From: a virus
Lineage: Duplodnaviria > Caudoviricetes
Reading direction: 5' to 3' (one strand)
DNA: 57,890 nt
IMG/VR virus record: IMGVR_UViG_3300020156_000032
Location: 1 to 57,890 of that record
In this document: positions 1 to 57,890 of the stretch, piece after piece
How positions within the stretch are numbered: position 1 is the first letter of the stretch
Layout: every line of letters begins with the position of its first letter
Position numbers and translations under genes: made by a program
Notes under the pieces: generated by a model
The model's input: the letters and a program-made list of their open reading frames with translations, nothing else
Told to the model about the DNA's origin: nothing
Database searches by the model: none

Positions 1-131
1 GTCCAGGAGGTCATGAAAATTTTAAGAGTCTACACTCAGACTCGCCAGAGAGTCAACTCCACCCAGTCTTAGGGTTAGGTTCCCTAGGATTCCTTAATAA
101 AATCCGAAATCCCCCTTACAGGAGTCCCTGC

Positions 132-2852
132 ATGGCTCGCAAGAAGAAATCCAAGGATGATGTCAACGAGACGTCACCCCTCGATACCTCATCCCCTAAG
201 TCCACCCAATCCTCTACCCAACGCTCCGCTATGACCACCACAAAGTCTAAGAAGGCTGAGTCTACCGCGGTACTCCCTAACCGATTGCCCGTCCGCAAGG
301 CAGGTCCACCGTCTAAACCTAAGAGATCAAGCAGACCTCCAGTATTGGCGGGGACGAAGATAGCTCGTAAACCGGCCATCGCCCGGCCTCCTGTGGACCC
401 TCCTGATCCACCACCTAAGGTGCCTCCGAAGAAGAGGATTACTCTCCCCAAAGAGAGGATCGCCCCTAGCAAACACCATCGGATGTTCACACCAGAGGAG
501 CAACGAATCAAGAACAGTCAGGCGACCAACGAACGCCAGAAGGCAAAATTGAGGATCGCCCAGGACATTGCTCCCCTTCCCTTGGAGGATATTGATTGGG
601 AGCGACGCCTAGAGTGTAAGGAGTCTCTGAAGAAGTTCGCTGAGACGTACATGGCTCCAGTGTTCTACTTTGGATGGTCCAGCGATCAGCTAAAGTGCGT
701 CACTCGTGTTGAAGAGGTCATGCGGGTGGGCGGCATGTTCACTCTCGCTATGCCTCGTGGTGGTGGTAAGACAGCTATCTGTCGTGCTGGACTCCTCTGG
801 GCAACCGCCTATGGGTTTCGGAGGTTCATGTACTTCATCGGCAGCACCGACGAGAAGAGTCGTCAATCCCTGGAGTTTATCAAGACCTATTGGTGGCGTA
901 ATAAGATGCTCCAGCAGGACTTCCCCGAGGTGGGCCACGCTATCGATCGGCTAGAGAACAATTGGCACAAGGCTAGAGGTCAACTCTTCGAGGGTCTCCC
1001 AACTCACATCGTGTGGGGCTCCGGGGACCTTCGCCTCCCCTGCCTCACGCTTCCAGTGGACGTAGCCGACTGGTACGCAGAGCATGACCCTGACAGCGTC
1101 TCTCCTGTTCCGTGCATGGACTACGACCACCCCTTCTTGGATGATCGCCCGCCGGACCAGTGTGTTATCTCCCCCAAAGAAGTCAAGGGACCCCGGATAT
1201 GGGTCCCACGACAAGCAGGTATCATGGTCTCAACCAGTGGTATCGATGGGTCTATTCGTGGTGAAGCCCTGGTACATCCTGTCACCCTGGAACAACCGCG
1301 TCCTGACCTAGTGTTACTGGATGACATCCAGAAAGAGCAAAAAGCCGACAGTCCGATTCTGTGTGAGAAGCTCGCTCGTCTGGTCGATGGTGCTGTCCAA
1401 GGTCTCGCAGGTCCTGGTCGTAGCATCGCTGCTTTGATGCCTTGTACGGTCATCCGAGAAGGTGACGTTGCTGATCAATATCTCAATCCGCTCCTCAAGC
1501 CAGAATGGCAAGGTGAGCGATGTGCGATGGTGGTCACATGGCCAGCAGGGATCACTGACGTTGAGATCACCAATGACACGGAGGAAGGGAAACTCTGGAA
1601 TCAATATGCTGAACTCTATCGTCTCTCCCTCCGAGAACATCACGACATTCGACTAGCCCAGAACCTTTACCTGGCTAATCGTGAAGTGATGGATCGTGGT
1701 TTTGTCTGCTCATGGCCTGATCGCTATGACCGAGATGGTAAACTCCCAGAAGTGTCTGCTCAACAGCACGCAATGAACTTGCGTCTGAAACTGGGACCTA
1801 CCTTCTTGTCAGAGTACCAGAACAAGGGTCGTAAGCTCCAAGCCGAAGGTGAGATTACTATTACCGCGGCTCAGTTGGAGAAGAAGACTATCGCATGTAA
1901 GGAGTTCGAGGTCCCCAACGACACCCAGAAGATTGTCGCCCATATCGACGTTCAGATGGAGATCATGTTCTATACAGTCTTTGCATCGAACATGGACTTC
2001 ACGGGTATCTTTCCAACCTACGGTACTTGGCCTGACACAGGACTACGGTACTTTACCAAAGACCAGACTCGCTCTTGGTCTATGTTGACGACCGAGTTCT
2101 TCAAAGTCTACCCAGAGCATCGGAACAAAGCTATCAAGACCACCGAGGGACATATCCGTGCCCCTCTGGATGCTAAGATATACTTTGGTCTCCGACAGAC
2201 AGTCAATAAACTCAAAGGTATGACCTTTATCCGTCAGGACCAATTTAAGACACCTATGATAATCGATAAGATCACTATCGATACTCGGTGGGGTGAAACC
2301 TCTGAGGTGGTGAAACGGTTCATAAAGGAGAGTGGCGACCCCTCTCTCCTGGCCTATTATGGTCAATACATGCCACCGACTCACCGTCAGTTCGAGGAAT
2401 ACGACCTCAAGAAAGGATGGCTCTTTGAACACCAAGTCAGTCCCCATGTCCAGGAACCGAAGTGGTGTATCAAACCCAACCCCGATGGTCAGTTCTATAT
2501 GATGGCAGACGTAGATCGTCTCAAGGACTTCTTGTTTGCTCGTCTAGCCTCTCCTCTGGGAACCTCTGGTTCAATAGCTCTGTACGATGCTCCTGCCGAG
2601 AAGCATGAGCTATTCGCACACCATGTCTGCAACGCAGAGTACCCTGAGCCAGTGACCGCCAGAGGTCGGACTAAGAACAAATGGACTGTTCGAGAAGGTG
2701 TTGTCTACGACAACGACTTCTTAGACTGTGCTTGCGGTAACATGGCTTTGATGAGTACCTTCGGGGTCTCCGTCAAGACCACAGACCGTGTAATCAAACC
2801 CGTGATCCGTAAACTATCAGAGACCTATTCCAACCGCAGGAGGCAAGCATGA
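132..2852 (+). CDS. terL: Terminase large subunit, lambda gpA-like, with ~140 aa Lys/Pro-rich N-terminal extension
   Basis: Walker A AMPRGGGKT, Walker B-like LVLLDDIQ, C-terminal nuclease motifs HIDVQ and DNDFLDC; AGGAG SD at ~120; first gene of head module. Confidence 0.9.
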   Translation: MARKKKSKDDVNETSPLDTSSPKSTQSSTQRSAMTTTKSKKAESTAVLPNRLPVRKAGPPSKPKRSSRPPVLAGTKIARKPAIARPPVDPPDPPPKVPPKKRITLPKERIAPSKHHRMFTPEEQRIKNSQATNERQKAKLRIAQDIAPLPLEDIDWERRLECKESLKKFAETYMAPVFYFGWSSDQLKCVTRVEEVMRVGGMFTLAMPRGGGKTAICRAGLLWATAYGFRRFMYFIGSTDEKSRQSLEFIKTYWWRNKMLQQDFPEVGHAIDRLENNWHKARGQLFEGLPTHIVWGSGDLRLPCLTLPVDVADWYAEHDPDSVSPVPCMDYDHPFLDDRPPDQCVISPKEVKGPRIWVPRQAGIMVSTSGIDGSIRGEALVHPVTLEQPRPDLVLLDDIQKEQKADSPILCEKLARLVDGAVQGLAGPGRSIAALMPCTVIREGDVADQYLNPLLKPEWQGERCAMVVTWPAGITDVEITNDTEEGKLWNQYAELYRLSLREHHDIRLAQNLYLANREVMDRGFVCSWPDRYDRDGKLPEVSAQQHAMNLRLKLGPTFLSEYQNKGRKLQAEGEITITAAQLEKKTIACKEFEVPNDTQKIVAHIDVQMEIMFYTVFASNMDFTGIFPTYGTWPDTGLRYFTKDQTRSWSMLTTEFFKVYPEHRNKAIKTTEGHIRAPLDAKIYFGLRQTVNKLKGMTFIRQDQFKTPMIIDKITIDTRWGETSEVVKRFIKESGDPSLLAYYGQYMPPTHRQFEEYDLKKGWLFEHQVSPHVQEPKWCIKPNPDGQFYMMADVDRLKDFLFARLASPLGTSGSIALYDAPAEKHELFAHHVCNAEYPEPVTARGRTKNKWTVREGVVYDNDFLDCACGNMALMSTFGVSVKTTDRVIKPVIRKLSETYSNRRRQA

Positions 2853-3106
2853 ATGGTCGCTACAACCCAGAGACCCTCAAGGTTCAACTTGAACCCGAGA
2901 CTCCTGGTGAGCATCAATTCCTGTTCAATTTGATCCAACTCCTACAATCTGGTGGTAAGATCAGGATTAAGCCTACGGGCAAACCCTCTCTCTTGACCAC
3001 TTTCAAGGTCCGAGACATAGGTGAGGTTCGCGGGACCGCTGACTATACCTACGATGGTCCTATCTCCCCCAAAGAAATCGGAGGCCCCAATGGGACTAGG
3101 GATTGA
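2849..3106 (+). CDS. Hypothetical protein
   Basis: ATGA overlap with terL stop; AGGAGG SD upstream. Confidence 0.7.
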   Translation: MNGRYNPETLKVQLEPETPGEHQFLFNLIQLLQSGGKIRIKPTGKPSLLTTFKVRDIGEVRGTADYTYDGPISPKEIGGPNGTRD

Positions 3107-3404
3107 ATGTCCTGCTTGTGGAGGCAAGCACTCAGAAGTCCAGAAGGTAGCTCCCCGACAGATGAACTTCCAGGGGAAGCAATGGACTGTGACTAGGAGA
3201 ACCCGCATCTGTCGTCACTGTGGGTTCTCTTATTCAACCGTAGAGACTCACGAGGATGTTAAACATATCGGAGTACCAGACCGTATGTATGTCCCTGGTC
3301 CAGAAGTCTTAGCTCCTAAGAGGAAACCTCCTCTGAAGAAGGCTAAGATAGGACCAGAGGTCTTAGAACCTAAAGGTACTACTTCAGACAACCCATATCT
3401 CTGA
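3090..3404 (+). CDS. Zinc-ribbon protein (NrdR-N / Ogr-like), possible late regulator
   Basis: CPACG...RRTRICRHCGFSYSTVE; GGAGG SD at 3080-3084 supports ATG at 3090. Confidence 0.7.
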   Translation: MGLGIECPACGGKHSEVQKVAPRQMNFQGKQWTVTRRTRICRHCGFSYSTVETHEDVKHIGVPDRMYVPGPEVLAPKRKPPLKKAKIGPEVLEPKGTTSDNPYL

Positions 3405-3436
3405 TAGACCTTGAATGGCTACTGGTAACTGTGGTA

Positions 3437-3505
3437 ATGACTGGTCACTCTAGGATAGGATGAAAGGTGGAATGTTCTACTTTCATCCTTCCTGGAGCCA
3501 GTCAT
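3437..3505 (+). promoter_or_regulatory. Long hairpin occluding SD and start codon of the 3504 gene
   Basis: 3437-3444/3498-3505, 3448-3455/3490-3497 and 3457-3466/3480-3489 are complementary. Confidence 0.65.
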
Positions 3506-3935
3506 GGCTACATTCACAAAATTTCAAGCCTTTGTAGAGCATCTGGCTGAGGGAGTACACAACCTTGGAGCCGACACGCTCAAGATTCTCCTCTCGAATG
3601 ATGCTCCGAGTGCTGCCAACGATGCAGTCAAGGGAGACCTGACCTCAGAACTAGCTGGTGGGAATGGATACACCGCCAATGGTCATACGGTCACAATCTC
3701 TTCGAGTGCCCAGTCTGGCGGTACTTACAAGCTCGTTGGGTCCGATGTCACAATCACCGCTTCTGGTGGTTCTGTTGGACCTTTCAGGTATGCAGTCCTC
3801 TACAACGATACTCCTACGTCACCTGCTGATCCTCTTATCGGTTCTTGGGACTATGGTTCGTCCATTACCCTGGCTGCTGGTGAGACTTTCACAGTTGACC
3901 TCGATGCCACCAACGGCATCCTTCAACTCGCCTAA
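3504..3935 (+). CDS. Putative virion structural protein
   Basis: Gly/Ser/Thr/Ala-rich beta protein (GPFRYAVLYND...GETFTVD) typical of phage structural modules; GGAG SD. Confidence 0.65.
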   Translation: MATFTKFQAFVEHLAEGVHNLGADTLKILLSNDAPSAANDAVKGDLTSELAGGNGYTANGHTVTISSSAQSGGTYKLVGSDVTITASGGSVGPFRYAVLYNDTPTSPADPLIGSWDYGSSITLAAGETFTVDLDATNGILQLA

Positions 3936-3936
3936 T

Positions 3937-4128
3937 ATGGGACTACCTCCCCCACCCATCGTCGTGATGAGACCACGACCGCGACCGATCACTGACTCTC
4001 CCCAAAAGGACGTCAGGCCCATCAACCCTGAGTCTGCTATGTCCGGTTGGAGTAAACCTCCGATTGAAACATGGCAAGACCTCACACCAACGACTTGGCA
4101 GTGGTTGATGTCTCTATTGTTTCCTTAA
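3937..4128 (+). CDS. Small Pro-rich hypothetical protein
   Basis: ATG immediately after upstream stop; fills the gap in the operon. Confidence 0.4.
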   Translation: MGLPPPPIVVMRPRPRPITDSPQKDVRPINPESAMSGWSKPPIETWQDLTPTTWQWLMSLLFP

Positions 4129-4149
4129 TACACTCCTGGAGTTACAATC

Positions 4150-4458
4150 ATGCCGAATCCATCTACAGTGACGGCAGAAGTGCTGGAGCCGGAAACCCCG
4201 GAGCCTGTTGAGAAGTTTCCGACTCTTCGCAAGCTCCAAACTGCTCTCCAAGAGGAGCGTGCCCAGATCATTGCAGCTTCTGCTACTCTTCGAGCCCAAC
4301 GAGATTCCTTAGTTGGAATCATCCAACCTTATGAGTTGGAACTACAATCTGTCAATCGTCAGATCAAAGCTATCGAGTTACCTCGCTTGGCTGAGATCGA
4401 TAATGAACTTGGAGCTATCGCACGAGCCCTTGGTGGTCGTTCGATGTCCAAAGGCTGA
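4150..4458 (+). CDS. Coiled-coil hypothetical protein
   Basis: Heptad-like Leu/Ile pattern; GGAG SD. Confidence 0.65.
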   Translation: MPNPSTVTAEVLEPETPEPVEKFPTLRKLQTALQEERAQIIAASATLRAQRDSLVGIIQPYELELQSVNRQIKAIELPRLAEIDNELGAIARALGGRSMSKG

Positions 4459-4595
4459 TTATCCATAGGGCATCCTATAGGTATCCCCTTATAGGGGTTT
4501 AACATCAATCCTTGTGTTCTTTGACCCGGCCCTAGCGTAGATTCCTAATCGAAACAACCCTGGGGCCGGCCCTTTCTCTTACCTATCATACACCC

Positions 4596-4919
4596 ATGCT
4601 CAATTCTGCTGATCTCGAAGTGATTCGTGTTCATGTTCTTGTCCCAATCGTTAAGACGATTGTTCGAGACTTCACCTTATACATGATCGGTAATCCGCTC
4701 TATCCTCCTGAGCATGAACTCGCCGGTCAACAAATGTATACAGCGGCTCAACGGAACTGGGCTAAGGAGATCGCTAAGAATCCTAGCCAGATCGCTGACC
4801 AAGTATCTCATTTCGCTCTCAATCTTGACGGTTTCAAGAACGAGGGCAGTAGTGTCAACTTCGGAGTTCTCCAGGGCCATCTTGAGAACGCTATTAAAAA
4901 CCACTTCTTCCCAGTCTAA
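4596..4919 (+). CDS. Hypothetical protein
   Basis: ORF in operon orientation. Confidence 0.6.
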   Translation: MLNSADLEVIRVHVLVPIVKTIVRDFTLYMIGNPLYPPEHELAGQQMYTAAQRNWAKEIAKNPSQIADQVSHFALNLDGFKNEGSSVNFGVLQGHLENAIKNHFFPV

Positions 4920-4931
4920 AGAAGCAGTACC

Positions 4932-5738
4932 ATGTCGCGTGCCTTTGCTCCTGCTCAGAATGAATACCTCCAACTGAGTTCTTCACCTCTGACTCCATAC
5001 CCATTGGTGATGGGTTGTTGGTTTAAGACAAATAATGCAGGATTGACCCAAAATTTAATGAATTTGGGTGCATCAACATCTGCGCATAACTTTTCTCTGC
5101 ATATTTCATCCTTCAATGGCACGGCACGCTGTCATTCAGAAGGTGGAATTATTAGCGAGGCTCAAACATCCAATACATGGTCTGCTAATACTTGGCAACT
5201 AGCGATTGGTGTCTGGGCCAATGTTAGTTCTCGCATTATCTACTTAAATGGTTCGGCTAGTTCTGGGAACTCTGGTGCATCAGTCACAGTCTCCGGTGTT
5301 AATCGTTTCCGTATTGCCCAAGAAGCGGATTCTTCCACAGGGTCACGTTCGACTTTCAGTGGATCAATCGCAGAAGCCTTTATTGCTAATGTCGTACCCA
5401 CAACGACTCAAATCAACCAACTTTGGAATGGTGGTAGTGGAGGTGCTGGTCTATCACCTGACCAAGTATTCGGAGTCAATCTTATCAGTTGGTGGAAATT
5501 GTTAGCCAGTGATGGAAGTATTGACTACGACGGTACAAACCATCTTTTGGAAATCAATACTCCGACCAATGGAGCTGATCATCCGAACATAGACTATGGA
5601 AGTTCTGGCAGTTCCATACCTCGGTTTCGACATCACTACCGTAACCAAGGGTTTATGCGTCATTCTCAATCTGGCCTCTGGCTACCTCCCGGTGTCGAGG
5701 ATCAATTACTACGATTCAACCATCGAGGAGAATCATAA
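4932..5738 (+). CDS. LamG/concanavalin A-like lectin-domain virion protein
   Basis: GCWFK...NTWQLAIGVW...IYLNG...FSGSIAEAFI pattern; lower GC than neighbours. Confidence 0.7.
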   Translation: MSRAFAPAQNEYLQLSSSPLTPYPLVMGCWFKTNNAGLTQNLMNLGASTSAHNFSLHISSFNGTARCHSEGGIISEAQTSNTWSANTWQLAIGVWANVSSRIIYLNGSASSGNSGASVTVSGVNRFRIAQEADSSTGSRSTFSGSIAEAFIANVVPTTTQINQLWNGGSGGAGLSPDQVFGVNLISWWKLLASDGSIDYDGTNHLLEINTPTNGADHPNIDYGSSGSSIPRFRHHYRNQGFMRHSQSGLWLPPGVEDQLLRFNHRGES

Positions 5739-6397
5739 TGCTTTGGCTCAGACAATCAACTGCTTCCCAAGAGATTCAACTCGGCAAGTTTGTTGATGAC
5801 ACAGATGGTAAAACAGCTGAGACTGCTCTGTCCATCGCAAACACTGATATTAAGCTCTGGAAAGAAGGAGCTACTTCCCAGGCATCTAAGAATAGTGGTG
5901 GTGCAACCCACATCGCAAACGGGTGGTACTACGCAGTTCTTGATGCAACCGATACCAACACACTGGGTAAACTCGAAGTAACGGTAGATGTGAGTGGGGC
6001 TCTCTCAGTTCGCCGTGAGTTTATGGTTCTTCCGGCCAATGTTTATGATGCTCTTGTCTTGGACACGGATGTCTTAGAGACAGACCTCATCGAGATTGGG
6101 GGTGATGCAGATTCCCTCACCATCTTTAAACTCATGTGCGACTGTGGATTAACTGCCCAGGTCGCTAACGACGTTAGTAACTCTGCCTCTTCCTTCTGTA
6201 CGACCTTAACTTCTCCTGTCGATGACTACTACAATGGACTTGTACTAATTATGCAGAAAGGGGAGATAGGTCAGTTCCAAGGTGGTCGTGTGACCAACTA
6301 TGATGGTACTACTAAGTTCATCACTATTGATCCTCCACTCTCTGTTGCCCCGTTCACAGGTGCTGACTTCCTACTCATTGGTCGTATTGTGGACTAG
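5738..6397 (+). CDS. Putative virion structural / fibre-associated protein
   Basis: Coupled to upstream gene; GGAG SD; DDYYNG...RVTNYDGTTK beta-rich C-terminus. Confidence 0.6.
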   Translation: MLWLRQSTASQEIQLGKFVDDTDGKTAETALSIANTDIKLWKEGATSQASKNSGGATHIANGWYYAVLDATDTNTLGKLEVTVDVSGALSVRREFMVLPANVYDALVLDTDVLETDLIEIGGDADSLTIFKLMCDCGLTAQVANDVSNSASSFCTTLTSPVDDYYNGLVLIMQKGEIGQFQGGRVTNYDGTTKFITIDPPLSVAPFTGADFLLIGRIVD

Positions 6398-6405
6398 GAG
6401 GACCT

Positions 6406-7236
6406 ATGCTTCAGTTCTTCCTAAGTCGTCGCCTAGCATCAGGCCAGTATACTCTGACTGCGGGTCATGCAACCTTTGCCCTTTCAGGTCAAACTGCTAA
6501 CACTATTCGTAGTCGAGTCGTAACTGGTCAACAAGGTAGTTTCTCCCTTTCTGGTCAAGCTGCTAACCTTCTAAGAGGTCTATACTTAACTGCTGCTCAA
6601 GGGAGCTTTACTCTCTCTGGTCAGGATATCACCTTCGACCGTACCTATGTCTTAGCCGCGGTCTACGGTTCCTTCTCCTTGGCAGGTCAGAACGCCAACC
6701 TACTCCGAGGACTCTCCTTGGTCGGTGGTCACGGTACGTTCACCCTCTCAGGACAGTCCGTGAACCTCCTGAAAGGGTTTAGTGTGGTGGCTGCTCATGC
6801 CTCCTTCACACTAACTGATCAAGATGCTAGTTTAGAGTTCAATCGTCTCTTGGTGTCTGCTCATGGTAGCTTCACCCTGGATGGTCAAGCAGTAAACCTG
6901 CTTAAAGGTCACAGCCTTGCAGCTAGTGTGGGCTCTTTCACCTTGACTGGGCAGGACGCAATCCTCCAGTACGGTTCAGAGACTATCCTAGACGCAGACC
7001 ACGGCACGTTTACCCTCAGTGGTCAATCCGCTGACCTGACTGTAGAACGACTCCTAGTCGCGGACTATGGTTCAATAAGTCTAACCGGCCAGGACGTTCA
7101 GCTTCTCCCCCAAAGAATCCTGGTGGGGAGCCACGGCTCCTATACCCTCACTGGACAAGATGCTGATCTATTGTATTCTGCTGTAGCAACATTTAATCCA
7201 GCTTGGGCTGCTAACTCCAATAAACTCCTACTATGA
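6406..7236 (+). CDS. Repeat-containing virion protein (~21 aa repeats A-x-x-G-S/T-F-T-L-S/T-G-Q-x-A)
   Basis: About 12 imperfect tandem peptide repeats; AGGAGG SD. Confidence 0.75.
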   Translation: MLQFFLSRRLASGQYTLTAGHATFALSGQTANTIRSRVVTGQQGSFSLSGQAANLLRGLYLTAAQGSFTLSGQDITFDRTYVLAAVYGSFSLAGQNANLLRGLSLVGGHGTFTLSGQSVNLLKGFSVVAAHASFTLTDQDASLEFNRLLVSAHGSFTLDGQAVNLLKGHSLAASVGSFTLTGQDAILQYGSETILDADHGTFTLSGQSADLTVERLLVADYGSISLTGQDVQLLPQRILVGSHGSYTLTGQDADLLYSAVATFNPAWAANSNKLLL

Positions 7237-7243
7237 GGTCATT

Positions 7244-7750
7244 ATGGCTTTCATCAAGAACCAAGCAGTAAATGGCTTCACGTTCGTATTAGTCGGACTT
7301 GATGGAGCCGCAGTCACCACTGGAGTTGTAACTGGTTACGTCACCAAAGATGATGGTAATCAGACTCTCTTAGCGAACGCTGTCCGTCACAAGGGGAATG
7401 GACAATGGGCTGTTGATCTTGAAGCTGATGAGATGAACGCAGACCAGATAGGTCTCCTCTTCACTCATCCTGATGCGATCAACGTCAACTTCACTATTCC
7501 TACTCTCTCTAGTGAAGACACTGAACTGCTAGGTGGGAGTAGTAGCTCCTCTTCCGGTGGTGAAATTGACATCGCAGAACTTGCCTCTGCTCCACTCCGA
7601 GTTCGTACTGCGGAGGGAACTGTAGAGGAACGTAGTGTAGACGAGTTAATAAAAGCCGACAGATACCTTGCAGGACGGCAAGCTGCCGATGCTGTACCCT
7701 GGGGTATCAGAGTCGCTCGTGGTAAACCCGGCAGTTCAATCGGAGGATAA
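7244..7750 (+). CDS. Structural protein; C-terminal part resembles gpW-like head-completion proteins
   Basis: Poly-Ser linker then APLRVRTAEGTVEERSVDELIKADRYL; located upstream of portal. Confidence 0.5.
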   Translation: MAFIKNQAVNGFTFVLVGLDGAAVTTGVVTGYVTKDDGNQTLLANAVRHKGNGQWAVDLEADEMNADQIGLLFTHPDAINVNFTIPTLSSEDTELLGGSSSSSSGGEIDIAELASAPLRVRTAEGTVEERSVDELIKADRYLAGRQAADAVPWGIRVARGKPGSSIGG

Positions 7751-7751
7751 A

Positions 7752-7988
7752 ATGTTGGAAGTCGGCTCTGCCCGTTCTGGTCAAGAAGTGACTCCCCATG
7801 ATACGACAGCCCTGTCTGGTAAGACTAGGGGTTTGTATGTTGGTGGGGCTGGTGATGTAACTGTGACCATGCACAATGGTTCTGACCTCACCTTTGTTGG
7901 TGTTCCTGCGGGCACCATCCTACCGATAGTCGTCACCCATGTCAAAAGCACTGGGACGGATGCTACCGATATTGTTGCTCTGTTCTAG
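7752..7988 (+). CDS. Head spike base protein (RcGTA Rcc01079-like)
   Basis: VTPHD...TRGLYVGGAGDV...VPAGTILPI..THVKSTGTDATDIVAL; GGAGG SD supports ATG 7752. Confidence 0.75.
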   Translation: MLEVGSARSGQEVTPHDTTALSGKTRGLYVGGAGDVTVTMHNGSDLTFVGVPAGTILPIVVTHVKSTGTDATDIVALF

Positions 7989-7996
7989 GAGGTCAT

Positions 7997-8290
7997 ATGC
8001 GAATTGGTATTGGCCTTGGAGTAACCAATAAACTCACCCCCATAGCTGTCGAGGGTGGAGGTGCTATCGTTCTATCTTTTGAACCTGGGGGGCCTACGAA
8101 TACCCTCAACTGGACTGCTTGGCCAGGTGCGATAGACTACTATTACTACAAGAATGGAGAGCTTGCTGGTAACTCAAATGGTGAGCTATCTGCGATAGTT
8201 CTAGCTCAATCAGGAAGTCAATGGTATGTCCTAGCTGTTGGAGAAGCTGGACCAATCCCTGAATCAACTTCAAACACGGTGACGTTCTAA
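7997..8290 (+). CDS. Putative head-spike fibre (Rcc01080-like N-terminus)
   Basis: N-terminal MRIGIGLG directly after spike base gene; AGGAGG SD. Confidence 0.5.
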   Translation: MRIGIGLGVTNKLTPIAVEGGGAIVLSFEPGGPTNTLNWTAWPGAIDYYYYKNGELAGNSNGELSAIVLAQSGSQWYVLAVGEAGPIPESTSNTVTF

Positions 8291-8664
8291 TGGCAAATGA
8301 GATTAAGATAACCGCTGCCTTGGAATGTTCCAATGGCAACTTCCAGATTCCCCGTCTTGGGAGTACACAACTCCAGGTTAATCAGAACGCTCCTGGTGGT
8401 GGTGTCCCTGGTATGGTATCTGCGGCAACTGCTGGGTCAGATATTACAACTACTGGAGTCTCAACTCTAGGGTGGTGTTATGTCCGAAACCTAGACGCAA
8501 CTAACTTTGTGGAATGGGGTCCAAAGGACACAGGTACTTTCTACCCCATTGGTAGACTCAAACCAGGTGAGGCTACTGTCTTCCGTTTGTCTCCTGGTAA
8601 GACCCTCCATATCAAAGCTGACACCGCTGCTTGCAAGTGTCAGGTACTCGTCCTGGAGGACTAA
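8290..8664 (+). CDS. Putative virion protein
   Basis: Coupled ORF, beta-rich. Confidence 0.6.
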   Translation: MANEIKITAALECSNGNFQIPRLGSTQLQVNQNAPGGGVPGMVSAATAGSDITTTGVSTLGWCYVRNLDATNFVEWGPKDTGTFYPIGRLKPGEATVFRLSPGKTLHIKADTAACKCQVLVLED

Positions 8665-10349
8665 TGAAGACTCGCTCTCGTGCCCGTAAGAAACCTCTCT
8701 CAACTGAAGCCCAGCTTGAGATGCAGGCTGAAAAGCGTAGAGCTTTGAATGAGGTCTTACGCCTCCGTAACGAGGTTCGTAAGATCAAAGCTAAGTGGGA
8801 TGCTGCCCAGACAGTCACAGGAAATGAAAACCATTGGGCTCAGGCTGATAACCTTGATCCTCATGGTGCGGCCTCGCTGTCTGTTCGTCGTACCCTTCGC
8901 TCCCGTTCCCGCTATGAGATCATTGAGAACAATCCCTACCTCAAAGGGACCGTTCTCACCATAGCCAACGACTTTGTTGGTAAGGGAGGTCCTAGGCTCC
9001 AGGTCACTGATACTCGTCTATCTGCTATGCAGAAACGAGACATTGAGACCAAATGGACTACCTGGGCTCGACTCTGTATGCTTCGTCAGAAACTCTGGCG
9101 AATGCGACTAGCCAAGATCGTTGATGGTGAGTCTTTTCTTCGAGCGTACACTAATAAAAACCGGCGAAGGGAATACCCCATCACCCTGGACTTCCAAGTC
9201 CTTGAGTGTGACCGTATCTCCTCCACCGAAAGTCCTTCCCAGGATTCTCAATGGAATGAGATCGACGGTGTACGATTCGACAATTTTGAGAATCCTCTAT
9301 TCTACCATATCCTTGATTCACATCCATCGAGTGCTAACTGGTTACACTCTCGATTGGTTCCTTTCAAGGGTCAATGGTTGCCCGCCAAGTACGTTATCCA
9401 TTGGTATCGTCAAGACCGTGGTTGGCTCCGAGGAATCCCCGAAGCTGCTCCTTCTCTACCTCTATGTGCTTTACTCCGTCGCTATACCCTAGCGATTGTA
9501 CGTCATGCCGAGGTAGCCGCTGACCTCACAGCCCTCATTACCAGTGAGATGCCTCCTGGCACAACTGGTTGGACTGATGGCAACGGTAATATCATTCGTG
9601 ACAACCCATTCGATACCTTTCCGGTAGAGATGGGTATGATCATGAACCTTCCCTATGGGTATGATGTCAAACAACTCGAAGCTGTACCTCTGGGCGTACA
9701 GTACGATGAGTTCGTTGGCAGCATCCTCCGAGAAATCACTCGTCCTATCCTTACTCCCTTCCATATCGCTGCTGGTACTTCTAAAGACTCCAATATGGCG
9801 TCCGCAGTAGTCGACCAGCACATCTACAAGGGCGGTCAGGAGTTCGAGCGTTCCCACTGTGAAGAATCTGTAGTTGACCATATCCTTGACCTCTGGTGGT
9901 TCGAGGCCCTGCGTCAACCTGGCTACCTCTCCAGTAACCTCGGTCTACGAGATGCTCCACCAGAGCATGTCTGGCAATGGGACCGCGTTGGTCTGGACCA
10001 CACCGACCCATCTAAGGTCGCCCAGGCCATCCAAATCCTCCACGACAAACGACTCATCACAGATCGTGACTTCCAGGAGAAGTATATGAACCGTGACGTA
10101 GACGCTTGGCGTGAGGAGATCGAGGCTGATGATGAGTTCCGCAAGGGACTTGAAGATTCCGGTATGTCGGTTCAACCTAAGCAAGAGGAACGTCAGGCTA
10201 AGGAGGCAGAGAAACAACTCAAGGAAAAGAACAAGACCACCGAGCGTGTCTCTAAGGACCGTAATAAGACCGCCGAGAAGGTCAGTAAGAACCGAGCTAA
10301 GCAAAAGCCTGCTGCTAAGAAGCCAGTCAAGAAGGCTACTAAGAAGTAG
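8664..10349 (+). CDS. Portal protein, lambda gpB family
   Basis: LRSRSRYEIIENNPY, VDGESF, DGVRFD..P..YHI, RGIPEAAP; GGAGG SD supports ATG 8664; Lys-rich C-tail. Confidence 0.9.
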   Translation: MKTRSRARKKPLSTEAQLEMQAEKRRALNEVLRLRNEVRKIKAKWDAAQTVTGNENHWAQADNLDPHGAASLSVRRTLRSRSRYEIIENNPYLKGTVLTIANDFVGKGGPRLQVTDTRLSAMQKRDIETKWTTWARLCMLRQKLWRMRLAKIVDGESFLRAYTNKNRRREYPITLDFQVLECDRISSTESPSQDSQWNEIDGVRFDNFENPLFYHILDSHPSSANWLHSRLVPFKGQWLPAKYVIHWYRQDRGWLRGIPEAAPSLPLCALLRRYTLAIVRHAEVAADLTALITSEMPPGTTGWTDGNGNIIRDNPFDTFPVEMGMIMNLPYGYDVKQLEAVPLGVQYDEFVGSILREITRPILTPFHIAAGTSKDSNMASAVVDQHIYKGGQEFERSHCEESVVDHILDLWWFEALRQPGYLSSNLGLRDAPPEHVWQWDRVGLDHTDPSKVAQAIQILHDKRLITDRDFQEKYMNRDVDAWREEIEADDEFRKGLEDSGMSVQPKQEERQAKEAEKQLKEKNKTTERVSKDRNKTAEKVSKNRAKQKPAAKKPVKKATKK

Positions 10350-10469
10350 ACTTAGTTTGGCTACCTGTAGTTGTTGCGGTGACTTCCTACCTGATGGTAT
10401 GATGAAGTCATCCATCCATCGGAGAGTATTCCTTTCGCGGGACCTACTCTCCCCAAAGAAGGAGGGCCG

Positions 10470-12773
10470 ATGCCCAAGACCATTCGCAAGCTCCGAATAC
10501 GAGCAAGCAAGAGGTCAACAAAGCGAATCCCTTCGGAGATCAACTTCAAGGCTCAGATTAAGGCAGCCACCTCAGCAGAAGTGGCCAAAGGAGAACGTCT
10601 TGTTCTCATGGCAAACTCTGGTCGTCCTATGCGACTAGAAGGCTTCTTTGATGAAGTGGTGATTGACCTCAAGGGTGCCCGTTTCGACAAAGAAAAGACA
10701 CCCATCATTGCCGATCATGACGTAGCTCGTCGGGTTGGTCACACCACCGAACATATCATCCTCCAAGCAGGAGAGACTGGTACGATTGGTGGTAAGAAGG
10801 TCAAAGGTCCTCTAATCGCAGCCTCTGGAGTTCGATCCTCGAACATGGCTATCGCCAAGGGGATTGTTGAAGACCTCAACAACGGATTCCCATTCCAGGT
10901 ATCCGTAGGTGCAACTATTGTCAAAGGCTTCTTCGTAGAGGCTGGAGACACGGCAGAGGTCAATGGTAGGACCTATAAGGGTCCGTTGATCGTTGCCAGC
11001 AAGACAGTGATTCGTGAACTCACTGTTACCGTCCTGGGAGCAGACAGCAATACCTCTACGAAGATCGCTGCCTCCCGTAAACACCACAAGGAGAAGATCA
11101 TGGGATTCAGGGCATATTGCCGCTCCCAGGGTATCAATGACCCTTCGAAGCTCTCAGCCAAGCGGCTGGCTTCTCTGAAAGCTGCATGGAAGTCCCTCTC
11201 TTCCGAACCGAAGACTCGCACTGTGGTTAAAGACAAGCGAGTCAAGGCCAGCCGTAAGCAGGAACCGATTCGCAAGACGGTCAAGGCTTCTCGTACCCCG
11301 GACATTGATCCGGTGGCTGATACGAATCGTCGAAGTGCCCAGAACCTGCGTCGCCTTTCTCGCATCAATGAAATTGCTGCAAGCCTTCCTCAAGACCTCG
11401 TGGTCGTCGAGAAGAACGGTAAGAAGGAACGCAAACTCAAACTGGCCGACATCCAAGCTCGTGCCGTCAAGGAAAACTGGAGTGCGGACAAATTTGAACT
11501 CTTCTGCCGTCGGGCAGAATATTCAAACCCGCAGGAAGGTCCTGGCATCCACTCGAAGAACAGCAACCTAGAGTCGCAAGTTCTGGAGTGTGCCATCCTC
11601 AAGGCTGCTCAGACCATTCCGATGTCGGGCAAGAATGATCGCACCGGCAAGAAGTTCGGCATCGAAGAGATGTTCGACGAGAAGGTGTTGAACGCCTCGG
11701 ATGATCGCAAGTATCGCTCGATTGGTCATTCGATTGACGCAATCCTCGATGCTCAGATTCGTGCCGCTGGCTACACGCCCACCGTCCGTGAAGGCTCTGA
11801 ATTGATGGCCCAGGCTCACAAGGCTTGGTCAGTCATCAAAGCCTCTGGTATGTCCAACCTCAACATTCTCGAAATCTTCGAGAACGTGATGAACAAGGCC
11901 AGCTATGCAGGCTTTGTCCAATCGGAAGGGGTCTGGAATCAACTGTGCGGCCGTCGGCCTCTCAACGACTTCAAACCCCATTCCCTCTACCGCTTGGACC
12001 TCACTGGAGCGTACAAGAAGGTCGGACAAGATGGTGAATTGAAGCACGTTGGGATGGAAGATACGAAGTACACCATCCAAGCTGATACCTTCGGTGCCAT
12101 GATCGCGATTGATCGCAAGACGCAGATCAACGATGACATGGGGCTGGTGGTGGACAAAGCTCGGACCCTTGGTGTCCTGGGTGCCCAACGTATCGAAGAG
12201 TCTGTCTTCGTTCTGCTGCTCAGCAACCCTGGTTCGTTCTTCGCCTCTGGCAACGGTAATCTCGCCACTGGTGGTGGTTCGGCTCTCAGCCTGTCGTCTC
12301 TTGAGACGGCTCGGCTTGCCTTCCGCAATCAAGTGGTCAACGGTAAGCCGGTGAGTGTGACTCCATCTCTCTTGCTGGTTGGCACCCAGCTTGAGACTCT
12401 GGCGAACAACATCTTCACCCAAGACCGTCTGGCTGCGACTGGCGACACTGATGCTCGCGTGTTCACCAACAACGAGTTCCGTGGTCAGTACCGTCCGATT
12501 GTGAGCCCGTACCTCAACAACACCGCGATCACCGATCAAGATGGTAACGCCATCTCTGGTCAATCGGGGACTCAGTGGTACTTGTTCTGCCCGCCTGGGG
12601 CTGCTCAAGGTCCGGCTCTGGTCATCGGTTTTCTGAACGGTCGTGAGACTCCGTACTTCGATGAAGCCGAGTCTCAGTTCAACGTGCCCGGTGGTCTCCA
12701 GTTCCGTTCGTACATGGACTGGGGCGTTGCGATGCACGTCTATCAGATGGCGTACAAGTCGGCTGGTGCCTAA
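10470..12773 (+). CDS. Prohead protease-scaffold-major capsid protein fusion (Mu gpT-like capsid domain)
   Basis: Protease motifs PIIADHD, FQVSVGA, ELTVTVLGAD; capsid motifs NDFKP, GELKH, TFGAMIAIDRKTQINDD, GFLNGRETP; possible internal scaffold start ATG 11100 with AAGGAG SD. Confidence 0.88.
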   Translation: MPKTIRKLRIRASKRSTKRIPSEINFKAQIKAATSAEVAKGERLVLMANSGRPMRLEGFFDEVVIDLKGARFDKEKTPIIADHDVARRVGHTTEHIILQAGETGTIGGKKVKGPLIAASGVRSSNMAIAKGIVEDLNNGFPFQVSVGATIVKGFFVEAGDTAEVNGRTYKGPLIVASKTVIRELTVTVLGADSNTSTKIAASRKHHKEKIMGFRAYCRSQGINDPSKLSAKRLASLKAAWKSLSSEPKTRTVVKDKRVKASRKQEPIRKTVKASRTPDIDPVADTNRRSAQNLRRLSRINEIAASLPQDLVVVEKNGKKERKLKLADIQARAVKENWSADKFELFCRRAEYSNPQEGPGIHSKNSNLESQVLECAILKAAQTIPMSGKNDRTGKKFGIEEMFDEKVLNASDDRKYRSIGHSIDAILDAQIRAAGYTPTVREGSELMAQAHKAWSVIKASGMSNLNILEIFENVMNKASYAGFVQSEGVWNQLCGRRPLNDFKPHSLYRLDLTGAYKKVGQDGELKHVGMEDTKYTIQADTFGAMIAIDRKTQINDDMGLVVDKARTLGVLGAQRIEESVFVLLLSNPGSFFASGNGNLATGGGSALSLSSLETARLAFRNQVVNGKPVSVTPSLLLVGTQLETLANNIFTQDRLAATGDTDARVFTNNEFRGQYRPIVSPYLNNTAITDQDGNAISGQSGTQWYLFCPPGAAQGPALVIGFLNGRETPYFDEAESQFNVPGGLQFRSYMDWGVAMHVYQMAYKSAGA

Positions 12774-12797
12774 GCACCTCTGACAATCGCTAGTATC

Positions 12798-12830
12798 AAC
12801 AACCCTCTGCTAAACCCAGAGGGTTGTTTT
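12798..12830 (+). terminator. Intrinsic terminator after capsid gene
   Basis: AACAACCCTCTG/CAGAGGGTTGTT stem plus T run. Confidence 0.75.
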
Positions 12831-12858
12831 CTATCCCGCAATAAACTCCGAGGTTTTC

Positions 12859-13209
12859 ATGTCCTTGAAAGATTTAGCTGAAGGCGTGCGTGGGTCTCAG
12901 GGCACTATCACTCTGTCCCGTCGTGACGTCAAACGTCTCCAGCAGTATGTCGATAAGTCGAACGCCAGTGTCACAATCGACCGCATGTCCAACGGCGGGG
13001 CCATCATCAAGTGCCAGGACCTTTGCAACCTTGTCCTTGGTCCTGATGAGCCTGTTATCTCCCCCAAAGAAGAGGTCGACGTAGTCGAAACTCAGACCCT
13101 CACACCGTTCGATGGTGATGAAGATGACGAGGATGAGACGGACACCGATCTGGAAGGGGAGTCAGAAGTTGCTCCTCAGAAGAAGCGTCGTAAGAAAAAG
13201 CAATCGTAA
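12859..13209 (+). CDS. Hypothetical protein with acidic/basic tail
   Basis: GAGG SD; position after capsid gene. Confidence 0.65.
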   Translation: MSLKDLAEGVRGSQGTITLSRRDVKRLQQYVDKSNASVTIDRMSNGGAIIKCQDLCNLVLGPDEPVISPKEEVDVVETQTLTPFDGDEDDEDETDTDLEGESEVAPQKKRRKKKQS

Positions 13210-13283
13210 GGTCTAATACAGACCTGACGGTCAACATACTTCACGGTCCAGTTCGGACCTCAATTTGAAAGGCTTTTGCTCCT

Positions 13284-13931
13284 ATGGAAGCAATCTTTGT
13301 TCATGGCGACCCGCAAATCCGACTGGACTATACGCCGGATGGTGCGGACGTTGCCAATGGTGAGATCGTGAGCGTCGGTGGCATCGCTGGTGTCTGCACG
13401 ACTCCCGAAGGTATTGAAGATGGTGAGCTTGGTGCCGTTGCCACGATGGGCATCTGGAGCATCGAGAAAGATGGGACCTCTGGTCCTGTGTTCTCGGTTG
13501 GTGAACCCGTTGCTTGGGATGTGTCGGCGAATCTTGCCATCGAAGTTGGTAGCATGGCCGCTGGTGACTTCATCATCGGTACTTGCGTCCAAGCTGCTGG
13601 GACCAATGACGACCGTGTCATGGTTCTGCTCAATGTCCAACCGGCTGGTGGTGCTGGTGGAATGAAGCTCCGCTTCGGTCAACATACGACCGTTGCCGCG
13701 AGTGATACAGTGGTCACTGGTCTCAACACCGTGGTAGCCATTGTTGCTCAACTCAACGATGACCCGGTGGATGGTGCCATGCACGTGACTGCGAGTATCG
13801 GAGATCAAGCTGGAGCCCCTGCTGCTGGCTCGGTCCTGATCAACACTTGGAAATCTACGGACGGTGACGCCACATTGGTCGCGGCCACTACCTTCTCCAA
13901 GAAGGTCAACTGGATTGCCATCGGAACCTAG
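13284..13931 (+). CDS. Capsid decoration/cement protein (DUF2190-like) with extra C-terminal domain
   Basis: LDYTP.ADVANGEIV..G...GAVATMGIW...FSVGEPVAWD...IGTCVQAA...VLLN. Confidence 0.75.
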   Translation: MEAIFVHGDPQIRLDYTPDGADVANGEIVSVGGIAGVCTTPEGIEDGELGAVATMGIWSIEKDGTSGPVFSVGEPVAWDVSANLAIEVGSMAAGDFIIGTCVQAAGTNDDRVMVLLNVQPAGGAGGMKLRFGQHTTVAASDTVVTGLNTVVAIVAQLNDDPVDGAMHVTASIGDQAGAPAAGSVLINTWKSTDGDATLVAATTFSKKVNWIAIGT

Positions 13932-13953
13932 TTCGGTGGTGGTAGGTGTGCGG

Positions 13954-14041
13954 AAACGGAGGGAGGAGGGGCTAGGGTGTCAAACCTCCTCCCTAGTGGT
14001 CTAATCATGCGGGGACAAGATCAACTCTCCTCCCTCCGTTT
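13954..14041 (+). promoter_or_regulatory. GGA-rich two-state RNA structure between head and tail genes
   Basis: 15 bp stem 13954-13968/14027-14041; competing pairing of 13960-13969 with 13985-13994. Confidence 0.55.
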
Positions 14042-14049
14042 GGGTTTAT

Positions 14050-14424
14050 ATGACTTACGATTTTCAATCTCGGCTCCGTAAGGTAAGTGATCGTTTCAAG
14101 AACATCAACTATGAAGCGATCACTTACACTCGTGATGGAGAGTCAATCACCATTGCTAAGGCTTCTCCCATTCTCCATGAGGCTCCTCAGATCGTGGTTG
14201 GTGTTTCAGTCTCACGACTAGAAATCCAGGACTGGGCGATCGACTGTGAGGATATAGAGTTTGGTGATGGAGTCAACGAGCCCATGCCAAACGATATGAT
14301 CACCAGAGCTAATGGTGATCAATTCCGTCCTGTGGATATGGGACCGGGTAATCCTTCTTGGAGGTTCACCACCTCTGCTAGAGACCGAGTCCTACTCCAT
14401 ACTGTCAAGACTGGAGAGAGATAA
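14050..14424 (+). CDS. Head-tail joining protein (gpFII-like)
   Basis: ITYTRDG...DWAID...P.PNDMI...WRFT...LHT; size and position. Confidence 0.65.
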   Translation: MTYDFQSRLRKVSDRFKNINYEAITYTRDGESITIAKASPILHEAPQIVVGVSVSRLEIQDWAIDCEDIEFGDGVNEPMPNDMITRANGDQFRPVDMGPGNPSWRFTTSARDRVLLHTVKTGER

Positions 14425-14903
14425 TGAGTACGATGTCTGATCTTCGTGACGAGGTCTACACTCGTATTGCAGCCAAGAAGGTCTTGGAAGACTTCACATT
14501 CAACAATTTCACGGTAGTCAAGTCTCATCGTCCCTATGAACGTATCGAACTCTTACCCACTAACTATCCTGGTGGTAAGGTCTACGTCGTAGCGGGAACA
14601 CCTGGAGTCATCCAAGGTCGTTCTCGGTCTAACATAGCATTGGGTGAGTTAGCTGTGGTAGTGGGATTCCAGAAGGGTAATATCGACCTCGATGACTTGG
14701 CAGCTAATGACACACTCCTTGACTTTGTTGAGGAGTTAGCTGACATGTGCCGTCTTGAGGTCACACCAGCTGAATACTCCTTTCAACGATTAGAGTTTCT
14801 CCAGGACGATAATGGAGTCCCCTATGACTTCTTCGGAATGAGAGACGCTCACTTGTTTGAGTCATACTTTACTGCCTTCTACCTCAAGGTAGCCCAACCA
14901 TAA
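14424..14903 (+). CDS. Putative tail terminator/completion protein
   Basis: Position between head-tail joining and tail tube genes; size 159 aa. Confidence 0.5.
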   Translation: MSTMSDLRDEVYTRIAAKKVLEDFTFNNFTVVKSHRPYERIELLPTNYPGGKVYVVAGTPGVIQGRSRSNIALGELAVVVGFQKGNIDLDDLAANDTLLDFVEELADMCRLEVTPAEYSFQRLEFLQDDNGVPYDFFGMRDAHLFESYFTAFYLKVAQP

Positions 14904-14915
14904 GGAACTAAGTTC

Positions 14916-15377
14916 ATGGCTGCTAAGACCGGACATCAGATGAAGCTGTATCGGAACACTGGTTCCGTTGCTTCTCCAACTTGGACGCTCATCGACCAGA
15001 TCGGTGACGTCAATATCCCTGACTTCTCTCGTGCTGTGGCCGAGTTGAAACGTCGTGGGAATAACTACACCAAGAACCTCCCCGGTATCATCAACACCAT
15101 CGCCCTAGAGTTCCGACTCTTCCATGGCGTCGGTGCTACGATCTTTGAGGCTCTGCGTGACAACTTCCTGGCTGGTACTATCGAAGAGTTTGCCGTCCTT
15201 GATGGTCTGGTCGCCACTGTGGGTACGCAAGGTCTACGCTGCCCCTTTCTGATCGAAGCCTTTCCCTGGGACCAGAACCTCGATGAAGTCTCTGGTCACG
15301 ACCTGCGACTGGTCATCGGCTATATGGAATCAGCTGGTTCCGAAGTTGATCCTTCCTGGATGGAAGTCTCCGCCTAA
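14916..15377 (+). CDS. Major tail (tube) protein
   Basis: KLYRNTGSVASPTWTLI..IGDV...; size and position; AAGGA SD. Confidence 0.7.
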   Translation: MAAKTGHQMKLYRNTGSVASPTWTLIDQIGDVNIPDFSRAVAELKRRGNNYTKNLPGIINTIALEFRLFHGVGATIFEALRDNFLAGTIEEFAVLDGLVATVGTQGLRCPFLIEAFPWDQNLDEVSGHDLRLVIGYMESAGSEVDPSWMEVSA

Positions 15378-15480
15378 CCCTTCCTACCTCCCGACCTCTT
15401 CAGGTCAACCTAGCTCACCCTAGGGAATGTCGGGAGGTAGTTTTTCTTTCACCAATAAACTCCTAGTACAAGGACAGCCC

Positions 15481-15861
15481 ATGTCTACTGAAGTTGATGC
15501 CGTCAAGTCACGGCTTGCCAATCGAGGTGCCATCATCCCTGCTGCCACAGGACCTATGATGCGGACCCATCGCAATGCGATCTTCTCACTCACGGCTGGT
15601 GAGCTTCGCAAAATCTGCGAGGCCAACCCCAACCATCCTCTGTCAGCCGAGAAGATCAAATCAGTCGCTCGTTTCCAGGACAGCCAAGAGGTCCATTGCG
15701 ATTGTGTGGACATCGAAGCCATCGTCGATAATCGTGCCATCACGTTCTACGATACTCTCGAAGATGATCCACAGTCTCCCGGCACCAAGCAGAAGGTGAC
15801 TCGTAAGGTCCTAGGTGATAAGATCACCAAGGTCAAACCAGAAGTCACCCCCAAGCCCTGA
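15481..15861 (+). CDS. Hypothetical protein
   Basis: AAGGA SD supports ATG 15481 within track ORF 15427-15861. Confidence 0.6.
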   Translation: MSTEVDAVKSRLANRGAIIPAATGPMMRTHRNAIFSLTAGELRKICEANPNHPLSAEKIKSVARFQDSQEVHCDCVDIEAIVDNRAITFYDTLEDDPQSPGTKQKVTRKVLGDKITKVKPEVTPKP

Positions 15862-15959
15862 TCTTCCAGACCCATCCTAACGCCCTGGACCTTACCCCTC
15901 CCCGCATTCAATCTACCTTTGGATGCGGGGACTCATCTCCCCCAAAGAAGGAACCCCGC

Positions 15960-16757
15960 ATGAGTGTTCGACATCTAACTTACCTTTCCCCCATTGTCAG
16001 TGCATACATCCTAGTTGTACTGCTATGGGCTCCAGTCGAGGCTCAAGTCAAACCTGCACCCCTCCAGCACCATCATGTCAAAGCTGTCATCGATGGTCCT
16101 CAGAGTGCTGCTCCGGGTGACTTGGTAGTCTTGGACTCCAACGGTAGTAATGCAGTCAAAGCTCGGAAATGGTTGCTGACCAACAGTGACCGAACTTTCC
16201 TTCCAGTAGACAACAATACCAAAGTCGTCTTTGCTAGTGGGACTCCTGGTCAATACAACTTTGTGTTGGTGTGTGCTGGCCTCGATGAAGATGGTAAAGT
16301 AGACCTCGATGCTACTACTTTTAAGTTGACTATCGGTGGTCCTACTCCTCCACTACCTCCTGGTCCCAATCCCCCGACTCCAGAGCCTCCTATTCCTCCT
16401 ACCCCTCCGACTCCTATCCCTAGTGAAGGGTTCCGAGTCCTGGTAGTGTACGAGAAGGATGACCTGGACAATTACTCTAAGGGTCAACTGGAAGTCCTGC
16501 AATCTACCGCGGTCAGGTCCTACTTGATTCAAAAATGTATCAAAGGACCAGATGGTAAGACTCCTGAATACAGATTCTTTGACGACGACACTAATGTCGA
16601 GAATGAGTCAAAAATCTGGCAGGATGCTCTCAAACTGCCTCGAACCTCCCTACCCTGGGTGATTGTCACAAACGGTAAGGCAGGGGAATCTATCCCCATC
16701 CCTGCTGACACCGATCAAGACAAGTTCTTGGAGTTTCTTAAAAAGTATGGTGGCTGA
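15960..16757 (+). CDS. Exported/membrane-anchored protein: signal segment, Ig/PKD-like domain, Pro linker, thioredoxin-like C-domain
   Basis: Hydrophobic N-terminus ending VEA-Q; PTPPLPPGPNPPTPEPPIPPTPP linker; LPWVIV motif. Confidence 0.6.
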   Translation: MSVRHLTYLSPIVSAYILVVLLWAPVEAQVKPAPLQHHHVKAVIDGPQSAAPGDLVVLDSNGSNAVKARKWLLTNSDRTFLPVDNNTKVVFASGTPGQYNFVLVCAGLDEDGKVDLDATTFKLTIGGPTPPLPPGPNPPTPEPPIPPTPPTPIPSEGFRVLVVYEKDDLDNYSKGQLEVLQSTAVRSYLIQKCIKGPDGKTPEYRFFDDDTNVENESKIWQDALKLPRTSLPWVIVTNGKAGESIPIPADTDQDKFLEFLKKYGG

Positions 16758-16861
16758 CTTCAACTCACCTTCGATAGGTGAGACCCTACTAACCATCTAT
16801 GTTGGAGCCTATATCCTAGGCTCCGGTATCGACCCTTACCTCTGGTACTATGGAGCCCCGC

Positions 16862-17653
16862 ATGAGCTATTGCTCACCGCTTCGCAAGAACGAGATCATT
16901 GTTGACGAGAACTTCCGAATTGATCCTCTACTCGACAACACATTTGGTAGAGGTCTCTTTCTTCGTGACTACAGCGAATCACCGTTCGCTAGTGGTCCGA
17001 CCAAACCTTTCGACCTCCAGATCATTGATCCCTCGGAATGGAAGGATCGTATCCGCGAGAAAGACGAAAAGAAAACTCGCAACTCCGACCTTGCTGATCA
17101 GGTAGGTCTGAAGTGCAAGAACCAATCCAACACTAACTACTGTTGGATCAATGCCCCCGTCTACTGCTACGAGTCTGCTCGTGTGCAAGCTGGTCTCCCC
17201 TTGGTTTACTTCTCTCCAGCTTCTGTTGGAGGTCCGATCAAGAACTACCGCAACGTCGGTGGGTGGGGTTCGCAAGGTCTGGAGTACATGGTGGCTCATG
17301 GTGTGGTGCCGGAAAGTCTCTGGCCCGCTAATGCCATCAGTCGTCAATACTATGACGAAACCTTGGAGGTCCGAGCCAAACACAAGGTCAGCGAATTCTA
17401 TGACCTCGAACCTCGCAACTGGGAGCAGCTGATCACCTGCTTGCTCTTAAACATCCCTGTGGCCATTGGTCTCAACTGGTGGTCGCATGAAGTCACCGCA
17501 GTCGATGCTGTGCTGATGTCCAATGGTGACATCGGTGTCCGTATCCGCAACAGTTGGGGTATGGAGTGGGGTGATGATGGATATAGCGTCCTCGTCAAGT
17601 CCAAGGCCAATCCCGATGATGCTGTGGCTTGCCCTGTCGTGTTCGCCGCCTAG
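16862..17653 (+). CDS. Papain-like (C1A) cysteine peptidase
   Basis: NQSNTNYCW (oxyanion Q, catalytic C), WSHEV (H), IRNSWG..WGDDGY (N); GGAG SD before ATG 16862. Confidence 0.85.
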   Translation: MSYCSPLRKNEIIVDENFRIDPLLDNTFGRGLFLRDYSESPFASGPTKPFDLQIIDPSEWKDRIREKDEKKTRNSDLADQVGLKCKNQSNTNYCWINAPVYCYESARVQAGLPLVYFSPASVGGPIKNYRNVGGWGSQGLEYMVAHGVVPESLWPANAISRQYYDETLEVRAKHKVSEFYDLEPRNWEQLITCLLLNIPVAIGLNWWSHEVTAVDAVLMSNGDIGVRIRNSWGMEWGDDGYSVLVKSKANPDDAVACPVVFAA

Positions 17654-17713
17654 TCCTTAGTCCTACTTAACTCTGTTGTGGAGTTAGGAAACCTTTCTTG
17701 TGGAGTCCCTGCT

Positions 17714-17947
17714 ATGAACATCTTGGAACGATTCCGTCTGCAACGTGAAACCATCCGCGAATATCGGAGTCTCCGTGACAGCGGTAAGTCGCATGACGAA
17801 GCTGCTGATCTGATCATTCAGAATGCGAAGACTCGCTACCAACCCGTCGCGAGTTCGACTGGTGGTCAACCGCGAGCCATCGACATCGAGAAGTGGATGA
17901 AGATCATCGAAATGATCTTGGCCTTGCTGGCCATGTTCTCTAAGTAA
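17714..17947 (+). CDS. Small protein with C-terminal hydrophobic helix
   Basis: GGAG SD before ATG 17714; IIEMILALLAMF. Confidence 0.6.
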   Translation: MNILERFRLQRETIREYRSLRDSGKSHDEAADLIIQNAKTRYQPVASSTGGQPRAIDIEKWMKIIEMILALLAMFSK

Positions 17948-18035
17948 GCACCTTCGTGTGACCGAGCCCTCCCTCCGAGTGTCGGGGTGACGTGGGGAGG
18001 GAGGGCCGCACACATTTCCTATCGTACCCTATCTC

Positions 18036-18132
18036 AGATTAGTCCTAATAGACTGTACCTGGTTGGACGCGACCAGCTGATTCCTCAAGTCAAAATATCA
18101 TTTGACTGTCTACTAGGACTAATCTTTCTTTT
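18036..18132 (+). terminator. Three-way-junction RNA structure with U-tract (terminator-like or small ncRNA)
   Basis: 18036-18053/18108-18125 stem (one mismatch), inner hairpins 18059-18076 and 18088-18107, then TTCTTTT. Confidence 0.55.
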
Positions 18133-18147
18133 ACCTGTGAGGTCAAC

Positions 18148-18585
18148 ATGTTCCGACTATGTCTTGTGCTGTGCCTATTATTGCTAACTGTGTTCGCTCT
18201 GCTCCCTGACCTGACCGCCGGTGAATGGGTCTTAACCCGAGCTACTTGCGATTGTTCAGACTGCAAATGTCCTGACTGCTCTTGCGGCATCGGCTGGGTA
18301 CTCACACCGCAGATCGAAGGAGCCATCTCTGCTCCAGCTGAACCTGATTACCTACCGAATGACCGTGACAACCTGGAGACGATTGCTAAGTCCAAGGATT
18401 GCCCTGACTGTGCTCAACAAGCACGCAGTAAGATCAAACGTCTGTTCGGTCCTGTGACTCAAGCGGCACCTGTCTACTCCGCCGAGGTTGCATCTCCCCC
18501 AAAGAATCGCGTAGTGCGACGATTCGGACAATGGGTCAAGACTCGACGACAAGGTCGTCGGTGTAACGGACCCAACTGTCAGTAA
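18148..18585 (+). CDS. Exported Cys-rich small protein
   Basis: Signal-like N-terminus; CDCSDCKCPDCSCG, DCPDC, CNGPNC; GAGG SD. Confidence 0.65.
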   Translation: MFRLCLVLCLLLLTVFALLPDLTAGEWVLTRATCDCSDCKCPDCSCGIGWVLTPQIEGAISAPAEPDYLPNDRDNLETIAKSKDCPDCAQQARSKIKRLFGPVTQAAPVYSAEVASPPKNRVVRRFGQWVKTRRQGRRCNGPNCQ

Positions 18586-18610
18586 TCAATCACAACTGAT
18601 TAGAATCTTG

Positions 18611-18642
18611 ATAGCCCACTAGGTCTACTTAGTGGGCTATTT
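18611..18642 (+). terminator. Intrinsic terminator
   Basis: ATAGCCCACTA/TAGTGGGCTAT stem plus T. Confidence 0.65.
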
Positions 18643-18670
18643 CCATACCCCTACCCCGCAATAAAAACCT

Positions 18671-19210
18671 ATGAAGTTCACCGATACAAAGGGCCGTGAG
18701 TGGGACCTCACCCTCACCTTGGCCGGAGCCAAACGGATTGATAACTCTGACTTCTCTGCAATCTACGAACAGAAGTTCAGTATCCTCTCTCCCTCGAAGG
18801 AACTGTTCCAGAACGTCTTAACCAACACCTCACTCTTGACTGCTATGGTCTGGGCGGTAGTGCAACCGCAAGTGAGGTCTCTCTTTGCCCAAGGGAAGTT
18901 TCAAGCTGACCCTGATACACATCCTGAAGATGCTGAAGCAGAATTCTGTGAAGCATTCAATGGAGCAACTATCTCAGCTTGCCGAGATGCCTTCTGGGAG
19001 GCCCTAGCAAGTTTTTTCCAAGATCATCAGACCGTCTTATTGAAACTGAAAGAGCATTACGTCAGGACTCAGAAGAAACTGGCAATGCGGATTCAGGAGT
19101 TGAGCCCCGAACTCGACAGTCTGATGGACGAGAATCTGGATCAGGGGATTCAGAAGATTCGGATGCAGATGAAGGAATCCATCCAAGAATCGTTTCGTGG
19201 CGGAACCTAA
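18671..19210 (+). CDS. Tail assembly chaperone
   Basis: MKFTDTKGREW...; upstream of tape measure; slippery heptamer inside. Confidence 0.7.
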   Translation: MKFTDTKGREWDLTLTLAGAKRIDNSDFSAIYEQKFSILSPSKELFQNVLTNTSLLTAMVWAVVQPQVRSLFAQGKFQADPDTHPEDAEAEFCEAFNGATISACRDAFWEALASFFQDHQTVLLKLKEHYVRTQKKLAMRIQELSPELDSLMDENLDQGIQKIRMQMKESIQESFRGGT

Positions 19211-19509
19211 TCGGATGTCTAGCCGTCCTTGGCTGGCGATTCGATGAAGTAAGTCATCTCACCTTACGGGACATAGTCATAGCCTACGATGCTAAGCTGA
19301 TCTATGACTGGGACCATACTGCTGCTATGTTGGCGATGAGCCATAACGTCGCTGTAGTGATGATGTGTCTCTGGTCTAAGTCTAAAGCTAAGCCTAAGTC
19401 TGCTGTGGATATGCACCCGTTCCGTAAAAAGAAACGAGATGGACTCAAGCTACGTCCTGATAACATTGGTGTCTTAAAATCACTTGGTCGAATGTTCTGT
19501 AAGAGCTGA
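19012..19509 (+). CDS. Tail assembly chaperone extension, probable -1 frameshift product
   Basis: T TTT TTC (19012-19018) in X XXY YYZ register; -1 frame open to 19509; LTLRDIV..YDAK...WDHTA...HPF. Confidence 0.6.
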   Translation, partial: FFPRSSDRLIETERALRQDSEETGNADSGVEPRTRQSDGRESGSGDSEDSDADEGIHPRIVSWRNLIGCLAVLGWRFDEVSHLTLRDIVIAYDAKLIYDWDHTAAMLAMSHNVAVVMMCLWSKSKAKPKSAVDMHPFRKKKRDGLKLRPDNIGVLKSLGRMFCKS

Positions 19510-19521
19510 GTAGGAGTACCT

Positions 19522-20037
19522 ATGTTCAGTGTTAGACCTCGATTCAAGTTAATCTTCTTTGACCGATCCGTTATCAGGACTAACTGGAAGAAGATCAATG
19601 ACAGGCCCCTTCGTAGAGCAGGGGCCTTAGTCCGTAAGATAGCTCGTCAGTCTATCCGACGAGTACCCTATGGAAAGAAGCGAAGTGGACTACGATACAG
19701 TCGTCCTGGTTCACCTCCTTGGTCTCGCTCCGGTAAGAGAGGAGCAGCCCCCTTCAAGCTCATCTTCAATCTGCCCTATGGACCTATGGGTCTAACTGAG
19801 ATCATCGGTATGGTTGGATTCGGTACTGGGTTTGGAACTCCAGTCCCCGGTCTACACGAGCATGGTGGTGTTGCTCGTCGCAAGGTATTTGACCGTAATT
19901 CCATCCAGGCTCGCATGAGTAAGAAGCAACGACCTCGCTGGCGGTCAGTCTACTACCCTGAGCGACCCTTCATGCTCCCAGCCTTGAAGAAAGCTCGCAC
20001 ACTCCCACAGTTCTGGAAAAACTCCCTATCCCGTTGA
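19522..20037 (+). CDS. HK97 gp10-like neck/tail completion protein
   Basis: RAGALVRKIARQSIR, SRPGSPP, LHEHGG, YPERPFMLPAL; AGGAG SD. Confidence 0.7.
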   Translation: MFSVRPRFKLIFFDRSVIRTNWKKINDRPLRRAGALVRKIARQSIRRVPYGKKRSGLRYSRPGSPPWSRSGKRGAAPFKLIFNLPYGPMGLTEIIGMVGFGTGFGTPVPGLHEHGGVARRKVFDRNSIQARMSKKQRPRWRSVYYPERPFMLPALKKARTLPQFWKNSLSR

Positions 20038-20046
20038 GAGGGCACA

Positions 20047-20517
20047 ATGGAACACAACGCACTACCCTTGGTGGACTGGTTAGTCAAGACCTACGCTTGG
20101 TATCCGATGATCGGTATCTTATTCATCATGATCACCTTAGACATCCTCAGTGGTATCTGTGCTGCTCTGGTAGAAGGTCGTCTAAGCAGTAAGGTCAGCT
20201 TCCCTGGTATGATGAAGAAAGCCTCAATCCTCTTGGTGGTCGGGATGGCTGCCGTACTCGAACATCTCCAGCCAGACCTACCCCTCGCTAAACTCACAGC
20301 AGGCTTCTTCATTATCAACGAAGCCCTCTCTATCCTTGAGAACGCTCGTAGAGCAGGTGTGCCTATCCCACCGATACTCAGTAAGAGTATCGACGCTATG
20401 TACCCTCGTGAAGTTAAACCCAAAGCCGAAGATACTCTCCATGTAGAGGTCAAAGGTTCAGAGAGCCTAGTCCTCAAGGCCAAGCGGAAGCAACCAGACG
20501 AACCTACGCTTCCCTAA
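20047..20517 (+). CDS. Holin (phage holin 4_1 / TcdE-like)
   Basis: Three hydrophobic segments; DILSG, LSSK...GMMKK, NEALSILEN...GVPIP. Confidence 0.85.
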   Translation: MEHNALPLVDWLVKTYAWYPMIGILFIMITLDILSGICAALVEGRLSSKVSFPGMMKKASILLVVGMAAVLEHLQPDLPLAKLTAGFFIINEALSILENARRAGVPIPPILSKSIDAMYPREVKPKAEDTLHVEVKGSESLVLKAKRKQPDEPTLP

Positions 20518-20560
20518 TTTCCGCCAGGCCATTATCTCCCCCAAAGAATGAGAGGCCACC

Positions 20561-23143
20561 GTGTCCATCGCTGGAATCAAAGCTGGTAAGGCATTCGTGT
20601 TCATCGAAGCCCTGGATAAGACTGGGCCAGTCCTAAAGGGTGTAAAGTCAAGTCTCCTGAACCTAGGCCGTGATCTACAACGCATTGGTCAAACGACTCT
20701 GTTAGCGTCCTTAGCCTCTCTCACTCCAACCTTTCTCTCCACTAAAGTCTTCCAAGACTTTGATGACGTAATGAAGAAAGTGGAAGCTCGCTCCGAGGGT
20801 ACGGCTGATGAAATGAATCGTATCCGAGAGCAAGCTAAACTGATGGGTCGTGAAACTGCTTTCACTGCTGCTCAAATTGGTGAAATGCAGATGCGTATTG
20901 CCCAGAAAGGTTTTAGTCGGGCTCAGATTTTGGATATGACACCATCCATTGTGTCTCTCGCTCGTGCAGCCGGTGAGGGGTTTGACTTCTTCAAGGATGC
21001 TGATGCTGCTGCTTCTCTTGTCACAGGTACGATTCGAGCATTTCGACTCGAAGCAGAAGATGCAGCCAATGTAGCAGACCTCATGGCTGCTGCTACTTTG
21101 GATTCATCCTATGAACTTAGTGGGTTGGTAACATCTCTCCAGTACGCAGGACCTGTTGCAGAAGCCTTTAATCTGTCCTTAGAAGAAACTTTGGCTCTCC
21201 TCATGACGATGTCGAACTTAGAGATCGACCCGTCTATCGCAGGTACAGCCTTACGTAACTTAGAGTTATATTCTACGAACGTCAAGGCACAAGATGAGTT
21301 CAATGCTTCTCTCAAGGAAGCAACTGGCAACACAATCGAGTTTACTGATGCAGCTGGGAATCTACGTCCCTTACCTGACATCTTGCATGCTATCGAAATT
21401 GCCACTGAGGGTATGGGTACTGGTTTGAAAGGTCAGATGTTGTCCAAGTTCTTTGGTCAACGTGCTGTGGTGCCTGCCTTCGGCTTAGGACCATCCAAAG
21501 ATTTTGTTAAGAACCTCAATGAACTACTCACAGCTAGTGGTCGTTCAGAACGAGTAGCCAAAGAGATGGAATCAGGTCTAGGTGGTGCTTGGCGTAACTT
21601 CCTAGGCGGTGTGGAGGCTGTGGCTCTAGCTATAGGTAAATCATTAGCTCCTGCTTTGATCGACCTCAGCAAAAAGATAGGACCCATCCTAACTGGTTTG
21701 ACAGAATGGATGAACAAGAATCCAGCCTTTGCAGTACAACTAACTATGTTGTCTCTATCTGGAGTAGCCCTCGGTGCTGCTTTGATCGGAGTAGGATTCT
21801 CCCTCAAGATGCTTAGTGCTGCTCTGATACCAACCTTAGCGATGATCAAAGTCCTAGGGTTTTCATGGGCAGTCCTCAAAGGTATATTCTTTGGAACTGT
21901 GGGTATACTCAAACTCATAGTCGCCCTAGTCAATGTACTTCGCCTCAGCATTGTTGCCTGGGCTGCATCTCTGGTTGTACTCAAGGCTGCGGTGATTGCT
22001 CTGAATGTTGCTCTGACCCTTACACAGCTCTACTACACTGGGTTAATGTTGATCTTCCAGACCCTCATGGCCCTTTCCGGTGTAGTGGTTGGTTTGGACT
22101 TCACAGCTATTCTCACCCTAGTCGGTATCGCTGCTCTATTCCTAGGACTAGGTATCGCGATCTACTATGCTGCTGATGCCTTCTCAGCACTAGGGCAAAT
22201 GATGAGTAAGATCGGTGGAGCCTTAGTGTCAGGCTTCTCTACATATTTTGCTGCTGTTCGAGACGGACTCAAAATGCTCGCTACTGACCTTACCTCATGG
22301 GGTCTACGCATGTTTGAATCCGGTAAAGCTCTAGGCAATACCTTAGTGACAACCTGGAGTGGAGTTGCTAAAGCTCTAACCCTAGGAGATACTCAAGCAG
22401 CTTGGGACATCGGCATCATAGGTCTACAAACCTCCTGGATGCAATTCGTAGATATGATCATGGACACTTGGGATGACGCTTCCACGTTCATGCTTGAGAC
22501 CTGGGAAGGACTCTTCACTTCTTTCAAGGAGACTATGGCAAATTCTGGTATAGGAGATTGGATAGGTTCCTTCTGGGAAAGTGTCCTACCAGGATACGAC
22601 CATAAGCCAGAAAAGACTGACTACGAGAAACGAGTTGAAGAGTTCAATCGTTCTCGTGGACACAAACCTTCAGATGGATTCGGTGTCAAAGATGAGCTAG
22701 ACGCCAACAAGGCATCTGGTGATCGTCTACGAGATCGTCGTAAAGCGATGGCCGAGAAGAACGCTAAACGTGAAGCTGAGATTGCAGCCAAACGCGCCGA
22801 GCTACTAAGCAAGGTCAATGCGATCACCGAGAAGGCCGATAAGGCAGCAGCAGAAGCAGACATCACTAAAACCCTCAAGGAGCTAGAGGATAAGTACAAG
22901 GCGTCTGCTGAGGCCCTCATCAGCAAAGATGGTATCTCAATCGAGATTCCAGCCCTCGATGCTCTCAAGGGACTGGAGCAAGGGACCTCAGAAGCAGCCA
23001 AGCAGGCCATCGAGAACATGCAACGCTCTATGAGTAGTCCAGAAGAGAAGGCTGCAATGGATCGTAAGGCGATGATCAAGAAGCTCGGAGAAATCCTAAA
23101 TGCTATCGAAGCAGGCGGTGACAATATCTTCGCGATAGTGTAA
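20561..23143 (+). CDS. Tail tape measure protein (TP901-like core)
   Basis: FDDVMKKV...AKLMGRETAFTAAQ...YAGPVA...AGTALRN; long hydrophobic helical region. Confidence 0.9.
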   Translation: MSIAGIKAGKAFVFIEALDKTGPVLKGVKSSLLNLGRDLQRIGQTTLLASLASLTPTFLSTKVFQDFDDVMKKVEARSEGTADEMNRIREQAKLMGRETAFTAAQIGEMQMRIAQKGFSRAQILDMTPSIVSLARAAGEGFDFFKDADAAASLVTGTIRAFRLEAEDAANVADLMAAATLDSSYELSGLVTSLQYAGPVAEAFNLSLEETLALLMTMSNLEIDPSIAGTALRNLELYSTNVKAQDEFNASLKEATGNTIEFTDAAGNLRPLPDILHAIEIATEGMGTGLKGQMLSKFFGQRAVVPAFGLGPSKDFVKNLNELLTASGRSERVAKEMESGLGGAWRNFLGGVEAVALAIGKSLAPALIDLSKKIGPILTGLTEWMNKNPAFAVQLTMLSLSGVALGAALIGVGFSLKMLSAALIPTLAMIKVLGFSWAVLKGIFFGTVGILKLIVALVNVLRLSIVAWAASLVVLKAAVIALNVALTLTQLYYTGLMLIFQTLMALSGVVVGLDFTAILTLVGIAALFLGLGIAIYYAADAFSALGQMMSKIGGALVSGFSTYFAAVRDGLKMLATDLTSWGLRMFESGKALGNTLVTTWSGVAKALTLGDTQAAWDIGIIGLQTSWMQFVDMIMDTWDDASTFMLETWEGLFTSFKETMANSGIGDWIGSFWESVLPGYDHKPEKTDYEKRVEEFNRSRGHKPSDGFGVKDELDANKASGDRLRDRRKAMAEKNAKREAEIAAKRAELLSKVNAITEKADKAAAEADITKTLKELEDKYKASAEALISKDGISIEIPALDALKGLEQGTSEAAKQAIENMQRSMSSPEEKAAMDRKAMIKKLGEILNAIEAGGDNIFAIV

Positions 23144-23148
23144 CTTAG

Positions 23149-23175
23149 AGCCCGGTGGGAAACCATCGGGCTTTT
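23149..23175 (+). terminator. Intrinsic terminator after tape measure gene
   Basis: AGCCCGGTGG-GAAA-CCATCGGGCT plus TTT. Confidence 0.75.
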
Positions 23176-23182
23176 CCTATTG

Positions 23183-23230
23183 GAGTCCTGCTAGACAGAG
23201 TTCTGCAAGACTTGTATACGCAGTCCTGCA
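23183..23230 (+). repeat. Three satellite copies of the GAGTYCTRCA iteron
   Basis: GAGTCCTGCT 23183, GAGTTCTGCA 23198, CAGTCCTGCA 23221. Confidence 0.7.
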
Positions 23231-23286
23231 AGACTTCACGCGGGACTGTCTTACCATATCTCCCCCAAAGAATAGGAGGGCGACCC

Positions 23287-24240
23287 ATGCCCGTAGTCTT
23301 AGGTATACTCGATGGTTCAGATGAAGGCAAAGACTGTCTGGAAGAGAAGAAAAAGATTTGGGTACGGAAACGTGAACATCAACGTACCTATATTGTCTTA
23401 GCAGACACAGTGAACGACACTGAAGAAGAGATCAAAGGTGCTTCTGGTGTCCCACCTCTTTTCTTTCCTCTGAATGGTTGTGTCTGTAATGATCGCACAG
23501 CAGAAGAGGTCCAGACTGTAGTTCATCCTCTCACTGGAGTGACAACAATCCTCTGGCATGTAAAATGTAACTTTACATCTGGTCTCAACGCCAGTGATCA
23601 AGATCAACCACCAGAAGCTAAACGACCCCAGGTACGTTGGGATTCTCGCACCGAAGATGAAGTCCTAGAGTTCGATGTTGGAGATGCTCGACCTATCCAA
23701 ACGGATGCTGGTGAACCTATGATCATCACAGCCCCAGGGTATATCTTCATTCTGGAGGTCACAAGATACGAAGTAGGAGCATTCGATCCCAAAGTCAAAC
23801 TTCTCTATGAGGGTTGTGCTAATTCTGCACCCTTCTATGGAGCCCCACAAGAAACTGCTGTACTGGCTAAGATTAACGCTGAAGAAGAATGGCTACCACC
23901 TCATACTGGTAGTGGTCCTGATCAACTCTATAACAAGGTGACTTACACCATCGAATTTAAGATTCGGCGTTTAGTAGTCGCTGCCTTTGGTTTGGTAACT
24001 GTCGGAGATGATCTCATACCGCTGACCCAACGGTCCCGAGTCCTGCACGCTGGATATAAGTACCGAAAGGAAGCTGGAGCCCCTTCTGAAATCTATTTAG
24101 ATAAGGCAGGGAATCCGCAGCAAGTCAACCTTGCTCTCGGTACAGGAGTCAAACTCGCAGAAGGTGCTGACCCTCAGTATAAAATGTTTCAACGACTCTA
24201 TACTAAAGACTTCAATGCCCTTTCCCTCGGCCCCTTCTAA
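23287..24240 (+). CDS. Putative distal tail / hub protein
   Basis: Directly after tape measure; AGGAGG SD supports ATG 23287. Confidence 0.6.
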   Translation: MPVVLGILDGSDEGKDCLEEKKKIWVRKREHQRTYIVLADTVNDTEEEIKGASGVPPLFFPLNGCVCNDRTAEEVQTVVHPLTGVTTILWHVKCNFTSGLNASDQDQPPEAKRPQVRWDSRTEDEVLEFDVGDARPIQTDAGEPMIITAPGYIFILEVTRYEVGAFDPKVKLLYEGCANSAPFYGAPQETAVLAKINAEEEWLPPHTGSGPDQLYNKVTYTIEFKIRRLVVAAFGLVTVGDDLIPLTQRSRVLHAGYKYRKEAGAPSEIYLDKAGNPQQVNLALGTGVKLAEGADPQYKMFQRLYTKDFNALSLGPF

Positions 24241-24260
24241 TAAACACCTGGAACCTAAAT

Positions 24261-25424
24261 ATGGCTAAACGAACTATACACGGATTTGAACGCCAGGATG
24301 CTTTGAACCTCAAACAGATCGCGAGGTCTGGAGTCAAGAAGAAAGGGCTTTTCCTACCTGAACCGCGGACTAATAGTTCGAGGTCTTACGTGGTAGTCCT
24401 GCAAGATGCTGCACCTGCTATGACAGAAGATGGTGGTGTGTTCTCCCCAGGTGAAGCTGAAGCTAAGGTCTACATCAGAGACTCTGGATCAGACACTGAT
24501 AAGCAAGGTCATTCCAGCGACCCTGATAATACAATCGAGACACCAGTTGAACTGACAGAAGTCTTGGACCCAGCGGGTGCTTATGTCTATCGCCGCGTGT
24601 TTAACTTGATGACCGTCGAGGCTCCTGCTGGAGTTCCGCTGATGGCCACTCAGGACGTATGGGGCGACCTCTACATTGACCAGACTGGTGGAGCTTCAGA
24701 GGGATTCTGTCTTGGTCGTGTGACTGAAAGTAGTGGTATTGCAGGCAGCTTTATCGGAACTGGAGGTTTTCTTGAATCTGGAACAGTAGCTTTGTATTGG
24801 GCTAAGCCTGATGAGGTTATGCCTGGTTTTTATGAGATTCGGGGTTTGGACTTAGCCCTGGAAGTGGTAGCGTACAATCTTTCACCACTTAAAGTAAGCG
24901 TGAACCGAGATGTTCGTTGTTGGTTCAATGCAGTCCTCAATCAATGGTACTTTGAACCAGTCTATCATCCCTTCCAAGGAGGTACACCACTTGGAGCATG
25001 GAACACAGACTCTACTGTGATTGGTACTTCTGCAACTCTATTAGAGCCTAATTCTGTGTCCTCCTACCAAAATGTTATAAATACATCCGTCGCCAATAAT
25101 GGGGGTGGTAATGGTATATCCGTACAGACTGCGGGTGACTATTACTGGAACGTACAAGTAGAAATCGGAGTTGAGGATAATGTAACATCACCAGGGTTTC
25201 CAATGAGCTTCTCTTTATTCCTAGGTCTCAGAGAATTCAAATTTGTGATCCCTACTAATCCTCTACATTTGGGTACTGTAGCAGCTTTTAACCATACGTT
25301 AGAGCTTACACAATACGCTCAGTTTGGATTATCAGATGTTCTAACACTCAAAGCGTCATGTCCCTTTTCATCAGGCGTGCATGTAGTAACTCGATCTCTA
25401 TTGATACCTCAATTCGGATATTAA
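24261..25424 (+). CDS. Putative tail tip / receptor-binding protein
   Basis: Last gene of tail module; beta-rich lower-GC C-terminus. Confidence 0.55.
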   Translation: MAKRTIHGFERQDALNLKQIARSGVKKKGLFLPEPRTNSSRSYVVVLQDAAPAMTEDGGVFSPGEAEAKVYIRDSGSDTDKQGHSSDPDNTIETPVELTEVLDPAGAYVYRRVFNLMTVEAPAGVPLMATQDVWGDLYIDQTGGASEGFCLGRVTESSGIAGSFIGTGGFLESGTVALYWAKPDEVMPGFYEIRGLDLALEVVAYNLSPLKVSVNRDVRCWFNAVLNQWYFEPVYHPFQGGTPLGAWNTDSTVIGTSATLLEPNSVSSYQNVINTSVANNGGGNGISVQTAGDYYWNVQVEIGVEDNVTSPGFPMSFSLFLGLREFKFVIPTNPLHLGTVAAFNHTLELTQYAQFGLSDVLTLKASCPFSSGVHVVTRSLLIPQFGY

Positions 25425-25746
25425 CCCCCTGTAAGTGGGGCCACCTGGAAGGGGGGTATAGGGGGCTCGCCTAGCCTGCCCTCGCCACGAGCTAAGCCCC
25501 TTGGCCCCTACACCTAAGGGCTTGCGGGTTTGCCCTGCCCTGCCCTTCGCCGCGTTAGCCCCCTATGGCCATAGCCGCTTAGCCCCCTAGCCCCTTAACG
25601 GGCTTGCTAGGGGGCTTAAAACGCATAGCGGGGGGTATGCCCCCCTATGGGGTGGTTCTCGGGGGGTATTGCCCCTACTTGCTCTTGCCGCTGCCCTAAG
25701 CTACCCTAGGGGCGGGTTAGGACGGGAGAGGCAAGACCTTAGACCT

Positions 25747-25911
25747 CTACTCGTCGCGATAGTCGAGCAGAAGCTCTGTGAAGAGGATACCACCATCATC
25801 AATCCCGACTACTTGGTACATGATCAACAGCCGGGCCTGTTCTTCAGTCACTTCGACGTCAATGTACTCACTAGCATCTAGTTCTCCTAGGTACAACCTC
25901 AGAGTACGCAT
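25747..25911 (-). CDS. Small hypothetical protein
   Basis: ATG at 25911 preceded by GGGGAG (reverse complement of motif A). Confidence 0.45.
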   Translation of the reverse strand: MRTLRLYLGELDASEYIDVEVTEEQARLLIMYQVVGIDDGGILFTELLLDYRDE

Positions 25912-25990
25912 AGGTATCTCCCCCAAAGAAAAAAGCCGGAGCCTCCAGGAGACCATCCCCTAGACGACTCCGGCCTCACCGTCGCAACCT

Positions 25991-26407
25991 TTACTTGACC
26001 GCATACCGACTGAGGGTTTCAGCTAAGGTCCGATTCCACCATTCCTTGAAACCTCCTGCCGAATCCTTGTATGGGTTCTCTTCTGCGACTTCATCAAAAA
26101 TGGTAGCCACCTCTTCAACTACCTTATGCAGGTCCGCAGCACTACATAGAGCTAAGGCTACCTTCACAGCCTGGACCTCATCATTAGCTGCGATGCGAAT
26201 CACCTGATCAGGAAACTCAGCCATCACAAGGTGATGATTATCAACCCACTGTAGGATGTCCTTGTAGGCTGAGACACGACCAGTCCAAAGGGCTCGTCGA
26301 GTATCAACACTCTGCTTGGTGCCACAGAGACGAATCTGCTCGTCAGCGTTGTGTCGAGCCCGCTCATAGTCTTGGATACGCTTCTCCAGAAACTTCATCA
26401 AAGTCAT
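25991..26407 (-). CDS. Hypothetical protein
   Basis: Coupled to helicase stop; AGGAG SD. Confidence 0.7.
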   Translation of the reverse strand: MTLMKFLEKRIQDYERARHNADEQIRLCGTKQSVDTRRALWTGRVSAYKDILQWVDNHHLVMAEFPDQVIRIAANDEVQAVKVALALCSAADLHKVVEEVATIFDEVAEENPYKDSAGGFKEWWNRTLAETLSRYAVK

Positions 26408-26408
26408 C

Positions 26409-28544
26409 TTACATCTCCTGTTTAGGTGTGCGAACCCAGATCAATTCCTTGATTGCCCTGGTGATCGCAACGTACTTGAGGTTCATCTCTTGGGCACGAG
26501 CCCAAGCCGACTTCGCCATTGGATGAGGCATCTTCTCTGGTCGGAGGATATATACTCGATCAGCTTCCAGTCCCTTTGCACGATGGACAGAACTCAACTT
26601 GATACCCTCGTTGGGTTCTCTACCTTCCTCGTACTCCAACTGGAACACCTTGTCGATCTTACCTCCCTTACCAACAACAGCTTCCATACTCGTAGCATCT
26701 TCAAAGAAGACACGGAGTACCGCACACTTATCTTCGAGTGCGATGAGAACATCAGGGTCAACATTCCGCCGCTTCTTCAACCGAGCCATCTCGGTCTCCT
26801 GGTACTTATCCAACCAGTTCAGAAACTCCCCAGGATCAGTAGCTTTGGAGTTCTTGATGGTCAGTTTAAGCTGCTGACCCAAATCCCTGCCTTGGATATG
26901 ACACTTCCGATTCTCTCGAATCAGACCAAAGGCCAGGGACACAATCGGAGCATTCAACCGACATAGGACCATGTCCCTATCAGTCATCTGCTCCCGAGCC
27001 TCTTCTTGACTAGCCCACTTGACTTCACCTTCCTGATTCATGTCATGGGCTTCAAACTCTGGCACAATGGCCTGAGCTTCTTCCACAATCTTCTTACCAC
27101 ACCTCCGGGTAACTGTCAGTTTCATCTCCTGCACACCGCGGTTGGATTGACCCAACCGTTTGGTCATGTTAGGGATGCTATCGACATCAGCCCCTGCAAA
27201 CCCATAGATAGCCTGGTTAGGATCACCAACCAGGACCATACGTTCGAGGAACCGAAAGATCACTTCTTGCTGACTGGCATTGAGGTCTTGAGCCTCATCC
27301 ACCAACCCCAGGTCAGCTTTCCTCCAGGGTCTCAGATCATACAGTGTGGGGAACACGATCTGATCATTGAAGTCCAGAAGGTCTGTCATCTTGAGTGACT
27401 TATCCAAAAGGATATCAGTCAGCTCCCGAATTTCTGCCTCCTGAGTACCAAGGTCCACCTGATAATGGTCTACCAAGTGTTGAAAGACCTCATCAGTGAC
27501 GAAGTACCTTCGATCATATCCTTGCTCCTCATAGGAGAACTTCAGATTGATCTTAGCGTACCCCACCAAATCCTCTACGGCATTGATCACCGTAGCCTTC
27601 TCCTTCCAGACCTCTTCAAGGTCCTTGTTCCAGTGCGTCGATAATAAACGCCTGGTTTTCCACTTGGAGGTCGAACCCCACTTCAAGCGGAAGGCTTTCC
27701 CACAGACCTTGTAGCACATCCCATGCACTGTCGAGAACTCGAACTCAACTCCAATCCTCGCCAGAGCGTCAACGAGCCATTGGTACTGAACACTGAATGC
27801 CTTCACAATGGACCTGTTGAAGGCGATGTACCGTACCACTCTAGGCTTCTCTTGAGCCACAAAGTCCCAGACCTTCTGCTGTTGTGGACTGGGCACAGGA
27901 TCAAACCCCAGGTTCTTCACAACATCCCTCCAGATGGCGTCTCGATAGGTATAGGCTACCGAGAGGACGGAGGTGAACGTCTTACCAGTCCCCGCTTTAG
28001 CATCCACGATGCCGTGCGAGGCCGAGCCTACACTTTGGGTCATCTCCCCCAAAGAAGCCTGCTTCTTAGCTAGGACCTCCGAGGGTTTCAACTTCCGAGT
28101 AGTCCCAGTTGTCGTCCCATGAACTGTCATCTGAAGTCGAGCAAGGTCTTGCTTTAGACCCTCAACCTTGCTTGCCGCTTCCGTTGTCCTCGCAGGATTC
28201 GGAGCAAACCCCGGAGGCGGGACCGAGCTTGATTGAACTCTCGGTCGCGGTGTCTGTTTGGTTGTCCGCGTTGGAACTGGAGGGCTGACCGTTCGCGGAG
28301 AATGGTCTGCATGATTCGCCGTTCTGTCTTGATCAGAGCGGTCAGTTCCCCTCGACTGAGACGTTGGTTTTGGATTCCTCCTTGGTGATTGGGGAATGGG
28401 ACTAGGAACCACTCTTGACGTTGCCTTCTTGACAGGGACACGCTTGACCTCCTTCTTGATGGGAGCCTTCTTCTTGACAGGGAGTCGTTTGACCACCACT
28501 TTGGTAGGTGGTGGAGGTACAGGCAGTTTCTTCTTCTTGGCCAT
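26409..28544 (-). CDS. UvrD/Rep-like superfamily 1 helicase with disordered basic N-terminus
   Basis: AKAGTGKT, IAFN, LVDEAQD, VGDPNQAIYGFAGA, TRRC, SVHRAKGLEA, YVAITRA. Confidence 0.92.
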   Translation of the reverse strand: MAKKKKLPVPPPPTKVVVKRLPVKKKAPIKKEVKRVPVKKATSRVVPSPIPQSPRRNPKPTSQSRGTDRSDQDRTANHADHSPRTVSPPVPTRTTKQTPRPRVQSSSVPPPGFAPNPARTTEAASKVEGLKQDLARLQMTVHGTTTGTTRKLKPSEVLAKKQASLGEMTQSVGSASHGIVDAKAGTGKTFTSVLSVAYTYRDAIWRDVVKNLGFDPVPSPQQQKVWDFVAQEKPRVVRYIAFNRSIVKAFSVQYQWLVDALARIGVEFEFSTVHGMCYKVCGKAFRLKWGSTSKWKTRRLLSTHWNKDLEEVWKEKATVINAVEDLVGYAKINLKFSYEEQGYDRRYFVTDEVFQHLVDHYQVDLGTQEAEIRELTDILLDKSLKMTDLLDFNDQIVFPTLYDLRPWRKADLGLVDEAQDLNASQQEVIFRFLERMVLVGDPNQAIYGFAGADVDSIPNMTKRLGQSNRGVQEMKLTVTRRCGKKIVEEAQAIVPEFEAHDMNQEGEVKWASQEEAREQMTDRDMVLCRLNAPIVSLAFGLIRENRKCHIQGRDLGQQLKLTIKNSKATDPGEFLNWLDKYQETEMARLKKRRNVDPDVLIALEDKCAVLRVFFEDATSMEAVVGKGGKIDKVFQLEYEEGREPNEGIKLSSVHRAKGLEADRVYILRPEKMPHPMAKSAWARAQEMNLKYVAITRAIKELIWVRTPKQEM

Positions 28545-28594
28545 GAGTCTATGGTAGGTGTTACCTACCCTCCAGATTGTTCAGATTGTAGAGG

Positions 28595-28912
28595 TTAGTG
28601 AGTATCTTCAGGACCTTGCGGTTCCTCGTACCGAGTCTCCATTGTGTAGGCCAGTTGAGATAAGAGGTCAGCATAATGACCGACCAACTCGTGACTGAAA
28701 TAGTCCTCTGTCTCGTACACCAGATTGAAGGAGTCTCCGTATGGCTCCAATCGTAGTGTCTGGTCCAGGTCCGCAAACGCCTTGAGCTTACGAACCTGAT
28801 TGAAAGTCTTTTTGAGAGACTTCTGATCAACGTCCACTGTGGACAAAGTTAAGGTAATCTTAATCGGTGTCATAATGACCCTTTCTTGACATTGCCGTGG
28901 GGTTTCCGCCAA
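28595..28912 (-). CDS. Hypothetical protein
   Basis: Tiled - strand operon; start may be ATG 28873. Confidence 0.5.
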   Translation of the reverse strand: MAETPRQCQERVIMTPIKITLTLSTVDVDQKSLKKTFNQVRKLKAFADLDQTLRLEPYGDSFNLVYETEDYFSHELVGHYADLLSQLAYTMETRYEEPQGPEDTH

Positions 28913-29130
28913 GGACGCTTCTTGGCTTCGAGTAGTCTCTTCTCTTCTGCCCTCGCAGCAGCCTTGATACTGGCCTCGTGCTGGTTGCAGAACCAGGGAC
29001 GACCACCATCGTCCCTAGGAGTGATCATGTTCGGACAGTTCTCCACAAAGCAAGGGTATGGAGTCTTGTCAATCTTCCGACTGTACTGCTCCCGTTGGAT
29101 CAACGGTCGCTTCTTGGGAGGGTGCCCCAC
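28870..29130 (-). CDS. Small Cys/His-containing hypothetical protein
   Basis: PCFVENCPN...WFCNQHE. Confidence 0.45.
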   Translation of the reverse strand: MGHPPKKRPLIQREQYSRKIDKTPYPCFVENCPNMITPRDDGGRPWFCNQHEASIKAAARAEEKRLLEAKKRPWRKPHGNVKKGSL

Positions 29131-29515
29131 AGATTGTCTCCTGATTGAGAGTTATCCAACTCGGTAAGGATACACCCTTACCACACAATGTGACCTCACA
29201 TCTACACCCCTTGGCGTGAAGTAGTAGAGGTCGCTGAACCTGTTCTTTGAAACAGGCCCGACAGAAATACTTGACTAGATGGGGTTTGGCGTTTAGGTAC
29301 TCTAACCATGACCACACATACCCATCCAATTCCCCACCACCAACGGTGAGGATATTAGACAACTGAGCCTTGCAGGTTGGACAAGACTTACGGGACGACT
29401 CATACCCTGCGATTGCTTGGTACGTCGTCCCATCCTCACGAGTCCGTTCTTCCCAGACAGTCTTGAGAAAGCTGGGCCGAAACCACTCGTTATGATTCCT
29501 GACTTTCGCCACCAA
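29069..29515 (-). CDS. Zinc-finger hypothetical protein
   Basis: CPTC...FCRAC...GCRC. Confidence 0.6.
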   Translation of the reverse strand: MVAKVRNHNEWFRPSFLKTVWEERTREDGTTYQAIAGYESSRKSCPTCKAQLSNILTVGGGELDGYVWSWLEYLNAKPHLVKYFCRACFKEQVQRPLLLHAKGCRCEVTLCGKGVSLPSWITLNQETICGAPSQEATVDPTGAVQSED

Positions 29516-30065
29516 ACTTCTCCTCTAAGAGTTCTTGGAATAGGATCGAACGCTCACTGGGTCCTGCCTTCTGCCACAGTACCTCCCAATCGTCCTTGTT
29601 GCGATTCTTGACCCCGTAGTGATGCCGCCACTCTGTGATGTAGGTGTCCTCCAGAGGTTCGAGAAGGTGCCAGACCATAGCATTGCTAGGGTCCTGTTCT
29701 TGAATGTACTTGACCACATCAGCCGGTGTCGTCTTAATAGCCAGCTGACCATCACACTGTACCAAGAAGCCACTAAACCTCAACTGACCAAAGTCGTCAA
29801 CCTCAAAACAACCTGAATCAGCCACCAAGGAATCAAACAACGCTGTCGAGATGCCTTGGTCCAGGGCGATCTGTTCCATGATCTGTCTGGCATAGTGCAA
29901 ACAATCTGAGTCGTCATACAGACCAGGACCCTCGAAGCCTTGACGACGCTGATTCTGGTTTTGTAGGTACTCTACCAGAAACCGCAGGACTACCTCAACA
30001 CCTGATTCCATCAGGAGGCGATACAACTCCTGAGACCACCACTTCTGCTTAGATGTCTTAGCCAT
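29490..30065 (-). CDS. Hypothetical protein
   Basis: Likely start MAKTSKQ at 30065 inside track ORF 29490-30224. Confidence 0.6.
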   Translation of the reverse strand: MAKTSKQKWWSQELYRLLMESGVEVVLRFLVEYLQNQNQRRQGFEGPGLYDDSDCLHYARQIMEQIALDQGISTALFDSLVADSGCFEVDDFGQLRFSGFLVQCDGQLAIKTTPADVVKYIQEQDPSNAMVWHLLEPLEDTYITEWRHHYGVKNRNKDDWEVLWQKAGPSERSILFQELLEEKFGGESQES

Positions 30066-30084
30066 TTTTTTGCAAAGCTCCATT

Positions 30085-30318
30085 CTAGGGACGATGATAG
30101 GAAACCGACCTGGCAAAGTCTCGCATGATAGCTTCCAGGTCGGACGTAAGACCTTCTTCCCCAAAGACGAGGAGGAAGGTGAATTGGTTAGGGAGTCCAT
30201 CATCAAGATGATGAATGAACTCACAATGTACGACGGTGGAATTGAGATCGCCCACTACCTTATTGGCAGCGAACAGATTGTACCCATCCACCGTCACACT
30301 CACTTGTTTGACCTTCAT
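30085..30318 (-). CDS. Hypothetical protein
   Basis: Tiled - strand operon. Confidence 0.5.
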   Translation of the reverse strand: MKVKQVSVTVDGYNLFAANKVVGDLNSTVVHCEFIHHLDDGLPNQFTFLLVFGEEGLTSDLEAIMRDFARSVSYHRP

Positions 30319-30324
30319 GGCCGT

Positions 30325-30522
30325 CTAGCCCTTAATCGTGACTTCCGACTTGCACAACAGATTGACGAAACTGGTCATGCGGTTGATGGCAGCCACCAAT
30401 CCTCCCAACCGTTCGCGTTCAGGAGTATTGATTGCGGAGGCTTTGACCTGACGATCCACTTCCTTCGTCAGGAGTTCGACATCTTCTTTCAACTGCATGA
30501 TTTGAGCTACCGAAATCTTCAT
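30325..30522 (-). CDS. Small hypothetical protein
   Basis: GGAG SD; tiled. Confidence 0.6.
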   Translation of the reverse strand: MKISVAQIMQLKEDVELLTKEVDRQVKASAINTPERERLGGLVAAINRMTSFVNLLCKSEVTIKG

Positions 30523-30827
30523 GATACATTCTCCAAGGTAAGGTTAAGATTGCCAACCAACGAACTTGTCTGTCAACCTCTCTTTCTGAATGCAATAGTC
30601 GGCCCCGAGTCAGATCACCCTCACGGTCCCATTGGGTTAGACGCTTTATCAGGTCGTGCGTGAAGTCAAGGGAATACCGTACTTGTCTGGAATCAGTAGG
30701 CCAGAACCTAGAGCTACAAGCTCTCCATATAATCTTATTCGGGTTTCCCGTGTCTGCTGTAGCGGACTACTATCACCGTCCTATTGGATAGGTGTTGGTT
30801 ATGAAATGGGTTAATAAACTCCTAGGG

Positions 30828-31520
30828 TTACTCTTCTTCCTTCTCTTCTGTCGGGTTTTCAGGATAGACCCAACCTTCAGGCTCTTCCTTCCACTTGTAC
30901 ATTCGATCACTATCCCCGTGATCAGCCTCGATCTCCCGCCACCCCATCTCCTTGAGCGTCTGGATGAACCTCACTTCCACTTCTTCTACCGTCTTACAGC
31001 TAGGTAAAACCTCTTCCACTAAGGCACAGGCAGCCTTATACTCAGGAGTAGGCTTGAACGAATCCCAATAGGTCTCTTGGATTCGCGATCCCAAATAGGG
31101 AGGTATCTCATACCCTTCCGTAGACGTCCATAGGATGCACCCGTGATAGTCTGCATAGACATCCGAAAGTTCCCAGCCACTATCTGTGGGAGACCAAATG
31201 AACCCTTCATTCGGAGTGTCCGTGTACCAACTCTCTGGACTCGGATGCGGTGGCCAGAGTACGATACCTATCGTCCCCTCATTCGGATTCGGACAGCCCT
31301 CAACCGCGTGATGTCCAGCACAGTTCGTACAAGTCAAATTTTCCTCACAAACTTCCGTAATGAGGAAAGAGAAATTCCAACTTGGTAAAGTATCCCGCAA
31401 AAGAATCTTGCGAAGTTCCTCTTCCGATGGAGCGCGAGTAATTCCCGCAATATGGGAAATCTCCATCTTTCCCTCTTCATTCGTGCGAGTACCCAACATC
31501 GAGTAAGAAAATGTCTTCAT
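30828..31520 (-). CDS. Acidic hypothetical protein
   Basis: GGAG SD; CTNCAGHH motif. Confidence 0.65.
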   Translation of the reverse strand: MKTFSYSMLGTRTNEEGKMEISHIAGITRAPSEEELRKILLRDTLPSWNFSFLITEVCEENLTCTNCAGHHAVEGCPNPNEGTIGIVLWPPHPSPESWYTDTPNEGFIWSPTDSGWELSDVYADYHGCILWTSTEGYEIPPYLGSRIQETYWDSFKPTPEYKAACALVEEVLPSCKTVEEVEVRFIQTLKEMGWREIEADHGDSDRMYKWKEEPEGWVYPENPTEEKEEE

Positions 31521-31625
31521 ACTTCGATTCTCCAGATTGTTCGAGTTGAGAAAAACTACCGTAGGCGTTCAAAATACTCGGTACGGTAGAGCTTAGGACT
31601 CCGAGTGACCCGTCCTCCTGACTAT

Positions 31626-32012
31626 TTATTGGTTGCCGAAAGCCTTACGGAAGACTTGCTCCAGCCCCTCTTCCAGCCCTTTCGTGACGTCAACCATCCG
31701 CTTGAAGTCCGCAATGAACTCCATCAAGATGTCACCTTCAAAGTACGACAGGCTATCAGCCTGCGACATCATATATGTGATCTGCTCCTTGTTGTGATCG
31801 TTGAGGTGCTTCCCGAGGTCCTGCAATGCCTCCTGGACAGAAAGGTTCAAGCGACGCCAATCCCCTTCTGTAAAGCACGACTTCCAGTTGACGTAGTTAG
31901 GGCAGCGACTCGTATCCCCCTGGTGCCGCAGCTGAAGATGTTCTGTCATCTCTTCACGAGCCTTGTTCAGGACTTCAAACAGGGAAGGTTGCGACTTGAT
32001 CATCTGAAACAT
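31626..32012 (-). CDS. Hypothetical protein
   Basis: GGAG SD near 32014; start ATG 32012 or 32003. Confidence 0.6.
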   Translation of the reverse strand: MFQMIKSQPSLFEVLNKAREEMTEHLQLRHQGDTSRCPNYVNWKSCFTEGDWRRLNLSVQEALQDLGKHLNDHNKEQITYMMSQADSLSYFEGDILMEFIADFKRMVDVTKGLEEGLEQVFRKAFGNQ

Positions 32013-32031
32013 TCTCCATAAAGATGTTGAG

Positions 32032-32070
32032 AAAAGAAAGGACCCAGAGGCCACGTGTACCTCTGGGTCT
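32032..32070 (-). terminator. Intrinsic terminator (- strand)
   Basis: GACCCAGAGG/CCTCTGGGTC stem followed on - strand by CTTTCTTTT. Confidence 0.7.
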
Positions 32071-32089
32071 CATTCTACTACCGAGTTGA

Positions 32090-32509
32090 CTACTTCTTCG
32101 CCTTGCGAGGCGGAGCCTTAGTCTTGACCGTCTTCTCTTCCTTGGACTCCTTCTTCGCCTTCGGCGGCGGAACATCCTTTACCGGGCGGAAGGCAGGCAA
32201 GCGATACTCGCCTTCCAGAACATCCCCCTGACCGTGGCCGTGGAGGTTGTTGTTGTAATAGCTCCGATAAGCGGAAATCTTCTGGAACTTGGTCCGCTTC
32301 GGGAACTCAGCCCGCATAGCAGCGTCCAACTCCTCATCCGTCATCTGGTTCTCGAAGTTGTTGTAGAACAACTCGTTGAGAAACTTAGTGAGGTTGAGGC
32401 CATTGGCCACCCCAATCTCCAGACCGTCACGCTCGGCCTTAGCCTCACTCTTATCGTGGATGTTCCACTTAGACGGGAGGGGATAACCTCCAGATGCCTT
32501 CTTAGCCAT
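32090..32509 (-). CDS. Uncharacterised protein, paralog of 57038-57538
   Basis: AAGGAG SD before ATG 32509; shares AERDG, LT.F.NEL, AEFPKR, AYRSY, HGH with 57038 ORF. Confidence 0.8.
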   Translation of the reverse strand: MAKKASGGYPLPSKWNIHDKSEAKAERDGLEIGVANGLNLTKFLNELFYNNFENQMTDEELDAAMRAEFPKRTKFQKISAYRSYYNNNLHGHGQGDVLEGEYRLPAFRPVKDVPPPKAKKESKEEKTVKTKAPPRKAKK

Positions 32510-33350
32510 GACTGACTCCTTGATTACGGGGGCTATCTCCCCCAAAGAAACCCCCTAGGTCTGTAGAACGCTCTACAGCCCGTTAGGGGGCAGCGTATAG
32601 TATTAACGTATAGCGGGGCTTTACGCCCGCCAAACCGACCAACTTAGACATCACACTCCGGTCTCACACCCCCGGTGTCTAATTCTCGTTGTTACATGGT
32701 TTCTCCCATACCCCTCGATAGGTTTGCCTAGCGGAATCTCATCCTCCTGATTCGGTCCACAACCCCTAAGCAAAGTTGATAGCTCTAGTCCCCTTACCTT
32801 TCAGGCCCCACATCTGGGCTGTGTTTCCGTTGCTTCCAGTTTGCCAGTTTACTTCCTGGGGAGGCCAGCCTTGCGACTGCTTGCGGGAGACTTGCTCCCC
32901 TCCTTACTTAGCTCTGGACGTCCTAGTAGAACCGTATCTACTAGAACCCGTACACCCTGGACCTCACGTACTTACCCTACTAGGCTAGTAGCGGGCGACG
33001 CACTATCCGACAGTAATCAAGTTGTCAAAGAGCGAAACTGGATTCAAGACCCAGGAGCCGGTTATTAGCCCTTGGAGGGGCGGGCGGGGTCTCGGAGGAC
33101 CGCTCTCGCCTAACTAGCTACTACTAATATCGCCTACCGGGCCGCTCTAAGCAAGCCCTAAGATCGCTCTTTTTTGCTGATCTAACAAAATAGCCCTAAC
33201 CCCTTACCCGCTAAGGGGTTAAGGCGGTTAGGGCGATCTAACCCCACATCTAGGGGGCTCGATTAAAACGGTCGGAGCCAGCTAGGCAGTAGAGACAATC
33301 CCAAAAGAATTAAGAAACCTCCACAGCAAAACAGTCCTAGTATCTCCATG

Positions 33351-34823
33351 TTACGGATGCTCCAGCACGAGGTGTTCCATTGTGGTCTCCCACTCTTGAT
33401 CGTCAGAGTGGCTACGCAGGGTAACGTGCTTCTTATCATCAGCCACGTTCACGATCTCCCCAAACCAATACTCATCGGCCAATTCTGTGACCCAGGCCGT
33501 GTCTCCAACAGCCCATTTCTTCCCCTTCTTGGAGCCCTTGGTCCCCTTGCCGATTGACCTCTTGGCCTTTACCGGCTTGTCTTCGACCTCATCGTCCTCC
33601 TCATCCTGGGAAGAACGCTCAACATCCAGTCCACCAAGGCGATGTTCTTCAATCACCTTGTACTCATCGTTCCGCTCCAAACGTAACTTGGAGGTCGAGG
33701 TCTTCTTACCATCGACCCACATGTTGTACGCCTTGACCACAGTGTTGACGATCTCATCCCGAGCAGAACCACTCGCAGCTTCGATGTCCCCAATGATGTC
33801 CTTGCAGCATTGGATTGGATCATCCGACTTCAAGTTCCCGCTGTAGAACAGCGACCAGAACTCACAAGCCGTTTTCCAGTTGCTCATGTCTACAGCCCCA
33901 GCACCTTCCTCTTCATAGGCGTCTGGGTCCGTACCACTCGCAGCCATCAGGTACAAGAGGGCCGCAGCGTAGGCTGGCTGGATATACTTGCTGGAGCCCT
34001 TCTTGCTCTCCAGGTCGATATACTCCACAGCCTGCTTGATCTGAGGATGGTTCTCCAAGAACTCCAGACCTTCAGAATGGGGAAAGTGTTTAGCATCGCT
34101 GACCTTCTTCCCACCAGACCGAATCCAGACCAAGCGTACTGCTCCGGCGAGGATGTTGGACAACTGCTGGAGCTTCTTCTTGTCCACCGTGTCCCCTTCA
34201 AACCTCTTGTCACGATAGAACACATCCCCCAAAGAACGCTTCTGGCCGATGTCCAATGTGTCCACCGTATCAGCCTCAGCCTCGATGCCGTACACGACGA
34301 TCATAGGGGCTGTGACCTCATCCACCAGGCCATAGTCATTGGCCCACTTCTCTGGGTTGGCAATGCGGAGTTGCTCTGCCAAGATCAAACCGACCAATCG
34401 ATGCTGTCCTGATTGGATGCAGTCGTACTTGTCGATGATGATCGTCTCACCATTCATCTTCCACTTGCCACGAATGAATTCGCTGGCGTACCTCCGAGCA
34501 AAGCTGATGCGGAATGGTCGATTGGTTGGATTCTTGAGACACTTGAACTTCTTCTTATTGAAGCCAGTCCCCATTGCCTCATCCGCTGACCACTCCACAC
34601 CCTCTGGCTCCTCTTCCCAGCCAAGAAGCTCCTTGGCAATCTCCACGGTCATGGGCTTATCCTCTGGATACAGCTTGACATGGACCTTGTTGTGAACCAA
34701 CTCGAACTGACGCTGGCGTTCCTCCTGGACCAACCGCTTCTTGCGTTGGGTGGGAGTTTCCCGCTTGACCTCTTTCGGCGTAACCTTACGGGGAGCCGGA
34801 CGATTCTTAGTTGCAGTAGCCAT
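33351..34823 (-). CDS. ParB-N / DGQHR-like protein with acidic linker and C-terminal SH3/Tudor-like barrel
   Basis: NR...GKWKMNGETII...SGQHRL...D.GQKRS.GD; AGGAG SD. Confidence 0.7.
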   Translation of the reverse strand: MATATKNRPAPRKVTPKEVKRETPTQRKKRLVQEERQRQFELVHNKVHVKLYPEDKPMTVEIAKELLGWEEEPEGVEWSADEAMGTGFNKKKFKCLKNPTNRPFRISFARRYASEFIRGKWKMNGETIIIDKYDCIQSGQHRLVGLILAEQLRIANPEKWANDYGLVDEVTAPMIVVYGIEAEADTVDTLDIGQKRSLGDVFYRDKRFEGDTVDKKKLQQLSNILAGAVRLVWIRSGGKKVSDAKHFPHSEGLEFLENHPQIKQAVEYIDLESKKGSSKYIQPAYAAALLYLMAASGTDPDAYEEEGAGAVDMSNWKTACEFWSLFYSGNLKSDDPIQCCKDIIGDIEAASGSARDEIVNTVVKAYNMWVDGKKTSTSKLRLERNDEYKVIEEHRLGGLDVERSSQDEEDDEVEDKPVKAKRSIGKGTKGSKKGKKWAVGDTAWVTELADEYWFGEIVNVADDKKHVTLRSHSDDQEWETTMEHLVLEHP

Positions 34824-35062
34824 CGCTAATAAACTCCTGAAAACGGGGGTTAGGTAAACTCGTCCTCACTTGTACTGCTAGGACCATCCTAGCTTATTTA
34901 GTTTGGGACCTCACTTCCAGTTGTCCTACTGCTTCTCATACAGTAGAGCAAAATGCCTCTTCTCTGCCCGAACGGTAACTAGCAAGGGTAGCTACCGTTA
35001 TTGACCTCAACATCCCTAGAACACCTGGCCATCGGTCCTAGGGACCACTAACCTTTGCGACC

Positions 35063-35302
35063 TCACTTTCGTTTCTGTCGCGACGGGCTAGTGTTTCTGA
35101 TCACTGGCTCTCGACCCTCCTTTCTTGTGATTGTCTTCTTCGGAACCTTCTTGACAGGGAGAGGCATCACCTCGAAATCTTCAAGCAGATCATCGAAATG
35201 AAATCCCGCCTCCTCCCTGGTCCCAGCCACCCCGACTGCTCCTGCCAGAGCAATCTCCCTGAATGACCCTTCCAGTCCCGCAGTTGACACAACCATCACC
35301 AT
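35063..35302 (-). CDS. Small hypothetical protein
   Basis: GGAGG SD. Confidence 0.5.
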   Translation of the reverse strand: MVMVVSTAGLEGSFREIALAGAVGVAGTREEAGFHFDDLLEDFEVMPLPVKKVPKKTITRKEGREPVIRNTSPSRQKRK

Positions 35303-35674
35303 CTGGACCTCCCTTCCACCTCTTACACCCTTCCGCCCCTAAGTGGTACGACCTCTTAGAGGTTCCTTGGCCACCCAGCCCCATCATTGAGGTCACAGGT
35401 CCACTCTCCCAGACTCTAGGTTAGTGGGGTCTACCTAAACCGGCCATACGTTAATACTATACTAAAACCCGCTGCGACGCAACACTAGAGGTGCCGCCAT
35501 TTAGCCCCCTATTAGGCCAATATAATAGTATACCCCATTTTACCCCCCTTTCGGTTAATTTCCGCCGCTGCCCGCTCGCTAAGCCCCATTTAGCCCCCTA
35601 TTCTGCCCTAGAACGAACCCGGAATTGCCATAACCCCTTATGCCCCATACACTTAGGAAAATTCCTAAAATCCC

Positions 35675-35704
35675 TTGCACCAAGAGTCCTATCTAGCCTA
35701 TATT
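35675..35704 (+). promoter_or_regulatory. Sigma70-like promoter (TTGCAC-18-TATATT)
   Basis: Consensus match at the divergence point between - and + gene blocks. Confidence 0.55.
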
Positions 35705-35711
35705 TCACTTG

Positions 35712-36078
35712 TCGGTTGTAGGTGCCCAGGTAGCCAGTTCGGTTTGACTTTGTACTCGTGATCAAACTGGACAAGCCACCTAGCACGCTGCAACAAGATG
35801 TAAGACCCAAGAGGTCAAAGTGGTGCCTAGCACCCCCAGACATCAATAACACTGTAGGAAGGAGACTGCGTATGAAGTAATGCCTACGAGAGACATACAT
35901 TCGTTGAGAACGAGTCGTAGTTGAGAGGTCAAACACAGCAACCCACACACAACGTCCACTAGGACCCACGTTCACCTGGGCAGGGAGAGCCTACTATACT
36001 CCAAGTCAAGAACGTGCAACTCTCCTGGACATAAAGGCTTGCCTACATGATGTAGCACACTCTCAACTACGACTTTTT
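35712..36078 (+). ncRNA. Candidate large structured ncRNA (~365 nt)
   Basis: Perfect 15 bp stem 35913-35927/36060-36074 then T run; long hairpin 35715-35792; crossing pairings 35967-35973/36010-36016 and 35981-35989/36020-36027; no credible + strand ORF. Confidence 0.6.
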
Positions 36079-36108
36079 ACAAACCTCTAATATAAGGATA
36101 TAGTAACA

Positions 36109-36408
36109 CTGGCCGAGATACTCCAGTCTTACGACCCGCCCACGGTTGGTCGGAAACCTCAGTACCCTTGGGATGAGTGGCTGGATGGCCGCAAGCGTCG
36201 ATTAACCCAAGGTGAAGACTTCCATTGCGAGATCAACTCGATGGCTCGTCTTATCCGTAGAACAGTCACGAAGAAACGCCAGCAAGGATCAACGCTGGAG
36301 TCCGTGACAGTCCATGTCGAGGCCAATGCTCTCGTCGTGGAAGCTGTACTCTCCCCAAAGAATCGCAAGGGCCGGAACTGCCCTAAGACCAACAAACAGA
36401 AAGGATGA
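36109..36408 (+). CDS. Small basic protein with CTG start (absent from ORF track)
   Basis: AAGGA SD 36094-36098; (M)AEILQSYDPPTVGRKPQYPWDEWLDG...QGEDF...KG stop; fills gap to next gene. Confidence 0.65.
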   Translation: MAEILQSYDPPTVGRKPQYPWDEWLDGRKRRLTQGEDFHCEINSMARLIRRTVTKKRQQGSTLESVTVHVEANALVVEAVLSPKNRKGRNCPKTNKQKG

Positions 36409-36412
36409 TCTG

Positions 36413-36778
36413 ATGTCATTTCGGTGCGAATGCTGTGGACGAGCCACACCCCCTGGAGCCAAGCAATACCTGCGAGAGGTCAACCTAGGCACCAAAGAAG
36501 TACCTGTCTTCAAACCTTCCCCAGTAAAGCCTCACAGGCTCAACCTCCAAACGGTTGAACTGATGCTCCACACCACTTCGGTCGTGACGCATCAGAAAGT
36601 CTGTGACGTCTGCAATGAGGGGTCCAAGATGGGAATGCCTGATGACATTCTCAAGAAGATGAAAGGGCGACCTCGCAGTAACTCTCCCCTAGGAAAGCAG
36701 ATCGCTGCTCTTAGGGCTCCACAGGTTGTGGCTCCTCCACCACGACGCCGAAAACCTCAGCCTCTAAAGCGTGTCTAG
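36413..36778 (+). CDS. Zinc-finger hypothetical protein
   Basis: FRCECCG...VCDVC; AAGGA SD supports ATG 36413. Confidence 0.65.
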   Translation: MSFRCECCGRATPPGAKQYLREVNLGTKEVPVFKPSPVKPHRLNLQTVELMLHTTSVVTHQKVCDVCNEGSKMGMPDDILKKMKGRPRSNSPLGKQIAALRAPQVVAPPPRRRKPQPLKRV

Positions 36779-37232
36779 TAATCAATGGAAGGAAGCAGAA
36801 CGTAGAGTTGCTGCTTTCTTCGCCGCCAACCGTCGCCCTCTCTCTGGCTCCAACTCTGGAGAGGGAGAGGGCGATGATGCTCGGCATGAGGAATTGTACC
36901 TAGAGTCCAAATACTCCAAGTACATCCCGATAATGCGTCTCTACAGGGAATGTAGAGAAAAGTGCAGCAAGGAATCTAAGGTTCGTGCTGCGAAAGGTAA
37001 ATCTCCCCGCATTCCAGTCATAGCTCTGCAAGAGAAGAACTTGCCTGGAATACTCTTGTGTCTCCACTCTAACGACTTGCCAGAGTTTCTACGCATATAC
37101 GCAAACTTACATGGATTCGAGGTCATTGAACGACCTGAAAACCGTAAGGCGTGGAAACGAGTCAAGTCGGATAAGAAGATGGACCCTAACTATCGCCCTC
37201 GCAAAAAACCACCTCAACCCCGCAAACGATGA
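36771..37232 (+). CDS. Holliday junction resolvase-like PD-(D/E)XK nuclease
   Basis: WKEAERRVA...PLSG...GDD...LESKY. Confidence 0.7.
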   Translation: MSSNQWKEAERRVAAFFAANRRPLSGSNSGEGEGDDARHEELYLESKYSKYIPIMRLYRECREKCSKESKVRAAKGKSPRIPVIALQEKNLPGILLCLHSNDLPEFLRIYANLHGFEVIERPENRKAWKRVKSDKKMDPNYRPRKKPPQPRKR

Positions 37233-37825
37233 GCCTAACCTTATCGCCTCCGGTGAGGTCAAGCTATGCCTTGCTCCAAGATCATTGGAACAAATGCACA
37301 CGCTGTCCTCTCCATGAGTCCCGTCGTCGAGTTGTCCATGCCAGGGGAACTCTACCCTGCACGGTATTGTTTATTGGTGAGGCCCCCGGTGAATCAGAGG
37401 ATAGTCTCGGCAAGCCCTTCATCGGACCTGCCGGTAAGCTATTCGATGAGATCATTGCTGAGGTCGTCACCAACCTGGGCAAACCCTTCACCTACGCTCT
37501 AGTCAACCTCGTCGGTTGTTGGCCAAAGGTGGAGGTCGAGCTTAGTTCTGGTGAGACCCGTCAACCTACCAAGGATGAGATTCAGAAGTGCCAACCCCAC
37601 TTGATTGAACTGATCCGCTTGGCTCGACCTAAACTGATCGTCACCTTGGGAGACCTTGCCCGCAGGAACCTACCTCGTAACACCGGCATAAACAATAAAA
37701 TCCGGGAAGCGAGCCTGATCCACCCCGCCAATATCCTGCACAGAGACAACCCCTCTGCCCAGGAACTAGACTTCAAGCGTAGCGTCCTCACTCTCACCCA
37801 ACACATCCGAGCCTTGGAGTCCTAG
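37229..37825 (+). CDS. Uracil-DNA glycosylase family 4 (SPO1 polymerase N-domain-like)
   Basis: CTRCPL, FIGEAPG.SED..GKPFIGPAG, NLVGCWP, EIQKC, HPA. Confidence 0.88.
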   Translation: MSLTLSPPVRSSYALLQDHWNKCTRCPLHESRRRVVHARGTLPCTVLFIGEAPGESEDSLGKPFIGPAGKLFDEIIAEVVTNLGKPFTYALVNLVGCWPKVEVELSSGETRQPTKDEIQKCQPHLIELIRLARPKLIVTLGDLARRNLPRNTGINNKIREASLIHPANILHRDNPSAQELDFKRSVLTLTQHIRALES

Positions 37826-37826
37826 A

Positions 37827-39035
37827 ATGGTGTCTACCCGCTCCTACCGCAATCCTCGCCGGGCCTCATCTCCCCCAAAGAAGCAGACGCCCCTGTGGCG
37901 TGGACCTCAAGAAGATGGCATCACGTTCTCTCTGCTATCTCGATTTATTGAGTGTAGGGAACGCTTCCGTCTCAAGGTCATTGAGGGATTGGTTGAGGAT
38001 GAAGGCTTCTTAGATGCCATCGAGTATGGCAACATGTGGCATGAGGCTGAGGAAGCATTTAGTCGCAAACGAGATTACGAACGAGTCATGCGACAAATGT
38101 ATGCTCGTTGGCGAGCTAACTACCCTAACCAAGAGGAGGAGACTCGTAAGTGGTACATGGTCTGTAAGACCACGTTCCCGATCTACATCGAATACTGGAA
38201 GCAACACCAACATGAGGTTCAACGTACTCCAATCCTGGAAGAGAAATCTTTCTCGGTAAAATACGTTTTACCCTCTGGTCGTTGGTTAAAGCTCCGGGGG
38301 AAGTTCGATGCAATCTTCGGTATCCTCAAGACAGGACAACTCCTACTCCAAGAGAATAAGTCCAAAAATAAGATGGACCTTGAGGGACTCCAAAAGACTC
38401 TCGACCAAGATTTACAAACCATGCTCTACCAGATCGCCATGCGGCTATCTATCGTAGAGAAGAAGGGGGAACACTACTTTCAGACTGATGAAGGTCAGAT
38501 GAAGGTCCCTCAGATGAAGAAAGCTCCTACCTTCCAAGGGGTTCTCTATAACGTGGTAAAACGTCCTCTTTCGGACATGTATGCTATCCGTCAACGTAAG
38601 ACGGAAACAGAGACTCAGTTCTTCGACCGGCTGGCCCAGAACATCCGTGAAGATTCCTTTACTTCTGATGGTAAGGCCAAAAGAGACTCCAGCTACTTTC
38701 ATCGCTGGGAGATCAACATCACGGAAGAAGAGATCGACACGTTCAAGAACCGAGTTTTTGACCCGCTGCTTGAACAACTGATGGACTGGTGGGAATGGAT
38801 TCAACCAGACCCATTTGATCCCTGGCGACCCAGAACCTATGGTGAGATGAAATGGCATGAGTTCCCAGACCAAGAGGAGGTGCGTAACACCTTCCATTGG
38901 CAATCACCTTGGGGAGTCTACAATTCACTTGCTAGTGGTCGTCGTGGTTCTTACTTTGACCTCCTGACATCCAACAGCAAGAAGGGGCTGCATAAAGCAA
39001 CAACCCTCTTCCCAGAACTCCAAAAGGTAGAGTAA
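37827..39035 (+). CDS. Cas4/RecB-like PD-(D/E)XK exonuclease
   Basis: FSLLSRFIEC, GNMWHE, E.SF, GKFDAI..ENKS, LQTMLY. Confidence 0.8.
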   Translation: MVSTRSYRNPRRASSPPKKQTPLWRGPQEDGITFSLLSRFIECRERFRLKVIEGLVEDEGFLDAIEYGNMWHEAEEAFSRKRDYERVMRQMYARWRANYPNQEEETRKWYMVCKTTFPIYIEYWKQHQHEVQRTPILEEKSFSVKYVLPSGRWLKLRGKFDAIFGILKTGQLLLQENKSKNKMDLEGLQKTLDQDLQTMLYQIAMRLSIVEKKGEHYFQTDEGQMKVPQMKKAPTFQGVLYNVVKRPLSDMYAIRQRKTETETQFFDRLAQNIREDSFTSDGKAKRDSSYFHRWEINITEEEIDTFKNRVFDPLLEQLMDWWEWIQPDPFDPWRPRTYGEMKWHEFPDQEEVRNTFHWQSPWGVYNSLASGRRGSYFDLLTSNSKKGLHKATTLFPELQKVE

Positions 39036-39262
39036 TGCAAGTCCCCACTCAATGCCCAACCTGTCAATCCCCCATCCATGTCAACTATGACCTCGACAAA
39101 TTGCCTGTTGAAGCCATAGCCCAATGGGTCATCAATTCCCCCCTCACCACCCTCATCAAGATGCAGGAGCTTCTGGCTAAGAACGGAGTAGCATTCCATA
39201 TTGGTACACCTGACATCCAAGCCCAATACACCTACGAACCCAACGACCACTATGAAACGTAA
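39035..39262 (+). CDS. Small CxxC hypothetical protein
   Basis: Coupled; CPTC. Confidence 0.55.
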   Translation: MQVPTQCPTCQSPIHVNYDLDKLPVEAIAQWVINSPLTTLIKMQELLAKNGVAFHIGTPDIQAQYTYEPNDHYET

Positions 39263-39779
39263 AAAACTCCTAAAAGTCTTGGAGCGTATCCTGGACAACC
39301 TGGAAGCTGACGCTGATGAGCGTGCTAATCATGTCAGCCTCTATTTGGAAATCAGTCAGTCCATTGAGACCCAACTGAAATGTCTCCATCAACTGTTGGA
39401 CCATAAAGACCTCCGACAGATTCTAGTCTTCTGGAATGAGTTCAAGACCTTCAAGACCCAAGTTCCTGATGCTCACATCGGCATTGTGGACGGTAAGATG
39501 TTCAACTGGATTGAAGATATTGCAACCCAGATCGACCTTATGTCCACCCCTGGTATCCATACCTTGACCTTGGAAATTCAAATCCCCAAGGTCGTAGAAG
39601 GTGAATCCATCGCTAACTCTTACGATATTGTCGGACTACGTCACACTCCTCCCACTCCCGAAACCCATGCCGAAACCTCAGAAACAGTCACCGTCCCCGA
39701 AACGCTCTCCCCCTCAACCTTCTCGGACGACACCGTCCAACAGTTCGTCGAAGAAATCATCGCCGAAGCCAACGTCTGA
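39252..39779 (+). CDS. Hypothetical protein
   Basis: ATG 39252 inside track ORF. Confidence 0.55.
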   Translation: MKRKKLLKVLERILDNLEADADERANHVSLYLEISQSIETQLKCLHQLLDHKDLRQILVFWNEFKTFKTQVPDAHIGIVDGKMFNWIEDIATQIDLMSTPGIHTLTLEIQIPKVVEGESIANSYDIVGLRHTPPTPETHAETSETVTVPETLSPSTFSDDTVQQFVEEIIAEANV

Positions 39780-40548
39780 TAGTCCTGGCTACTTAGGGAT
39801 TACAGCCCTAGGTATGGTCATTTATGGACCATCTGGCGTAGGCAAGACAGAGCTTGCCGCTCACTTCCCTAATGCCGGGTTCTTGTATGACCCACAGGAA
39901 CCTGGCATTGTGGACCTCCTAGCTTTCAGGAAGGTCCCAGAACCCATGTTCAAGGAGAAGGTCATTGATCATAAAGACCATCTCCGTATGTTAGAGAAAG
40001 TAGCTTCTGGTAAGCTGGAGTGTGAGACCCTTGTGGAAGATTCTCTCACAGGCTTCGAGAAGCTCTGCTTTCACCACCATTGCAACGAACACTACAATGG
40101 TGATCTGACCAAAGAGGGCTTCTACGCCTATGGACAAGGTCCTAAGCAGGCAGCGAAGTTCGATTGGTCAGACTACATTGACCTACTCGATGCCGTTCGA
40201 GAGGCCGGTATCAATGTCATTCTCCTGGCTCACGCCCAGGTCAAACCCTACAACAATCCCGAAGGTCCTGACTACGACCGATTCATTCCCTATCTTGATA
40301 AGGAGACTTGGCAAGCTATCCATCGTTGGGCTCAATCCCTACTGTTCTACAACTACTGTGTCAGCACCGAAAAGAAAGGTCTCAAAACGAAAGCCAAGGA
40401 TGGTGAACGTCAAATTGTGACCTCTTGGACTCCCGCAGCGGATGCTAAGAATCGGTATGGTCTGCCCCAGTACATCGAAGCAGGATGCTCCGGCAAGGAG
40501 GCATACGAAAACTTTGAGGCAGCTTTCCGTAAGGCTGCTGGTCTCTAA
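39667..40548 (+). CDS. Sak4-like AAA (AAA_24) ssDNA-annealing ATPase
   Basis: IYGPSGVGKT, LVEDSLT, ILLAH, DAKNRYGLP. Confidence 0.85.
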   Translation: MPKPQKQSPSPKRSPPQPSRTTPSNSSSKKSSPKPTSDSPGYLGITALGMVIYGPSGVGKTELAAHFPNAGFLYDPQEPGIVDLLAFRKVPEPMFKEKVIDHKDHLRMLEKVASGKLECETLVEDSLTGFEKLCFHHHCNEHYNGDLTKEGFYAYGQGPKQAAKFDWSDYIDLLDAVREAGINVILLAHAQVKPYNNPEGPDYDRFIPYLDKETWQAIHRWAQSLLFYNYCVSTEKKGLKTKAKDGERQIVTSWTPAADAKNRYGLPQYIEAGCSGKEAYENFEAAFRKAAGL

Positions 40549-40579
40549 TCTCGTACTTCCATCTCAACTGAAAGACATC

Positions 40580-41347
40580 ATGGCCGAAAAGACAAAGTCG
40601 TCCGTTCTTGCTAAGTTCAAGCGGACTGTTGGAAAGTCCTGGAACAAGTCTCGTAAGACTGAAGCCCAGGCTCGTGGTCAATCTCTCCCCCCTGGTATCC
40701 GTAATGGCGTCGCCAAGCTCTCCAGCTACAAGATCGACGAAACCCAGAACGGTGATCCGTACTTCGCTCTGACTGGGACAGTCGTCGAACCTGAAGATCA
40801 TGAGGGTCGTAAGGCAACTGTCACTCACTTCATCAACGACTCCGAATGGGCTACCGCGGAAGAGTGCTTGGAACGACTCATCTCGGACCTCAAGCTCCTA
40901 GGCGTCGAAGGTCTCGATGAAGCTGACATCGATGACCTCGAAGAACTCATCAAGTCCGCCGTCGATGAGGAAAAGCACTTCTACTTCAACACAGCTGAGT
41001 CTGGGAAAAAGAAGCAGGTGCGTGTCTACATCCAAGGCCCGGCTGAAGATTTCGACAACCAGGACGACAAGAAGTCGAACAAGAAGTCAGACAAGAAGAA
41101 CAATAAGAAGGAAGCTGAGCCAGAACCTGATGAACCCACCGAAGATGATGATGGTGGAGACTGGGAGCCCGCTAAGGGCGAGGTCTACGGCTACACCTAC
41201 AAAGACGGGAAGAAGAAAAAGACCGTCGCTGTAGTCGTGGATAAGGTCCGTAAGAAGGACCAAACGGTTGACATCCACGTCGAAGACGATGAGGACACAA
41301 CCTTCGAGGAAGTCGAGTGGAGTGACCTTGAGACTGCTCCCGAATAG
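40580..41347 (+). CDS. ssDNA-binding protein (DUF669-like) with acidic linker and C-terminal SH3/Tudor-like barrel
   Basis: LPPG...ETQNGDPY...EGRK; follows Sak4-like gene. Confidence 0.65.
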   Translation: MAEKTKSSVLAKFKRTVGKSWNKSRKTEAQARGQSLPPGIRNGVAKLSSYKIDETQNGDPYFALTGTVVEPEDHEGRKATVTHFINDSEWATAEECLERLISDLKLLGVEGLDEADIDDLEELIKSAVDEEKHFYFNTAESGKKKQVRVYIQGPAEDFDNQDDKKSNKKSDKKNNKKEAEPEPDEPTEDDDGGDWEPAKGEVYGYTYKDGKKKKTVAVVVDKVRKKDQTVDIHVEDDEDTTFEEVEWSDLETAPE

Positions 41348-41350
41348 AGC

Positions 41351-41412
41351 AGGATTGCTTTTCCCCAAGCAATCCTCACCCAGGACCTTCCCCGCAGGGT
41401 CCTGGGTTTCTT
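41351..41412 (+). terminator. Tandem hairpins / terminator after SSB gene
   Basis: AGGATTGCTT/AAGCAATCCT and CCCAGGACC/GGTCCTGGG plus TTTCTT. Confidence 0.65.
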
Positions 41413-41498
41413 GGGGCTGATGGTCTGATGGTGACCAGTGGACTAAGTTCGTTACATTCTCCAGTCCACCCGCGAAGGTTCGATTCCTTCCAGCCCCT
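41413..41498 (+). ncRNA. tRNA-like RNA with a 22 nt anticodon loop (no assignable anticodon)
   Basis: Acceptor GGGGCTG/CAGCCCC, D stem GGTC/GACC, anticodon stem GTGGA/TCCAC, T arm GAAGG-TTCGATT-CCTTC; no encoded CCA. Confidence 0.75.
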
Positions 41499-41531
41499 CT
41501 GTTAAAATCCTCTTTTAAGGACCCCCCGCCC

Positions 41532-41876
41532 ATGCTAGTTCTGTCCCGTCATATTGATGAGTCGATCGTGGTTGGTGACAACATTGTCATCACCGTTGTG
41601 GACATCCGAGGTGACAAGGTACGCCTTGGTATCGCTGCTCCCTCCGACATACCCGTTCACCGTCGCGAGGTCTACGACGCCATGCAACGCGAGAACGGTC
41701 ACACCCCCTCGTTGGCAGGACGGCAGATCAAAGCAGCCCATACGCTACGAGCCGGATACCACAGTTGTGGCTATCAACATGGTCCTGACAAGACTTGTGA
41801 ACAGGCCAAACAAGAGTACCATTTGGAAGTCGAAGCCATTCGTCGAGTCAACGACCCCTCTACCCACGGCGATTGA
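41532..41876 (+). CDS. csrA: Carbon storage regulator CsrA/RsmA with C-terminal extension
   Basis: [48 protein letters not shown]. Confidence 0.93.
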
Positions 41877-41903
41877 TTATCTCCCCCAAAGAAAGCTAAG
41901 CCC

Positions 41904-42491
41904 ATGCCCCCAGTGAGTCCTAAACCGACAACGTATAAAGGTGTAAGGTTCAAGTCCCGTCTGGAGGCTCGTTGGGCAATCTTTCTTGATCATTGTCCTG
42001 ATGTCTATTCCTGGAAGTATGAACCACAGACTTTCTACAACAGAGCTACTGGCTGGACTTACACTCCAGACTTCCTAGTAGAATTGATGTTGAATGGTAA
42101 GCGGTACTTATACATCTTGGAAATCAAACCAAATCGTACCTCTGTGGAGTATTTGAACTTTCTCAAATACTTTACTAATCTCATACCGTACCCGTTCTTT
42201 GTTGTGTCTGGTAACTTCTATGACATCAAGTCACAGATAGATGCTGGCTTCAATAGTCCTGGTACTATCCCTAGGCTATTCGGTCTAGGGACTAAAGCAG
42301 CAGAACATATTGCTGCTAATTACCGTTTCGACCTCAGTGAGGAATCAAATGCTTTCCCGCAAACAAGAGTGCCTGGACCTGTTCGGCAAGACAGTCGAAG
42401 GCGTGGACGTTCATTTCGGCAATCAGGTAAAGGGAGTCGTGAAGGGGTACGACCCTTGCGTAAAAAAAGGTCTCGACGCAAGAGGAATTGA
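41904..42491 (+). CDS. PD-(D/E)XK endonuclease
   Basis: YKGVRFKSRLEARWA...YEP...YTPDF...LEIKP. Confidence 0.8.
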   Translation: MPPVSPKPTTYKGVRFKSRLEARWAIFLDHCPDVYSWKYEPQTFYNRATGWTYTPDFLVELMLNGKRYLYILEIKPNRTSVEYLNFLKYFTNLIPYPFFVVSGNFYDIKSQIDAGFNSPGTIPRLFGLGTKAAEHIAANYRFDLSEESNAFPQTRVPGPVRQDSRRRGRSFRQSGKGSREGVRPLRKKRSRRKRN

Positions 42492-42605
42492 TGGTGACTT
42501 CCTACACCTGATCCCCTTCCAAGTCTTCGACCCTGTGTCTAAGACCTATGGTAAGTCTCTTGGTCCCACAGTAACTGCCATCATCTCTATTGAATCTGTG
42601 ACTAC

Positions 42606-44678
42606 ATGCGACGACAAGCCGTATCAACACCTCGCCCCCGCTCAACACGAAACTCCCGTCCAACTCCCCGAAGCGTATCGACTACATCCAAAGTACGGTC
42701 GAAGGTCAACGCCAATTACAATCTCAAGTACAGCAAGCCCCCTGGAATCTTGTGGAGTCTCGACACCGAAACCACAGGAACAGATTTCTATCATGGATGT
42801 AAGCCATTCCTCTATTCTGCCTGCTCCACCGACGGAGACGTCCTCACCTGGGAATGGGACGTAAATCCTCTAACCAGGGAACCCATCATTCCTAATTCGG
42901 AGGAAAAGGAACTGGGAAAGTTCCTCAACTCCAACCACTTTGTCTTACACAACACTAAATTTGATTATCGAGCAGGGGAGTCCATAGGGCTCCCTATCCC
43001 GTCGTGGGAACATACCCAGGACACTCACCTCGCTAGTCATACCCTAGCTTCCGCAGCATCTCACAAACTCAAGGATTTGGCCCTGCAACATCTGGACATC
43101 AATGATGATGACCAAAAGGACCTCCAAGAGGCTGTGAATGCTGCTCGTCGCTTTGGGCGTAAGATGAAGTGGCGTATTGCCTCAGAAGGAGACCCTCACT
43201 TCCCTGCTTGGAAACCTAAACAGAATGAGGGCTGGTGGGTCGCAGACATGTGGCTGCCTAGAGCAGTCGCAAAATACTGTAACTACCCAAAGGATCATCC
43301 TTGGTGGACAGTCTGCCGAAAGTACAACATCCAAGATGTTGAACGTACAATCGGTCTCTGGCTCCTAATGAAAGAGGCTATGGAGGAAGAAGGTTTATAC
43401 CACCTCTATGAACGTCGCCGTCTCCTGTTACCCATCACTTACAAGATGGAATCACGGGGCATGACGTTCTCTTCCCAAAAATTGGAGCCAGTGCAGCAGG
43501 ACTTCCACCAACGCTGTACCAAAGCTAAGCAGACCTGTCTCAAATTGGCAGGTCCTGGACATACCGAGAAGAGCCTCAACAGTCCAGGTCAGCTGCGAAG
43601 TATCCTATTCGATAAGTATAAACTCCCTCCTGGGAAGAAAACCAAAAGCGGTCAAAACTTCTCTACTGATAAAGAAGTCCTAAACGACCTCGTACATAAG
43701 GCTGCTCCAGGTTCAGCAGCCTTACGCTTTTTGGAGAACCTCCTAGATGCTCGTGGCTATGAAACTGCCTTGAGCTATATGGAGTCCTATGAGAAGTTTG
43801 CTTGTCGAGCAAATAAGATACGCTGGTGGGAACTCCATCCTGGGTTCAACATCAGTGGTACAGCGACCACCCGATTCTCATCCAGCAACCCTAATGCCCA
43901 GAACATCAGCAAGAAGGAGAAAGCAAACCTCAGACAGATATTTGGTCCTATGCCTGGTCGTGAATGGTGGGCTATGGATTACTCAAATATCGAGATGCGT
44001 ATCTTCGCATACGAATCAGGTGACAAGCGTCTGATCGAGGCTTTCGAGTCTGGGTTCAGCGTACACTTGATTTTCGCGGAGGTGCTTCATCCCAAAGAAT
44101 ATGCCGAGTGCCTCAAGACAGGAGAGGAGTTCAAAGACAAGTACGAATCCACTCTGTACCAATGGGTCAAGAATGGTAACTTCGCACTCATCTACGGAGC
44201 AGGTGTTAAGAAAGCCAATGCAACCTACCACGTTGACGGTGCCTATGACATCATTCGTAAGAAGCTCCCCCTCATCGATAAGTTTATGCGAGCTAAGGAT
44301 GAGGAAGCTCGTAAGAAGGGATACATTACAACCCTTGGTGGCTATCGTCTCCAAGTCCCAGAGAAGAAACCCCACTGTGCTGTCAACTACTTTGTCCAGG
44401 GTACTGCTGGTTGGTGTATGATCAACGCTATGATCCGAGTAGCGGAGTATCTCCAAACCCTCAAGGATCATCACCTTATCATGACCATCCACGACGAACT
44501 GGATTACGACTTCCCAACCGCCGCAGGAACCAAGAACCTCTCCTACGCTTACCATTGCAAGAAGCTAATGGAGTTATCAGGGAACGACATTGGTATCCCT
44601 ACCCCTGTGGATGTTGAGCGTCATCCTGACAACTGGGCTAAAGGCGAACGTATCAAAGACTGGAGCTTGGCCGCCTAA
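42606..44678 (+). CDS. polA: Family A DNA polymerase with 3'-5' exonuclease domain
   Basis: LDTETTG, HNTKFD, TTRFSSSNPNAQNI, DYSNIEMR, KNGNFALIYG, NYFVQGTA, TIHDEL. Confidence 0.95.
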   Translation: MRRQAVSTPRPRSTRNSRPTPRSVSTTSKVRSKVNANYNLKYSKPPGILWSLDTETTGTDFYHGCKPFLYSACSTDGDVLTWEWDVNPLTREPIIPNSEEKELGKFLNSNHFVLHNTKFDYRAGESIGLPIPSWEHTQDTHLASHTLASAASHKLKDLALQHLDINDDDQKDLQEAVNAARRFGRKMKWRIASEGDPHFPAWKPKQNEGWWVADMWLPRAVAKYCNYPKDHPWWTVCRKYNIQDVERTIGLWLLMKEAMEEEGLYHLYERRRLLLPITYKMESRGMTFSSQKLEPVQQDFHQRCTKAKQTCLKLAGPGHTEKSLNSPGQLRSILFDKYKLPPGKKTKSGQNFSTDKEVLNDLVHKAAPGSAALRFLENLLDARGYETALSYMESYEKFACRANKIRWWELHPGFNISGTATTRFSSSNPNAQNISKKEKANLRQIFGPMPGREWWAMDYSNIEMRIFAYESGDKRLIEAFESGFSVHLIFAEVLHPKEYAECLKTGEEFKDKYESTLYQWVKNGNFALIYGAGVKKANATYHVDGAYDIIRKKLPLIDKFMRAKDEEARKKGYITTLGGYRLQVPEKKPHCAVNYFVQGTAGWCMINAMIRVAEYLQTLKDHHLIMTIHDELDYDFPTAAGTKNLSYAYHCKKLMELSGNDIGIPTPVDVERHPDNWAKGERIKDWSLAA

Positions 44679-44839
44679 ACCCTCCTTGTCAACTATCAGG
44701 AACCGTCTAGTGAGGTCCATTGTACCCCTAGTTAAACCCGTAATAAAAACCTAACTTTTACCATTGGCTTTGAAATCCTTTGGGAAAAGAACATACAAGA
44801 CACCAAACCTAACTACCAACACAGACCTCGTAACAACCA

Positions 44840-46033
44840 ATGCCAATAAAAACCGAAAACCAAACCCAGGACAATCCCCAAACCATTCCCCTGGACAATC
44901 CTACTGCTCGATTCATCTACTGGATGATGGAACGACACCGTATCCATCTCAAACGCCAGGCTGGTTTACCTAAACCCTGGACCACTGACAAGGTTCTCCA
45001 GTCATACTTCTTCACCAACCCTTTCCGAGAGAACGATAAGACAACAGCGTGGTATCGAGAGAACATCCGTATCCCTTACACTACTCCACCCCACTACAAT
45101 CCCTCCCCACCCAACAAGTTTCCCTCTGCTCCCTCCCTCAGTCTGTCTCGTGTCTTGTTCGCTACTATCGCTTTCCGGTGGTTTAACTTTATACCCACCG
45201 GACAACTCCTACTAGGCCGGGCCTTGAGCAACCTGTCATCCTCCCCAAAGGACATCAAGGCTTTTGCCGCCAATCGGAATAACCTATTGTACCACTGGGA
45301 TATGATACGAGCTATCAATCGTCTCACTATCCACCAACAGTACGGTCACAAAATCTTTACAGGAGCCTATATTATCAAGTCTCCTGACCGTCGTAACATC
45401 CCTTTCACCCTAGGATACACAGACGGTCCTGTCGGTGAACAAAGACTCCACTTTCCTGATAATCGAATCGTCCCCAAACGATCATCCAAGGGGGTCTACG
45501 ATAAGATCGAAGCAATCTGTTGGGCCGTCAACAACGTATGGCTCGACTTGACCGCTCTCACCAACTGGTTCACCAACACCCAACGTAGTCTGGAGGAAGC
45601 TCATCAAAAACTCTGTTGCTACCCCTACCTGGGAGACTTCATGGCTTACGAGATTGTGAGTGACTTACGCTTCACTCCTCTCTTGGACCAGGCCCCTGAC
45701 ATCAACACTTGGGCCAATATGGGACCAGGAGCTACTCGTGGTTTACGTCGTCTCCGTGGTCTCCCTGCCGAGGGACCTCTCCCTCGCAACTACAAGGAAC
45801 TGATGCTCCAACTCTGGGACCGAGCCAAACTGGACTTCCGAGTTATGGCTGGTCCTCCTATTCCCTCTGTATCCTCCCCAAAGGAACCTAGGTCCTCTTG
45901 GATCAAGTCCGGCTTATACCCCTACCCCAATATCGAGATGCGAGAGATCGAACATTCTTTGTGCGAGTTCGATAAATACGAACGAGCCCGTCTACAGGAC
46001 GGTCAACTAAAGCGTCTATACCAAGGCACCTAA
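44840..46033 (+). CDS. aGPT-Pplase clade 1-like DNA base hypermodification protein A
   Basis: FIYWMMERH...PKPWT.D.VL..YFFTNPFRENDKTT, FRWFN, GDFMAYEIVSD, GPGA.RGL, REIEHSLCEFDKY. Confidence 0.82.
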   Translation: MPIKTENQTQDNPQTIPLDNPTARFIYWMMERHRIHLKRQAGLPKPWTTDKVLQSYFFTNPFRENDKTTAWYRENIRIPYTTPPHYNPSPPNKFPSAPSLSLSRVLFATIAFRWFNFIPTGQLLLGRALSNLSSSPKDIKAFAANRNNLLYHWDMIRAINRLTIHQQYGHKIFTGAYIIKSPDRRNIPFTLGYTDGPVGEQRLHFPDNRIVPKRSSKGVYDKIEAICWAVNNVWLDLTALTNWFTNTQRSLEEAHQKLCCYPYLGDFMAYEIVSDLRFTPLLDQAPDINTWANMGPGATRGLRRLRGLPAEGPLPRNYKELMLQLWDRAKLDFRVMAGPPIPSVSSPKEPRSSWIKSGLYPYPNIEMREIEHSLCEFDKYERARLQDGQLKRLYQGT

Positions 46034-46084
46034 CTCTCTATCAATCCCCCACTCTCGACCTAACCCCTCAACCCCAGAACTCCT

Positions 46085-47605
46085 ATGCCCCTCCAAATCA
46101 AGACAATCCGTACTGTACTGCCTGGCTCCCCTGGTTGGTATTGGTTCCGCACCTCCACCGATGCTCCTTGGAATCCCATCTTAGTGGAATACACCGATGG
46201 TAAATCCCAAGCTCACCTCGTTGGATGTTTCTACAAAGAGGTCCCTAACTCCAACAACGGAGCTTGTTTCAAGGTCACTGCTCCCATCGAGGAATTTGAG
46301 GGTGAGTGGGGAGATGAGATCACTCCCCCTAAGCAAGCCAAACCTGCCCTACAGATCACTTACGGTTCAAGCACGACCTCCGAACGAGCCCCTCGTACCC
46401 AGTACAATCCTCCTGCTAACCAGTCAATCATCCCTGCTCAGTTCGAGAAGTTCCTCTACTGGATTCAGGAGCGTCACCAAATCTATCTAAACCGAGAGGT
46501 CAACAATTCTCCGAAGCCTTGGACAAAGGACCCGATCTTGCAGAACAACTTCTTCTGCAATCCTTTCCGAGAACTCGATAAGACAACCCAGTGGTTCCGT
46601 AATAAACTCCGGCAACCATTGGCTCCGTACCGCGAGGTACTAATGGCTACGATCATCTTTCGCTGGTTCAATTACATCCCTACCGGCGAGGCTCTACTCC
46701 ATGCTTACGATAGTACAGATGCCGAGACCACTAAGGCTCGTATCAAATCCGCTGTTCGTACTCCTGCTGATCCTTTCCTGGCAGTCGTAGGTCCCCAAGT
46801 CGCAGATATGCGTAAGACTCTGAGCAAGGCTGCTAAGAAGGGTATCGCTAAGGCCGGAGCTATCGCTAAGGGTTCTTCCCCAAAGAAGTCTGCTCAACCC
46901 TCCCAAGCAGAACACCTCCCCTTGGGCCTGTTCACCAACTGGGACACAACTAAAGCGATGAGTATCCTATCGAAGCTCAAGCCTGTATTCACCTCAGCCT
47001 ATGTAGTGTCCTCCGCAGAGGGACTCTCCAAGCTGGATAGCATCGCAGGTTCTATTGGTGAGATGTGGGAAGCTCGTAACTCGATCTATGAAGCCCTCGT
47101 ATCCCACCACACCACGATGGAGAAAGCTCACCAGTTCTTAACCTCCTTCCCTGGTATCGGTAACTTCACCGCTTACGAGTTAGTATGCGATCTCCGCTTC
47201 ACCCATATCGGAGAAAAGTGGTCCGATGTCAACGCTTGGGCCAATGCAGGTCCTGGTGCAATGCGAGGTCTGAACCGTTTGTACGGTCGTCCGATCTCAT
47301 TCGCCAGAGGGACTTATGATTGGGTGTCCGAATTACAGCATGTATACTCGAAGACAACCAATGCCCTCTTGGAACATAACTTCCTCAATGCCCCTCATGG
47401 TGAGGTCCCTTACCACTCCCTCAACTGCGAGGATGCCGCTGCTGCTCCTAACCTGCTGTTCGACCTACCTTTTGAACTACGAGAGATCGAACACTCCCTC
47501 TGTGAGTTCGATAAGTATATGCGATTGTATGAGCCCGTGTCTGCTGACGAGTATCGTCCTGGCGACGTACCAAAGCAGTCTAAGCGTAAGTTCAAAGGTA
47601 CCTAA
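46085..47605 (+). CDS. aGPT-Pplase clade 1-like DNA base hypermodification protein B, extra N-terminal domain
   Basis: Same motifs as 44840 paralog (PKPWTKDPIL..NFFCNPFRELDKTT, REIEHSLCEFDKY); N-terminal PGWYW domain. Confidence 0.82.
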   Translation: MPLQIKTIRTVLPGSPGWYWFRTSTDAPWNPILVEYTDGKSQAHLVGCFYKEVPNSNNGACFKVTAPIEEFEGEWGDEITPPKQAKPALQITYGSSTTSERAPRTQYNPPANQSIIPAQFEKFLYWIQERHQIYLNREVNNSPKPWTKDPILQNNFFCNPFRELDKTTQWFRNKLRQPLAPYREVLMATIIFRWFNYIPTGEALLHAYDSTDAETTKARIKSAVRTPADPFLAVVGPQVADMRKTLSKAAKKGIAKAGAIAKGSSPKKSAQPSQAEHLPLGLFTNWDTTKAMSILSKLKPVFTSAYVVSSAEGLSKLDSIAGSIGEMWEARNSIYEALVSHHTTMEKAHQFLTSFPGIGNFTAYELVCDLRFTHIGEKWSDVNAWANAGPGAMRGLNRLYGRPISFARGTYDWVSELQHVYSKTTNALLEHNFLNAPHGEVPYHSLNCEDAAAAPNLLFDLPFELREIEHSLCEFDKYMRLYEPVSADEYRPGDVPKQSKRKFKGT

Positions 47606-47725
47606 CCACCCTACCCTGTTCACCAACTGGGGCACAACTATTATCTACTCACACCCTCCTAGACCGACCTAAAGGTCCTCACCCAATTACCTTAGAATAC
47701 CCCCACAATTACCTTAAAATACCCC

Positions 47726-48043
47726 ATGAACGGACTCTACTACTACTTTCCCACTACCCCTGTGAAACCTCCCATGCCTTACAACGGACCATACCCTAAC
47801 TCACCCTCGGACCCTTACGGTGGCCTACGCAGCACCATTGCTACCTCTGCATTCAGTCTCAGTGTCAGCCTAATAGCGGTTACGCTACTGCTAGCTCTGA
47901 TAACTATGGAACTACACGATCTCAACAACACCCTCAAGAACTTGTGGACCCAAACCCTGCACGTTCAGACCTCTAACCCTCAACCGGAGGCTCCCCTTGC
48001 ACCGTCTCGTACCCCCTCCCTTACACCGTCTCGTATCCCCTAG
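47726..48043 (+). CDS. Small membrane protein
   Basis: Single hydrophobic segment LSVSLIAVTLLLALI. Confidence 0.5.
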   Translation: MNGLYYYFPTTPVKPPMPYNGPYPNSPSDPYGGLRSTIATSAFSLSVSLIAVTLLLALITMELHDLNNTLKNLWTQTLHVQTSNPQPEAPLAPSRTPSLTPSRIP

Positions 48044-48056
48044 TGGAGTGGCCTAT

Positions 48057-48440
48057 ATGGTCCCTCGTGATTACCGCGTGGAGGTTGTAAACCCTGTGGA
48101 CATCCCTATTGACATCCCACCCCCTATCCTTCCTGACCCTCCGTCGGGACCTCATCTCTCCCAAAGAGCCCCGGTGACGGTGGCTCCTGATGGGAAGATA
48201 ACAATCCAGGTCCCACCTGTTGATACTCCTAAGCTGGAGATCATTGACACCCCTATCCTCAAGTACCTCCATAAATTGTTGGTTGAGGATGAACGGCCAG
48301 TAGTTAAGGTCAGTACTCTGACTGGTATAAACTACTCTAACCTATTGGGCTTCTATCATGGTCATAAGGATATTGGTCTGGCAAGTACCTTACGCCTGAT
48401 GAAGCTCTACAATATCCACTTTTGCCAGATCAACGACTAA
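48057..48440 (+). CDS. Protein with C-terminal XRE-like helix-turn-helix
   Basis: GGAG SD; PVVKVSTLTGINYSNL..FYHG..DI.LAST.RL. Confidence 0.6.
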   Translation: MVPRDYRVEVVNPVDIPIDIPPPILPDPPSGPHLSQRAPVTVAPDGKITIQVPPVDTPKLEIIDTPILKYLHKLLVEDERPVVKVSTLTGINYSNLLGFYHGHKDIGLASTLRLMKLYNIHFCQIND

Positions 48441-48478
48441 CTGTTCGACCCTTTACCACACACCCCGAAAAGAACCTC

Positions 48479-49633
48479 ATGTATTGCTACGCTATACTGC
48501 TCCATATCAAAGACCTCGGTACTCGTTATCTGGCTAGTACCGCTACTGTCTCTTCCCTCCAGGACCTCGACTATAGTGATCGATTATCTTCTGCTAAGCT
48601 GATCGAACGTACTGACATTGCCTTCAGTTGGGCTAATGTAATCGACAAGACCCATAAGGGTCATGTCAAGGCCGAAGTCATGCCAGTGAGCATCCATGTC
48701 GGTCATCACCCTGATATGATTGGAGACGTTATGAAGTTCGCTGCGACCTTCGGTCATCCAATGTCTCAGTTCCCTCACCTCCCACCCCCTGCTACGATCT
48801 ACCTTCGTAACAATCTCAACTATGAGGAGTTCTTTGAACTCCTATTAGGTATCGTGAAGGCAATCAACGCTTATAAGCGTATGCAGACCCTCCAAGGATA
48901 CCTCCATTCTATAGAACGTGTGGGTCAGATCGAGCAACTCCCTAAAGCTGTACCCCAAGACCTCCCCAAGTCTATCCCTGATGCCTCTACACTAGCTGCC
49001 GACCTCAAAGTAGCTGAGATGGAGTACAGAGCAGCTTTGGCTGAGATCGTAGACAGTATCGGAGATCTCATCTATGTTCTCATCGGTCAGGCCCTGGCTT
49101 ATGGCCTCCCACTCATCCAGGTGTGGGATGCTATCCAGGAGGCGAATATGGCGAAGCTCTGGTCTACTGATCAAATCGCTACTCTCCCTGATGGTTGGTA
49201 TGCTGAAGTCAGTACCACCAACCCTAATAAATACCTGGTCCACAATGAGGCAGGTAAGGTCCAGAAGCCTACCACTTGGACTCCACCCAACATCATTAAG
49301 ATCATCAATACGATGATCGACACCTGCCCCTATAAAATTGGTGGTGGACCTGATTCCGTCTCCGAGGAAGCAATCGCTATTTCCCTCAAATTCAAGACAC
49401 TTAGGGAGTTTTACCAATGGCGTCTGGACTGCGGCGACACAAGCATCACAGCAGCACAGGTCTTGGAAGCAAGCGACCAACCCCTCGTCCCAGACCAACC
49501 CAACCCAAATCCCAACCCCAGTCCCAACTCAAACCTCAACCCAGCCCCAAGCCAAAGCCCCAACCAACCACAACCCCAAGACCAAGGGTACAGTCCTCAA
49601 CCCGGTCAGTACAGCAATCCTCGAAGCGGTTGA
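48479..49633 (+). CDS. MazG-like NTP pyrophosphohydrolase (putative dUTPase/dTTPase)
   Basis: EEFFEL...EIVDSIGDLIYV..G...VWDAIQEANMAK...GKVQKP. Confidence 0.8.
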   Translation: MYCYAILLHIKDLGTRYLASTATVSSLQDLDYSDRLSSAKLIERTDIAFSWANVIDKTHKGHVKAEVMPVSIHVGHHPDMIGDVMKFAATFGHPMSQFPHLPPPATIYLRNNLNYEEFFELLLGIVKAINAYKRMQTLQGYLHSIERVGQIEQLPKAVPQDLPKSIPDASTLAADLKVAEMEYRAALAEIVDSIGDLIYVLIGQALAYGLPLIQVWDAIQEANMAKLWSTDQIATLPDGWYAEVSTTNPNKYLVHNEAGKVQKPTTWTPPNIIKIINTMIDTCPYKIGGGPDSVSEEAIAISLKFKTLREFYQWRLDCGDTSITAAQVLEASDQPLVPDQPNPNPNPSPNSNLNPAPSQSPNQPQPQDQGYSPQPGQYSNPRSG

Positions 49634-49887
49634 AACTATACGTCTTGATAAGACCTCGTAAGGATGGTGAGGGTATCATTGCTAAGGTCCTCACAGCTAA
49701 GACCTCTACCATTGTACCTACCGTGGTCAAGGGATACGTTAAACCAGGGGACCCTACTAAGTGGTTCCCCGAGATCAGGGAGCTATTCCGTAATAAAATC
49801 CGGGTATCTCCTCACGACCATGTTTTGAACGTATCCATCCTTAGTTCCGAGGCTGCTATCCCACCCGACACCGTGATCGTATATTGA
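49630..49887 (+). CDS. Small hypothetical protein
   Basis: TTG start overlapping upstream stop (TTGA). Confidence 0.5.
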   Translation: MKLYVLIRPRKDGEGIIAKVLTAKTSTIVPTVVKGYVKPGDPTKWFPEIRELFRNKIRVSPHDHVLNVSILSSEAAIPPDTVIVY

Positions 49888-49970
49888 TTCTCTGTCGCCT
49901 GATGAGTTTCAGGTGTATCTCACCTGCTGCTCCTTGCTAACAACCTACCCTTGATTTACATAGGGTATCT

Positions 49971-50031
49971 GAGGGGTCCAGGATGGAGGAAATTCGCAGT
50001 TCCTCCTTAGTCCTTGACACCTGGACCCCTC
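49971..50031 (+). promoter_or_regulatory. Structured GGA element, copy 1
   Basis: 12 bp outer stem, AT, GGAGGAA/TTCCTCC hairpin, TGACA. Confidence 0.6.
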
Positions 50032-50139
50032 TTGGTTTCTTACAACACCTAGTTACTCAACACCTAGTTACTCTGGAACAACACCTAACCCTCTGACCTC
50101 ACCCTGGAACCACAACCCACACCCCCTGGAACATAACCT

Positions 50140-51468
50140 ATGCACCTCACTTACCGCAACGTCAACGATGCTTTCCGCACTGTTATGCAGGAGATGGATT
50201 GGGGTACTATCCGCTCCGTCATTACTGAGACTCGCAATGGACCTTGTCGCACCATCCGCGGACCTGTCATCTTGGAGTACACTTCTCCCAAAGAACGTGT
50301 ACTATGGAACGAAGCTAGGGATGCTAATCCTTTCTTCCATGTCATCGAGGCTCTGTGGATGCTCGCAGGTCGTAATGACGTAGAGACTCTCGATTGGTTC
50401 AACTCCAATATGAAGTCTTACTCAGACGATGGTAAGACATTCCATGCTGCTTATGGTCATCGTTGGTACAACCTAGCCACTCCCCATTGTAATCCCCAAT
50501 TCTGTGGTCCCCCATTTGATCAATGTGGCTACATCCAAGCCGATTGTGACCAACCCCTCAACCAACTCCGAGATGTAGTCCAACTACTCAGTGATCAACC
50601 TAACACCCGTAGGTGTGTCCTGTCTATGTGGGACCCTTTGGACCTCCACAAAGTGGTCACTGACCCTACTTGTAAGGATGTAGCTTGTAACACCCATATC
50701 TACTTCGAGTTAGAACCTCATCGTGTCTGGCGGGAAGGTCAGTACCACGGTCTGCCTATCCGTCACACTGATAAGGAGTTCACAGAGTACAAGCTCAACA
50801 TGACGGTATGCAACCGTAGTAATGATGTCTTGTGGGGAGCCCTTGGGGCTAACTACGTTCATATGTCGTTCCTACAGGAGTACATTGCCGCTTGTGTAGA
50901 CTACCACTTACCTGATGGATCAGTCCAGGTCGGAACCTACTACCAGTTTACTAACAACCTCCACCTCTACAAGGATAAGCAGGACACTGTAAGTTGGCTC
51001 AAGGATTCAACTCCTGACTACTACAAACAACCAGGGTACACCCCTTTACCCTTGGTGCTGAATGCGATAACCTTCACGGAGGAGGTCCAGCTTGCTATGG
51101 ACGTTATCGCCAGCTTCAAGTCAGGAACGAGGTCCAAACCCACTTCAGGACTGTTTCAGGAGCCTTTCTTGGAGAGTGTGTTCCTGCCTATGCTCCATGC
51201 TTGGACTTTCCACAAGCATCGCAACTATCCTATGGCTTTGTATCATGCCAGTTTGATCCGTAGTCCTGATTGGGCTCGTGCTTGTAAGCAATGGTTGGCT
51301 CGCCGCGAGGCTAACTACTTGATGACACGCAAGACCCGACCTATCGATCCTCCTACTTCCCCCAAAGAGGTCCAAGCCAACACCCAAGCTAATGAACCGT
51401 CTCCTACAGTTCATAGCAACCCTACTCCCCGACAAGATGATCACCCCGTACCACGAGACGAAGGATGA
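50140..51468 (+). CDS. Thymidylate synthase-fold enzyme, probable dUMP hydroxymethylase
   Basis: NPFFHVIEALWML.GRND, YSDDG, AYG.RW, TRR.VLSMWDP, KDVACN, NRSND..WGA.GAN (Asn near the dUMP-specificity position), NLHLY. Confidence 0.85.
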   Translation: MHLTYRNVNDAFRTVMQEMDWGTIRSVITETRNGPCRTIRGPVILEYTSPKERVLWNEARDANPFFHVIEALWMLAGRNDVETLDWFNSNMKSYSDDGKTFHAAYGHRWYNLATPHCNPQFCGPPFDQCGYIQADCDQPLNQLRDVVQLLSDQPNTRRCVLSMWDPLDLHKVVTDPTCKDVACNTHIYFELEPHRVWREGQYHGLPIRHTDKEFTEYKLNMTVCNRSNDVLWGALGANYVHMSFLQEYIAACVDYHLPDGSVQVGTYYQFTNNLHLYKDKQDTVSWLKDSTPDYYKQPGYTPLPLVLNAITFTEEVQLAMDVIASFKSGTRSKPTSGLFQEPFLESVFLPMLHAWTFHKHRNYPMALYHASLIRSPDWARACKQWLARREANYLMTRKTRPIDPPTSPKEVQANTQANEPSPTVHSNPTPRQDDHPVPRDEG

Positions 51469-52712
51469 TATCGGACCGCTACCCCAAAACCAATCCTCCT
51501 ACAGTCCTCAAGTTGAAGTCTGTATACAACCCTGACCTCCACCTCCTTACCCACTACGAAGTAGAGAACATTACTATGGAATACCGCGATAAACTCCTGA
51601 ATGACGCAGCTAGTATCTGCCAGGAACTCACCCCTATCATACGCACTACAGTTTGCACCCCGTACATCAGCCACAACTGGCCAATATCTATCCAGCCTAG
51701 TCTAACTAAGGGTGTAAACATCATCCGTGACCTCCTCACCGCGGTTATGACCCAGGAACGTGAGATTAAGGAATTGAAGGAGACTAATAGTAAGCTCGAA
51801 CACGAAAAATCCCAACTACAGGCTGAGACTGATCGTCTTAAAGCGGGACGATTTACCAAAGACGAACTACACAACATCTGTCACAACCTCAAAGCAACTG
51901 TTCCTGTAGAGGAATTTGCTCAAGGCTGCATCAATGAAATGCAAAAGCTCTATGGAGAATGTCCTTTGGAACTTCCCAAACCTCAACCAACATCCATAGT
52001 TCCCCTCCCCCCTGGCACCCAACTACAGTCTACCTTGGACCCTCAGTTCCAGGAGGTCGTGAACTTGGGTAATGCTGATGCTCAGCACCTCCAACAGAAG
52101 GACTATTCCTACGGGTCCTCTTGGCGTAAGCGAGGAGGGGTCGGAGCCTTTATGATGTTGGCTCGTAAATGGGACCGCCTTGAGAAGATGTGCGAGGCTC
52201 ACAACTACGACATCTTCAAACCTATCAGCAAAGAGCTTAAAACTCTCCAAGTTCACGATATAGCTGAGGTGGGACATAAGATAACCCCTTCTACTCACCC
52301 CAACCCGCTCTATGCTGAGACCGACGATAACACCGTATTAGCCCAGGTCCGTGACCTCCGCCGCTACTTGTTCTTGGTGGAGAGTTGGTTGATCCTCCAG
52401 GCCAAGTCTATCAACCACCAGAACAATGGACTACAAGGCCATACCATCCCACTGTGGGTTACTGACCTTGAAGCTAGTGAGAGCTATACACCGACTCCTA
52501 TCGCAACCACCCAACAGATAGAAGCTATGGTCAAAGATCGTATGGACCCCTCCTTTGACGACCCCTACGAGGCCCACCTCAAACCCTCGCAGGACCATAC
52601 TTCCCCCAAAGAACACAACCCAGCCGAGGAGACTCAGGAACGGCTAGCAACATCTAAGAAGAAGAAACCACCACAGATCGATAAAGTCGACCTCTTCCCC
52701 CATAGTCACTAA
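51465..52712 (+). CDS. Multidomain protein with Nmad1/DUF1599-like nucleotide-modification-associated domain
   Basis: KDYSYGSSWRKRGGVGAFMMLARKWDRLE...DLRRYL.LVE. Confidence 0.7.
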   Translation: MISDRYPKTNPPTVLKLKSVYNPDLHLLTHYEVENITMEYRDKLLNDAASICQELTPIIRTTVCTPYISHNWPISIQPSLTKGVNIIRDLLTAVMTQEREIKELKETNSKLEHEKSQLQAETDRLKAGRFTKDELHNICHNLKATVPVEEFAQGCINEMQKLYGECPLELPKPQPTSIVPLPPGTQLQSTLDPQFQEVVNLGNADAQHLQQKDYSYGSSWRKRGGVGAFMMLARKWDRLEKMCEAHNYDIFKPISKELKTLQVHDIAEVGHKITPSTHPNPLYAETDDNTVLAQVRDLRRYLFLVESWLILQAKSINHQNNGLQGHTIPLWVTDLEASESYTPTPIATTQQIEAMVKDRMDPSFDDPYEAHLKPSQDHTSPKEHNPAEETQERLATSKKKKPPQIDKVDLFPHSH

Positions 52713-52767
52713 CCCTAATAAACTCCTAGTATCGTTACCTAGGAATACACCCTCTTTCGGATACCTT

Positions 52768-55143
52768 ATGAAATTGTCTGAATGTCCAGAGAAAATTAAA
52801 CCTTTCGTGTTCCACGGTCTACACCTGGAACCAATGGAGAAAGGTGAGGTCAAGGAAGTTCGTGGCGATTGCCCCTTCTGTGATAAAAGCAATCACTTCT
52901 TTGTCAAGGCCGAGACTGGTCAATGGCAATGTAAGCGTTGCAGTAACAGCGGCAATATCTATAGCTTCCTCCAGATGCTGTTGAATGAGAGCCTACCTTT
53001 GACCACTGACGACGACTATGAGTCCTTATCAGAGGATCGTCATGTCCCAGTATGGGTTCTCAAGGAATTTAGGGTCTGTCGTTCTATGCTCAATGGAGAG
53101 TGGTTACTCCCCACCTTCAATGAGAAGAACGCTATCTCTAACCTCTACAAATACACCGAACTCACTGACCCTGAGAGCGGTGAGACCATCACCAAACTCC
53201 TCAGTACCCCAACCTGCAAGATTGGTCTGTTCGGTACTCCCCTCCTCACTGATAAGCAGAAGCAACTCTGTATCTGTGAGGGACCGTGGGATGGTATGGC
53301 CTTGTATGGTGTGCTAGGGACTCTCAAGAAGAAGGGAGACCGTTACGTCACCTGCAAGAACGGTACACCTGGAGTCCTGCTAGAGGCACACGGAGTATTG
53401 TGTGTCCCTGGTGCTGGTACATTCCAGGAGTCTTGGCTCAACTATTTCCCTGGTCGTAACGTGGACCTCCTATTCGACAACGACCACCCACTCAAGAAAC
53501 CCGACGGTGGTATACGTCTGGTCAAGGGTCAGTGCGTTCGTCCTGGCTGGGATGGAATGACTCGTGTCGTAGCTATGGTCAACCAGACCGGGAAGCGACC
53601 TCGTCGCCTCCGCGTGTTGGCATGGGGTCAACCACCAGACGATGTTGAGCAATCCGGGGGCTACGATGGTGTATCCTCCCCAAAGAACCTGGCAGGGTAC
53701 GGTCACAATAACGACCTCCCACACGGCTATGATATTCGTGACTTGATCAAGGATAAAGGTCCTCGTGAGGTAGTGAGCTTCCTCAAGTCGGCCCCTACCA
53801 AGATCGAAATGGAGAAGCCGAGTTCTGATAGCCATACGGATATTCCCACCGTGGAGCCTATCGAACGAACTACCTTTGAGGACCTCTGTAAGGATTACGC
53901 AAGTGTACTCCACTTTAGTCCTCAATTACGAGACACCTTGTGTGTCATGTTGTCAGTCATTACTAGCACTGACCTGCTAGGAGATCAATTGTGGCTCAAG
54001 GTGATTGGTCCACCTGGGTCCGGCAAGACAACACTCGCAGAAGCCGTGTCAGTAGCTCGTGAATACTGTATGCCTAAGAGTGTTCTCACTGGGTTCCATT
54101 CAGGATACCTGGAACAGGATGGTCGGAGAGCCTCGAAGGACAACAGCTTGATTCCTGACATGAAGGGTAAGACCGTCATCGTCAAAGACGCGGACACTTT
54201 GATCCAGGCCCCTAATCGGGATAAGATCATGTCCGAGTTACGCGACATATATGACGGGACCTCTCGTTCTCATTATCGTACTGGTAAACAGAACGACTAT
54301 AGTGACATTCGTACTACATTCATCTTGTGTGGTACGGACGAGCTTCGCATGTTGAATCGTTCGTTCCTCGGTGAACGCTTCCTCGACTGTGAGATCATGA
54401 CTAAGGATCAGGACACTACGCCCTATCTACAGCGGGCTATGTCCAACACCTACAGTAAGATCACACAGGGGATGTTGGCTAACACTCCTGACAACGACGA
54501 TAACGAGGTCCGCGAGGATTCGTCCGAGGGGCTGTTCCTCCAGCAAGTTACTTATGGATTCTTGAAACACCTCAAGGAGTCATTACCTCAGTTACGTCCT
54601 CCTATCCTCCCCAAAGAAGTGGAGGGCACACTCGGTGCCTTGGCTACGTTCCTAGCATACATGAGGGCTCGTGTTCGTCGTGATGGATACGACCTCGCAT
54701 ATCGTCCTAGGGCTGAGCTTCCTACTCGTATTGCGAGTCAGTTAGTGAAGCTGGCTGTATGTATTGCTATCGTCTTGGGTAAGGAGACTATTGACGATGA
54801 GGTCCTACGCATTGTTCGTGATCGTGTACTAGACACATCAGTTGGATTCCAACTGGATGTTGCTAAGGCACTCATCGACAAAGAGGAAGGTTTGAGTGTT
54901 CGCCAGATTTGTGTGGCTGTCAATCTCCCTGAGACAAATGTACGTCGTTTGTTAAACGATTTACAGGAGTTCAATATCGTGGAGCGTTACCAAAAGTCAA
55001 ACAAGTCTGGTCAACGTGGTCGTGATATGCACCTATGGGTTCTCACTGAGGGACTAAGCGAAATCTATAAAGCTGCGTTCCTTGATCAGAAGCCTGTGCA
55101 GAAGTCAAAGCCAAAGCCTAAACCCAAGGCTCGTAAGAAATAA
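52768..55143 (+). CDS. Primase-helicase: Zn finger, TOPRIM, MCM-like AAA+, C-terminal winged helix
   Basis: CPFC..CKRC; ICEGPWD, LFDND; GPPGSGKT, VKDAD, ERFL, PTRIASQL. Confidence 0.85.
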   Translation: MKLSECPEKIKPFVFHGLHLEPMEKGEVKEVRGDCPFCDKSNHFFVKAETGQWQCKRCSNSGNIYSFLQMLLNESLPLTTDDDYESLSEDRHVPVWVLKEFRVCRSMLNGEWLLPTFNEKNAISNLYKYTELTDPESGETITKLLSTPTCKIGLFGTPLLTDKQKQLCICEGPWDGMALYGVLGTLKKKGDRYVTCKNGTPGVLLEAHGVLCVPGAGTFQESWLNYFPGRNVDLLFDNDHPLKKPDGGIRLVKGQCVRPGWDGMTRVVAMVNQTGKRPRRLRVLAWGQPPDDVEQSGGYDGVSSPKNLAGYGHNNDLPHGYDIRDLIKDKGPREVVSFLKSAPTKIEMEKPSSDSHTDIPTVEPIERTTFEDLCKDYASVLHFSPQLRDTLCVMLSVITSTDLLGDQLWLKVIGPPGSGKTTLAEAVSVAREYCMPKSVLTGFHSGYLEQDGRRASKDNSLIPDMKGKTVIVKDADTLIQAPNRDKIMSELRDIYDGTSRSHYRTGKQNDYSDIRTTFILCGTDELRMLNRSFLGERFLDCEIMTKDQDTTPYLQRAMSNTYSKITQGMLANTPDNDDNEVREDSSEGLFLQQVTYGFLKHLKESLPQLRPPILPKEVEGTLGALATFLAYMRARVRRDGYDLAYRPRAELPTRIASQLVKLAVCIAIVLGKETIDDEVLRIVRDRVLDTSVGFQLDVAKALIDKEEGLSVRQICVAVNLPETNVRRLLNDLQEFNIVERYQKSNKSGQRGRDMHLWVLTEGLSEIYKAAFLDQKPVQKSKPKPKPKARKK

Positions 55144-55205
55144 GGGGTGATGGATGGAGGGAATGCTCAGCCCCTCCCGGCGTCGAGTGACACCATCACC
55201 CCTTA
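55141..55205 (+). promoter_or_regulatory. Structured GGA element, copy 2
   Basis: 13 bp outer stem, AT, GGAGGG/CCCTCC hairpin, TGACA. Confidence 0.6.
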
Positions 55206-55211
55206 CAAGAT

Positions 55212-55352
55212 AAGGGGTGGAACTAGACTGTGACCTCATTGTTGTCCTACCTGCAAACCCTCGTGTTGTTCCCACGAGGGGTAGTGATGACCTCAACTAC
55301 CTTCTCGGGTTAATAGTAGTTGTTGTGAGATCATGTTCCACCCCTTTCTTTT
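55212..55352 (+). ncRNA. Multibranched structured RNA candidate with U-tract
   Basis: 55212-55223/55335-55346 stem; inner 55258-55265/55273-55280 and 55294-55300/55316-55322. Confidence 0.5.
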
Positions 55353-55390
55353 GTTCCGTAATAAAAACCTAAATCCTTAACTCACCATAG

Positions 55391-55458
55391 GCGGTATTGT
55401 CTGGTGACAAAGCGGGTCTTATATACCTGCCAGCCTGGTTCGATTCCAGGATACCGTA
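55391..55458 (+). tRNA. Non-canonical tRNA-Ile(UAU)-like gene with reduced D arm
   Basis: Acceptor GCGGTAT/ATACCGT, discriminator A, anticodon arm GCGGGT-CTTATAT-ACCTGC (TAT at 55420-55422), T arm CCTGG-TTCGATT-CCAGG; followed by CTA, not CCA. Confidence 0.7.
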
Positions 55459-55493
55459 CTACTACTACTCCCCTCCTTCCCTGGTTAATGTTG

Positions 55494-55871
55494 ATGTCAA
55501 CCCTTATACTTACTCGCCGTGTCGGTGAATCACTCGACTTCTATATTCCTCACGACCATATTGTTGATCTCTTGGTTAAGCTGTTGGATGGGCAGACACC
55601 TGAAGAGGCATTAGGCACAGTAGGTGACGTTGACCTTCAGGTACGAGTTACCTTTGCTAAGCAACCCCAAGCAGGTCGAGCCACCCTACATATAGAGGCA
55701 CCACGTTGTATCCAAATACAACGTAGTGAGATCAACAATATACACCTTGCTAAGAATCCTCCCCCTGCTAATGTACCTAAGAGTTCTGATGGTAGTGTAC
55801 ATCAAGACTTCATACCTTTGTCTAAACAAACCAGACCTCAATACGCTCGTCCCCCTAAGCGTCGTAAGTGA
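55494..55871 (+). CDS. Divergent CsrA-like protein with internal insertion
   Basis: LILTRRVGESL...VRVT...GRATLHIEAPRCIQIQRSEI; start ATG 55488 or 55494. Confidence 0.7.
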   Translation: MSTLILTRRVGESLDFYIPHDHIVDLLVKLLDGQTPEEALGTVGDVDLQVRVTFAKQPQAGRATLHIEAPRCIQIQRSEINNIHLAKNPPPANVPKSSDGSVHQDFIPLSKQTRPQYARPPKRRK

Positions 55872-56161
55872 GTCCTACACGATAACTCTCCCTGCCAAGT
55901 CCTACACCTTTCCTGGGAGCCCCATGAGGAGTCCTGCAAGAGAATTCTACCCAGGAGTCCTGCAAGGGAGTTCTGCAAAGGAGTCCTACAGGAGAGTTCT
56001 GATAAAGACCTCATATCGCCGAGTCCTACACCGGAGTTCTGCAAGAGACCTCAACCTTACCGAGTCCTGCAAAAGCACTCGTACTGGAGTCCTGCAAGGG
56101 AGTTCTGCAATGGAGTTCTGAAAGGGTGAGTCCTGCAAGAGTTCTGCAAGAGAGTTCTGCA
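55870..56161 (+). repeat. Iteron array GAGTYCTRCA (~17 copies, local 13 bp period), putative origin
   Basis: Copies at 55870, 55897, 55929, 55942, 55955, 55968, 55981, 55994, 56021, 56034, 56062, 56087, 56100, 56113, 56128, 56139, 56152. Confidence 0.85.
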
Positions 56162-56199
56162 CGAGATGTCTATAAGGGCTCGGTTAATAGTCGCCCCGT

Positions 56200-56412
56200 A
56201 CTCTTACTAAACTCTTATTAAAGTCTTACTAAACTCTTTTTAACCTCTTAAATAACTCTTAAAATACTCTTTAAGACCTCTTAAAGACCTCCTAAATAAC
56301 TCTTTAAGACCTCTTACCGACTTCCGTACTAAGTAGTCGTAAGTTAGCCCCTAGTTAGCCCCTAGTTAGACCCTAGTTAGCCCCTAACCGTTGGCTAGTT
56401 AGCCCCTAGTTA
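56200..56412 (+). repeat. AT-rich CTCTTA(A) repeats followed by ~5 GTTAGCCCCTA repeats
   Basis: Visible tandem repeats next to the iteron array. Confidence 0.7.
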
Positions 56413-56844
56413 GCGTCTAAGTAGCCGCTAACCGCTAAGCCAAACCGCTATAACTTAGTTAGAGGTCAAACCTAAGTATTAAAGAGTTGCCCCCGCTTAG
56501 CCCCCGCCCAACCCCTGCCTAAACCCTAATAAACGCCTAGCCCAACAACGAGCTAAGCCCTCGCCCTAGCTAAGCTCCCCACGAGCTTGCCCCTGCCCCT
56601 TGAAAGCCTCCTAACCTAGCCCCTTCCCTGCGAGGGCAAAGCTCGTCCCCTACCCTTACCCTGCCCTTCCCCTGCCCTTCCCTTTGTCCTAGCCCCTGAT
56701 TAGCCCCTACCGTCACGCTTCCTAAGTGTCCAGCAAGTCCCCTAGCCCTACCCTAGCCCTACCCCTACCGTAACGTAACCCCTGCCCCTACTCTACTTTA
56801 GGTTTCGTCTTAGCCCCTACCCAAAAATATTTTAGGGGTAGGGC

Positions 56845-56872
56845 TTGTAATGTCGATGTTGCATAGTAAGAT
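56845..56872 (+). promoter_or_regulatory. Sigma70-like promoter (TTGTAA-16-TAAGAT)
   Basis: Consensus match upstream of 57038 gene. Confidence 0.5.
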
Positions 56873-57037
56873 CATCGTGTCGGGCAGGGGTTCAATGCCC
56901 CGTCCCCAACAACCTGCTCTTTCTCAATTCGCACTCGCAGCAAAAACCCAAGGTAGGGGACGCCTAGCCCCTACCCTGCCCCTTAGCCTATGTCGGGCTA
57001 GGGGCAGCATTAACCCCTAGGCTAGGAGAATGTAACA

Positions 57038-57538
57038 ATGTCCACCACTACCAACGTCAAGGGTAACGTCAAGGCCAGCACTAAGGCCACTACGGGCAAG
57101 CCCGTCATTCCCGTTGTATGGTACGATGGGAAGGGCAAGCCGGAGGCCGAGCGTGACGGCGATAAGGTAGGGCTCACTACCGGGCTCCGCCTTACCCTGT
57201 TTGCCAACGAGCTGATGCGGCACCTTGCGGTAAGCGGTAGCGTAACCCTCGCCGACGGCCGTAAGGTCAATGCCCTTGACGATACGGCCCTCGATGCAAT
57301 CCTCAAAGCCGAGTTCCCGAAGCGTCCCCGGTTGCAATCGTTCGCTGCCTATCGCTCGTACTGGAACTATGGCCAGCATGGCCATAACTACATCGAGCTG
57401 GACCCTAAGACGGGCAAGGCGAAGGAAGGGCCGGACGGTAAGCCCGTCTTACTGCTCCCCAAGCTCCCCACGCCGAAGAAAGCTCGTGTCGCCCCTCCCC
57501 CTCCCCCTGCCCCTCCGGGTATGGGCAAGGGCAAGTAA
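57038..57538 (+). CDS. Uncharacterised protein, paralog of 32090-32509
   Basis: AGGAG SD; shared motifs with 32090 ORF; Pro/Lys tail. Confidence 0.8.
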   Translation: MSTTTNVKGNVKASTKATTGKPVIPVVWYDGKGKPEAERDGDKVGLTTGLRLTLFANELMRHLAVSGSVTLADGRKVNALDDTALDAILKAEFPKRPRLQSFAAYRSYWNYGQHGHNYIELDPKTGKAKEGPDGKPVLLLPKLPTPKKARVAPPPPPAPPGMGKGK

Positions 57539-57563
57539 GCCCCTAGCTAGTTCGTCCCATCTT

Positions 57564-57593
57564 AGCCCCCTAGCTAACCCCTAGGGGGCTTTT
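57564..57593 (+). terminator. Intrinsic terminator, copy 1
   Basis: AGCCCCCTAG-CTAACCC-CTAGGGGGCT plus TTT. Confidence 0.75.
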
Positions 57594-57625
57594 CCTTTGC
57601 CCCTACCCTAGCCCTAACCCTTATC

Positions 57626-57784
57626 ATGAACGACAATCCACCCCGCTTGGATGATTACTCCCTAGTTGAGCTTGCCGACTATATCGCTAGTGCGGTTGCG
57701 GCCGATCATGCCCTCGCTTCGCCAGAATTGGCCAAGGCATTGCATGATGCTCTAGCTACCGTAGGGCTTGCCCTAGCACGTTAA
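57626..57784 (+). CDS. 52 aa helical hypothetical protein (absent from ORF track)
   Basis: MNDNPPRLDDYSLVELADYIASAVAADHALASPELAKALHDALATVGLALAR between two identical terminators. Confidence 0.55.
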   Translation: MNDNPPRLDDYSLVELADYIASAVAADHALASPELAKALHDALATVGLALAR

Positions 57785-57815
57785 GCCCTCGCCCTCGCCC
57801 TCGCCCTTCCATCCT

Positions 57816-57846
57816 AGCCCCCTAGCTAACCCCTAGGGGGCTTTTT
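57816..57846 (+). terminator. Intrinsic terminator, copy 2 (identical hairpin)
   Basis: Same 27 nt hairpin as 57564 plus TTTT. Confidence 0.75.
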
Positions 57847-57890
57847 CGTTGCTGCCCTCCCTAAGCCCCTAGTGAGCCCTAAGCCTGCTT

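Follow-up and report, generated by a model that had tools for sequence, protein, structure and literature searches.

Motif B, a short polar word built around AATAAA, lies almost exclusively on one strand of a phage genome and of its six relatives. Since it keeps to this strand whatever the direction of the genes, it represents a real directional signal. It is a selected signal that is read on the DNA and marks the orientation of the whole genome, not that of single genes; we put the probability that it is a polar signal at the DNA level, and not a promoter of local genes, at roughly 0.8. The window analysed is the complete 57.9-kb genome (57,890 nucleotides; G000) of an uncultured soil siphophage of the cos type.

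Results

The word YAATAAANNCCK occurs 20 times on the + strand of the window and never on the - strand (Table 1), whereas 100 dinucleotide-preserving shuffles contained 0.21 copies on average and one at most. This strand-specific count confirms the excess of + strand copies described in an earlier note on this DNA, and the coordinates agree as well, with the first AATAAA at 96 and the end of the last motif at 56538. AATAAA itself is present 22 times on the + strand and five times on the - strand. NNCC directly follows 20 of the 22 + strand copies, and the other two (2205 and 8027) read AATAAACTCA, each one letter off; as the note had also stated, NNCC is absent from the - strand copies, at all five positions (5379, 25214, 31625, 37370 and 37944).

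The core of the motif is AATAAA, two free bases and CC. In G000 a C at -3 (15 of 20 sites) and a purine behind K (all 20) also belong to it. The Y and K noted earlier on either side hold for this genome and not as a general rule: in relatives the Y/K-flanked form scores only 6/1 and 2/0, whereas the core AATAAANNCC scores 22/1 and 21/1 in the same genomes.

Table 1. Motif B sites and near-misses along the window.
Feature	Sequence	Position	Strand	Location
B site	TAATAAAATCCG	95..106	+	non-coding; terminase ATG (132) 25 nt downstream
B site	CAATAAACTCCT	7218..7229	+	final codons of ORF 6406-7236; ATG 7244 starts 14 nt on
B site	TAATAAAAGCCG	7647..7658	+	within ORF 7244-7750
B site	TAATAAAAACCG	9152..9163	+	middle of portal gene (8631-10349)
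B site	CAATAAACTCCG	12839..12850	+	gap past protease-capsid gene, after hairpin and T-run; ATG 12859 8 nt on
B site	CAATAAACTCCT	15453..15464	+	g20/g21 junction; site at same junction in G002
B site	CAATAAAAACCT	18659..18670	+	gap after strong hairpin; ATG 18671 immediately next; site at same junction in G002
B site	TAATAAACACCT	24238..24249	+	TAA is stop of ORF 23155-24240; ATG 24261 11 nt on; homologous sites in G002 (39172) and G005 (23289)
B site	TAATAAACGCCT	27642..27653	+	antisense within minus-strand UvrD-like helicase gene (26409-28544)
B site	TAATAAACTCCT	30812..30823	+	gap between minus-strand genes; no + strand ORF after
B site	TAATAAACTCCT	34827..34838	+	~4 nt past start codon of minus-strand gene 33351-34823, directed away; a site at this gene start in G001, too
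B site	CAATAAAATCCG	37693..37704	+	within UDG-superfamily gene (37229-37825)
B site	TAATAAAAACCT	44741..44752	+	gap following DNA polymerase gene
B site	CAATAAAAACCG	44844..44855	+	beginning of first 5-hmdU DNA kinase gene (44840-46033)
B site	TAATAAACTCCG	46600..46611	+	within second 5-hmdU DNA kinase gene (46085-47605)
B site	TAATAAATACCT	49225..49236	+	within MazG-like gene (48422-49633)
B site	TAATAAAATCCG	49791..49802	+	short doubtful ORF or gap ahead of thymidylate-synthase-like gene
B site	TAATAAACTCCT	52716..52727	+	gap; primase-helicase ATG (52768) 40 nt downstream
B site	TAATAAAAACCT	55359..55370	+	gap; ORF 55404-55871 33 nt downstream
B site	TAATAAACGCCT	56527..56538	+	non-coding repeat region close to right end
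near-miss	AATAAACTCA	2205..2214	+	CA for CC; within terminase gene
near-miss	AATAAACTCA	8027..8036	+	CA for CC

The word is common to the six relatives, despite a protein identity of only 26-64%. In the seven genomes together, 109 B-type sites lie on the structural-gene strand, the one along which, read 5' to 3', the structural genes come after the terminase genes, and two on the other; bare AATAAA is distributed 134/28. Each phage has its own stereotyped 10-12-mer about the invariant AATAAA: AATAAA-M-W-CC-K-R in G000, AATAAAAACCA in both G002 and G006, AATAAACCCAAG in G005, AATAAA-MR-CCA-N-GATTCC in G004 and AATAAA-A/C-GCA in L129. A length of 10-12 bp, lineage-specific variants and a constant core are the size and behaviour to be expected of a site that a protein recognises and that evolves together with this protein. 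Some positions are homologous between genomes (Table 1), and sites within the kinase genes are also found in G001 and G002.

Motif B occurs about once per 2.5-3 kb, with a mean spacing of about 2.9 kb, and is spaced more evenly than random (CV 0.40-0.65, p < 0.04 in six of the seven genomes); the three longest records carry a nearly constant number of 20-22 copies. As a negative control, the coding by-product word TTCCCCAA of G005 switches strand with gene direction and is uneven (CV 1.03). The earlier description as a second directional site was thus right and is much strengthened, the motif being clade-wide, confined to one strand and evenly spaced.

A chance or compositional origin, in Asn-Lys or Ile-Lys codon usage or in AT-rich intergenic DNA, can be regarded as refuted. 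The word is indeed AT-rich and half of its copies are non-coding, but 300 synonymous-codon shuffles, in which non-coding DNA was kept unchanged, gave about 0.9 full motifs in coding DNA where 10 are observed, so codon usage, including the NK(L/T/I) usage named beforehand as a possible explanation, does not account for them. The dinucleotide shuffles and the 109 to 2 strand ratio across seven diverged genomes argue against such an origin as well, and motif B keeps its strand within opposite-strand genes, unlike the true coding by-product.

Six genomes have minus-strand gene blocks, and 16 of their 102 + strand sites are located there, approximately the share of DNA that these blocks make up. 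Behind the sites in these blocks no real + strand ORF was found where this was checked (G000, G001 and part of G002), and no minus-strand gene carries motif B on its own strand. In both G001 and G002 a site runs antisense through the conserved L/M-D-F-I of g46 (codons GAT TTT ATT). About a third of the sites are located mid-gene, with no start codon within 300-1300 nt. Intergenic gaps are preferred (11 of 20 sites in G000, p = 1.5e-5; 11 of 21 in G002, p = 8e-7), and this preference is independent of pointing at a gene, since the sites in minus-strand blocks also prefer gaps between minus-strand genes. Of the five copies previously placed after terminators, those at 12840 and 18660 do follow hairpins (z -4.8 and -4.7), whereas no hairpin precedes those at 44742, 52717 and 55360.

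Discussion

Motif B is probably no gene promoter. The strand is kept in blocks of opposite direction, no real gene was found behind the sites checked there and minus-strand genes do not use the word on their own strand; thus, the late-promoter core proposed in the earlier note is unsupported, and the mid-gene copies undercut it further. A phage-specific promoter core with a -10-like AATAAA and a start near CC-A/R, whose copies in minus-strand blocks would drive antisense RNA silencing early genes, appears quite improbable. It would agree with the finding that at least half of the sites occupy short gaps, with a + strand start codon 0-40 nt downstream, and with the layout usual in the relatives, namely hairpin or T-run, motif B, Shine-Dalgarno sequence and ATG. 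In four real genes (G000 18660, G002 4940, L128 11575 and L130 3216) the first A of AATAAA is followed by the ATG at a distance of 10-11 nt, which fits leaderless starts; a fifth look-alike, G001 31186, opens a short frame only and was counted as coincidence. Nor does the window show an excess of sigma-70-like promoters (11, 9 and 11 against 16.2, 16.4 and 15.1 in shuffles). However, the gap preference persists among minus-strand genes, and a promoter core would act on either strand, yet AATAAA on the - strand is neither enriched nor depleted (5 observed, 5.6 from the codon shuffles). Neither an RNA polymerase gene nor a sigma-like one was recognised.

Promoters of T4 (late) and T7 (single-orientation) resemble motif B in being short AT-rich words present in many copies on one strand, often just before genes. 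The T4 late promoter, TATAAATA, differs from it in sequence, motif B also lies antisense in opposite-strand blocks and mid-gene, and neither a gp55-like factor nor a gene for an RNA polymerase was found. The stoperators of mycobacteriophage L5, asymmetric 13-bp sites for the repressor of which some 30 are placed in short gaps between genes, are similar in their asymmetry over 12-13 bp, their tens of copies, their gap preference and their single orientation. Stoperator orientation tracks the direction of transcription in each arm, whereas that of motif B is constant whatever the gene direction; neither a repressor nor an integrase was recognised here.

Phages tf, T5 and phiKMV, in whose DNA one strand is nicked at programmed sites, offer the best analogy. 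Motif B might, tentatively, be recognised by a strand-specific DNA enzyme that the phage encodes and that would set a programmed single-strand interruption there; both the nicking and the enzyme are inferred. The reading is favoured by the one-strand rule, the independence of gene direction, the 10-12 bp lineage variants, the shared positions and the anatomy of tf. According to PMC3517423, tf has a 9-nt consensus in 14 copies on 46 kb, all on the top strand despite convergent genes and all shown to be nicks, and at similar positions its relatives have a version with one letter changed. The anatomy observed here, that is, one strand, regular spacing, conservation, lineage variants and partly homologous positions, is similar in that the sites ignore the direction of gene blocks and relatives carry variants at some shared positions; like the nick sites of the LUZ24-like phages including tf, the phiKMV-like phages and T5, motif B is a short asymmetric one-strand consensus with no known function (PMC3517423). 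Unlike those sites, whose nicks were demonstrated experimentally, it is known from sequence alone, and AATAAANNCC is unrelated to their consensus words TACTRTGMC, CGAC-N5-CCTACTCCGG and RGCGCRGG (PMC3517423). In addition, G000 is a siphophage with thymidine-hypermodification genes and has a second polar word, A, beside B. No nickase was recognised among the phage proteins, and the only candidate readers are g60, a TnsA/Hjc-type PD-(D/E)XK nuclease, and g46, with a weak ParB/Srx-like lead. In tf, 11 of the 14 sites lie in the left half (PMC3517423), whereas motif B is evenly spaced. Even spacing is not known from nick sites, which argues against the nick reading, and would better suit priming or protective sites.

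A less probable alternative is that, during one-directional (rolling-circle) replication, the primase-helicase g71 prefers motif B as a place for priming or helicase loading on the template of the lagging strand. Such replication predicts a strict one-strand rule, and the mean spacing is on the scale of Okazaki fragments. The near-constant copy number would agree with this, as would the GC skew, which is negative across the entire + strand including the minus-strand gene block. In the g71 protein a zinc ribbon and a Toprim primase are joined to a P-loop helicase and a winged helix, and its gene adjoins a probable iteron origin. Zinc-ribbon/Toprim primases such as T7 gp4 and DnaG are known to read trinucleotides (5'-GTC-3' for T7 gp4). 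Their sites are likewise read on one strand at Okazaki-scale intervals; however, the known primase sites comprise 3-5 bases and are not visibly over-represented, whereas motif B has 10-12. The strong gap preference is not predicted by priming, though coding constraint on an AT-rich word could cause it, and no likeness was seen between motif B and the iteron clusters.

A Chi-like role has a similarly low probability. A helicase-nuclease that starts from the right (last-packaged) end or from a rolling-circle tail would then recognise motif B on the 3'-ended strand. This enzyme would be either host RecBCD/AddAB or the UvrD/RecB-like helicase working with the PD-(D/E)XK exonuclease, both of which G000 encodes; on meeting the motif it would cease degrading the DNA and turn to recombination, so that the phage DNA is protected. 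The terminase of G000 is of the lambda gpA type and motif B lies on its strand; the sites are independent of gene direction at similar density, and the core is kept across relatives, whose small differences could follow different hosts. The known Chi sites consist of 5-8 contiguous bases and are rich in G, whereas motif B is rich in A and keeps to a stereotype of 10-12 positions with phage-specific flanks. A precedent exists in lambdoid phages of the cos type: when the terminase genes are placed at the left, 20 of the 23 Chi sites of LLS fall on the top strand, and in MD8 the strands hold 32 and 0 (PMC12315714). With 20-32 copies per genome of ~45 kb, these sites are far above chance and independent of gene direction, as here; their density is one per 1.86 kb, where 0.85 sites would be expected in a genome (PMC12315714). 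In contrast, the Chi words named there are G-rich octamers of the host, clustered at the right end of phages described as being without a recombination module (PMC12315714), whereas motif B is evenly spread (6 of 20 sites in the rightmost 22%) and G000 encodes a Sak4-like annealing protein alongside the exonuclease. A search of 185,579 species genomes for prophage relatives, which could have pointed to a host Chi word, found none.

The earlier note had also considered motif B a partner signal to motif A. The two share a strand and are both evenly spaced, but coupling in distance is seen only in G001 (six of 22 B sites, P = 0.0024); none of the 20 B sites of G000 lies within 60 nt of an A site, one of 21 does so in G002, and G005 has motif B and no recognisable A. 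G000 carries, besides the unrelated polar word A, two private polar words. The presence of several polar words, a point against the nick reading, hints at a more general strand-reading process.

Strand distribution of motif B in the phage and its relatives

The AATAAA-NN-CC word (motif B) is a real and selected signal that is present clade-wide. In the window YAATAAANNCCK occurs 20 times on the + strand and never on the - strand, with 0.21 copies expected from dinucleotide shuffles, which confirms the polarity and enrichment claimed in the earlier note. AATAAA itself is found 22 times on the + strand and five times on the - strand; the two + strand copies lacking NNCC are both AATAAACTCA, and the absence of NNCC from - strand copies, likewise proposed before, holds for all five of them. 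The consensus reaches further outward, with a C at -3 and a purine following the K. The flanking Y and K positions that had been added to the word are indeed present in the window copies but are private to this genome. Codon usage does not account for the enrichment: a synonymous shuffle within every ORF left about 0.9 coding sites, compared with 10 observed. Coding copies of AATAAA outside the B context tend, if at all, towards scarcity on the + strand, where 2 were counted and about 6 would be expected; on the - strand they are at expectation (5 observed, 5.6 expected).

Three relatives were obtained by an exact IMG/VR scan for the core of a second polar word, motif A, followed by tblastn, and 25 loci were gained by portal alignment; an IMG/VR search with the polymerase protein alone found nothing. 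At least four copies of AATAAANNCC are present on the portal strand in six of the 25 portal loci (L123, L125, L126, L127, L128 and L130), a single copy in four (L124, L134, L138 and L142) and none in 15, one of which (L146) has one copy on the opposite strand. Variant forms were seen in L129 (AATAAA-A/C-GCA) and in L131 and L132 (AATAAACCCA). Among these loci, those with a portal identity below about 50% are without the B word. Six longer relative records were examined whole and are collinear with the window; protein identity to the window is 26-64% for the relatives G001 and G002. AATAAA is invariant throughout, and the stereotype surrounding it differs from phage to phage in lineage-specific variants.

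Copies of AATAAA and B-type sites in seven genomes (gene strand/other strand; the 9.3-kb fragment G003 and L134 are excluded)
Genome	AATAAA	B-type sites
G000 (window)	22/5	20/0
G001	28/5	22/1
G002	26/9	21/1
G004	16/1	11/0
G005	16/4	14/0
G006	16/1	14/0
G007	10/3	7/0
Total	134/28	109/2

The positions of the sites are partially conserved across relatives. The window, G002 and G005 share a site at the junction of genes g32 and g33, where the TAA of the motif is the stop codon. The gap between portal and capsid, the g20/g21 gap, the region upstream of g27 and the start of g46 hold further shared positions, and common positions were also found within g46, the primase and the kinase genes.

Spacing and relation to genes

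The B sites are spaced more evenly than random placement would give, with a coefficient of variation (CV) of 0.40-0.65 versus about 0.93. Even spacing was significant in six of seven genomes (p < 0.04), the exception being G007, a 27-kb fragment (p = 0.25). Sixteen of 102 + strand sites are located inside minus-strand gene blocks, approximately the share of DNA that these blocks make up, and no real + strand ORF lies behind the sites checked there, namely those of the window and G001 and part of those of G002. In G001 and G002 an antisense site even runs through conserved residues of g46, with the codons GAT TTT ATT; g46 of the window encodes L-E-F-L at that position and has no B site.

Sites that are not wholly coding make up 11 of 20 in the window (p = 1.5e-5) and 11 of 21 in G002 (p = 8e-7); the proportion in G001 (4 of 22) is not significant, with ORF calls that are crude (longest ORF). 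Since the preference for gaps is also seen between minus-strand genes, with B pointing against those genes, we read it as a coding constraint on an AT-rich word and not as promoter evidence. The earlier note had placed five named sites after terminators, which is correct for two of them and not for the other three. The idea that B is the T-rich tail of minus-strand terminators was rejected, a suitably placed hairpin being present at only one of the 20 sites (56527).

A second polar word

Motif A, TATCTCCCCCAAAGAA with the core CCCAAAGA, occurs 26 times on the + strand of the window and never on the - strand; its copies cover every reading frame and genes of either orientation. Its spacing is very even (CV 0.40; none of 5000 simulated random placements was as even) and it has no gap preference (12 of 69). 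It was counted 30/1 (+/-) in G001 and 13/4 in G002, other relatives carry variants, and G007 has the form ATCCCCCAGA (12/0); no recognisable version was found in G005. There, TTCCCCAA resembled an opposite-strand version of motif A; its strand flips with gene direction and its spacing is uneven (CV 1.03), as expected of a coding by-product, and it serves as a control for the direction-independence of B. A hairpin around motif A was also rejected: these segments fold with a mean energy of -12.1 kcal/mol versus -11.6 for random segments, and no covarying stem was found between the window and G001. In five copies the purine-rich 3' end precedes a start codon by 10-13 nt and may also serve as ribosome-binding site.

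A and B are the only word families whose polarity holds in each of the three full genomes. As to the partnership between them suggested previously, no distance coupling was found in the window, where none of the 20 B sites has an A site within 60 nt, nor in G002 (1 of 21), but coupling was seen in G001 (6 of 22). The pairing in G001 has P = 0.0024, with A located 36-42 nt after or 23-47 nt before B. Two other exact 8-mers are restricted to the + strand of the window, CAATCCTC (13/0; for example at 207, 6959, 11740 and 57297) and GATCATTG (9/0; for example at 4266 and 48239). Both have copies inside the minus-strand block and both are private to this genome, the respective counts being 5/2 and 0/3 in G001 and 1/1 and 1/0 in G002.

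Features of the phage genome and motif coordinates
Feature	Position	Strand	Remarks
Large terminase, lambda gpA-type	132-2852	+	ORF/family scans
Portal gene	8631-10349		ORF/family scans
Protease-capsid fusion	10470-12773		ORF/family scans
Tape measure gene	20561-23143		ORF/family scans
Minus-strand gene block	~26.0-36.0 kb	-	includes UvrD/RecB-like helicase
g46, large conserved clade orphan	33351-34823	-	invariant D...Q-H-R block
Replication module		+	UDG-superfamily protein, PD-(D/E)XK exonuclease, Sak4-like protein, TnsA/Hjc-type nuclease, family-A DNA polymerase, two 5-hmdU DNA kinase paralogs (PF18723), MazG-like protein, thymidylate-synthase-like enzyme, primase-helicase
g60, TnsA/Hjc-type PD-(D/E)XK nuclease	41904-42491	+	directly before polymerase gene; basic tail
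Motif A sites (447-54617)	447, 1173, 3068, 7109, 10452, 13063, 15941, 18498, 20540, 23264, 25922, 28048, 30160, 32541, 34228, 36354, 37874, 41885, 44091, 46879, 48160, 50287, 51361, 52605, 53679, 54610	+	
Paired B/A sites in G001 (L117-L119)	8542/8578, 14737/14760, 21593/21619, 38903/38945, 45275/45312		

The phage and candidate reader proteins

The genome is a single 57,890-bp contig that represents the entire assembly. Judging from its gene content, the phage is a siphophage that very probably hypermodifies thymidine; the two 5-hmdU DNA kinase paralogs match PF18723 with E values of 1e-38 and 1e-45. The thymidine-hypermodification set, which comprises these kinases, the thymidylate-synthase-like enzyme, the MazG-like pyrophosphohydrolase and the UDG-superfamily protein, is located at 37229-37825, 44840-47605, 48422-49633 and 50140-51468, and no aGPT-Pplase-like gene was recognised. 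The sole run containing the genome is a DNA run labelled soil metagenome, no RNA run being listed; one 31.7-kb contig of that run spans 36000-55999, and as an assembled contig it does not make molecule ends visible. Megablast gave no match to named phages, against which the polymerase reached at most 34% identity, the terminase gave two weak partial matches and the primase none. No prophage relative or host was found among 185,579 species genomes. In a small protein encoded at 55404-55871 (+), one segment weakly resembles CsrA (PF02599, E 5.6e-5, under the curated cut-off).

Scans of about 50 ORFs against PHROG, Pfam and NCBIfam identified no reader of B, most ORFs remaining orphans. They yielded no recognisable HNH or GIY-YIG protein and no RNA polymerase, sigma or promoter-specificity factor, and most small ORFs were without a family. 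We regard the proteins encoded by g60 and g46 and the winged helix of g71, the primase-helicase, as candidates. In g60 the residues E21, P55-D56 and E73-x-K75 (E...PD...ExK) are invariant in 11 homologs; the protein may act as a junction resolvase or else as a nuclease that is site-specific. The centre and N-terminal part of g46 (aa 95-196) shows a weak likeness to the ParB/Srx fold (KorB, Z 4.8, 77 residues, rmsd 3.7), with other weak matches to a serine kinase (Z 4.0), SspE (3.9), PadC (3.6) and sulfiredoxin (3.6), and the whole model finds matches solely by virtue of its C-terminal barrel, which is Tudor/KOW-like (55 residues, rmsd 2.0, best Z 8.8). Pfam found nothing in five g46 orthologs, a PDB profile search with g46 gave nothing useful, and no placement was obtained for g70. 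The g71 protein carries CxxC...CxxC, E171-G...D175-G and D237-N-D239 motifs that are invariant in six orthologs, a weak match to the CHC2 zinc finger and a MarR-like winged helix at its C-terminus.

The + strand has a negative GC skew genome-wide (1-57890), most strongly in the minus-strand block at 26-36 kb and in the 44-52 kb region. The skew does not track the coding strand, a hint that replication proceeds in one direction or that some other bias affects the whole strand.

How motif B may be read

We consider it probable, at roughly 80%, that motif B is read at the DNA level along the genome axis. The earlier note had proposed, as one of two readings, a phage late-promoter core, which is not supported, the orientation of B being independent of the transcribed genes. 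A promoter of the T4 late type or a set of promoters would account for the gap sites, for the lack of sigma-70-like promoters and for four genes whose ATG begins 10-11 nt downstream of the leading A of AATAAA (window 18660, G002 4940, L128 11575 and L130 3216); a fifth look-alike, at 31186 in G001, opens a short frame only and was dismissed as coincidence. Nevertheless, a promoter function appears very unlikely: antisense copies stay on the + strand in minus-strand blocks and, where checked, are followed by no + strand ORF, no copy serves the minus-strand genes (only two opposite-strand sites exist over the seven genomes), AATAAA is under no selection on the - strand, and sites are found in the middle of genes. 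Among the ORFs scanned, neither an RNA polymerase nor a sigma factor was recognised.

By analogy with phages T5, phiKMV and tf, B might instead be a strand-specific, programmed nick site, the likeliest of the mechanisms weighed here although itself doubtful. The consensus is asymmetric and kept on one strand regardless of gene direction (20/0 in the window, 109/2 overall, 16 of 102 in minus-strand blocks), it recurs in the same or slightly altered form in relatives, partly at the same positions, and its lineage-specific recognition length of 10-12 bp would fit a protein site. The closest documented anatomy is that of the tf nick sites, which are described as lying on one strand despite convergent genes, at similar density, with a variant consensus at similar positions in relatives (PMC3517423); even spacing is, however, not among the known properties of nick sites. 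A Chi-like site, as accumulated by cos phages, is unlikely. With a gpA-type terminase at the left, all 20 sites would be in the active orientation if packaging runs as in lambda, which we infer, and their density is like that of Chi in cos phages (PMC12315714). On the other hand, B does not match in motif length and composition, it is evenly spread and not clustered at the right end (6 of 20 sites in the rightmost 22%), and the phage has a recombination module of its own (Sak4-like protein and PD-(D/E)XK exonuclease). Priming or helicase loading at B, to which we give as little weight as to Chi, would fit the even spacing, the uniformly negative GC skew and the presence of g71, a primase-helicase of the zinc-ribbon/Toprim kind that has a winged helix. 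Zinc-ribbon/Toprim primases are known only to recognise words of 3-5 bases; B has a length of 10-12 nt.

Combining both words, it is conceivable, though rather speculative, that A and B act independently of each other as signposts, telling machines that move along a single strand which DNA belongs to the phage and in which direction it runs, B being common to the whole sub-clade and A lineage-specific and fast-evolving. They might be phage-specific, Chi-like self-marks; the UvrD/RecB-like helicase and PD-(D/E)XK nuclease encoded by the phage would then read them, degrading host DNA and sparing that of the phage. Alternatively, they might be programmed starts for Okazaki fragments or helicase loading.

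Comparison with known strand-specific words

To our knowledge, only two forms of one-strand words in phage DNA have been proven, the T5, phiKMV and tf nick sites and Chi sites borrowed from the host, and we know of no explanation for the function of these nick sites in about 60 years. In contrast to both precedents, B is evenly spaced, its copy number is nearly constant in the three longest genomes, it combines a constant AT-rich core with phage-specific flanks, and the genomes that carry it have another polar word to which it is unrelated. The statistics are also cleaner than those of the precedents, with 109 versus 2 sites in seven genomes that share between a quarter and two-thirds of protein sequence. 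We found no description of B in the literature on TAATAAA phage promoters and evenly spaced strand-specific phage motifs, a search that covered main texts and not supplements, which possibly hold motif data, nor in the accessible portions of two papers on thymidine hypermodification.

If the B sites are nicks, their even spacing would offer a handle on the purpose of nicking, for instance as swivels or replication starts. Should they prove to be self-marks or sites of priming, the mechanism would be one so far undescribed in phages. In practice, the word tells the strand and orientation of metagenome fragments from this uncultured group of thymidine-hypermodifying phages.

Repeat clusters and the right end

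Just downstream of the primase-helicase gene, at 55900-56200, about 14 direct repeats of (G)AGTYCTGCAA are found, which probably form a replication origin with iterons, in an arrangement like that of phage P4 alpha. Dispersed + strand copies of this repeat are located in the tail-gene region (16493, 23222, 24039 and 24395). No obvious likeness of B to the iteron clusters was seen in any of the genomes. A second cluster at 56300-56900 consists of TAGCCCCT and related words (8 copies in 600 nt) and is followed by two identical, perfect hairpin terminators with a 10-bp stem and a T-run, 252 nt apart (57564-57590 and 57816-57842). This right-end region may be the cos/terminase-binding region. A comparable cluster, of CCCAGCCC, lies between the primase and terminase genes of G002.

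Follow-up and report, generated by a model that had tools for sequence, protein, structure and literature searches.

A strand-polar, evenly spaced sequence element in a clade of uncultivated phages that most likely marks where one DNA strand is started or cut

Introduction

Asymmetric words confined to one strand of a phage genome are so far known only as the nick sites of three phage groups, and their function is unsettled (PMC3517423, PMC11780129). In phage tf, whose genes form two convergent sets, a 9-mer occurs at 14 sites, every one of them on the top strand; phages related to tf have 8-9 sites of this kind, again confined to a single strand (PMC3517423). Rembedalsseter DNA is nicked at 13 WACTRTGAC sites of a single strand, and 61 related phages show enrichment of the motif (PMC11780129). 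The localized nicks of T5/BF23 and of phiKMV-like phages have the same one-strand polarity and a function that is likewise unsettled (PMC3517423).

Here we describe an element of this general kind in an unrelated, uncultivated clade, in which it is much denser and evenly spaced. Like the words of tf, Rembedalsseter and the LUZ24-like phages (TACT/RTGMC, WACTRTGAC), it is an asymmetric word on one strand, independent of gene orientation and kept in relatives. It differs from them in sequence and lineage and in number and distribution (19-35 sites per genome, evenly spread, against about 9-14 copies clustered in one half), and the nicks known there would here be a prediction. T5/BF23 and phiKMV-like phages differ in having 4-5 major sites with unrelated consensus sequences, and the T5 word also occurs on the un-nicked strand. 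Literature searches did not find the element described.

Chi and KOPS/SRS are polar words of bacterial chromosomes, host-wide, G-rich and present once per few kb, the Chi and KOPS words being 5-8 nt long. Mycobacteriophage L5 stoperators and T7-type phage promoters are, like our element, many near-identical asymmetric sites within one phage genome, but their orientation follows transcription, and that of our element does not. Primases read strand-specific words on a single-stranded template and start their primers with a purine. E. coli DnaG reads 5'-CTG-3' and T7 gp4 reads 5'-GTC-3'; in zinc-ribbon primases, the first A is copied from a T whose 3' neighbour is needed for recognition but left uncopied. 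The AtTwinkle primase word is 5'-(G/C)GGA-3', and known primase words are 3-4 nt long (PMC5737085).

Results and discussion

Copies of the element in the window

The window, by which we mean the whole 57.9 kb stretch of DNA that was analysed, is a siphovirus-like metagenomic soil phage whose host is probably in the Planctomycetota. No near-identical DNA match was found among deposited phages, and its protein matches are distant only. An earlier note on this DNA had reported 12 exact copies of the 15-mer ATCTCCCCCAAAGAA, all on the plus strand, together with a number of near copies. The exact copies were recovered at the positions it gave, 12/12 on the plus strand, and most near copies hold, including the shifted copies ACTCTCCCCAAAGAR at 441, 10446 and 36348, which are real; those at 3996, 9216 and 33454 lack the core CCCAAAG and are doubtful. 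The 27 sites are the following.

441..455, + strand: ACTCTCCCCAAAGAG, in terminase gene, frame 0
1167..1181, + strand: exact copy in terminase gene (ISPKE); G1 copy at the homologous alignment column
3062..3076, + strand: exact copy; in-frame ATG after GGAGG, 13 nt on
7103..7117, + strand: TTCTCCCCCAAAGAA, 1 mismatch, close to 3' end of gene 6406-7236
10446..10460, + strand: ACTCTCCCCAAAGAA, intergenic; capsid/protease gene start (10470) 10 nt on
13057..13071, + strand: exact copy within gene 12859-13209
15935..15949, + strand: exact copy, intergenic; start 15960 11 nt on; slot filled in G2 and G3 too
18492..18506, + strand: exact copy within gene 18148-18585
20534..20548, + strand: exact copy, intergenic; tape-measure gene start 20561 13 nt on; slot filled in G1 and G3
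23258..23272, + strand: exact copy 3' of tape-measure gene; in-frame ATG after AGGAGG 14 nt on
25916..25930, + strand: exact copy, intergenic, at junction of + block and - block
28042..28056, + strand: exact copy within - strand gene of the UvrD-like helicase, in which it encodes SLGE
30154..30168, + strand: TTCTTCCCCAAAGAC, within - strand gene 29490-30224
32535..32549, + strand: exact copy overlapping start of - strand gene 32090-32545
34222..34236, + strand: ACATCCCCCAAAGAA, within - strand gene 33351-34823
36348..36362, + strand: ACTCTCCCCAAAGAA, within gene 36314-36778
37868..37882, + strand: exact copy close to 5' end of PD-(D/E)XK exonuclease gene
41879..41893, + strand: exact copy directly 3' of CsrA-like gene; start 41904 11 nt on
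45238..45252, + strand: ATCCTCCCCAAAGGA, 5-hmdU DNA kinase gene 1; G1 copy at homologous column
45871..45885, + strand: ATCCTCCCCAAAGGA, 5-hmdU DNA kinase gene 1
46873..46887, + strand: TTCTTCCCCAAAGAA, 5-hmdU DNA kinase gene 2
48154..48168, + strand: ATCTCTCCCAAAGAG, within gene 47997-48440
50281..50295, + strand: ACTTCTCCCAAAGAA, thymidylate-synthase-like gene
51355..51369, + strand: ACTTCCCCCAAAGAG, thymidylate-synthase-like gene
52599..52613, + strand: ACTTCCCCCAAAGAA, within gene 51465-52712
53673..53687, + strand: ATCCTCCCCAAAGAA, primase-helicase gene
54604..54618, + strand: ATCCTCCCCAAAGAA, primase-helicase gene, last copy

None of 100 dinucleotide shuffles contained 12 or more copies of ATCTCCCCCAAAGAA (shuffle mean 0.00). 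When up to three mismatches were allowed, we observed 29 matches against an expected 2.47 (maximum 8), and 27 of these are on the plus strand. Both minus-strand matches lack the core. The core CCCCAAAG occurs 25:0 (plus to minus), CCCAAAGA 26:0 and YYCCCAAAG 27:1. Enrichment over a codon-preserving shuffle was likewise borne out, with 25 observed copies of CCCCAAAG against a forward mean of 2.17 (maximum 7) and a reverse mean of 0.55 in 200 runs.

The spacing of the 27 sites is more even than random (CV 0.46 vs 0.97, P=5e-5), with a mean gap of 2.08 kb and a largest gap of 4041 nt (P=0.001), and no strict period was seen in the window. Gaps of 1.5-2.9 kb over 10.4-37.9 kb and of 0.6-2.1 kb over 45-54.6 kb agree with the spacing reported earlier. 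Flanks beyond the word are not conserved in the window, and no consistent stem was found around the sites in the window or in relative G1, where the plus-strand MFE is not different from that of random windows.

We regard it as a negligible possibility that the copies reflect chance, an error of assembly, a repeat in protein-coding sequence or the insertion of a small mobile element, given the shuffle controls, the use of all reading frames and the unconserved flanks. In addition, the independent Logan assembly of run X1, possibly built from the same reads, matches positions 10001-30000 with 0 differences, short pieces identical to the window are present in a second soil run, and contigs from other samples, among them those of relatives, carry the same element.

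Relation to genes and transcription

With genes assigned from longest-ORF calls, the sites within plus-strand genes use the three reading frames 7, 5 and 7 times, and the 27 sites divide into 19 in plus-strand genes, 4 in minus-strand genes and 4 intergenic, matching the genome shares of 0.70, 0.16 and 0.14. This proportional share in minus-strand genes upholds the proposal that the element follows genome polarity rather than transcription direction. A -1 frameshift heptamer (C CCA AAG) was rejected on the same frame counts and because the core of relative G3, CCCACAG, is not of the form X XXY YYZ.

A signal acting on rightward transcripts, whether a promoter for an unrecognised phage RNA polymerase, a site of processing or an enhancer of translation, would explain why six copies (3062, 10446, 15935, 20534, 23258 and 41879) adjoin start sites, a claim that our reading of the sequence confirmed: downstream of each come a Shine-Dalgarno-like run and, 10-14 nt away, a start codon. 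Some leader slots are common to several genomes, the slot of the 23258 copy also being occupied in G1, and for 10/84 pooled sites a plus-strand start follows within 30 nt, compared with about 2.7% for random positions. At a distance of up to 250 nt, however, the figure is 24/84 against about 22% for random positions, and the 71% of sites lying more than 250 nt from the next plus-strand start is the same as random. Furthermore, 12/84 pooled sites are in minus-strand genes, in proportion to the part of the genome that these genes occupy, which would make many copies antisense. The scan of the proteins revealed no RNA polymerase, and even spacing is unexpected for promoters. We therefore consider an RNA-level signal very unlikely; more generally, promoter, stoperator, frameshift site and artefact are rejected or unlikely.

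Conservation and variation among related phages

Conservation in related phages, a check that the earlier note had proposed, was observed clade-wide, with the core altered in some. In a quick capsid tree, 19 of 21 relatives have a forward-biased word on the terminase strand, and the polarity of the motif is fixed relative to that strand across the clade. The word consists of 8-10 pyrimidines ending in CC, followed by A and 4-6 purines, and its conserved length is 13-24 nt (about 24 nt in G1). There are at least five core variants (CCAAAGA, CCACAGA, CCAGAGA, CCAGGAA and CCAGAAA), leaving CCA (TGG on the other strand) as the only invariant letters; the purine half differs between lineages and the pyrimidine tract persists. 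Same-strand to opposite-strand counts are 25:0 in G1, 13:2 in G2 and 17:5 in L200, and those of the variants in G3 and G4 are 20:1 (18 CCCACAGA and 2 CCCAAAGA) and 9:0. Spacing is again more even than random in G3 (CV 0.48, P=6e-4) and G1 (CV 0.67, P=0.008). One relative, G5, is without the motif.

Some sites are at homologous codons, with PKE in one phage against PTE in another, and this amino-acid change tracks the DNA word. Together with the frame use, the share in minus-strand genes and conservation with a changed core, it indicates that selection acts on the DNA and not on the protein, as had been argued from the window. Since the copies keep to one strand whatever the gene direction, and matching or altered versions recur in relatives, the signal is real and read from DNA. 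We conclude that the motif is a cis-acting polar signal on DNA for a genome-wide process that runs in one direction, and that it most likely marks where one strand is started or cut. The earlier reading, a directional DNA signal, is thus partly supported; nicking, packaging or ejection, recombination and condensation are processes that one may infer for it.

Cutting would imply a phage-encoded site-specific nickase, possibly the terminase at packaging, which would cut the plus strand at the motif and leave about 27 ligatable nicks in the virion. This is a possible reading, and the in-silico signature is that of the nick precedents: an asymmetric word on one strand, whatever the gene orientation (12:0 and 25:0), with four window sites in minus-strand genes and the word kept on one strand in relatives. 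A long conserved word (15-24 nt) suits a sequence-specific nuclease, and the clade-wide polarity relative to the terminase strand points the same way. So do the starts of the window, G1, G3 and G4 contigs, 43-132 nt upstream of the lambda gpA-like terminase gene, which suggest defined ends. No conserved (cos) sequence was seen at contig ends, and none of 16 whole contigs ends at a motif site; the Logan assembly breaks a contig at 25,689-25,712, with 204 nt between the break and the motif copy closest to it. Against nicking, reading of the sequences revealed no likeness to known nick consensuses and the distant protein matches no kinship with the known nicked phage groups, and the sites are more numerous and much more evenly spaced than the half-genome clusters of tf-like phages.

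Occurrence in candidate host genomes

A further alternative is that the word, like Chi, KOPS or cosQ, gives direction to a DNA translocase or helicase-nuclease. An enzyme of host or phage, entering from one end or following the fork, would then be modulated by the G-rich complement TTCTTTGGGGGAGAT on the 'leading' strand. Like Chi and KOPS/SRS, the element is a G-rich word co-oriented with the G-rich strand, in near-total single orientation and once per 1-4 kb, and the phage's own gene products include a RecB-family nuclease, a Sak4-like annealase and a UvrD-like helicase. Chi and KOPS/SRS are host-wide, however, whereas the element is longer, varies among related phages and is rare in the Planctomycetota searched (206 genomes, 5 + 201, of the candidate host phylum; the actual host may lie elsewhere). 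YCCCCAAAGAA peaks at 71 copies per 8.7 Mb in the 201 genomes. The five richest genomes have 323-801 copies of the 8-mer in 6.4-9.5 Mb, only 1.9-3.3x the reversed-word control and at least 5x less dense than in the window. The UvrD-like helicase match is absent from G3 and from the examined part of L200, and variation of the core between related phages indicates a phage-side reader. We consider a guide word improbable.

Strand asymmetry, a candidate origin and the primase-helicase

Third-codon GC skew on the plus strand is negative for genes of both orientations (plus-strand genes, minus-strand genes): -0.17, -0.21 in the window, -0.24, -0.19 in G1, -0.18, -0.17 in G2 and -0.23, -0.08 in G3. 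It is near zero in the motif-less G5 (+0.06, +0.03), the comparison being one of four related genomes with two. AT skew, unlike third-codon GC skew, flips with gene direction, and the cumulative GC skew of the window falls monotonically with no turning point. The polar word thus coincides with a silent-site strand asymmetry that is blind to gene direction, and this link to replication polarity provides a concrete handle on what such signals do. In bacteria, negative GC skew on the plus strand goes with a minus strand that is the lagging-strand template; by this rule, the minus strand would be the lagging-strand template here. Two features lie at the right end of the window.

52768..55143, + strand: primase-helicase, 791 aa, candidate reader of the motif if the sites are priming sites
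55927..56414, + strand: repeat arrays of 11-13 bp units, candidate replication origin

The arrays, located just 3' of the primase-helicase gene, consist of some 11 units of GGAGTYCTGCAAG, an A+T-rich array of ACTCTTAAAGAA and some 6.6 units of AGTTAGCCCCT. To their right there are no motif copies; the last copy ends at 54,618, and the 3.3 kb site-free stretch beyond it is within the normal gap range. The 791 aa protein combines a zinc ribbon of the DnaG type with a P-loop NTPase and, at its C terminus, a winged helix, with matches to the PHROG DNA primase (E=1.4e-9), the PDB 1d0q zinc-binding domain (E=0.006) and, below the curated cut-off, the Pfam CHC2 zinc finger (E=3e-4).

As our tentative first choice, we read each copy as a programmed start site for discontinuous plus-strand synthesis, a lagging-strand initiation signal of the Okazaki type. 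A fork would leave the repeat-rich, origin-like region near 56 kb and travel leftward, with the minus strand serving as lagging-strand template. Primers of plus-strand sequence would begin at the A after the pyrimidine tract (pppA-A/C/G-R...), the template strand being read as 5'-NTG-3' followed by a purine tract. We infer the direction of the fork, the primase as the site's reader and the position at which synthesis starts. This reading, which the earlier note did not contain, fits the evidence at least as well as those it named. We prefer it because the spacing, the orientation-independent third-codon GC skew, the origin-like repeats and the phage's primase-helicase all fit; even spacing of 1-4 kb is on the scale of Okazaki fragments, and we also count in its favor the blindness to transcription seen in the 19/4/4 division of sites, the anatomy kept through the core variants and the monotonic fall of the cumulative GC skew.

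The template-strand reading of the site resembles the zinc-ribbon primase rule, to which the invariant TG(G) of the minus strand would conform, but the anatomy is also readable on the other strand, so this fit is weak evidence. Known primase words are 3-4 nt long with no visible enrichment, whereas the element is 13-24 nt long and highly enriched, with 15 nt identical in 12 copies; a word of 15-24 nt fits a sequence-specific DNA-binding enzyme better than a primase. Primase-helicase orthologues are present in all relatives, and that of the motif-less G5 is as similar to the window's (43%) as those of motif-bearing relatives, which also argues against priming. A literature search gave no precedent for long, genome-encoded priming signals, and to our knowledge there is none.

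Nicks in the virion are almost as likely as programmed start sites, although nicking does not explain why C and T can replace each other in the tract or why there is a third-codon skew. If the sites are nicked, the phenomenon widens to siphovirus-like phages of another bacterial phylum, with natural specificity variants for finding the enzyme. If they are primer starts, they would represent a new way of organising lagging-strand synthesis. It is possible, though doubtful, that the whole clade, whose hosts are probably Planctomycetota, replicates unidirectionally and that its own genome encodes a long, co-evolving start signal for each lagging-strand fragment, every 1-4 kb or so; the DNA sequence itself would then fix where Okazaki fragments start, and these points would not be picked from frequent 3-nt words. 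New in either case are the clear two-part anatomy and the visible co-evolution, with at least five core variants and with amino-acid changes that follow the DNA word.

Candidate readers and modules

Among window and G4 genes, we found none that is in all motif-bearing genomes yet absent from G5, a point that also weighs against a dedicated nickase. The TnsA-like 41904 nuclease (41904-42491) and the 33351 protein had been suggested as specific readers, but both are also in G5. The small basic paralogs 32090/57038, suggested as well, are in the window, G1 and G3 only, and thus missing from the motif-bearing G2; they have no PDB or Pfam matches. The label 'ParB-like' given to the 490 aa protein encoded at 33351-34823 was not sustained. 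It has no Pfam/NCBIfam hit and, for an AlphaFold model with mean pLDDT 88.5, no Foldseek match at E<=0.001. The Foldseek rows for ParB and KorB are weak (E 0.14-0.36, probability 0.2-0.33), and VIA-wide rows (Z up to 7.5) cover only its C-terminal Tudor/SH3-like domain.

The genes at 44.8-52.7 kb (two 5-hmdU DNA kinases, a MazG-like gene and a thymidylate-synthase-like gene) form a thymidine-hypermodification module. A link between this module and the motif was rejected, since L200 has 17:5 sites without it (PolA is followed directly by primase) and L199 has it with 1:0 sites.

Searches for analogues and further copies

Relatives identified through the helicase (L091-L098) have only local promoter-like or iteron repeats. 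TTGAAGA (G5, G4) and TTGGCGGGG (L230) were rejected as analogues, being coding-word biases. Contig C95 of G137 has eight same-strand copies and was set aside, as it has no homologue of any window protein. An exact 15-mer scan of IMG/VR returned 80 stretches with one match each, mostly by chance, and two of these led to relatives G1 and G2.

Distribution of the motif along the genome

The earlier note had described a 15-mer with 12 exact copies, and many near copies, confined to the + strand, which encodes the terminase. We recovered all 12 on that strand, and a search allowing up to three mismatches gave 29 matches in the window (2.47 expected), 27 of them on the + strand. The core, CCCCAAAG, occurs 25:0 (copies on the + strand : copies on the opposite strand, here and below) and YYCCCAAAG 27:1, and the motif word heads the 8-, 10- and 12-mer frequencies. 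The proposed enrichment held against 200 shuffles preserving protein sequence and codon usage, in which the forward core averaged 2.17 copies and never exceeded 7. The window carries the following genes.

3/132-2852, + strand: large terminase, lambda gpA-like, first gene
8631-10349: portal, structural, after the terminase
10470-12773: protease-capsid fusion, structural
20561-23143: tape measure, structural
25,991-36,449, - strand: gene block containing a UvrD-like helicase
After the - strand block, + strand: replication block with a UDG-family protein, PD-(D/E)XK exonuclease, Sak4-like protein, CsrA-like protein, TnsA-like nuclease and PolA
Downstream of PolA: two 5-hmdU DNA kinases, a MazG-like protein, a thymidylate-synthase-like protein and a zinc-ribbon primase-helicase (52768-55143, + strand)

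As had been reported, copies also lie within - strand genes and between genes (four each), and those in + strand genes use all three frames (7, 5 and 7 sites). The sites in + genes, - genes and intergenic DNA match the share of the window that each class occupies. Their spacing is more even than random placement, as the earlier note had suspected (CV 0.46 vs 0.97, P=5e-5), with a largest gap of 4.0 kb (P=0.001); we found no fixed period among the copies in the window and no hairpin accompanying the sites. An assembly artefact has a negligible chance of explaining the motif, since a second assembler, perhaps using the same reads, reproduced 10-30 kb of this soil metagenome record (57,890 bp, the whole IMG/VR entry) with 0 differences, and a run from another study contains identical short pieces.

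Several other readings were rejected. Over 84 sites pooled from the window and three related contigs, G1, G2 and G3, a transcription-linked signal fails because 12 of the sites lie in - genes, which is the genome share, and an upstream-of-gene signal because the 24 sites within 250 nt upstream of a + strand start are not above random; the immediate-leader class alone is enriched (10 of 84 sites vs 2.7%). We regard an RNA or promoter signal as very improbable. A frameshift site was dismissed because copies fall in every frame and the core in G3 is not of a slippery kind, and a link to hypermodification genes was ruled out by comparing the relatives' modules with their motif sites.

Conservation in related phages

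Versions of the element in related phage contigs

G1, 56 kb: YCCCCAAAG, 25:0; longer consensus, CTTTCCCCCAAAGAAGAGSCGSCC
G2, 52 kb, circularly permuted relative to the window: 13:2
G3, 58 kb, capsid 50% identical: CCCACAGA, differing by one letter, 18 copies and 2 more of the window type, vs 1 on the other strand
L200: 17:5, about one per 1.2 kb
G4: core variant TTTCTTCCAGAAA, 9:0
L240: core variant CCCAGAGA, 4:0
L248: core variant CCCAGGAA, 4:0
L229, L238 and L230: core variant YYCCAGAAA, 7:1, 6:0 and 4:0

All versions align on an invariant CCA, with 8-10 pyrimidines ending in CC, then A, then 4-6 mostly purines, and the pyrimidines always lie on the strand encoding terminase and capsid. We scored the general pattern Y5C-CA-N-R-R-A on the rows of a quick maximum-likelihood capsid-protein tree, for which 27 of 29 genomes supplied an ORF of at least 500 aa. 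The six outgroup rows gave 0:0 to 0:1. A forward bias or a tie is seen in 19 of the 21 ingroup rows (among them the window 29:2, G1 36:4, G3 27:2, L200 19:3, G4 11:1); the only ingroup rows without the element are G5 (3:7) and its duplicate L231 (1:4).

Homologous sites occur at terminase columns 391 (window and G1) and 336 (G2, LPKE; G3, FPTE), portal column 28 (G1, SPKE; G3, SPTE) and kinase column 322 (window and G1). Relatives also re-use intergenic slots, namely those flanking the tape-measure gene on either side and the one that follows the orthologue of 15427-15861. The K-to-T change at homologous columns shows that protein sequence follows the DNA word and not the reverse; together with the use of all frames, this upholds the claim that selection acts on DNA. 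Overall, the element is a co-evolved clade trait: real, strongly selected at the DNA level and genome-polar, it is kept by an uncultivated clade of phages and co-evolves within it. Polarity and DNA-level selection, as parts of the directional signal first proposed, thus stood; the processes proposed to read the motif are candidates. The readers that had been named (the 41904 nuclease, the 33351 protein and the small paralogs) did not fare as well, since we found no gene separating motif-bearing genomes from G5.

Strand asymmetry and candidate functions

Read in + strand letters, third-codon GC skew is below zero in + genes as well as - genes of all four dense-motif genomes (window -0.17/-0.21; G1 -0.24/-0.19; G2 -0.18/-0.17; G3 -0.23/-0.08); the values are +0.06/+0.03 in motif-less G5 and -0.10/+0.14 in sparse-motif G4. 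Because the sign is the same in both gene sets, strand asymmetry in the dense-motif genomes spans the whole genome and does not depend on transcription, the pattern expected of unidirectional replication. AT skew reverses with gene direction. Masking motif sites left the overall skew unchanged (-0.087 to -0.083), and cumulative skew in the window has no turning point. These asymmetries and the repeat arrays beyond the primase-helicase gene (described below) point towards replication. On the coding strand, 8-pyrimidine runs outnumber 8-purine runs in the window (531:337), G1, G3 and L200, and the opposite holds in most relatives, compared in G5 (398:802), L193 and L196.

We tentatively propose that the motif is a lagging-strand start signal. 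In bacteria the leading strand is G-rich, and by this rule the sign of the GC skew would make the - strand the lagging-strand template. A fork would move leftward, starting near 56 kb, and + strand fragments would start at the motif, which on the template is 5'-NTG-3' and then a purine tract; primers would open with pppA. Zinc-ribbon primases recognize short template words (CTG in E. coli, GTC in T7), and the element as read on the template would match this behaviour. Even spacing of 1-4 kb would then result from selection against long unprimed gaps. The abstract of a report on AtTwinkle states the same primase principle (PMC5737085). Against priming, the conserved length of 15-24 nt goes far beyond known primase words, and motif-less G5 has an equally similar primase. 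We also know of no precedent for long, genome-encoded start signals.

Programmed nicking of virion DNA at the motif, in our estimate almost as probable as priming, has direct precedent with the same sequence signature in passages of two reports (PMC3517423, PMC11780129). Both priming and nicking predict new + strand ends at the pyrimidine/purine junction.

A guide word for a translocase or nuclease, of the Chi or KOPS kind, seems improbable. The host phylum is probably Planctomycetota, which accounts for 9 of the 11 loci found with capsid-protein relatives, inside MAGs labelled Gemmata, Gimesia (including a 962 kb contig), Pirellulaceae and Phycisphaerae. The highest count of YCCCCAAAGAA among 201 Planctomycetota genomes is 71 copies per 8.7 Mb; CCCCAAAGAA has 20 copies in the 57.9 kb of the window. 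The five genomes richest in the 8-mer contain just 1.9-3.3 times as many copies of it as of its reversed-word control. Within the genomes searched, which may not include the true host, the motif is thus scarce and no host-wide word, and this makes the host-word reading less probable. The probability left by these five readings belongs to something not considered.

Other features of the genome

The primase-helicase gene is followed directly by 0.5 kb of stacked arrays with 11-13 bp repeats, one of them A+T-rich. Arrays at 55927-56767 comprise about 11 repeats of GGAGTYCTGCAAG, A+T-rich ACTCTTAAAGAA-like units at 11 bp intervals, about 6.6 repeats of AGTTAGCCCCT, and CCCTG/CCCTAG. With a layout typical of origins, this is likely an origin or regulatory region. 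A tRNA-Ile gene (anticodon TAT, 55391-55459) directly precedes it, and three further GGAGTYCTGCAAG copies (23183-23231) adjoin the motif copy at 23258.

Another word confined to one strand, AATAAACTCC (7:0; 7219, 12840, 15454, 30813, 34828, 46601 and 52717), lies mostly just upstream of gene starts and may serve the clade as a leader or promoter element; relatives, including motif-less ones, carry their own versions (CTAATAAACGCC, TAATAAAAACCA, AATAAACCCC). The related metagenome contig L233 has seven direct repeats at 2928-4435 that recur about every 250 bp (TCTCTCCT..TTTGGCCGG).

No close deposited phage was found for the window by megablast, and portal and PolA matches are below 35% identity. 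Its thymidine-hypermodification module (44840-52712) combines the two kinase paralogs (Pfam HMUDK_hel, E=1e-38 and 1e-45), the MazG-like pyrophosphohydrolase and the thymidylate-synthase-like enzyme, probably a dUMP hydroxymethylase; thymidine in the phage DNA is thus probably modified. G5 and L200 lack the module, and there PolA adjoins the primase. The CsrA homologue (41532-41876; Pfam CsrA, E=1e-23) has orthologues in G1, G3, G5, L193 and L196; the primase-terminase spacer of G2 also contains a CsrA-like ORF. Small basic paralogs with lysine-/glycine-rich tails (32090-32545, - strand; 57038-57538, + strand) occur only in the window (two copies), G1 and G3, and match nothing in Pfam or PDB. 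A clade-conserved 490 aa protein (33351-34823, - strand) has 186 homologues, 0 with a Pfam domain; its motifs NNPTNRPF and QSGQHR resemble DGQHR/ParB-superfamily proteins, and a confident predicted model has a C-terminal Tudor/SH3-like domain.

In four independent contigs, the window (1-132), G1, G3 and G4, the gpA-like terminase gene is preceded by only 43-132 nt. These shared starts suggest that the genome is of the cos type and has a defined left end. Little of it may then be missing from the window, although the completeness estimate is 75%. A Logan contig terminates exactly at window base 1, and the G2 sequence continues across this junction.

What the first reader, a model, noticed from the sequence alone, without database searches (positions are those of the whole stretch)
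35712..36078. Large, pseudoknotted ncRNA candidate leading the replication operon
Seen: it starts just after a TTGCAC/TATATT promoter and has an irregular hairpin 35715-35792. A perfect 15 bp stem 35913-35927/36060-36074 ends in TTTTT and encloses crossing pairings (CACGTTC/GAACGTG and CAGGGAGAG/CTCTCCTG). A competing long-range 9 bp match links 35723-35731 and 35974-35982. Known: phages carry large ncRNAs of unknown function (GOLLD, ROOL). I cannot assign this one to a family.
Basis: partly seen in the sequence, partly recalled or inferred. Interest (0 to 1): 0.72.

Follow-up and report, generated by a model that had tools for sequence, protein, structure and literature searches.

The report
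Structured leader before phage replication genes
This stretch is most likely the long, partly folded untranslated leader of a soil phage's replication operon, ending in one of the phage's many long-stem terminator-like hairpins, and there is no sign that it is a large ornate RNA of a new or known family.

Summary
The window is a 57.9-kb soil viral contig. The finding lies in a 1.29-kb non-coding gap between a conserved 490-aa gene (minus strand) and the replication operon (small gene at 36109, then UDG, PD-(D/E)XK, AAA_24, PolA).

Real and beyond chance:
- the 15-bp perfect inverted repeat followed by a T-run
- the 5' hairpin (z -4.0)
- a small three-way junction (z -3.6)

Not beyond chance:
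- the crossing "pseudoknot" helices (12.6% of shuffles)
- the 9-bp long-range match (17% of shuffles)
- the 132-nt interior of the big stem (z -0.66)

No Rfam family matches. No sequence or structure homologue turned up in 160 syntenic loci, so covariation cannot be tested. No RNA data exist.

The genome holds 12 perfect inverted repeats of at least 12 bp against 1.35 expected. The intergenic ones have T-rich tails on the + strand.

Best reading: a lineage-specific, cis-acting structured 5' leader with a terminator-like or processing stem. Interest is low.

The parts
35675..35704 (+). Promoter-like site tcccTTGCAC-18 nt-TATATT. The predicted start is about 35711.
   Evidence: Sequence, positions. 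Seven of 19 promoter-like hits upstream of the small99 gene in 26 sequences carry CCC directly before TTG: the window, L008, L058, L086, L092, L104 and L076. It was not listed by the tool's scan (8 of 12 matches). The start site is inferred, not shown.
35711..35796 (+). Hairpin H1, an ~80-nt irregular hairpin that begins about 4 nt after the predicted start.
   Evidence: -36.7 kcal/mol, z -4.00, 0 of 200 shuffles. The minus strand gives z -3.59.
35797..35846 (+). Small three-way junction: a 5-bp closing stem with two short hairpins.
   Evidence: z -3.62 on + (0 of 200 shuffles) against -1.41 on - (22 of 200).
35847..35912 (+). A-rich linker, mostly unpaired. It carries GGAAGGAG (35857-35864), 7 nt, then ATG AAG TAA (35872-35880).
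   Evidence: Centroid structure. An SD+ATG combination occurs in 135 of 2000 shuffles, so it is not significant.
35913..35927 (+). 5' arm of the perfect 15-bp inverted repeat.
   Evidence: (I3).
35928..36059 (+). 132-nt interior of the long-range stem.
   Evidence: z -0.66 (+) and -0.81 (-); a crossing pair occurs in 12.6% of shuffles.
36060..36078 (+). 3' arm of the inverted repeat (36060-36074) and the T-run T36074-T36078.
   Evidence: This is one of 8 intergenic large-spacer inverted repeats whose + strand tails are T-rich (this one has 4 T in 8).
36094..36408 (+). AAGGA ribosome-binding-like site (36094-36098) and the first gene of the operon (small99, 36109-36408, CTG start).
   Evidence: The CTG aligns with the ATG or GTG start of homologues that begin MAK(I/V)LK. 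Codon-usage score 0.256. tblastn finds it syntenic in 33 of 80 viral loci and 19 of 80 metagenome loci.

Best explanation
35712-36078 is most of the roughly 398-nt untranslated 5' leader (about 35711-36108) of the rightward replication operon's mRNA. It is not a separate RNA gene.

Proposed sequence of events:
1. Host RNA polymerase starts at the CCCTTGCAC-18-TATATT promoter.
2. The first ~135 nt fold into a long hairpin that starts ~4 nt from the 5' end, followed by a small three-way junction. This is likely a 5'-end-proximal protective or regulatory structure.
3. An unstructured A-rich linker follows.
4. A 15-bp long-range stem then closes over 132 nt of unremarkable sequence and is followed by UUUU, 34 nt before the CUG start of the first gene.
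5. This last element belongs to the phage's own class of long-stem, large-loop, T-tailed intergenic hairpins. It most likely acts in cis as a leaky terminator (attenuator), or as a double-strand processing or stability site that sets how much transcript reaches the replication genes.

Shown: the sequence features, their statistics and the synteny.
Inferred: transcription itself, the start site, and any termination or processing.
For: 1. The stretch is non-coding, and the neighbouring gene order is conserved.
2. The promoter architecture recurs upstream of the same gene in relatives: L008 ccccTTGACG-18-TATACT, L058 ccccTTGACC-18-TATATT, L086 ccccTTGCAA-17-TATATT, L092 and L104. This gives leaders of about 65-460 nt.
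3. In L008, L058 and L092 the leader begins 2-3 nt after the predicted start with a long closing stem around two hairpins. That stem ends ~37 nt before the ATG. In the window the stem ends 34 nt before the CTG.
4. The L002 leader (the same TTGCAC hexamer is seen) is about 276 nt and strongly folded: z -3.92, 0 of 200 shuffles.
5. AT skew turns positive (0.15-0.33) at about 35700 and stays positive through the + strand genes. It is about 0 just upstream.
6. The window has 12 perfect inverted repeats of at least 12 bp, against 1.35 +/- 1.09 in 40 shuffles.
7. The 8 intergenic ones with 33-132-nt spacers have a mean of 4.6 T in the 8 nt after the 3' arm on the + strand. Background is 1.95, and 0 of 20,000 random sets reach this value. 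Their minus-strand tails average 2.1.
Against: - There is no RNA evidence of any kind.
- The promoter is a weak consensus match (8 of 12) that the tool's scan did not list.
- The free U-tract is only 4 nt and the 'loop' is 132 nt, so this is not a canonical intrinsic terminator. Its T-tail (4 of 8) is at the low end of its class.
- H1 and the inverted repeat fold about equally well on both strands, so a DNA-level role is not excluded.
- The leaders of L058, L007 and L104 are not more stable than shuffles: z +0.27, -0.49 and -0.84. Relatives with gaps of only ~360 bp (L082, L086) have no room for such an element. A folded leader is therefore not universal in the group.
- No homologue of this sequence or of its 5' structure exists in the loci examined, so selection on the structure is untested.
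Confidence: 0.5

Rival explanations
1. A stand-alone, roughly 368-nt non-coding RNA. Transcription from the 35675-35704 promoter ends efficiently at the 15-bp stem plus U-run. The released RNA acts in trans or as a scaffold, and the operon is transcribed from its own promoter.
For: - The stem is followed directly by a T-run.
- The best sigma-70-like match in the 1.8-kb region (TTTACA-17-TATAGT, 10 of 12) lies at 36076-36104, right after the stem.
- The whole stretch folds at z -3.13.
Against: - That downstream promoter would start transcription at or after the CTG start codon (36109). It would also remove the AAGGA site, which is hard to reconcile with translation of a gene whose N-terminus is conserved. 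No relative has a promoter-like site in that position.
- The interior of the 3' domain is unstructured.
- There is no homologue and no Rfam match.
- The U-tract is short.
Confidence: 0.12
2. A DNA-level element. The 15-bp perfect inverted repeat would mark one of four things:
- an invertible 132-bp segment (promoter switch)
- a pair of protein-binding half-sites
- an origin-type cruciform
- the ends of a miniature inserted element
For: - The repeat is perfect Watson-Crick and encloses sequence with no extra RNA structure.
- Both strands fold alike.
- A promoter-like TTCACC-18-TATACT lies inside it, pointing at the operon.
- The element is absent from relatives, as an insertion would be.
Against: - No recombinase or transposase family was found in the 30 window proteins scanned with Pfam. 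The contig is only 75% complete.
- There are no other copies. The exact two-arm pattern gave 0 matches in viral contigs and 0 in genome contigs, and there is no second copy in the window.
- The region has no DnaA-box excess, no tandem iterons and no GC-skew switch.
- The T-rich tail on one strand only, shared with the other intergenic long-stem elements, fits an RNA role better.
Confidence: 0.15
3. No specific function. The leader would be fast-evolving spacer, and its hairpins would be by-products of local duplication and inversion that are tolerated in a long gap.
For: - There is no conservation in any relative.
- Gap length varies from about 200 to 2600 bp among syntenic loci.
Against: - A 15-bp perfect repeat is beyond all 300 shuffles of the stretch.
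- There is a genome-wide ninefold excess of such repeats, and the intergenic ones have strand-specific T-rich tails.
- H1 starts at the predicted 5' end, as the closing stems do in L008 and L058.
Confidence: 0.1

Closest known systems
Promoter-proximal leader transcripts ending at a terminator that must be read through, for example phage lambda PR'-tR' (the 194-nt '6S' leader with Q antitermination) and early-operon terminators tL1/tR1. Recalled, no paper read here.
   Same: A promoter is followed by a few hundred nt of untranslated, folded RNA. This ends in a stem plus U-run just before the genes of a temporally regulated phage operon.
   Different: The stem here encloses 132 nt and has only 4 free U. 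No antiterminator gene or qut/nut-like site was identified, and neither termination nor read-through is shown.
5'-terminal stabiliser hairpins and RNase III sites in phage and bacterial leaders, for example the ompA 5' hairpin, the lambda N leader and T7 early RNase III sites. Recalled, no paper read here.
   Same: H1 starts ~4 nt from the predicted 5' end, as the closing stems do in L008 and L058. The stem (15 bp plus 3 further predicted pairs, about 18 in all) sits directly upstream of the first gene's ribosome-binding site.
   Different: There are no processing data. The stem is shorter than two helical turns, and no sequence similarity to any described site was tested or found.
Canonical Rho-independent terminators.
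   Same: A stem is directly followed by T residues on the transcribed strand. It belongs to a set of intergenic long-stem elements with T-rich tails.
   Different: The loop is 132 nt, where the tool's scan takes 3-8 nt, so that scan did not list it. The U-tract is short. The phage also has canonical terminator-like hairpins such as AGCCCCCTAG...CTAGGGGGCTTTTT at 57.6 and 57.8 kb.
GOLLD and ROOL large phage-borne RNAs (bioRxiv 10.1101/2024.12.08.627333, passages read; Rfam models).
   Same: It is phage-encoded, non-coding and longer than a typical sRNA.
   Different: - No match to any Rfam model.
- 367 nt, whereas many GOLLD members exceed 800 nt.
- Not beside a tRNA island. The window's only tRNA is at 55391.
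- No supported pseudoknot and no family of homologues.
Invertible promoter segments ('invertons') bounded by inverted repeats. Recalled.
   Same: A 15-bp perfect inverted repeat flanks a short segment that contains a promoter-like site, directly upstream of an operon.
   Different: No recombinase was found. Only one orientation was seen, and only in contigs, which cannot show a minority form.

Membership tests
GOLLD / ROOL / other Rfam large ncRNAs | Match to the family covariance model at the gathering score | tested here: not met
   0 matches at the gathering threshold over the whole window. At E <= 10 on 34800-36300 there were only two unrelated weak hits, H19_2 (E 4.8) and Ocean-VII (E 9.5), both outside 35712-36078.
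GOLLD / ROOL / other Rfam large ncRNAs | Conserved multi-stem, pseudoknotted architecture supported by covariation | tested here: not met
   The crossing helices occur in 12.6% of shuffles and the interior gives z -0.66. No homologue was found with which to count covariation.
GOLLD / ROOL / other Rfam large ncRNAs | Location near tRNA islands in phages or prophages (passages) | tested here: not met
   The only tRNA in the window is tRNA-Ile at 55391-55459, 19 kb away.
5' leader (untranslated region) of an operon mRNA | Lies between a promoter and the first start codon on the same strand, and is non-coding | tested here: met
   Promoter-like site at 35675-35704 with counterparts in relatives. 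No ORF with coding-like codon use. The first gene starts at 36109. The promoter itself is a prediction.
5' leader (untranslated region) of an operon mRNA | Transcript continuous from the start site into the first gene | not testable with these tools
   No RNA run holds the sequence. Only contigs of the source DNA run could be laid.
Rho-independent terminator | G+C-rich stem with a short loop (3-8 nt) | tested here: not met
   The stem is 15 bp with 7 G-C pairs, but it encloses 132 nt. It was not reported by the terminator scan.
Rho-independent terminator | U-rich tract directly after the stem on the transcribed strand only | tested here: inconclusive
   TTTTACAA follows the stem: 4 free T, 4 of 8. 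The minus-strand tail has 3 of 8. The class as a whole averages 4.6 against 2.1.
Invertible DNA segment | Flanking inverted repeats | tested here: met
   15-bp perfect repeat, 132 bp apart.
Invertible DNA segment | Site-specific recombinase encoded nearby, and both orientations present in the population | tested here: inconclusive
   No recombinase family in the 30 proteins scanned, but the contig is only 75% complete. Only an assembled contig could be laid, in one orientation.
Miniature inverted-repeat mobile element | Several copies with the same terminal repeats | tested here: not met
   There is one pair only in the window. The two-arm pattern gave 0 matches in viral contigs and 0 in genome contigs, exact matches only.

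The most novel reading that the evidence does not exclude
The ~400-nt leader is a true cis-regulatory RNA switch of an undescribed kind. In this reading the long-range 15-bp stem forms, and stops or exposes the transcript, only when the 5' hairpin domain or a phage or host factor allows it, so timing the replication genes. Alternatively, the repeat-bounded 132-bp segment is an invertible promoter that toggles replication-operon expression in a phage.
Probability: 0.08. Interest if true: 0.55.

Novelty: new member of a known kind. Interest (0 to 1): 0.24.

Why it matters
If the reading is right, it is an ordinary piece of phage gene regulation: a folded leader and a leaky stop in front of the replication genes of an uncultured soil siphovirus-like phage. 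Its use is mostly in annotation. It marks the likely start of the rightward early/middle operon, shows that the operon's first gene starts with CTG, and shows that this phage places long-stem, large-loop, T-tailed hairpins at gene boundaries. It does not open a new RNA class. With no homologues and no transcript data, nothing about it can presently be tested by comparison.

Tried and rejected
**Homologue searches that found nothing useful**
- blastn 'distant' of 34800-36400 against 50,697 phage records: no match.
- Single-protein search for related loci with the 490-aa protein, PD-(D/E)XK and small99: no relatives.
- The PD-(D/E)XK alignment A1 gave 80 viral loci (100 relatives among 120 pattern matches) and 80 metagenome loci (269 relatives among 293). 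All are at most 51% identical in that protein. The best protein anywhere is 57% identical.
- nhmmer of 34824-36320 against the 80 viral loci: 3 hits, all at or beyond 36076, in the small99 gene. nhmmer of 35712-36078 gave one noise hit at E 4.5.
- nhmmer of the gap against all 160 loci: 0 hits at E <= 10. blastn gave one 29-nt match (E 0.04) to window 35274-35302, outside the finding.
- tblastx: best E 0.081.
- Covariance model R1 was built from the window's own 35711-35846 with its MFE structure. It found only the window itself in the window plus 99 of the 160 loci. The 100-source limit meant L084, L094, L095, L098, L103 and L106-L161 were not searched.
- No model was built for the 3' domain, because its interior is not structured.

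**Coding and other readings rejected**
- Coding under another genetic code: all three stop codons occur in every frame.
- The 125-aa minus-strand ORF 35598-35975: codon score -0.085.
- tRNA or tmRNA: none in the region.
- Origin of replication: no DnaA-box excess (12 against 11.3 expected, none in the gap), no tandem repeats, no skew switch.
- The AGAGGTCAA motif has 12 copies against 0.97 expected, two of them inside the finding. It is probably a codon-usage effect: five coding copies I checked by hand sit in the same frame, reading E-V-K/N (sequence contexts), and related 8-mers are also common.
- The SD + ATG-AAG-TAA mini-ORF occurs in 6.75% of shuffles.

**RNA evidence**
- No RNA holder is listed. 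The only run holding the stretch is a DNA run that may be the source of the contig.
- Its assembled contig covers 34800-36500 with 0 differences and no joints.

**Other**
- The Protein Atlas gave nothing for small99.
- PHROGs gave only phrog_5931 (unknown function) for the 490-aa protein.
- My working label 'ParB-like' for that protein rests on a recalled SGQHR motif. It does not come from any call; Pfam found nothing.
Supplements were not consulted.

Full report
**Context**

The window is a complete IMG/VR viral record of 57,890 bp, classed linear and about 75% complete. It carries:
- a terminase, a lambda-type portal, a capsid and a tape-measure gene on the + strand up to about 25 kb
- a leftward block from about 26 to 34.8 kb that includes a UvrD-type helicase
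- a rightward replication block: a UDG-family protein (37229-37825), a PD-(D/E)XK nuclease (37827-39035), AAA_24 (39601-40548), a family A DNA polymerase (42606-44678) and a primase-like protein (52768-55143)

The finding lies in a 1,285-bp gap. On the left is the start of a 490-aa leftward gene (34823; phrog_5931, function unknown). On the right is a small conserved gene that I call small99 (36109-36408).

The order 490-aa gene (-), gap, small99 (+), UDG, PD-(D/E)XK recurs in related contigs. small99 is detectable by tblastn in 33 of 80 viral loci and in 19 of 80 metagenome loci. The gap length varies from about 200 bp to more than 2 kb.

**Checking the observation**

The hexamers, the 5' hairpin, the 15-bp repeat with its T-run, the two crossing helices and the 9-bp long-range match are all in the sequence at or near the stated coordinates. 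Their weight differs.

Beyond chance:
- The 15-bp perfect repeat exceeds the longest helix (11 bp) seen in 300 dinucleotide shuffles of the 367 nt.
- Hairpin H1 (35711-35796) has z -4.00, with 0 of 200 shuffles as stable.
- The whole stretch has z -3.13 on + and -2.43 on -.

Not beyond chance:
- A crossing pair of helices of at least 6 bp arises in 12.6% of 500 shuffles of the interior.
- At least one helix of 9 bp or more arises in 17% of 300 shuffles.
- The 132 nt enclosed by the big stem are no more stable than their shuffles: z -0.66 on +, -0.81 on -.

So the '3' domain' is a long-range stem around ordinary sequence. It is not an ornate pseudoknotted fold.

**It is not coding and not a known RNA**
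- Every frame has several stops of all three kinds.
- The ORFs inside the stretch score -0.085, -0.077 and -0.054 on a codon log-odds trained on 25 genes of the window. Those genes score 0.12-0.41, and small99 scores 0.256.
- Rfam gives no match at the gathering threshold for the whole window. At E <= 10 it gives only two unrelated weak hits outside the stretch.
- ARAGORN finds only a tRNA-Ile at 55391.

**Search for relatives**
- Nothing in 50,697 phage records resembles the gap.
- The closest PD-(D/E)XK homologue among 5.8 billion proteins is 57% identical.
- The 160 syntenic loci fetched are at most 51% identical in that protein.
- nhmmer, blastn and tblastx of the gap against these loci detect only the small99 coding part, plus one 29-nt marginal match outside the finding.
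- A covariance model of H1 plus the small junction finds only itself in the window plus 99 of the 160 loci.
- The exact two-arm pattern occurs nowhere else in the viral or genome collections.

Covariation therefore cannot be assessed. The element is lineage-specific.

**What the surroundings say**

First, small99 has no ATG, GTG or TTG upstream of its conserved N-terminal part. Its CTG at 36109 aligns with the start codon of homologues that begin MAK(I/V)LK (ATG in most, GTG in L086). An AAGGA lies 10 nt upstream of it. The operon's mRNA must therefore start upstream of about 36094.

- ccccTTGACG-18-TATACT in L008
- ccccTTGACC-18-TATATT in L058
- ccccTTGCAA-17-TATATT in L086
- tcccTTGACC-17-TATGCT in L092
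- tcccTTGACG-18-TAGGAT in L104
- tcccTTGCAA-17-TAACAT in L076

In all, 7 of the 19 promoter-like hits in 26 upstream regions carry CCC directly before TTG. L002 has the same CTTGCAC. This places the start near 35711 and makes 35711-36108 a ~398-nt leader.

Third, AT skew switches from about 0 to +0.15 to +0.33 at about 35700 and stays positive in the rightward genes.

Fourth, leaders in relatives are 65-460 nt, and some are folded in a comparable way.
- In L008, L058 and L092 a long closing stem around two hairpins starts 2-3 nt after the predicted start. It ends about 37 nt before the ATG and is followed by a short U-rich stretch.
- L002 has three strong hairpins in a ~276-nt leader: z -3.92, 0 of 200 shuffles.
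- L104 has a long hairpin followed by CCCCUUUUU shortly after the predicted start.

Against generality:
- The leaders of L058, L007 and L104 as wholes are not more stable than shuffles: z +0.27, -0.49 and -0.84.
- L082 and L086 have gaps of only about 360 bp.

**The 15-bp stem is one of a class in this genome**

The window contains 12 perfect inverted repeats of at least 12 bp within 400 nt. Forty shuffles give 1.35 +/- 1.09, with a maximum of 4. Three of the 12 lie inside long ORFs and nine are intergenic.

Eight of the intergenic ones have spacers of 33-132 nt. They start at 13954, 15384, 18036, 35913, 49971, 55141, 55212 and 56755. All eight lie in + strand-transcribed regions.
- The 8 nt after their 3' arms hold on average 4.6 T, against a background of 1.95. 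None of 20,000 random sets of eight positions reach this.
- Their minus-strand tails average 2.1 T.
- The three repeats inside ORFs have 2-3 T.

This is the signature of RNA hairpins read on the + strand (terminators, 3' or 5' protective structures, or processing sites). It is not the signature of DNA sites. The finding's stem has the largest spacer and one of the weaker tails (TTTTACAA).

**Mechanism proposed**

Shown: the features and the statistics. Inferred: everything about RNA.
1. Host polymerase starts near 35711.
2. H1 sequesters the 5' end, as known 5' stabiliser hairpins do (recalled).
3. The small junction and an unpaired A-rich linker follow.
4. The 15-bp stem closes once its 3' arm is made. 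With the short U-run, it either stops a fraction of transcripts 34 nt before the CUG start (attenuation) or offers a double-stranded target for processing.

A weak start codon behind such a leader would keep the first gene's output low.

I put about 0.5 on the cis-acting leader reading. I cannot choose between attenuation and processing or stability.

**Rivals**
- **A released ~368-nt RNA with a separate operon promoter (0.12).** It has in its favour the best sigma-70-like match of the region (TTTACA-17-TATAGT, 36076-36104). That promoter would start transcription at or after the start codon.
- **A DNA-level role (0.15).** This covers an invertible segment, binding half-sites, an origin or a miniature insertion. 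It fits the perfect repeat, the unstructured interior and the equal folding of both strands. No recombinase, second copy, iteron, DnaA box or skew switch was found, and the strand-specific T tails argue for RNA.
- **No function (0.10).**

**Comparison with known families**

The stretch is not a member of GOLLD, ROOL or any Rfam family. According to the passages read, those RNAs lie in phages and prophages, often near tRNA islands. ROOL's predicted structure has multiple pseudoknots, and many GOLLD members exceed 800 nt.

It works most like promoter-proximal leader and terminator arrangements and leader stem-loops of phage operons (lambda PR'-tR', the lambda N leader, T7 RNase III sites; all recalled, not read here). 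It fails the canonical definition of an intrinsic terminator on loop size.

**Verdict**

This is a real but ordinary feature.

Noticed in passing
window 36109-36408: The first gene of the replication operon (99 codons, conserved YPW..WLDG motif, no Pfam or PHROG family) has CTG where most homologues have their ATG start (MAK(I/V)LK...). No ATG, GTG or TTG is available upstream of the conserved part, so standard ORF calling truncates it to 55 aa.
   Followed up: partly
window, 16 sites from 1178 to 52610: The word TTTGGGGGA has 16 copies, all on the same DNA strand (the - strand; it reads TCCCCCAAA on +). Most of them carry the same flanks, giving ATCTCCCCCAAAGAA on +. They lie in both + and - transcribed regions and inside genes as well as between them. 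A strand-specific DNA signal seems likely, for example nick sites (recalled from T5-like and other phages). This is untested.
   Followed up: no
window 35446-35462 (+) and 32595-32611 (-): An identical 17-mer, ATACGTTAATACTATAC, occurs in inverted orientation. Each copy points outward toward a transcription unit (the 32509 leftward gene, and the rightward gap and operon). It occurs 2 times against 0.02 expected. It is possibly a shared operator or a second promoter, which would lengthen the leader to about 640 nt.
   Followed up: partly
window 35497-35513, 35586-35602; also 25555-25616, 57564-57590, 57816-57842: Two exact 17-nt direct repeats, CCATTTAGCCCCCTATT, lie 89 bp apart in the C-rich part of the gap. 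They share the word TTAGCCCCCTA with other non-coding regions, where it forms terminator-like hairpins AGCCCCCTAG...CTAGGGGGCTTTTT.
   Followed up: no
window 49971-50031 and 55141-55205; 18036-18125 and 55212-55346: Pairs of intergenic long-stem elements look related. The first pair shares ATGGAGG.AAT...GACAC inside closing stems that differ by compensating changes. The second pair shares TAGACTGT.ACC after the 5' arm and a TCTTTT tail. This may be a small family of structured intergenic elements in this phage.
   Followed up: no
L008:5066-5196, L058:5300-5419, L092:568-714: These three related contigs share a homologous ~115-145-nt leader upstream of the small99 homologue. The 3' part is conserved (..GTTT.AAA.TCCCGCG.A.TGAAAGG..), and a long closing stem starts at the predicted transcript start.
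   Followed up: partly
window 35857-35880: A strong Shine-Dalgarno-like GGAAGGAG is followed, 7 nt later, by ATG AAG TAA (a two-codon ORF) in the unpaired middle of the leader. A comparable SD+ATG occurs in 135 of 2000 shuffles, so it may be chance.
   Followed up: yes
window 35146-35161, 28424-28438, 28470-28484: A 15-nt word CTTCTTGACAGGGA(G) occurs three times. In the helicase gene it encodes a repeated (L/V)PVKK peptide. In the gap it lies in a 79-codon minus-strand ORF (35063-35302) with a borderline codon score of 0.084. That ORF may be a real small gene.
   Followed up: partly
window 34900-35100, minus strand: The presumed 5' untranslated region of the leftward 490-aa gene is also unusually stable on its own strand: z -3.78 against -1.19 on the + strand (200-nt window, 30 shuffles).
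   Followed up: no
window 55930-56140: There is a cluster of at least 8 copies of AGTCCTGCAA, and of the variant AGTTCTGCAA, at irregular spacing near the right end of the contig.
   Followed up: no

Follow-up and report, generated by a model that had tools for sequence, protein, structure and literature searches.

Exactly two tRNA-like cloverleafs are present in the window, the 57,890-nt stretch of tailed-phage DNA analysed here (a contig 75% complete, with 55 listed genes), and both lie directly 5' of its only two CsrA-family ORFs. At this position, unrelated viral contigs repeatedly carry tRNAs or tRNA-like elements, on the csrA strand, and 80 chromosomal csrA loci carry none. As far as sequence comparison can tell, the recurrence of the pairing in many uncultured phages suggests that the tRNA shape may serve as a built-in RNA cutting or expression signal for csrA.

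Two cloverleaf-csrA cassettes in one phage contig

The two elements, W1 and W2 (Table 1), are located within the replication gene module. The single sequencing run listed as containing this stretch is registered as DNA. The original prediction placed one cloverleaf before each csrA homolog, and its coordinates and distances proved correct, the gap to the ATG being 33 nt for W1 and 29 nt for W2. It was also right that CCA is encoded by neither element and that the window holds no further tRNA-like sequence: a covariance model of csrA-adjacent elements, with W1 and W2 in its training set, returned no third match at E<=1. The T-arm motif said to be shared, GGTTCGATTCC, has just two occurrences in the window, one per element, with 0.03 expected. 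The shared D-arm motif TGGTGAC fared worse. It occurs 10 times against 9.95 expected, and thus is not significant on its own. No promoter-like site was found between element and ORF in either cassette, and no close relatives of W1 or W2 were found.

Table 1. Features of the two cassettes (positions in the window)
Feature	Position	Strand	Basis
Two back-to-back perfect hairpins (41351-41376, 41378-41407) with UUCUU tail (41408-41412), terminator-like	41351..41412	+	RNA fold
W1, tRNA-like cloverleaf	41413..41498	+	Rfam; ARAGORN with introns; minimum free energy (MFE) fold
csrA1 leader, 33 nt, Shine-Dalgarno-like AAGGA, GGA at 41519	41499..41531	+	sequence
csrA1, 114 aa	41532..41876	+	Pfam PF02599, 83.5 bits; PHROG 9500, E 3e-20
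W2, compact cloverleaf, tRNA-Ile(UAU)	55391..55458	+	ARAGORN default
Pyrimidine-rich leader, 29 nt, no GGA, no Shine-Dalgarno motif	55459..55487	+	sequence
CsrA-like 2, 127 aa	55488..55871	+	Pfam CsrA, 24.3 bits (under cut-off 27)

W1 has a 7-bp Watson-Crick acceptor stem (41413-41419 with 41491-41497), a discriminator at 41498, a D arm and a canonical T arm (41474-41490; GAAGG-TTCGATT-CCTTC). The cloverleaf is its MFE structure (-35.0 kcal/mol, z -3.25); none of 200 shuffles folds as well, and the 7/7 acceptor stem was matched in 1.5% of shuffles. Its anticodon stem closes a loop of 20-22 nt instead of the usual 7 nt. W1 reaches 24.8 bits with the Rfam tRNA model (cut-off 29), in which a 5-nt segment is matched by 20 nt of W1, and 36.6 bits with covariance model R1, which had W1 in its training set. 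ARAGORN by default reported W2 only; once introns were allowed it also called W1, as a tRNA-Gly(tcc) with a 15-nt insert. The label "aberrant" given to the cloverleafs calls for qualification: in many relatives a canonical tRNA occupies this position, and an aberrant cloverleaf is therefore not the defining feature of the pairing.

The U-rich tail of the terminator-like hairpins ends directly before W1. Folding of 41345-41412 gives this hairpin pair -34.8 kcal/mol (z -6.48), a stability that none of 200 shuffles equals, and the second hairpin went unflagged by a consensus terminator scan because the 10-nt outer loop exceeds the limit of the scan. Such structures had been predicted before both elements, and this was borne out for W1 alone; W2 is preceded only by a single 8-bp hairpin that lies about 110 nt upstream and lacks a U-run. 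Since the csrA1 leader is so short, there is no room for a promoter between W1 and the gene, and a promoter scan around them found no promoter-like site in 41000-42000. csrA1 itself is a clear-cut CsrA: the CsrA domain spans residues 1-52 and is followed by a C-terminal extension of about 60 aa, PHROG 9500 is annotated as a CsrA-like regulator, and the closest cellular relatives are Planctomycetota CsrA proteins.

W2 shows a G.U pair at 1:72, a 3-bp D stem with a 4-nt loop, a canonical T arm and an anticodon arm of 6 bp with a 7-nt loop (CUUAUAU). Its MFE structure is also the cloverleaf (-26.3 kcal/mol, z -3.12; 2 of 200 shuffles fold as well). The best Rfam score, 25.8 bits on tRNA-Sec, is under the cut-off of 47, and model R1, trained with W2 included, gives 46.2 bits. 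The protein encoded behind W2, CsrA-like 2, combines a CsrA-type first strand (LILTRRVGESL), a helical insert of about 27 aa and then CsrA-like strands and a helix. It had no sequence relatives in two protein searches, and hhalign to CsrA gave a probability of 11% and E 0.0028. In the ESM Atlas the best three feature matches and the best two structure rows were CsrA clusters. The top two Foldseek hits of its model were RsmN/RsmF of Pseudomonas aeruginosa (PDB 4krw and 4k59; probability 0.99 and 0.95; TM by target 0.61 and 0.58; weak E of 0.07 and 0.13), a result that is not independent evidence because CsrA proteins made up the alignment underlying the model. We regard CsrA-like 2 as a divergent orphan of the CsrA family with an internal insert and a sub-threshold Pfam score. 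ATA accounts for 5 of its 9 Ile codons, compared with 77 of 768 across the 55 listed genes (binomial p ~9e-4), the second highest share of the 55.

Recurrence upstream of viral csrA genes

The presence of cloverleafs before related phage csrA genes, on which the original prediction depended, was examined in 43 viral csrA loci, which had been collected by way of peptide words such as VVDIRGDK and therefore cover one CsrA subtype. A T-arm scan of these loci gave 32 matches. Eleven share the strand of csrA and have their ends 34-137 nt upstream of its start codon; the opposite strand had none in the same zone. One of the eleven, L033, is a weak motif. After dereplication, 8 of 36 viral CsrA clusters are preceded, on the csrA strand and at no more than 150 nt, by a tRNA or tRNA-like element. 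The spacing to csrA is 19-65 nt in most clusters, the gap having been fixed by design in both viral pattern scans. Those scans, which looked for a T-loop separated by a gap from a csrA start, found a true CsrA ORF behind 11 of 14 matches with a 30-60-nt gap and 9 of 14 with a 61-91-nt gap, adding 20 viral cases. Among metagenome contigs at least 118 stretches matched, and 47 of the 80 examined have a true CsrA ORF, so there are at least 47 cases. A reverse-complement T-loop control gave 1 match (a true csrA) versus 4 for the matching forward motif, numbers too low to count for much. Across 80 chromosomal csrA loci (235 kb, mostly Planctomycetota), neither ARAGORN nor the covariance model at E<=1 returned any match, while the same model had 20 matches in 39 viral loci. 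Covariation was found as well, with compensatory changes at 18 of 20 pairs of the cloverleaf consensus of csrA-adjacent elements. Both the recurrence and the covariation thus speak for the pairing. About one fifth of the sampled viral csrA genes have an element, and isolate phages of Bacillus, Vibrio and Pseudomonas have none directly upstream of csrA; consequently, it is not required for phage csrA function.

The upstream elements form a series: canonical tRNAs (including Leu-UAA and initiator-type CAU, many above the Rfam cut-off), tRNAs with inserts in the anticodon arm, and a 45-nt acceptor/T-arm minihelix. Among them are tRNAs of many identities (Leu, Met, Val, Phe, Cys, Asn, Arg, Ile). 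The closing stem is Watson-Crick at 7 of 7 pairs in 10 of 19 non-canonical representatives, and shuffles reach this in 1.5-7.5% of trials per element. In the 14-member minihelix family the element begins 9 nt past the upstream stop codon and is better conserved than the coding sequence that flanks it; variation is seen in 5 of 47 alignment columns of the element, compared with 20 of 38 leader columns and 19 of 45 columns covering the first csrA codons. Two loci of the tRNA-Leu(UAA) family were scanned for promoters, and in both a 10-of-12 match to the sigma-70 consensus ends 0-11 nt short of the tRNA. Upstream TATAAT-like hexamers are visible in most of the family members listed, so the tRNA looks like the first element of the csrA transcript. 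The arrangement in L213 suits a normal start site poorly, because its -10 hexamer directly adjoins the 5' end predicted for the tRNA.

A proposed tRNA-first transcription unit and its alternatives

We propose, with about even confidence, that these are tRNA-first transcription units in which a module of tRNA shape has been retained as a signal for RNase P/RNase Z processing and for expression, defining a short-leader csrA mRNA. Each cassette would be a single transcription unit with the tRNA-derived cloverleaf directly 5' of the CsrA-family ORF. RNase P would cut at the 5' end of the cloverleaf and RNase Z after the discriminator, as no CCA is encoded. The cuts would release the cloverleaf and leave a csrA mRNA with a defined leader of 29-33 nt, uncoupled from the upstream message, and could affect its stability, timing or autoregulation. 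In our proposal, the tRNA shape is kept because host tRNA-processing enzymes recognise the acceptor/T-arm half. W1 would have lost its decoding role owing to its enlarged anticodon loop; W2 may in addition be a working tRNA-Ile(UAU) that aids translation of the ATA-rich gene behind it. Of the functions originally suggested, that of a processing or stability element agrees with what the comparison shows: the acceptor/T-arm minihelix persists, the anticodon arm varies freely and the gap before csrA is too small for a promoter. Besides the limited spread of the elements and the L213 hexamer, further points speak against our proposal. The hairpin pair and U-rich tail before W1 could stop transcription, which would leave W1-csrA1 with no recognisable promoter, and canonical tRNAs upstream of csrA could be there simply for their own expression, L004 and L014 having tRNA or tRNA-like genes directly downstream of csrA too.

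The pairing could also reflect an incidental neighbourhood, in which tRNA genes and their decaying copies share accessory regions with small "moron" genes such as csrA, the pairing itself having no function and W1 being a tRNA pseudogene. Several loci do have more than one tRNA or tRNA-like element, some away from csrA; the downstream genes of L004 and L014 point the same way; and the highly variable tRNA identity would agree with chance proximity, as would the scattering of the trait on a short CsrA tree (7 changes for 8 positive tips, 6-8 in the ten shuffles listed). We nevertheless consider this unlikely, since about one third of the T-arm matches crowd into about 1% of the sequence searched, without exception on the strand of csrA, most clusters keep the tight spacing (designed gaps of the two scans aside), and non-canonical elements retain perfect closing stems. 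Neutral decay does not predict a minihelix conserved above flanking coding DNA, and both elements of the window stand before a CsrA-family ORF, of which there are 2 among the 55 listed genes. That the elements are working decoding tRNAs, with W2 reading ATA, the W1 insert removed or tolerated and csrA merely sharing the promoter, appears quite improbable. The ARAGORN call and normal 7-nt loop of W2, the ATA enrichment behind it, a tRNA-Ile(tat) that abuts csrA in L004 and the many canonical relatives above the Rfam cut-off are in its favour. Yet both W1 and W2 score under the Rfam tRNA cut-offs, W1 has an anticodon loop of 20-22 nt and a fold with no bulge-helix-bulge motif, neither tRNA-splicing endonuclease nor RtcB ligase is encoded in the 75% complete window, and the minihelix relatives and L131, with its 5-nt "anticodon" loop, cannot decode.

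Action in trans, whether as CsrA decoys or sponges or as tRNA mimics absorbing host tRNA-targeting defence nucleases, co-expressed with csrA, we think very unlikely. The phage clearly invests in CsrA-type proteins, and in some relatives a hairpin loop at the anticodon-arm position includes GGA, the loop being AUGGA in L131 and containing AGGA in L036 and L037. However, W1 has one GGA, inside a stem, and W2 one, at the junction of T stem and acceptor stem, and the conserved part is the acceptor/T-arm half rather than a GGA-bearing loop. The decoy role originally suggested found no support: GGA motifs are not clustered in loops, and none of the Rfam sponge families matches over W1 or W2. tRNA genes are common integration targets, and W1 and W2 might be copies of host tRNA gene ends used as attachment sites. 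This is scarcely credible, as both are complete cloverleafs with their own 5' halves rather than 3' fragments, the window (75% complete) has no recognisable tyrosine or serine recombinase, and both elements lie inside the replication module.

Comparison with known systems

The tRNA-first unit that we favour resembles the mixed tRNA-mRNA operons of E. coli, metY-nusA-infB and thrU-tyrU-glyT-thrT-tufB. In these, a promoter-proximal tRNA gene is followed by genes for translation-related factors on a continuing transcript, and the tRNA is excised by tRNA-processing nucleases. As in metY, the upstream tRNA is of initiator type in several related viral contigs. Unlike in E. coli, the gene that follows is a phage csrA, a spacer of no more than about 20-65 nt separates the two, and many members, W1 among them, cannot decode, only the processing-competent shape being kept.

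In the mitochondrial tRNA-punctuation model, tRNA-processing enzymes make mRNA 5' and 3' ends at tRNA shapes. In plant mitochondria, t-elements, tRNA-like structures that are not functional tRNAs, flank mRNAs and are used by these enzymes in the same manner (Forner et al. 2007, PMC1920247). T-elements and tRNA punctuation are the closest match to W1 and the minihelix cases, although those are organellar, whereas here a phage csrA is involved and cleavage is a prediction. We know of nothing comparable to t-elements described for phage mRNAs or csrA.

On the protein side, RsmN/RsmF are CsrA-family members with a rearranged topology and a helix within the strand order, which CsrA-like 2 appears to resemble in its predicted structure; it differs in having the insert after strand 1 and no detectable sequence relatives. 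CsrB/RsmZ-type sponges are RNA partners of CsrA proteins, but they carry many GGA motifs in hairpin loops and the single GGA of each of our elements is outside a loop. csrA homologs have been found in 30 of 2517 phage genomes, and the part of that phage and plasmid survey considered here describes no pairing with an upstream tRNA or tRNA-like element (Sobrero and Valverde 2020, PMC7366521). The pairing of tRNA-shaped elements with csrA would extend mixed tRNA-mRNA operons and t-elements to phage csrA genes.

Two cloverleafs and two CsrA-family genes

The original prediction placed an aberrant cloverleaf directly before each CsrA homolog, and both positions and spacing hold: W1, the tRNA-like cloverleaf upstream of csrA#1, ends 33 nt before that gene, and W2 ends 29 nt before ORF #2, the CsrA-like reading frame, so that two out of two elements precede the two CsrA-family ORFs. 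As in t-elements, each lies on the same strand as the mRNA and abuts it, leaving no room for a separate promoter, and no promoter-like site was found between element and ORF at either window cassette. The claim that the window holds no further tRNA-like sequence also stands, since a covariance model of csrA-adjacent elements finds W1 and W2 only, both of them members of its training set. Neither element encodes CCA, as had been stated. Regarding the motifs said to be shared, GGTTCGATTCC is present exactly twice in the window, once per element, against 0.03 expected, whereas TGGTGAC, with 10 matches against 9.95 expected, is not significant alone. Terminator-like structures had been proposed upstream of both RNAs. 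Directly 5' of W1 there are two perfect hairpins followed by a short U-rich tail (z -6.5), but upstream of W2 there is just one modest hairpin, about 110 nt away. The hairpin pair and U-rich tail might stop transcription, leaving no visible promoter for W1-csrA#1.

The minimum free energy structure is a cloverleaf for both elements (W1 z -3.25, W2 z -3.12), and both combine a 7-bp acceptor stem with a T arm carrying a GTTCRANYC loop. A tRNA-type anticodon arm, in which a 5-bp stem bears a 7-nt loop including U33, is seen in W2 alone (loop CUUAUAU); the loop of W1 is enlarged. W1 goes unseen by ARAGORN at default settings and is called tRNA-Gly(tcc) with a 15-nt intron when introns are allowed. 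Its Rfam RF00005 score, 24.8 bits with a 20-nt insertion, is below the gathering cut-off of 29. The insert, about 13-15 nt, is unstructured in the fold. No bulge-helix-bulge motif was found at this insert, nor tRNA_int_endo or RtcB in the 75%-complete window. W1 as an intron-containing tRNA, of bulge-helix-bulge or group I type, was rejected on the short unstructured insert and the absence of splicing enzymes from that window. Judging from its sequence, W1 appears to have lost its decoding function. W2 also scores below Rfam cut-offs, with tRNA-Sec as its best clan match (25.8 bits against a cut-off of 47), and it may do both jobs, tRNA decoding and processing signal. ATA makes up 10% of the Ile codons phage-wide versus 5/9 in ORF #2 behind W2 (p ~9e-4). 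The highest ATA share of the phage, 4/7 and just above that of ORF #2, belongs to another plus-strand ORF, which may also depend on AUA decoding.

Coordinates of elements, genes and neighbouring features
Feature	Sequence	Positions	Strand	Description
PrrB/RsmZ match	window	30136-30261	+	weak Rfam match
ATA-rich ORF	window	36771-37232	+	highest ATA share among Ile codons
W1	window	41413-41498	+	7-bp Watson-Crick acceptor stem, D arm, canonical T arm, anticodon stem closing a 20-22-nt loop
csrA#1	window	41532-41876		CsrA gene behind W1
csrA#1 tail	window	41694-41876		contains Cys and His
W2	window	55391-55458	+	compact cloverleaf with short D arm; tRNA-Ile(tat) in ARAGORN default
ORF #2	window	55488-55871		CsrA-like #2, behind W2
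Repeat region	window	55872-57037		ORF-poor, directly 3' of ORF #2
13-nt repeats	window	55,880-56,165		GGA-bearing unit
CsrA with Cys-rich tail	L029	3001-3288
Tandem CsrA domains	L034	3001-3489
Tandem CsrA domains	L038	3001-3426
Nested tRNA	L128	3730-3866		48 nt 5' of csrA
tRNA-Ile(tat)	L004	3225-3295		directly 3' of csrA, overlaps its stop codon
tRNA-like element	L014	3281-3356		75 nt, 8 nt after the csrA stop

The product of csrA#1 has 114 aa and is unambiguously a CsrA, matching Pfam PF02599 over residues 1-52 (83.5 bits, cut-off 27). An alignment of 28 proteins shows no variation at the residues of the first strand or at R44, the Arg of the VHR-E motif. A C-terminal extension of about 60 aa follows; this tail and the Cys-rich one of a second viral CsrA, L029, may be added metal-binding or partner-binding modules.

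ORF #2 (127 aa) reaches 24.3 bits on PF02599, where 27 is the cut-off, and its hhalign probability when compared with 28 viral CsrAs is 11%. The CsrA order is kept, as the first strand LILTRRVGESL and the C-terminal half align around an insert of about 27 aa. A word-index search for its relatives returned ORF #2 itself, and phmmer against 1.84 billion representatives added to the self match one Ig-repeat protein and one tandem-repeat protein, both judged spurious since many repeats add up in their scores. ESM Atlas holds its own model of ORF #2, independent of the CsrA alignment made here. The top two structure rows for that model are CsrA clusters (TM by row 0.73 and 0.77), and so are the three best feature matches of the protein, with scores of 0.80-0.83, below the 0.9 bar. 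An AlphaFold model (pLDDT 69) has two helices in the insert and retrieves RsmN/RsmF first (E 0.07); it is not independent evidence, because it was built on the CsrA alignment. Both structural lines agree in leaning towards a CsrA-like ORF #2, and we regard it with moderate confidence as a divergent CsrA-family protein. Elsewhere among the viral proteins, two tandem CsrA domains occur in L034 and L038, the second domain with an insert after the first strand, and in L043 a lone CsrA domain is interrupted by about 40 aa at the position of the ORF #2 insert.

The IMG/VR record is linear, 57,890 bases long and estimated as 75% complete. Its left part encodes a large terminase, a portal, a head protease/major capsid fusion and a tape measure protein, and a plus-strand replication module (exonuclease, Sak4-like annealing protein, DNA polymerase, thymidylate synthase, primase/helicase) runs from about 36 kb. 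For 40500-43500, the one sequencing run on record is of DNA and may be the source sample. The cellular proteins closest to csrA#1, among the best matches listed, come almost without exception from Planctomycetota genomes or MAGs (59-84% identity over the CsrA domain), which makes a planctomycete the probable host. Scanning viral contigs for peptide words found no close phage relative with the DNA polymerase of the window and nothing with ORF #2; W1 and W2 are likewise without close relatives. Phages of this Planctomycetota type, scarcely studied, are flagged as carrying two different CsrA-family genes.

Recurrence of the pairing in viral and chromosomal loci

The viral sample comprised 43 csrA loci of one CsrA subtype, found via csrA#1 peptide words and not chosen for tRNAs. 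A T-arm scan of these loci (245 kb) gave 32 matches. Eleven, including a weak motif in L033, share the strand of csrA and stop 34-137 nt short of its start codon, against none on the opposite strand in that zone. After clustering at 85% identity, 8 of 36 CsrA clusters are positive: two with a canonical tRNA-Met, one with the insert type and five with a T arm only. The expectation that cloverleafs recur upstream of other phage csrA genes was thus borne out. In 80 chromosomal csrA loci (235 kb), taken as a control, ARAGORN made no call with or without introns, and no T-arm match was found on the csrA strand up to 750 nt upstream. The covariance model at E<=1 had no match in these 80 loci versus 20 in 39 viral loci. 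Seven Isosphaeraceae-type chromosomal loci (L088, L095, L096, L107, L113, L116, L123) share a conserved GC-rich hairpin, TGYCGGCCGAKCCGRCG, on the minus strand about 240-365 nt 5' of csrA, which is not tRNA-like.

Pattern scans combined a T loop, a gap fixed by design and a degenerate pattern for the start of csrA. Among viral contigs, a real CsrA ORF follows 11/14 matches with a gap of 30-60 nt and 9/14 with a gap of 61-91 nt; in metagenome contigs it follows 47 of the 80 matches listed, out of at least 118 stretches. Seven of ten proteins sampled from four longer metagenome contigs match PHROG phage families (L213 2/4, L201 3/3, L158 2/2, L173 0/1). A reverse-complement orientation control with a fixed-base pattern gave one match versus four for the matching forward motif, numbers that are too small to weigh. 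No tRNA is annotated directly 5' of csrA in Bacillus phage Dartukuta, which has a tRNA-Arg about 750 nt downstream of the gene, in Vibrio phage 1.232.O or in Pseudomonas phage phi297. A fourth isolate record carries no annotation. With these three isolates lacking it, the pairing is common but not universal.

The positive trait is scattered on a 32-protein CsrA tree, where the 8 positive tips need 7 changes and the 10 shuffles listed (of 300) need 6-8; this tree, made from a short alignment and poorly resolved, is compatible with repeated gain as well as with a single origin. Overall, we are highly confident that the pairing is non-random and recurrent.

A graded series of upstream elements

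The elements found 5' of csrA form a graded series that runs from canonical tRNAs through an insert type and an altered anticodon arm to a minihelix. The canonical class lies above the Rfam cut-off or is called by ARAGORN in default mode. It includes tRNA-Leu(UAA), 20-37 nt away from csrA in 17/47 of the metagenome cases listed, tRNA(CAU) in 8 viral loci, and single cases of Val, Phe, Cys, Asn and Arg tRNAs. As read from the alignment, seven of the eight CAU tRNAs have a mismatched 1:72 pair and six of those seven also A11:U24. Both features are hallmarks of bacterial initiator tRNA. Initiator-type features are found in the tRNA(CAU) directly 5' of csrA at L135, L140, L141, L150, L151 and L153; an initiator-type phage tRNA just before the gene of a translation-initiation repressor makes a curious recurrent combination.

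Elements of the insert class are enlarged by 11-190 nt within the anticodon loop or next to it (W1, L042/L044, L126, L128, L130, L133), and L042/L044 score 48 bits on the Rfam tRNA model despite a 14-nt insert. L128, identical in sequence to metagenome locus L203, looks like a tRNA nested in a tRNA, its 9-bp extended anticodon stem enclosing a second T arm and apparent 3' and 5' halves of another tRNA. The anticodon arm is shortened or replaced in L131 (5-nt loop AUGGA) and in L036/L037 (about 60 nt), whose closing stems are one compensatory pair apart. The minihelix family, with 14-15 members, has kept nothing but the acceptor/T-arm part, a 45-nt minihelix with a 12-nt linker, and this begins 9 nt after the upstream stop codon. 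Contigs of the Leu(UAA) and minihelix types come from freshwater and saline sites. In this family 5/47 columns vary in the element, 20/38 in the leader and 19/45 in the first csrA codons; at the end of the upstream ORF 70/93 vary, a figure inflated by one divergent member.

A 7/7 Watson-Crick closing stem is present in 10 of 19 non-canonical representatives, while shuffles give one in 1.5-7.5% of trials per element. Covariation, also expected by the original prediction, is seen as well: RNAalifold folds 17 csrA-adjacent elements into a cloverleaf in which 18 of 20 pairs show compensatory changes. No encoded CCA occurs among the inspected elements. What is retained is the acceptor/T-arm half, the part of a tRNA to which the CCA-adding enzyme as well as RNase P and RNase Z respond. 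A terminator directly upstream was rejected as a general feature: a strong hairpin with a T-run is found there in only 4/19 elements (W1, L025, L128, L139), and the mean minimum free energy of the upstream regions is -23.1 kcal/mol for the 19 elements versus -19.5 for the background.

A processing-signal reading, its alternatives and known systems

CsrA is a master post-transcriptional regulator, and phage copies are thought to reprogram the host. Element and csrA are separated by 29-33 nt in the window and, in most clusters, by 19-65 nt, the gap being fixed by the design of the scan. In the two loci of the Leu(UAA) family that were scanned, a 10/12 match to the sigma-70 consensus stops 0-11 nt short of the tRNA, and TATAAT-like hexamers lie upstream in most of the members listed; in this family the csrA transcript would seem to open with the tRNA. 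A spacer too short for a promoter, together with this putative promoter position, therefore points to tRNA-first or tRNA-punctuated transcription units. On this geometry, element and csrA would be co-transcribed, and, from the known behaviour of the enzymes, host RNase P and RNase Z would excise the cloverleaf to leave a csrA mRNA with a short leader. Candidate effects are that csrA would be uncoupled from the upstream message, would gain a defined 5' end beside a ribosome-binding site that contains GGA and might be open to autoregulation by CsrA, or would be driven by a strong tRNA promoter. Neither a Shine-Dalgarno nor a GGA motif occurs in the leader of ORF #2. That the tRNA-shaped element serves as a processing signal for csrA mRNA is the reading we favour, at about even odds.

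Several other explanations have to be weighed. The elements could be decaying tRNAs in an incidental neighbourhood, and the tRNA(-like) genes 3' of csrA at L004 and L014, in the latter of which the gene has tRNA(-like) elements on both sides, fit a csrA living in tRNA islets. Among the strongest arguments against this are the minihelix, conserved above the level of coding sequence, and an enrichment specific to strand and distance, and we consider such a neighbourhood unlikely. That the elements are purely decoding tRNAs is, to us, quite improbable. The original prediction had also offered decoys co-expressed with csrA. This finds no backing here and we hold trans-acting decoys or sponges to be very unlikely: W1 and W2 contain one GGA each, neither of them in a loop, there are no loop-exposed GGA clusters, and no Rfam match of the CsrB/RsmZ type lies over either element. 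Phage attachment sites seem hardly credible, as both elements are complete cloverleafs and not partial 3' tRNA copies, and no integrase was found in the 75%-complete window, where neither the tyrosine recombinase (PF00589) nor the serine recombinase (PF00239) model had a match. In sum, the earlier observation is confirmed and its interpretation partly supported.

Two other GGA-bearing regions of the window were considered. The PrrB/RsmZ match, at 25 bits (cut-off 44, E 0.087), coincides in part with the start of an ORF on the minus strand; six GGA motifs lie in 30100-30300, and the match is probably due to chance. The repeat region, about 1.2 kb with several short tandem-repeat families, contains about 18 copies of the 13-nt unit GGAGTYCTGCAAG, followed by the 11-nt units ACTCTTAMTAA, AGTTAGCCCCT and CCCTGCCCTT. 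As RNA, the 13-nt block folds no better than shuffles (z +0.15), so a structured CsrA sponge was rejected and we take these to be DNA repeats. Lying beside the primase/helicase gene, the region probably serves as an iteron-type origin of replication or as some other DNA array bound by proteins.

If the processing-signal reading is true, it supplies a specific mechanism that is easy to test, cleavage by RNase P and RNase Z, extends tRNA-like punctuation from organelles to phage mRNAs and accounts for a class of "aberrant tRNAs" and T-arm minihelices in viral metagenomes which tRNA finders overlook or wrongly name. A bolder version, which we put forward tentatively and with considerable doubt, is that phages repeatedly made tRNA genes a dedicated cis-regulatory module of csrA: an RNase P/RNase Z processing switch, even where reduced to the 45-nt minihelix, possibly modulated by CsrA at a GGA-containing Shine-Dalgarno 10-20 nt downstream, that would set timing, stability and autoregulation. 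Such a module would be a phage counterpart of organellar t-elements tied to one protein family, and some lineages would also couple the csrA leader to a phage-encoded initiator tRNA.

The tRNA(-like)-csrA pairing is apparently a real, recurrent and undescribed architecture. Phage-borne csrA itself is already known, Sobrero and Valverde (2020, PMC7366521) giving 30 of 2517 phage genomes. The literature searched, to which the phage csrA tables of PMC7366521 that may bear on the frequency in isolates did not belong, contains no description of the pairing in phages. Its closest mechanistic precedents are mixed tRNA-mRNA operons and the t-elements of plant mitochondria (PMC1920247 for the latter).
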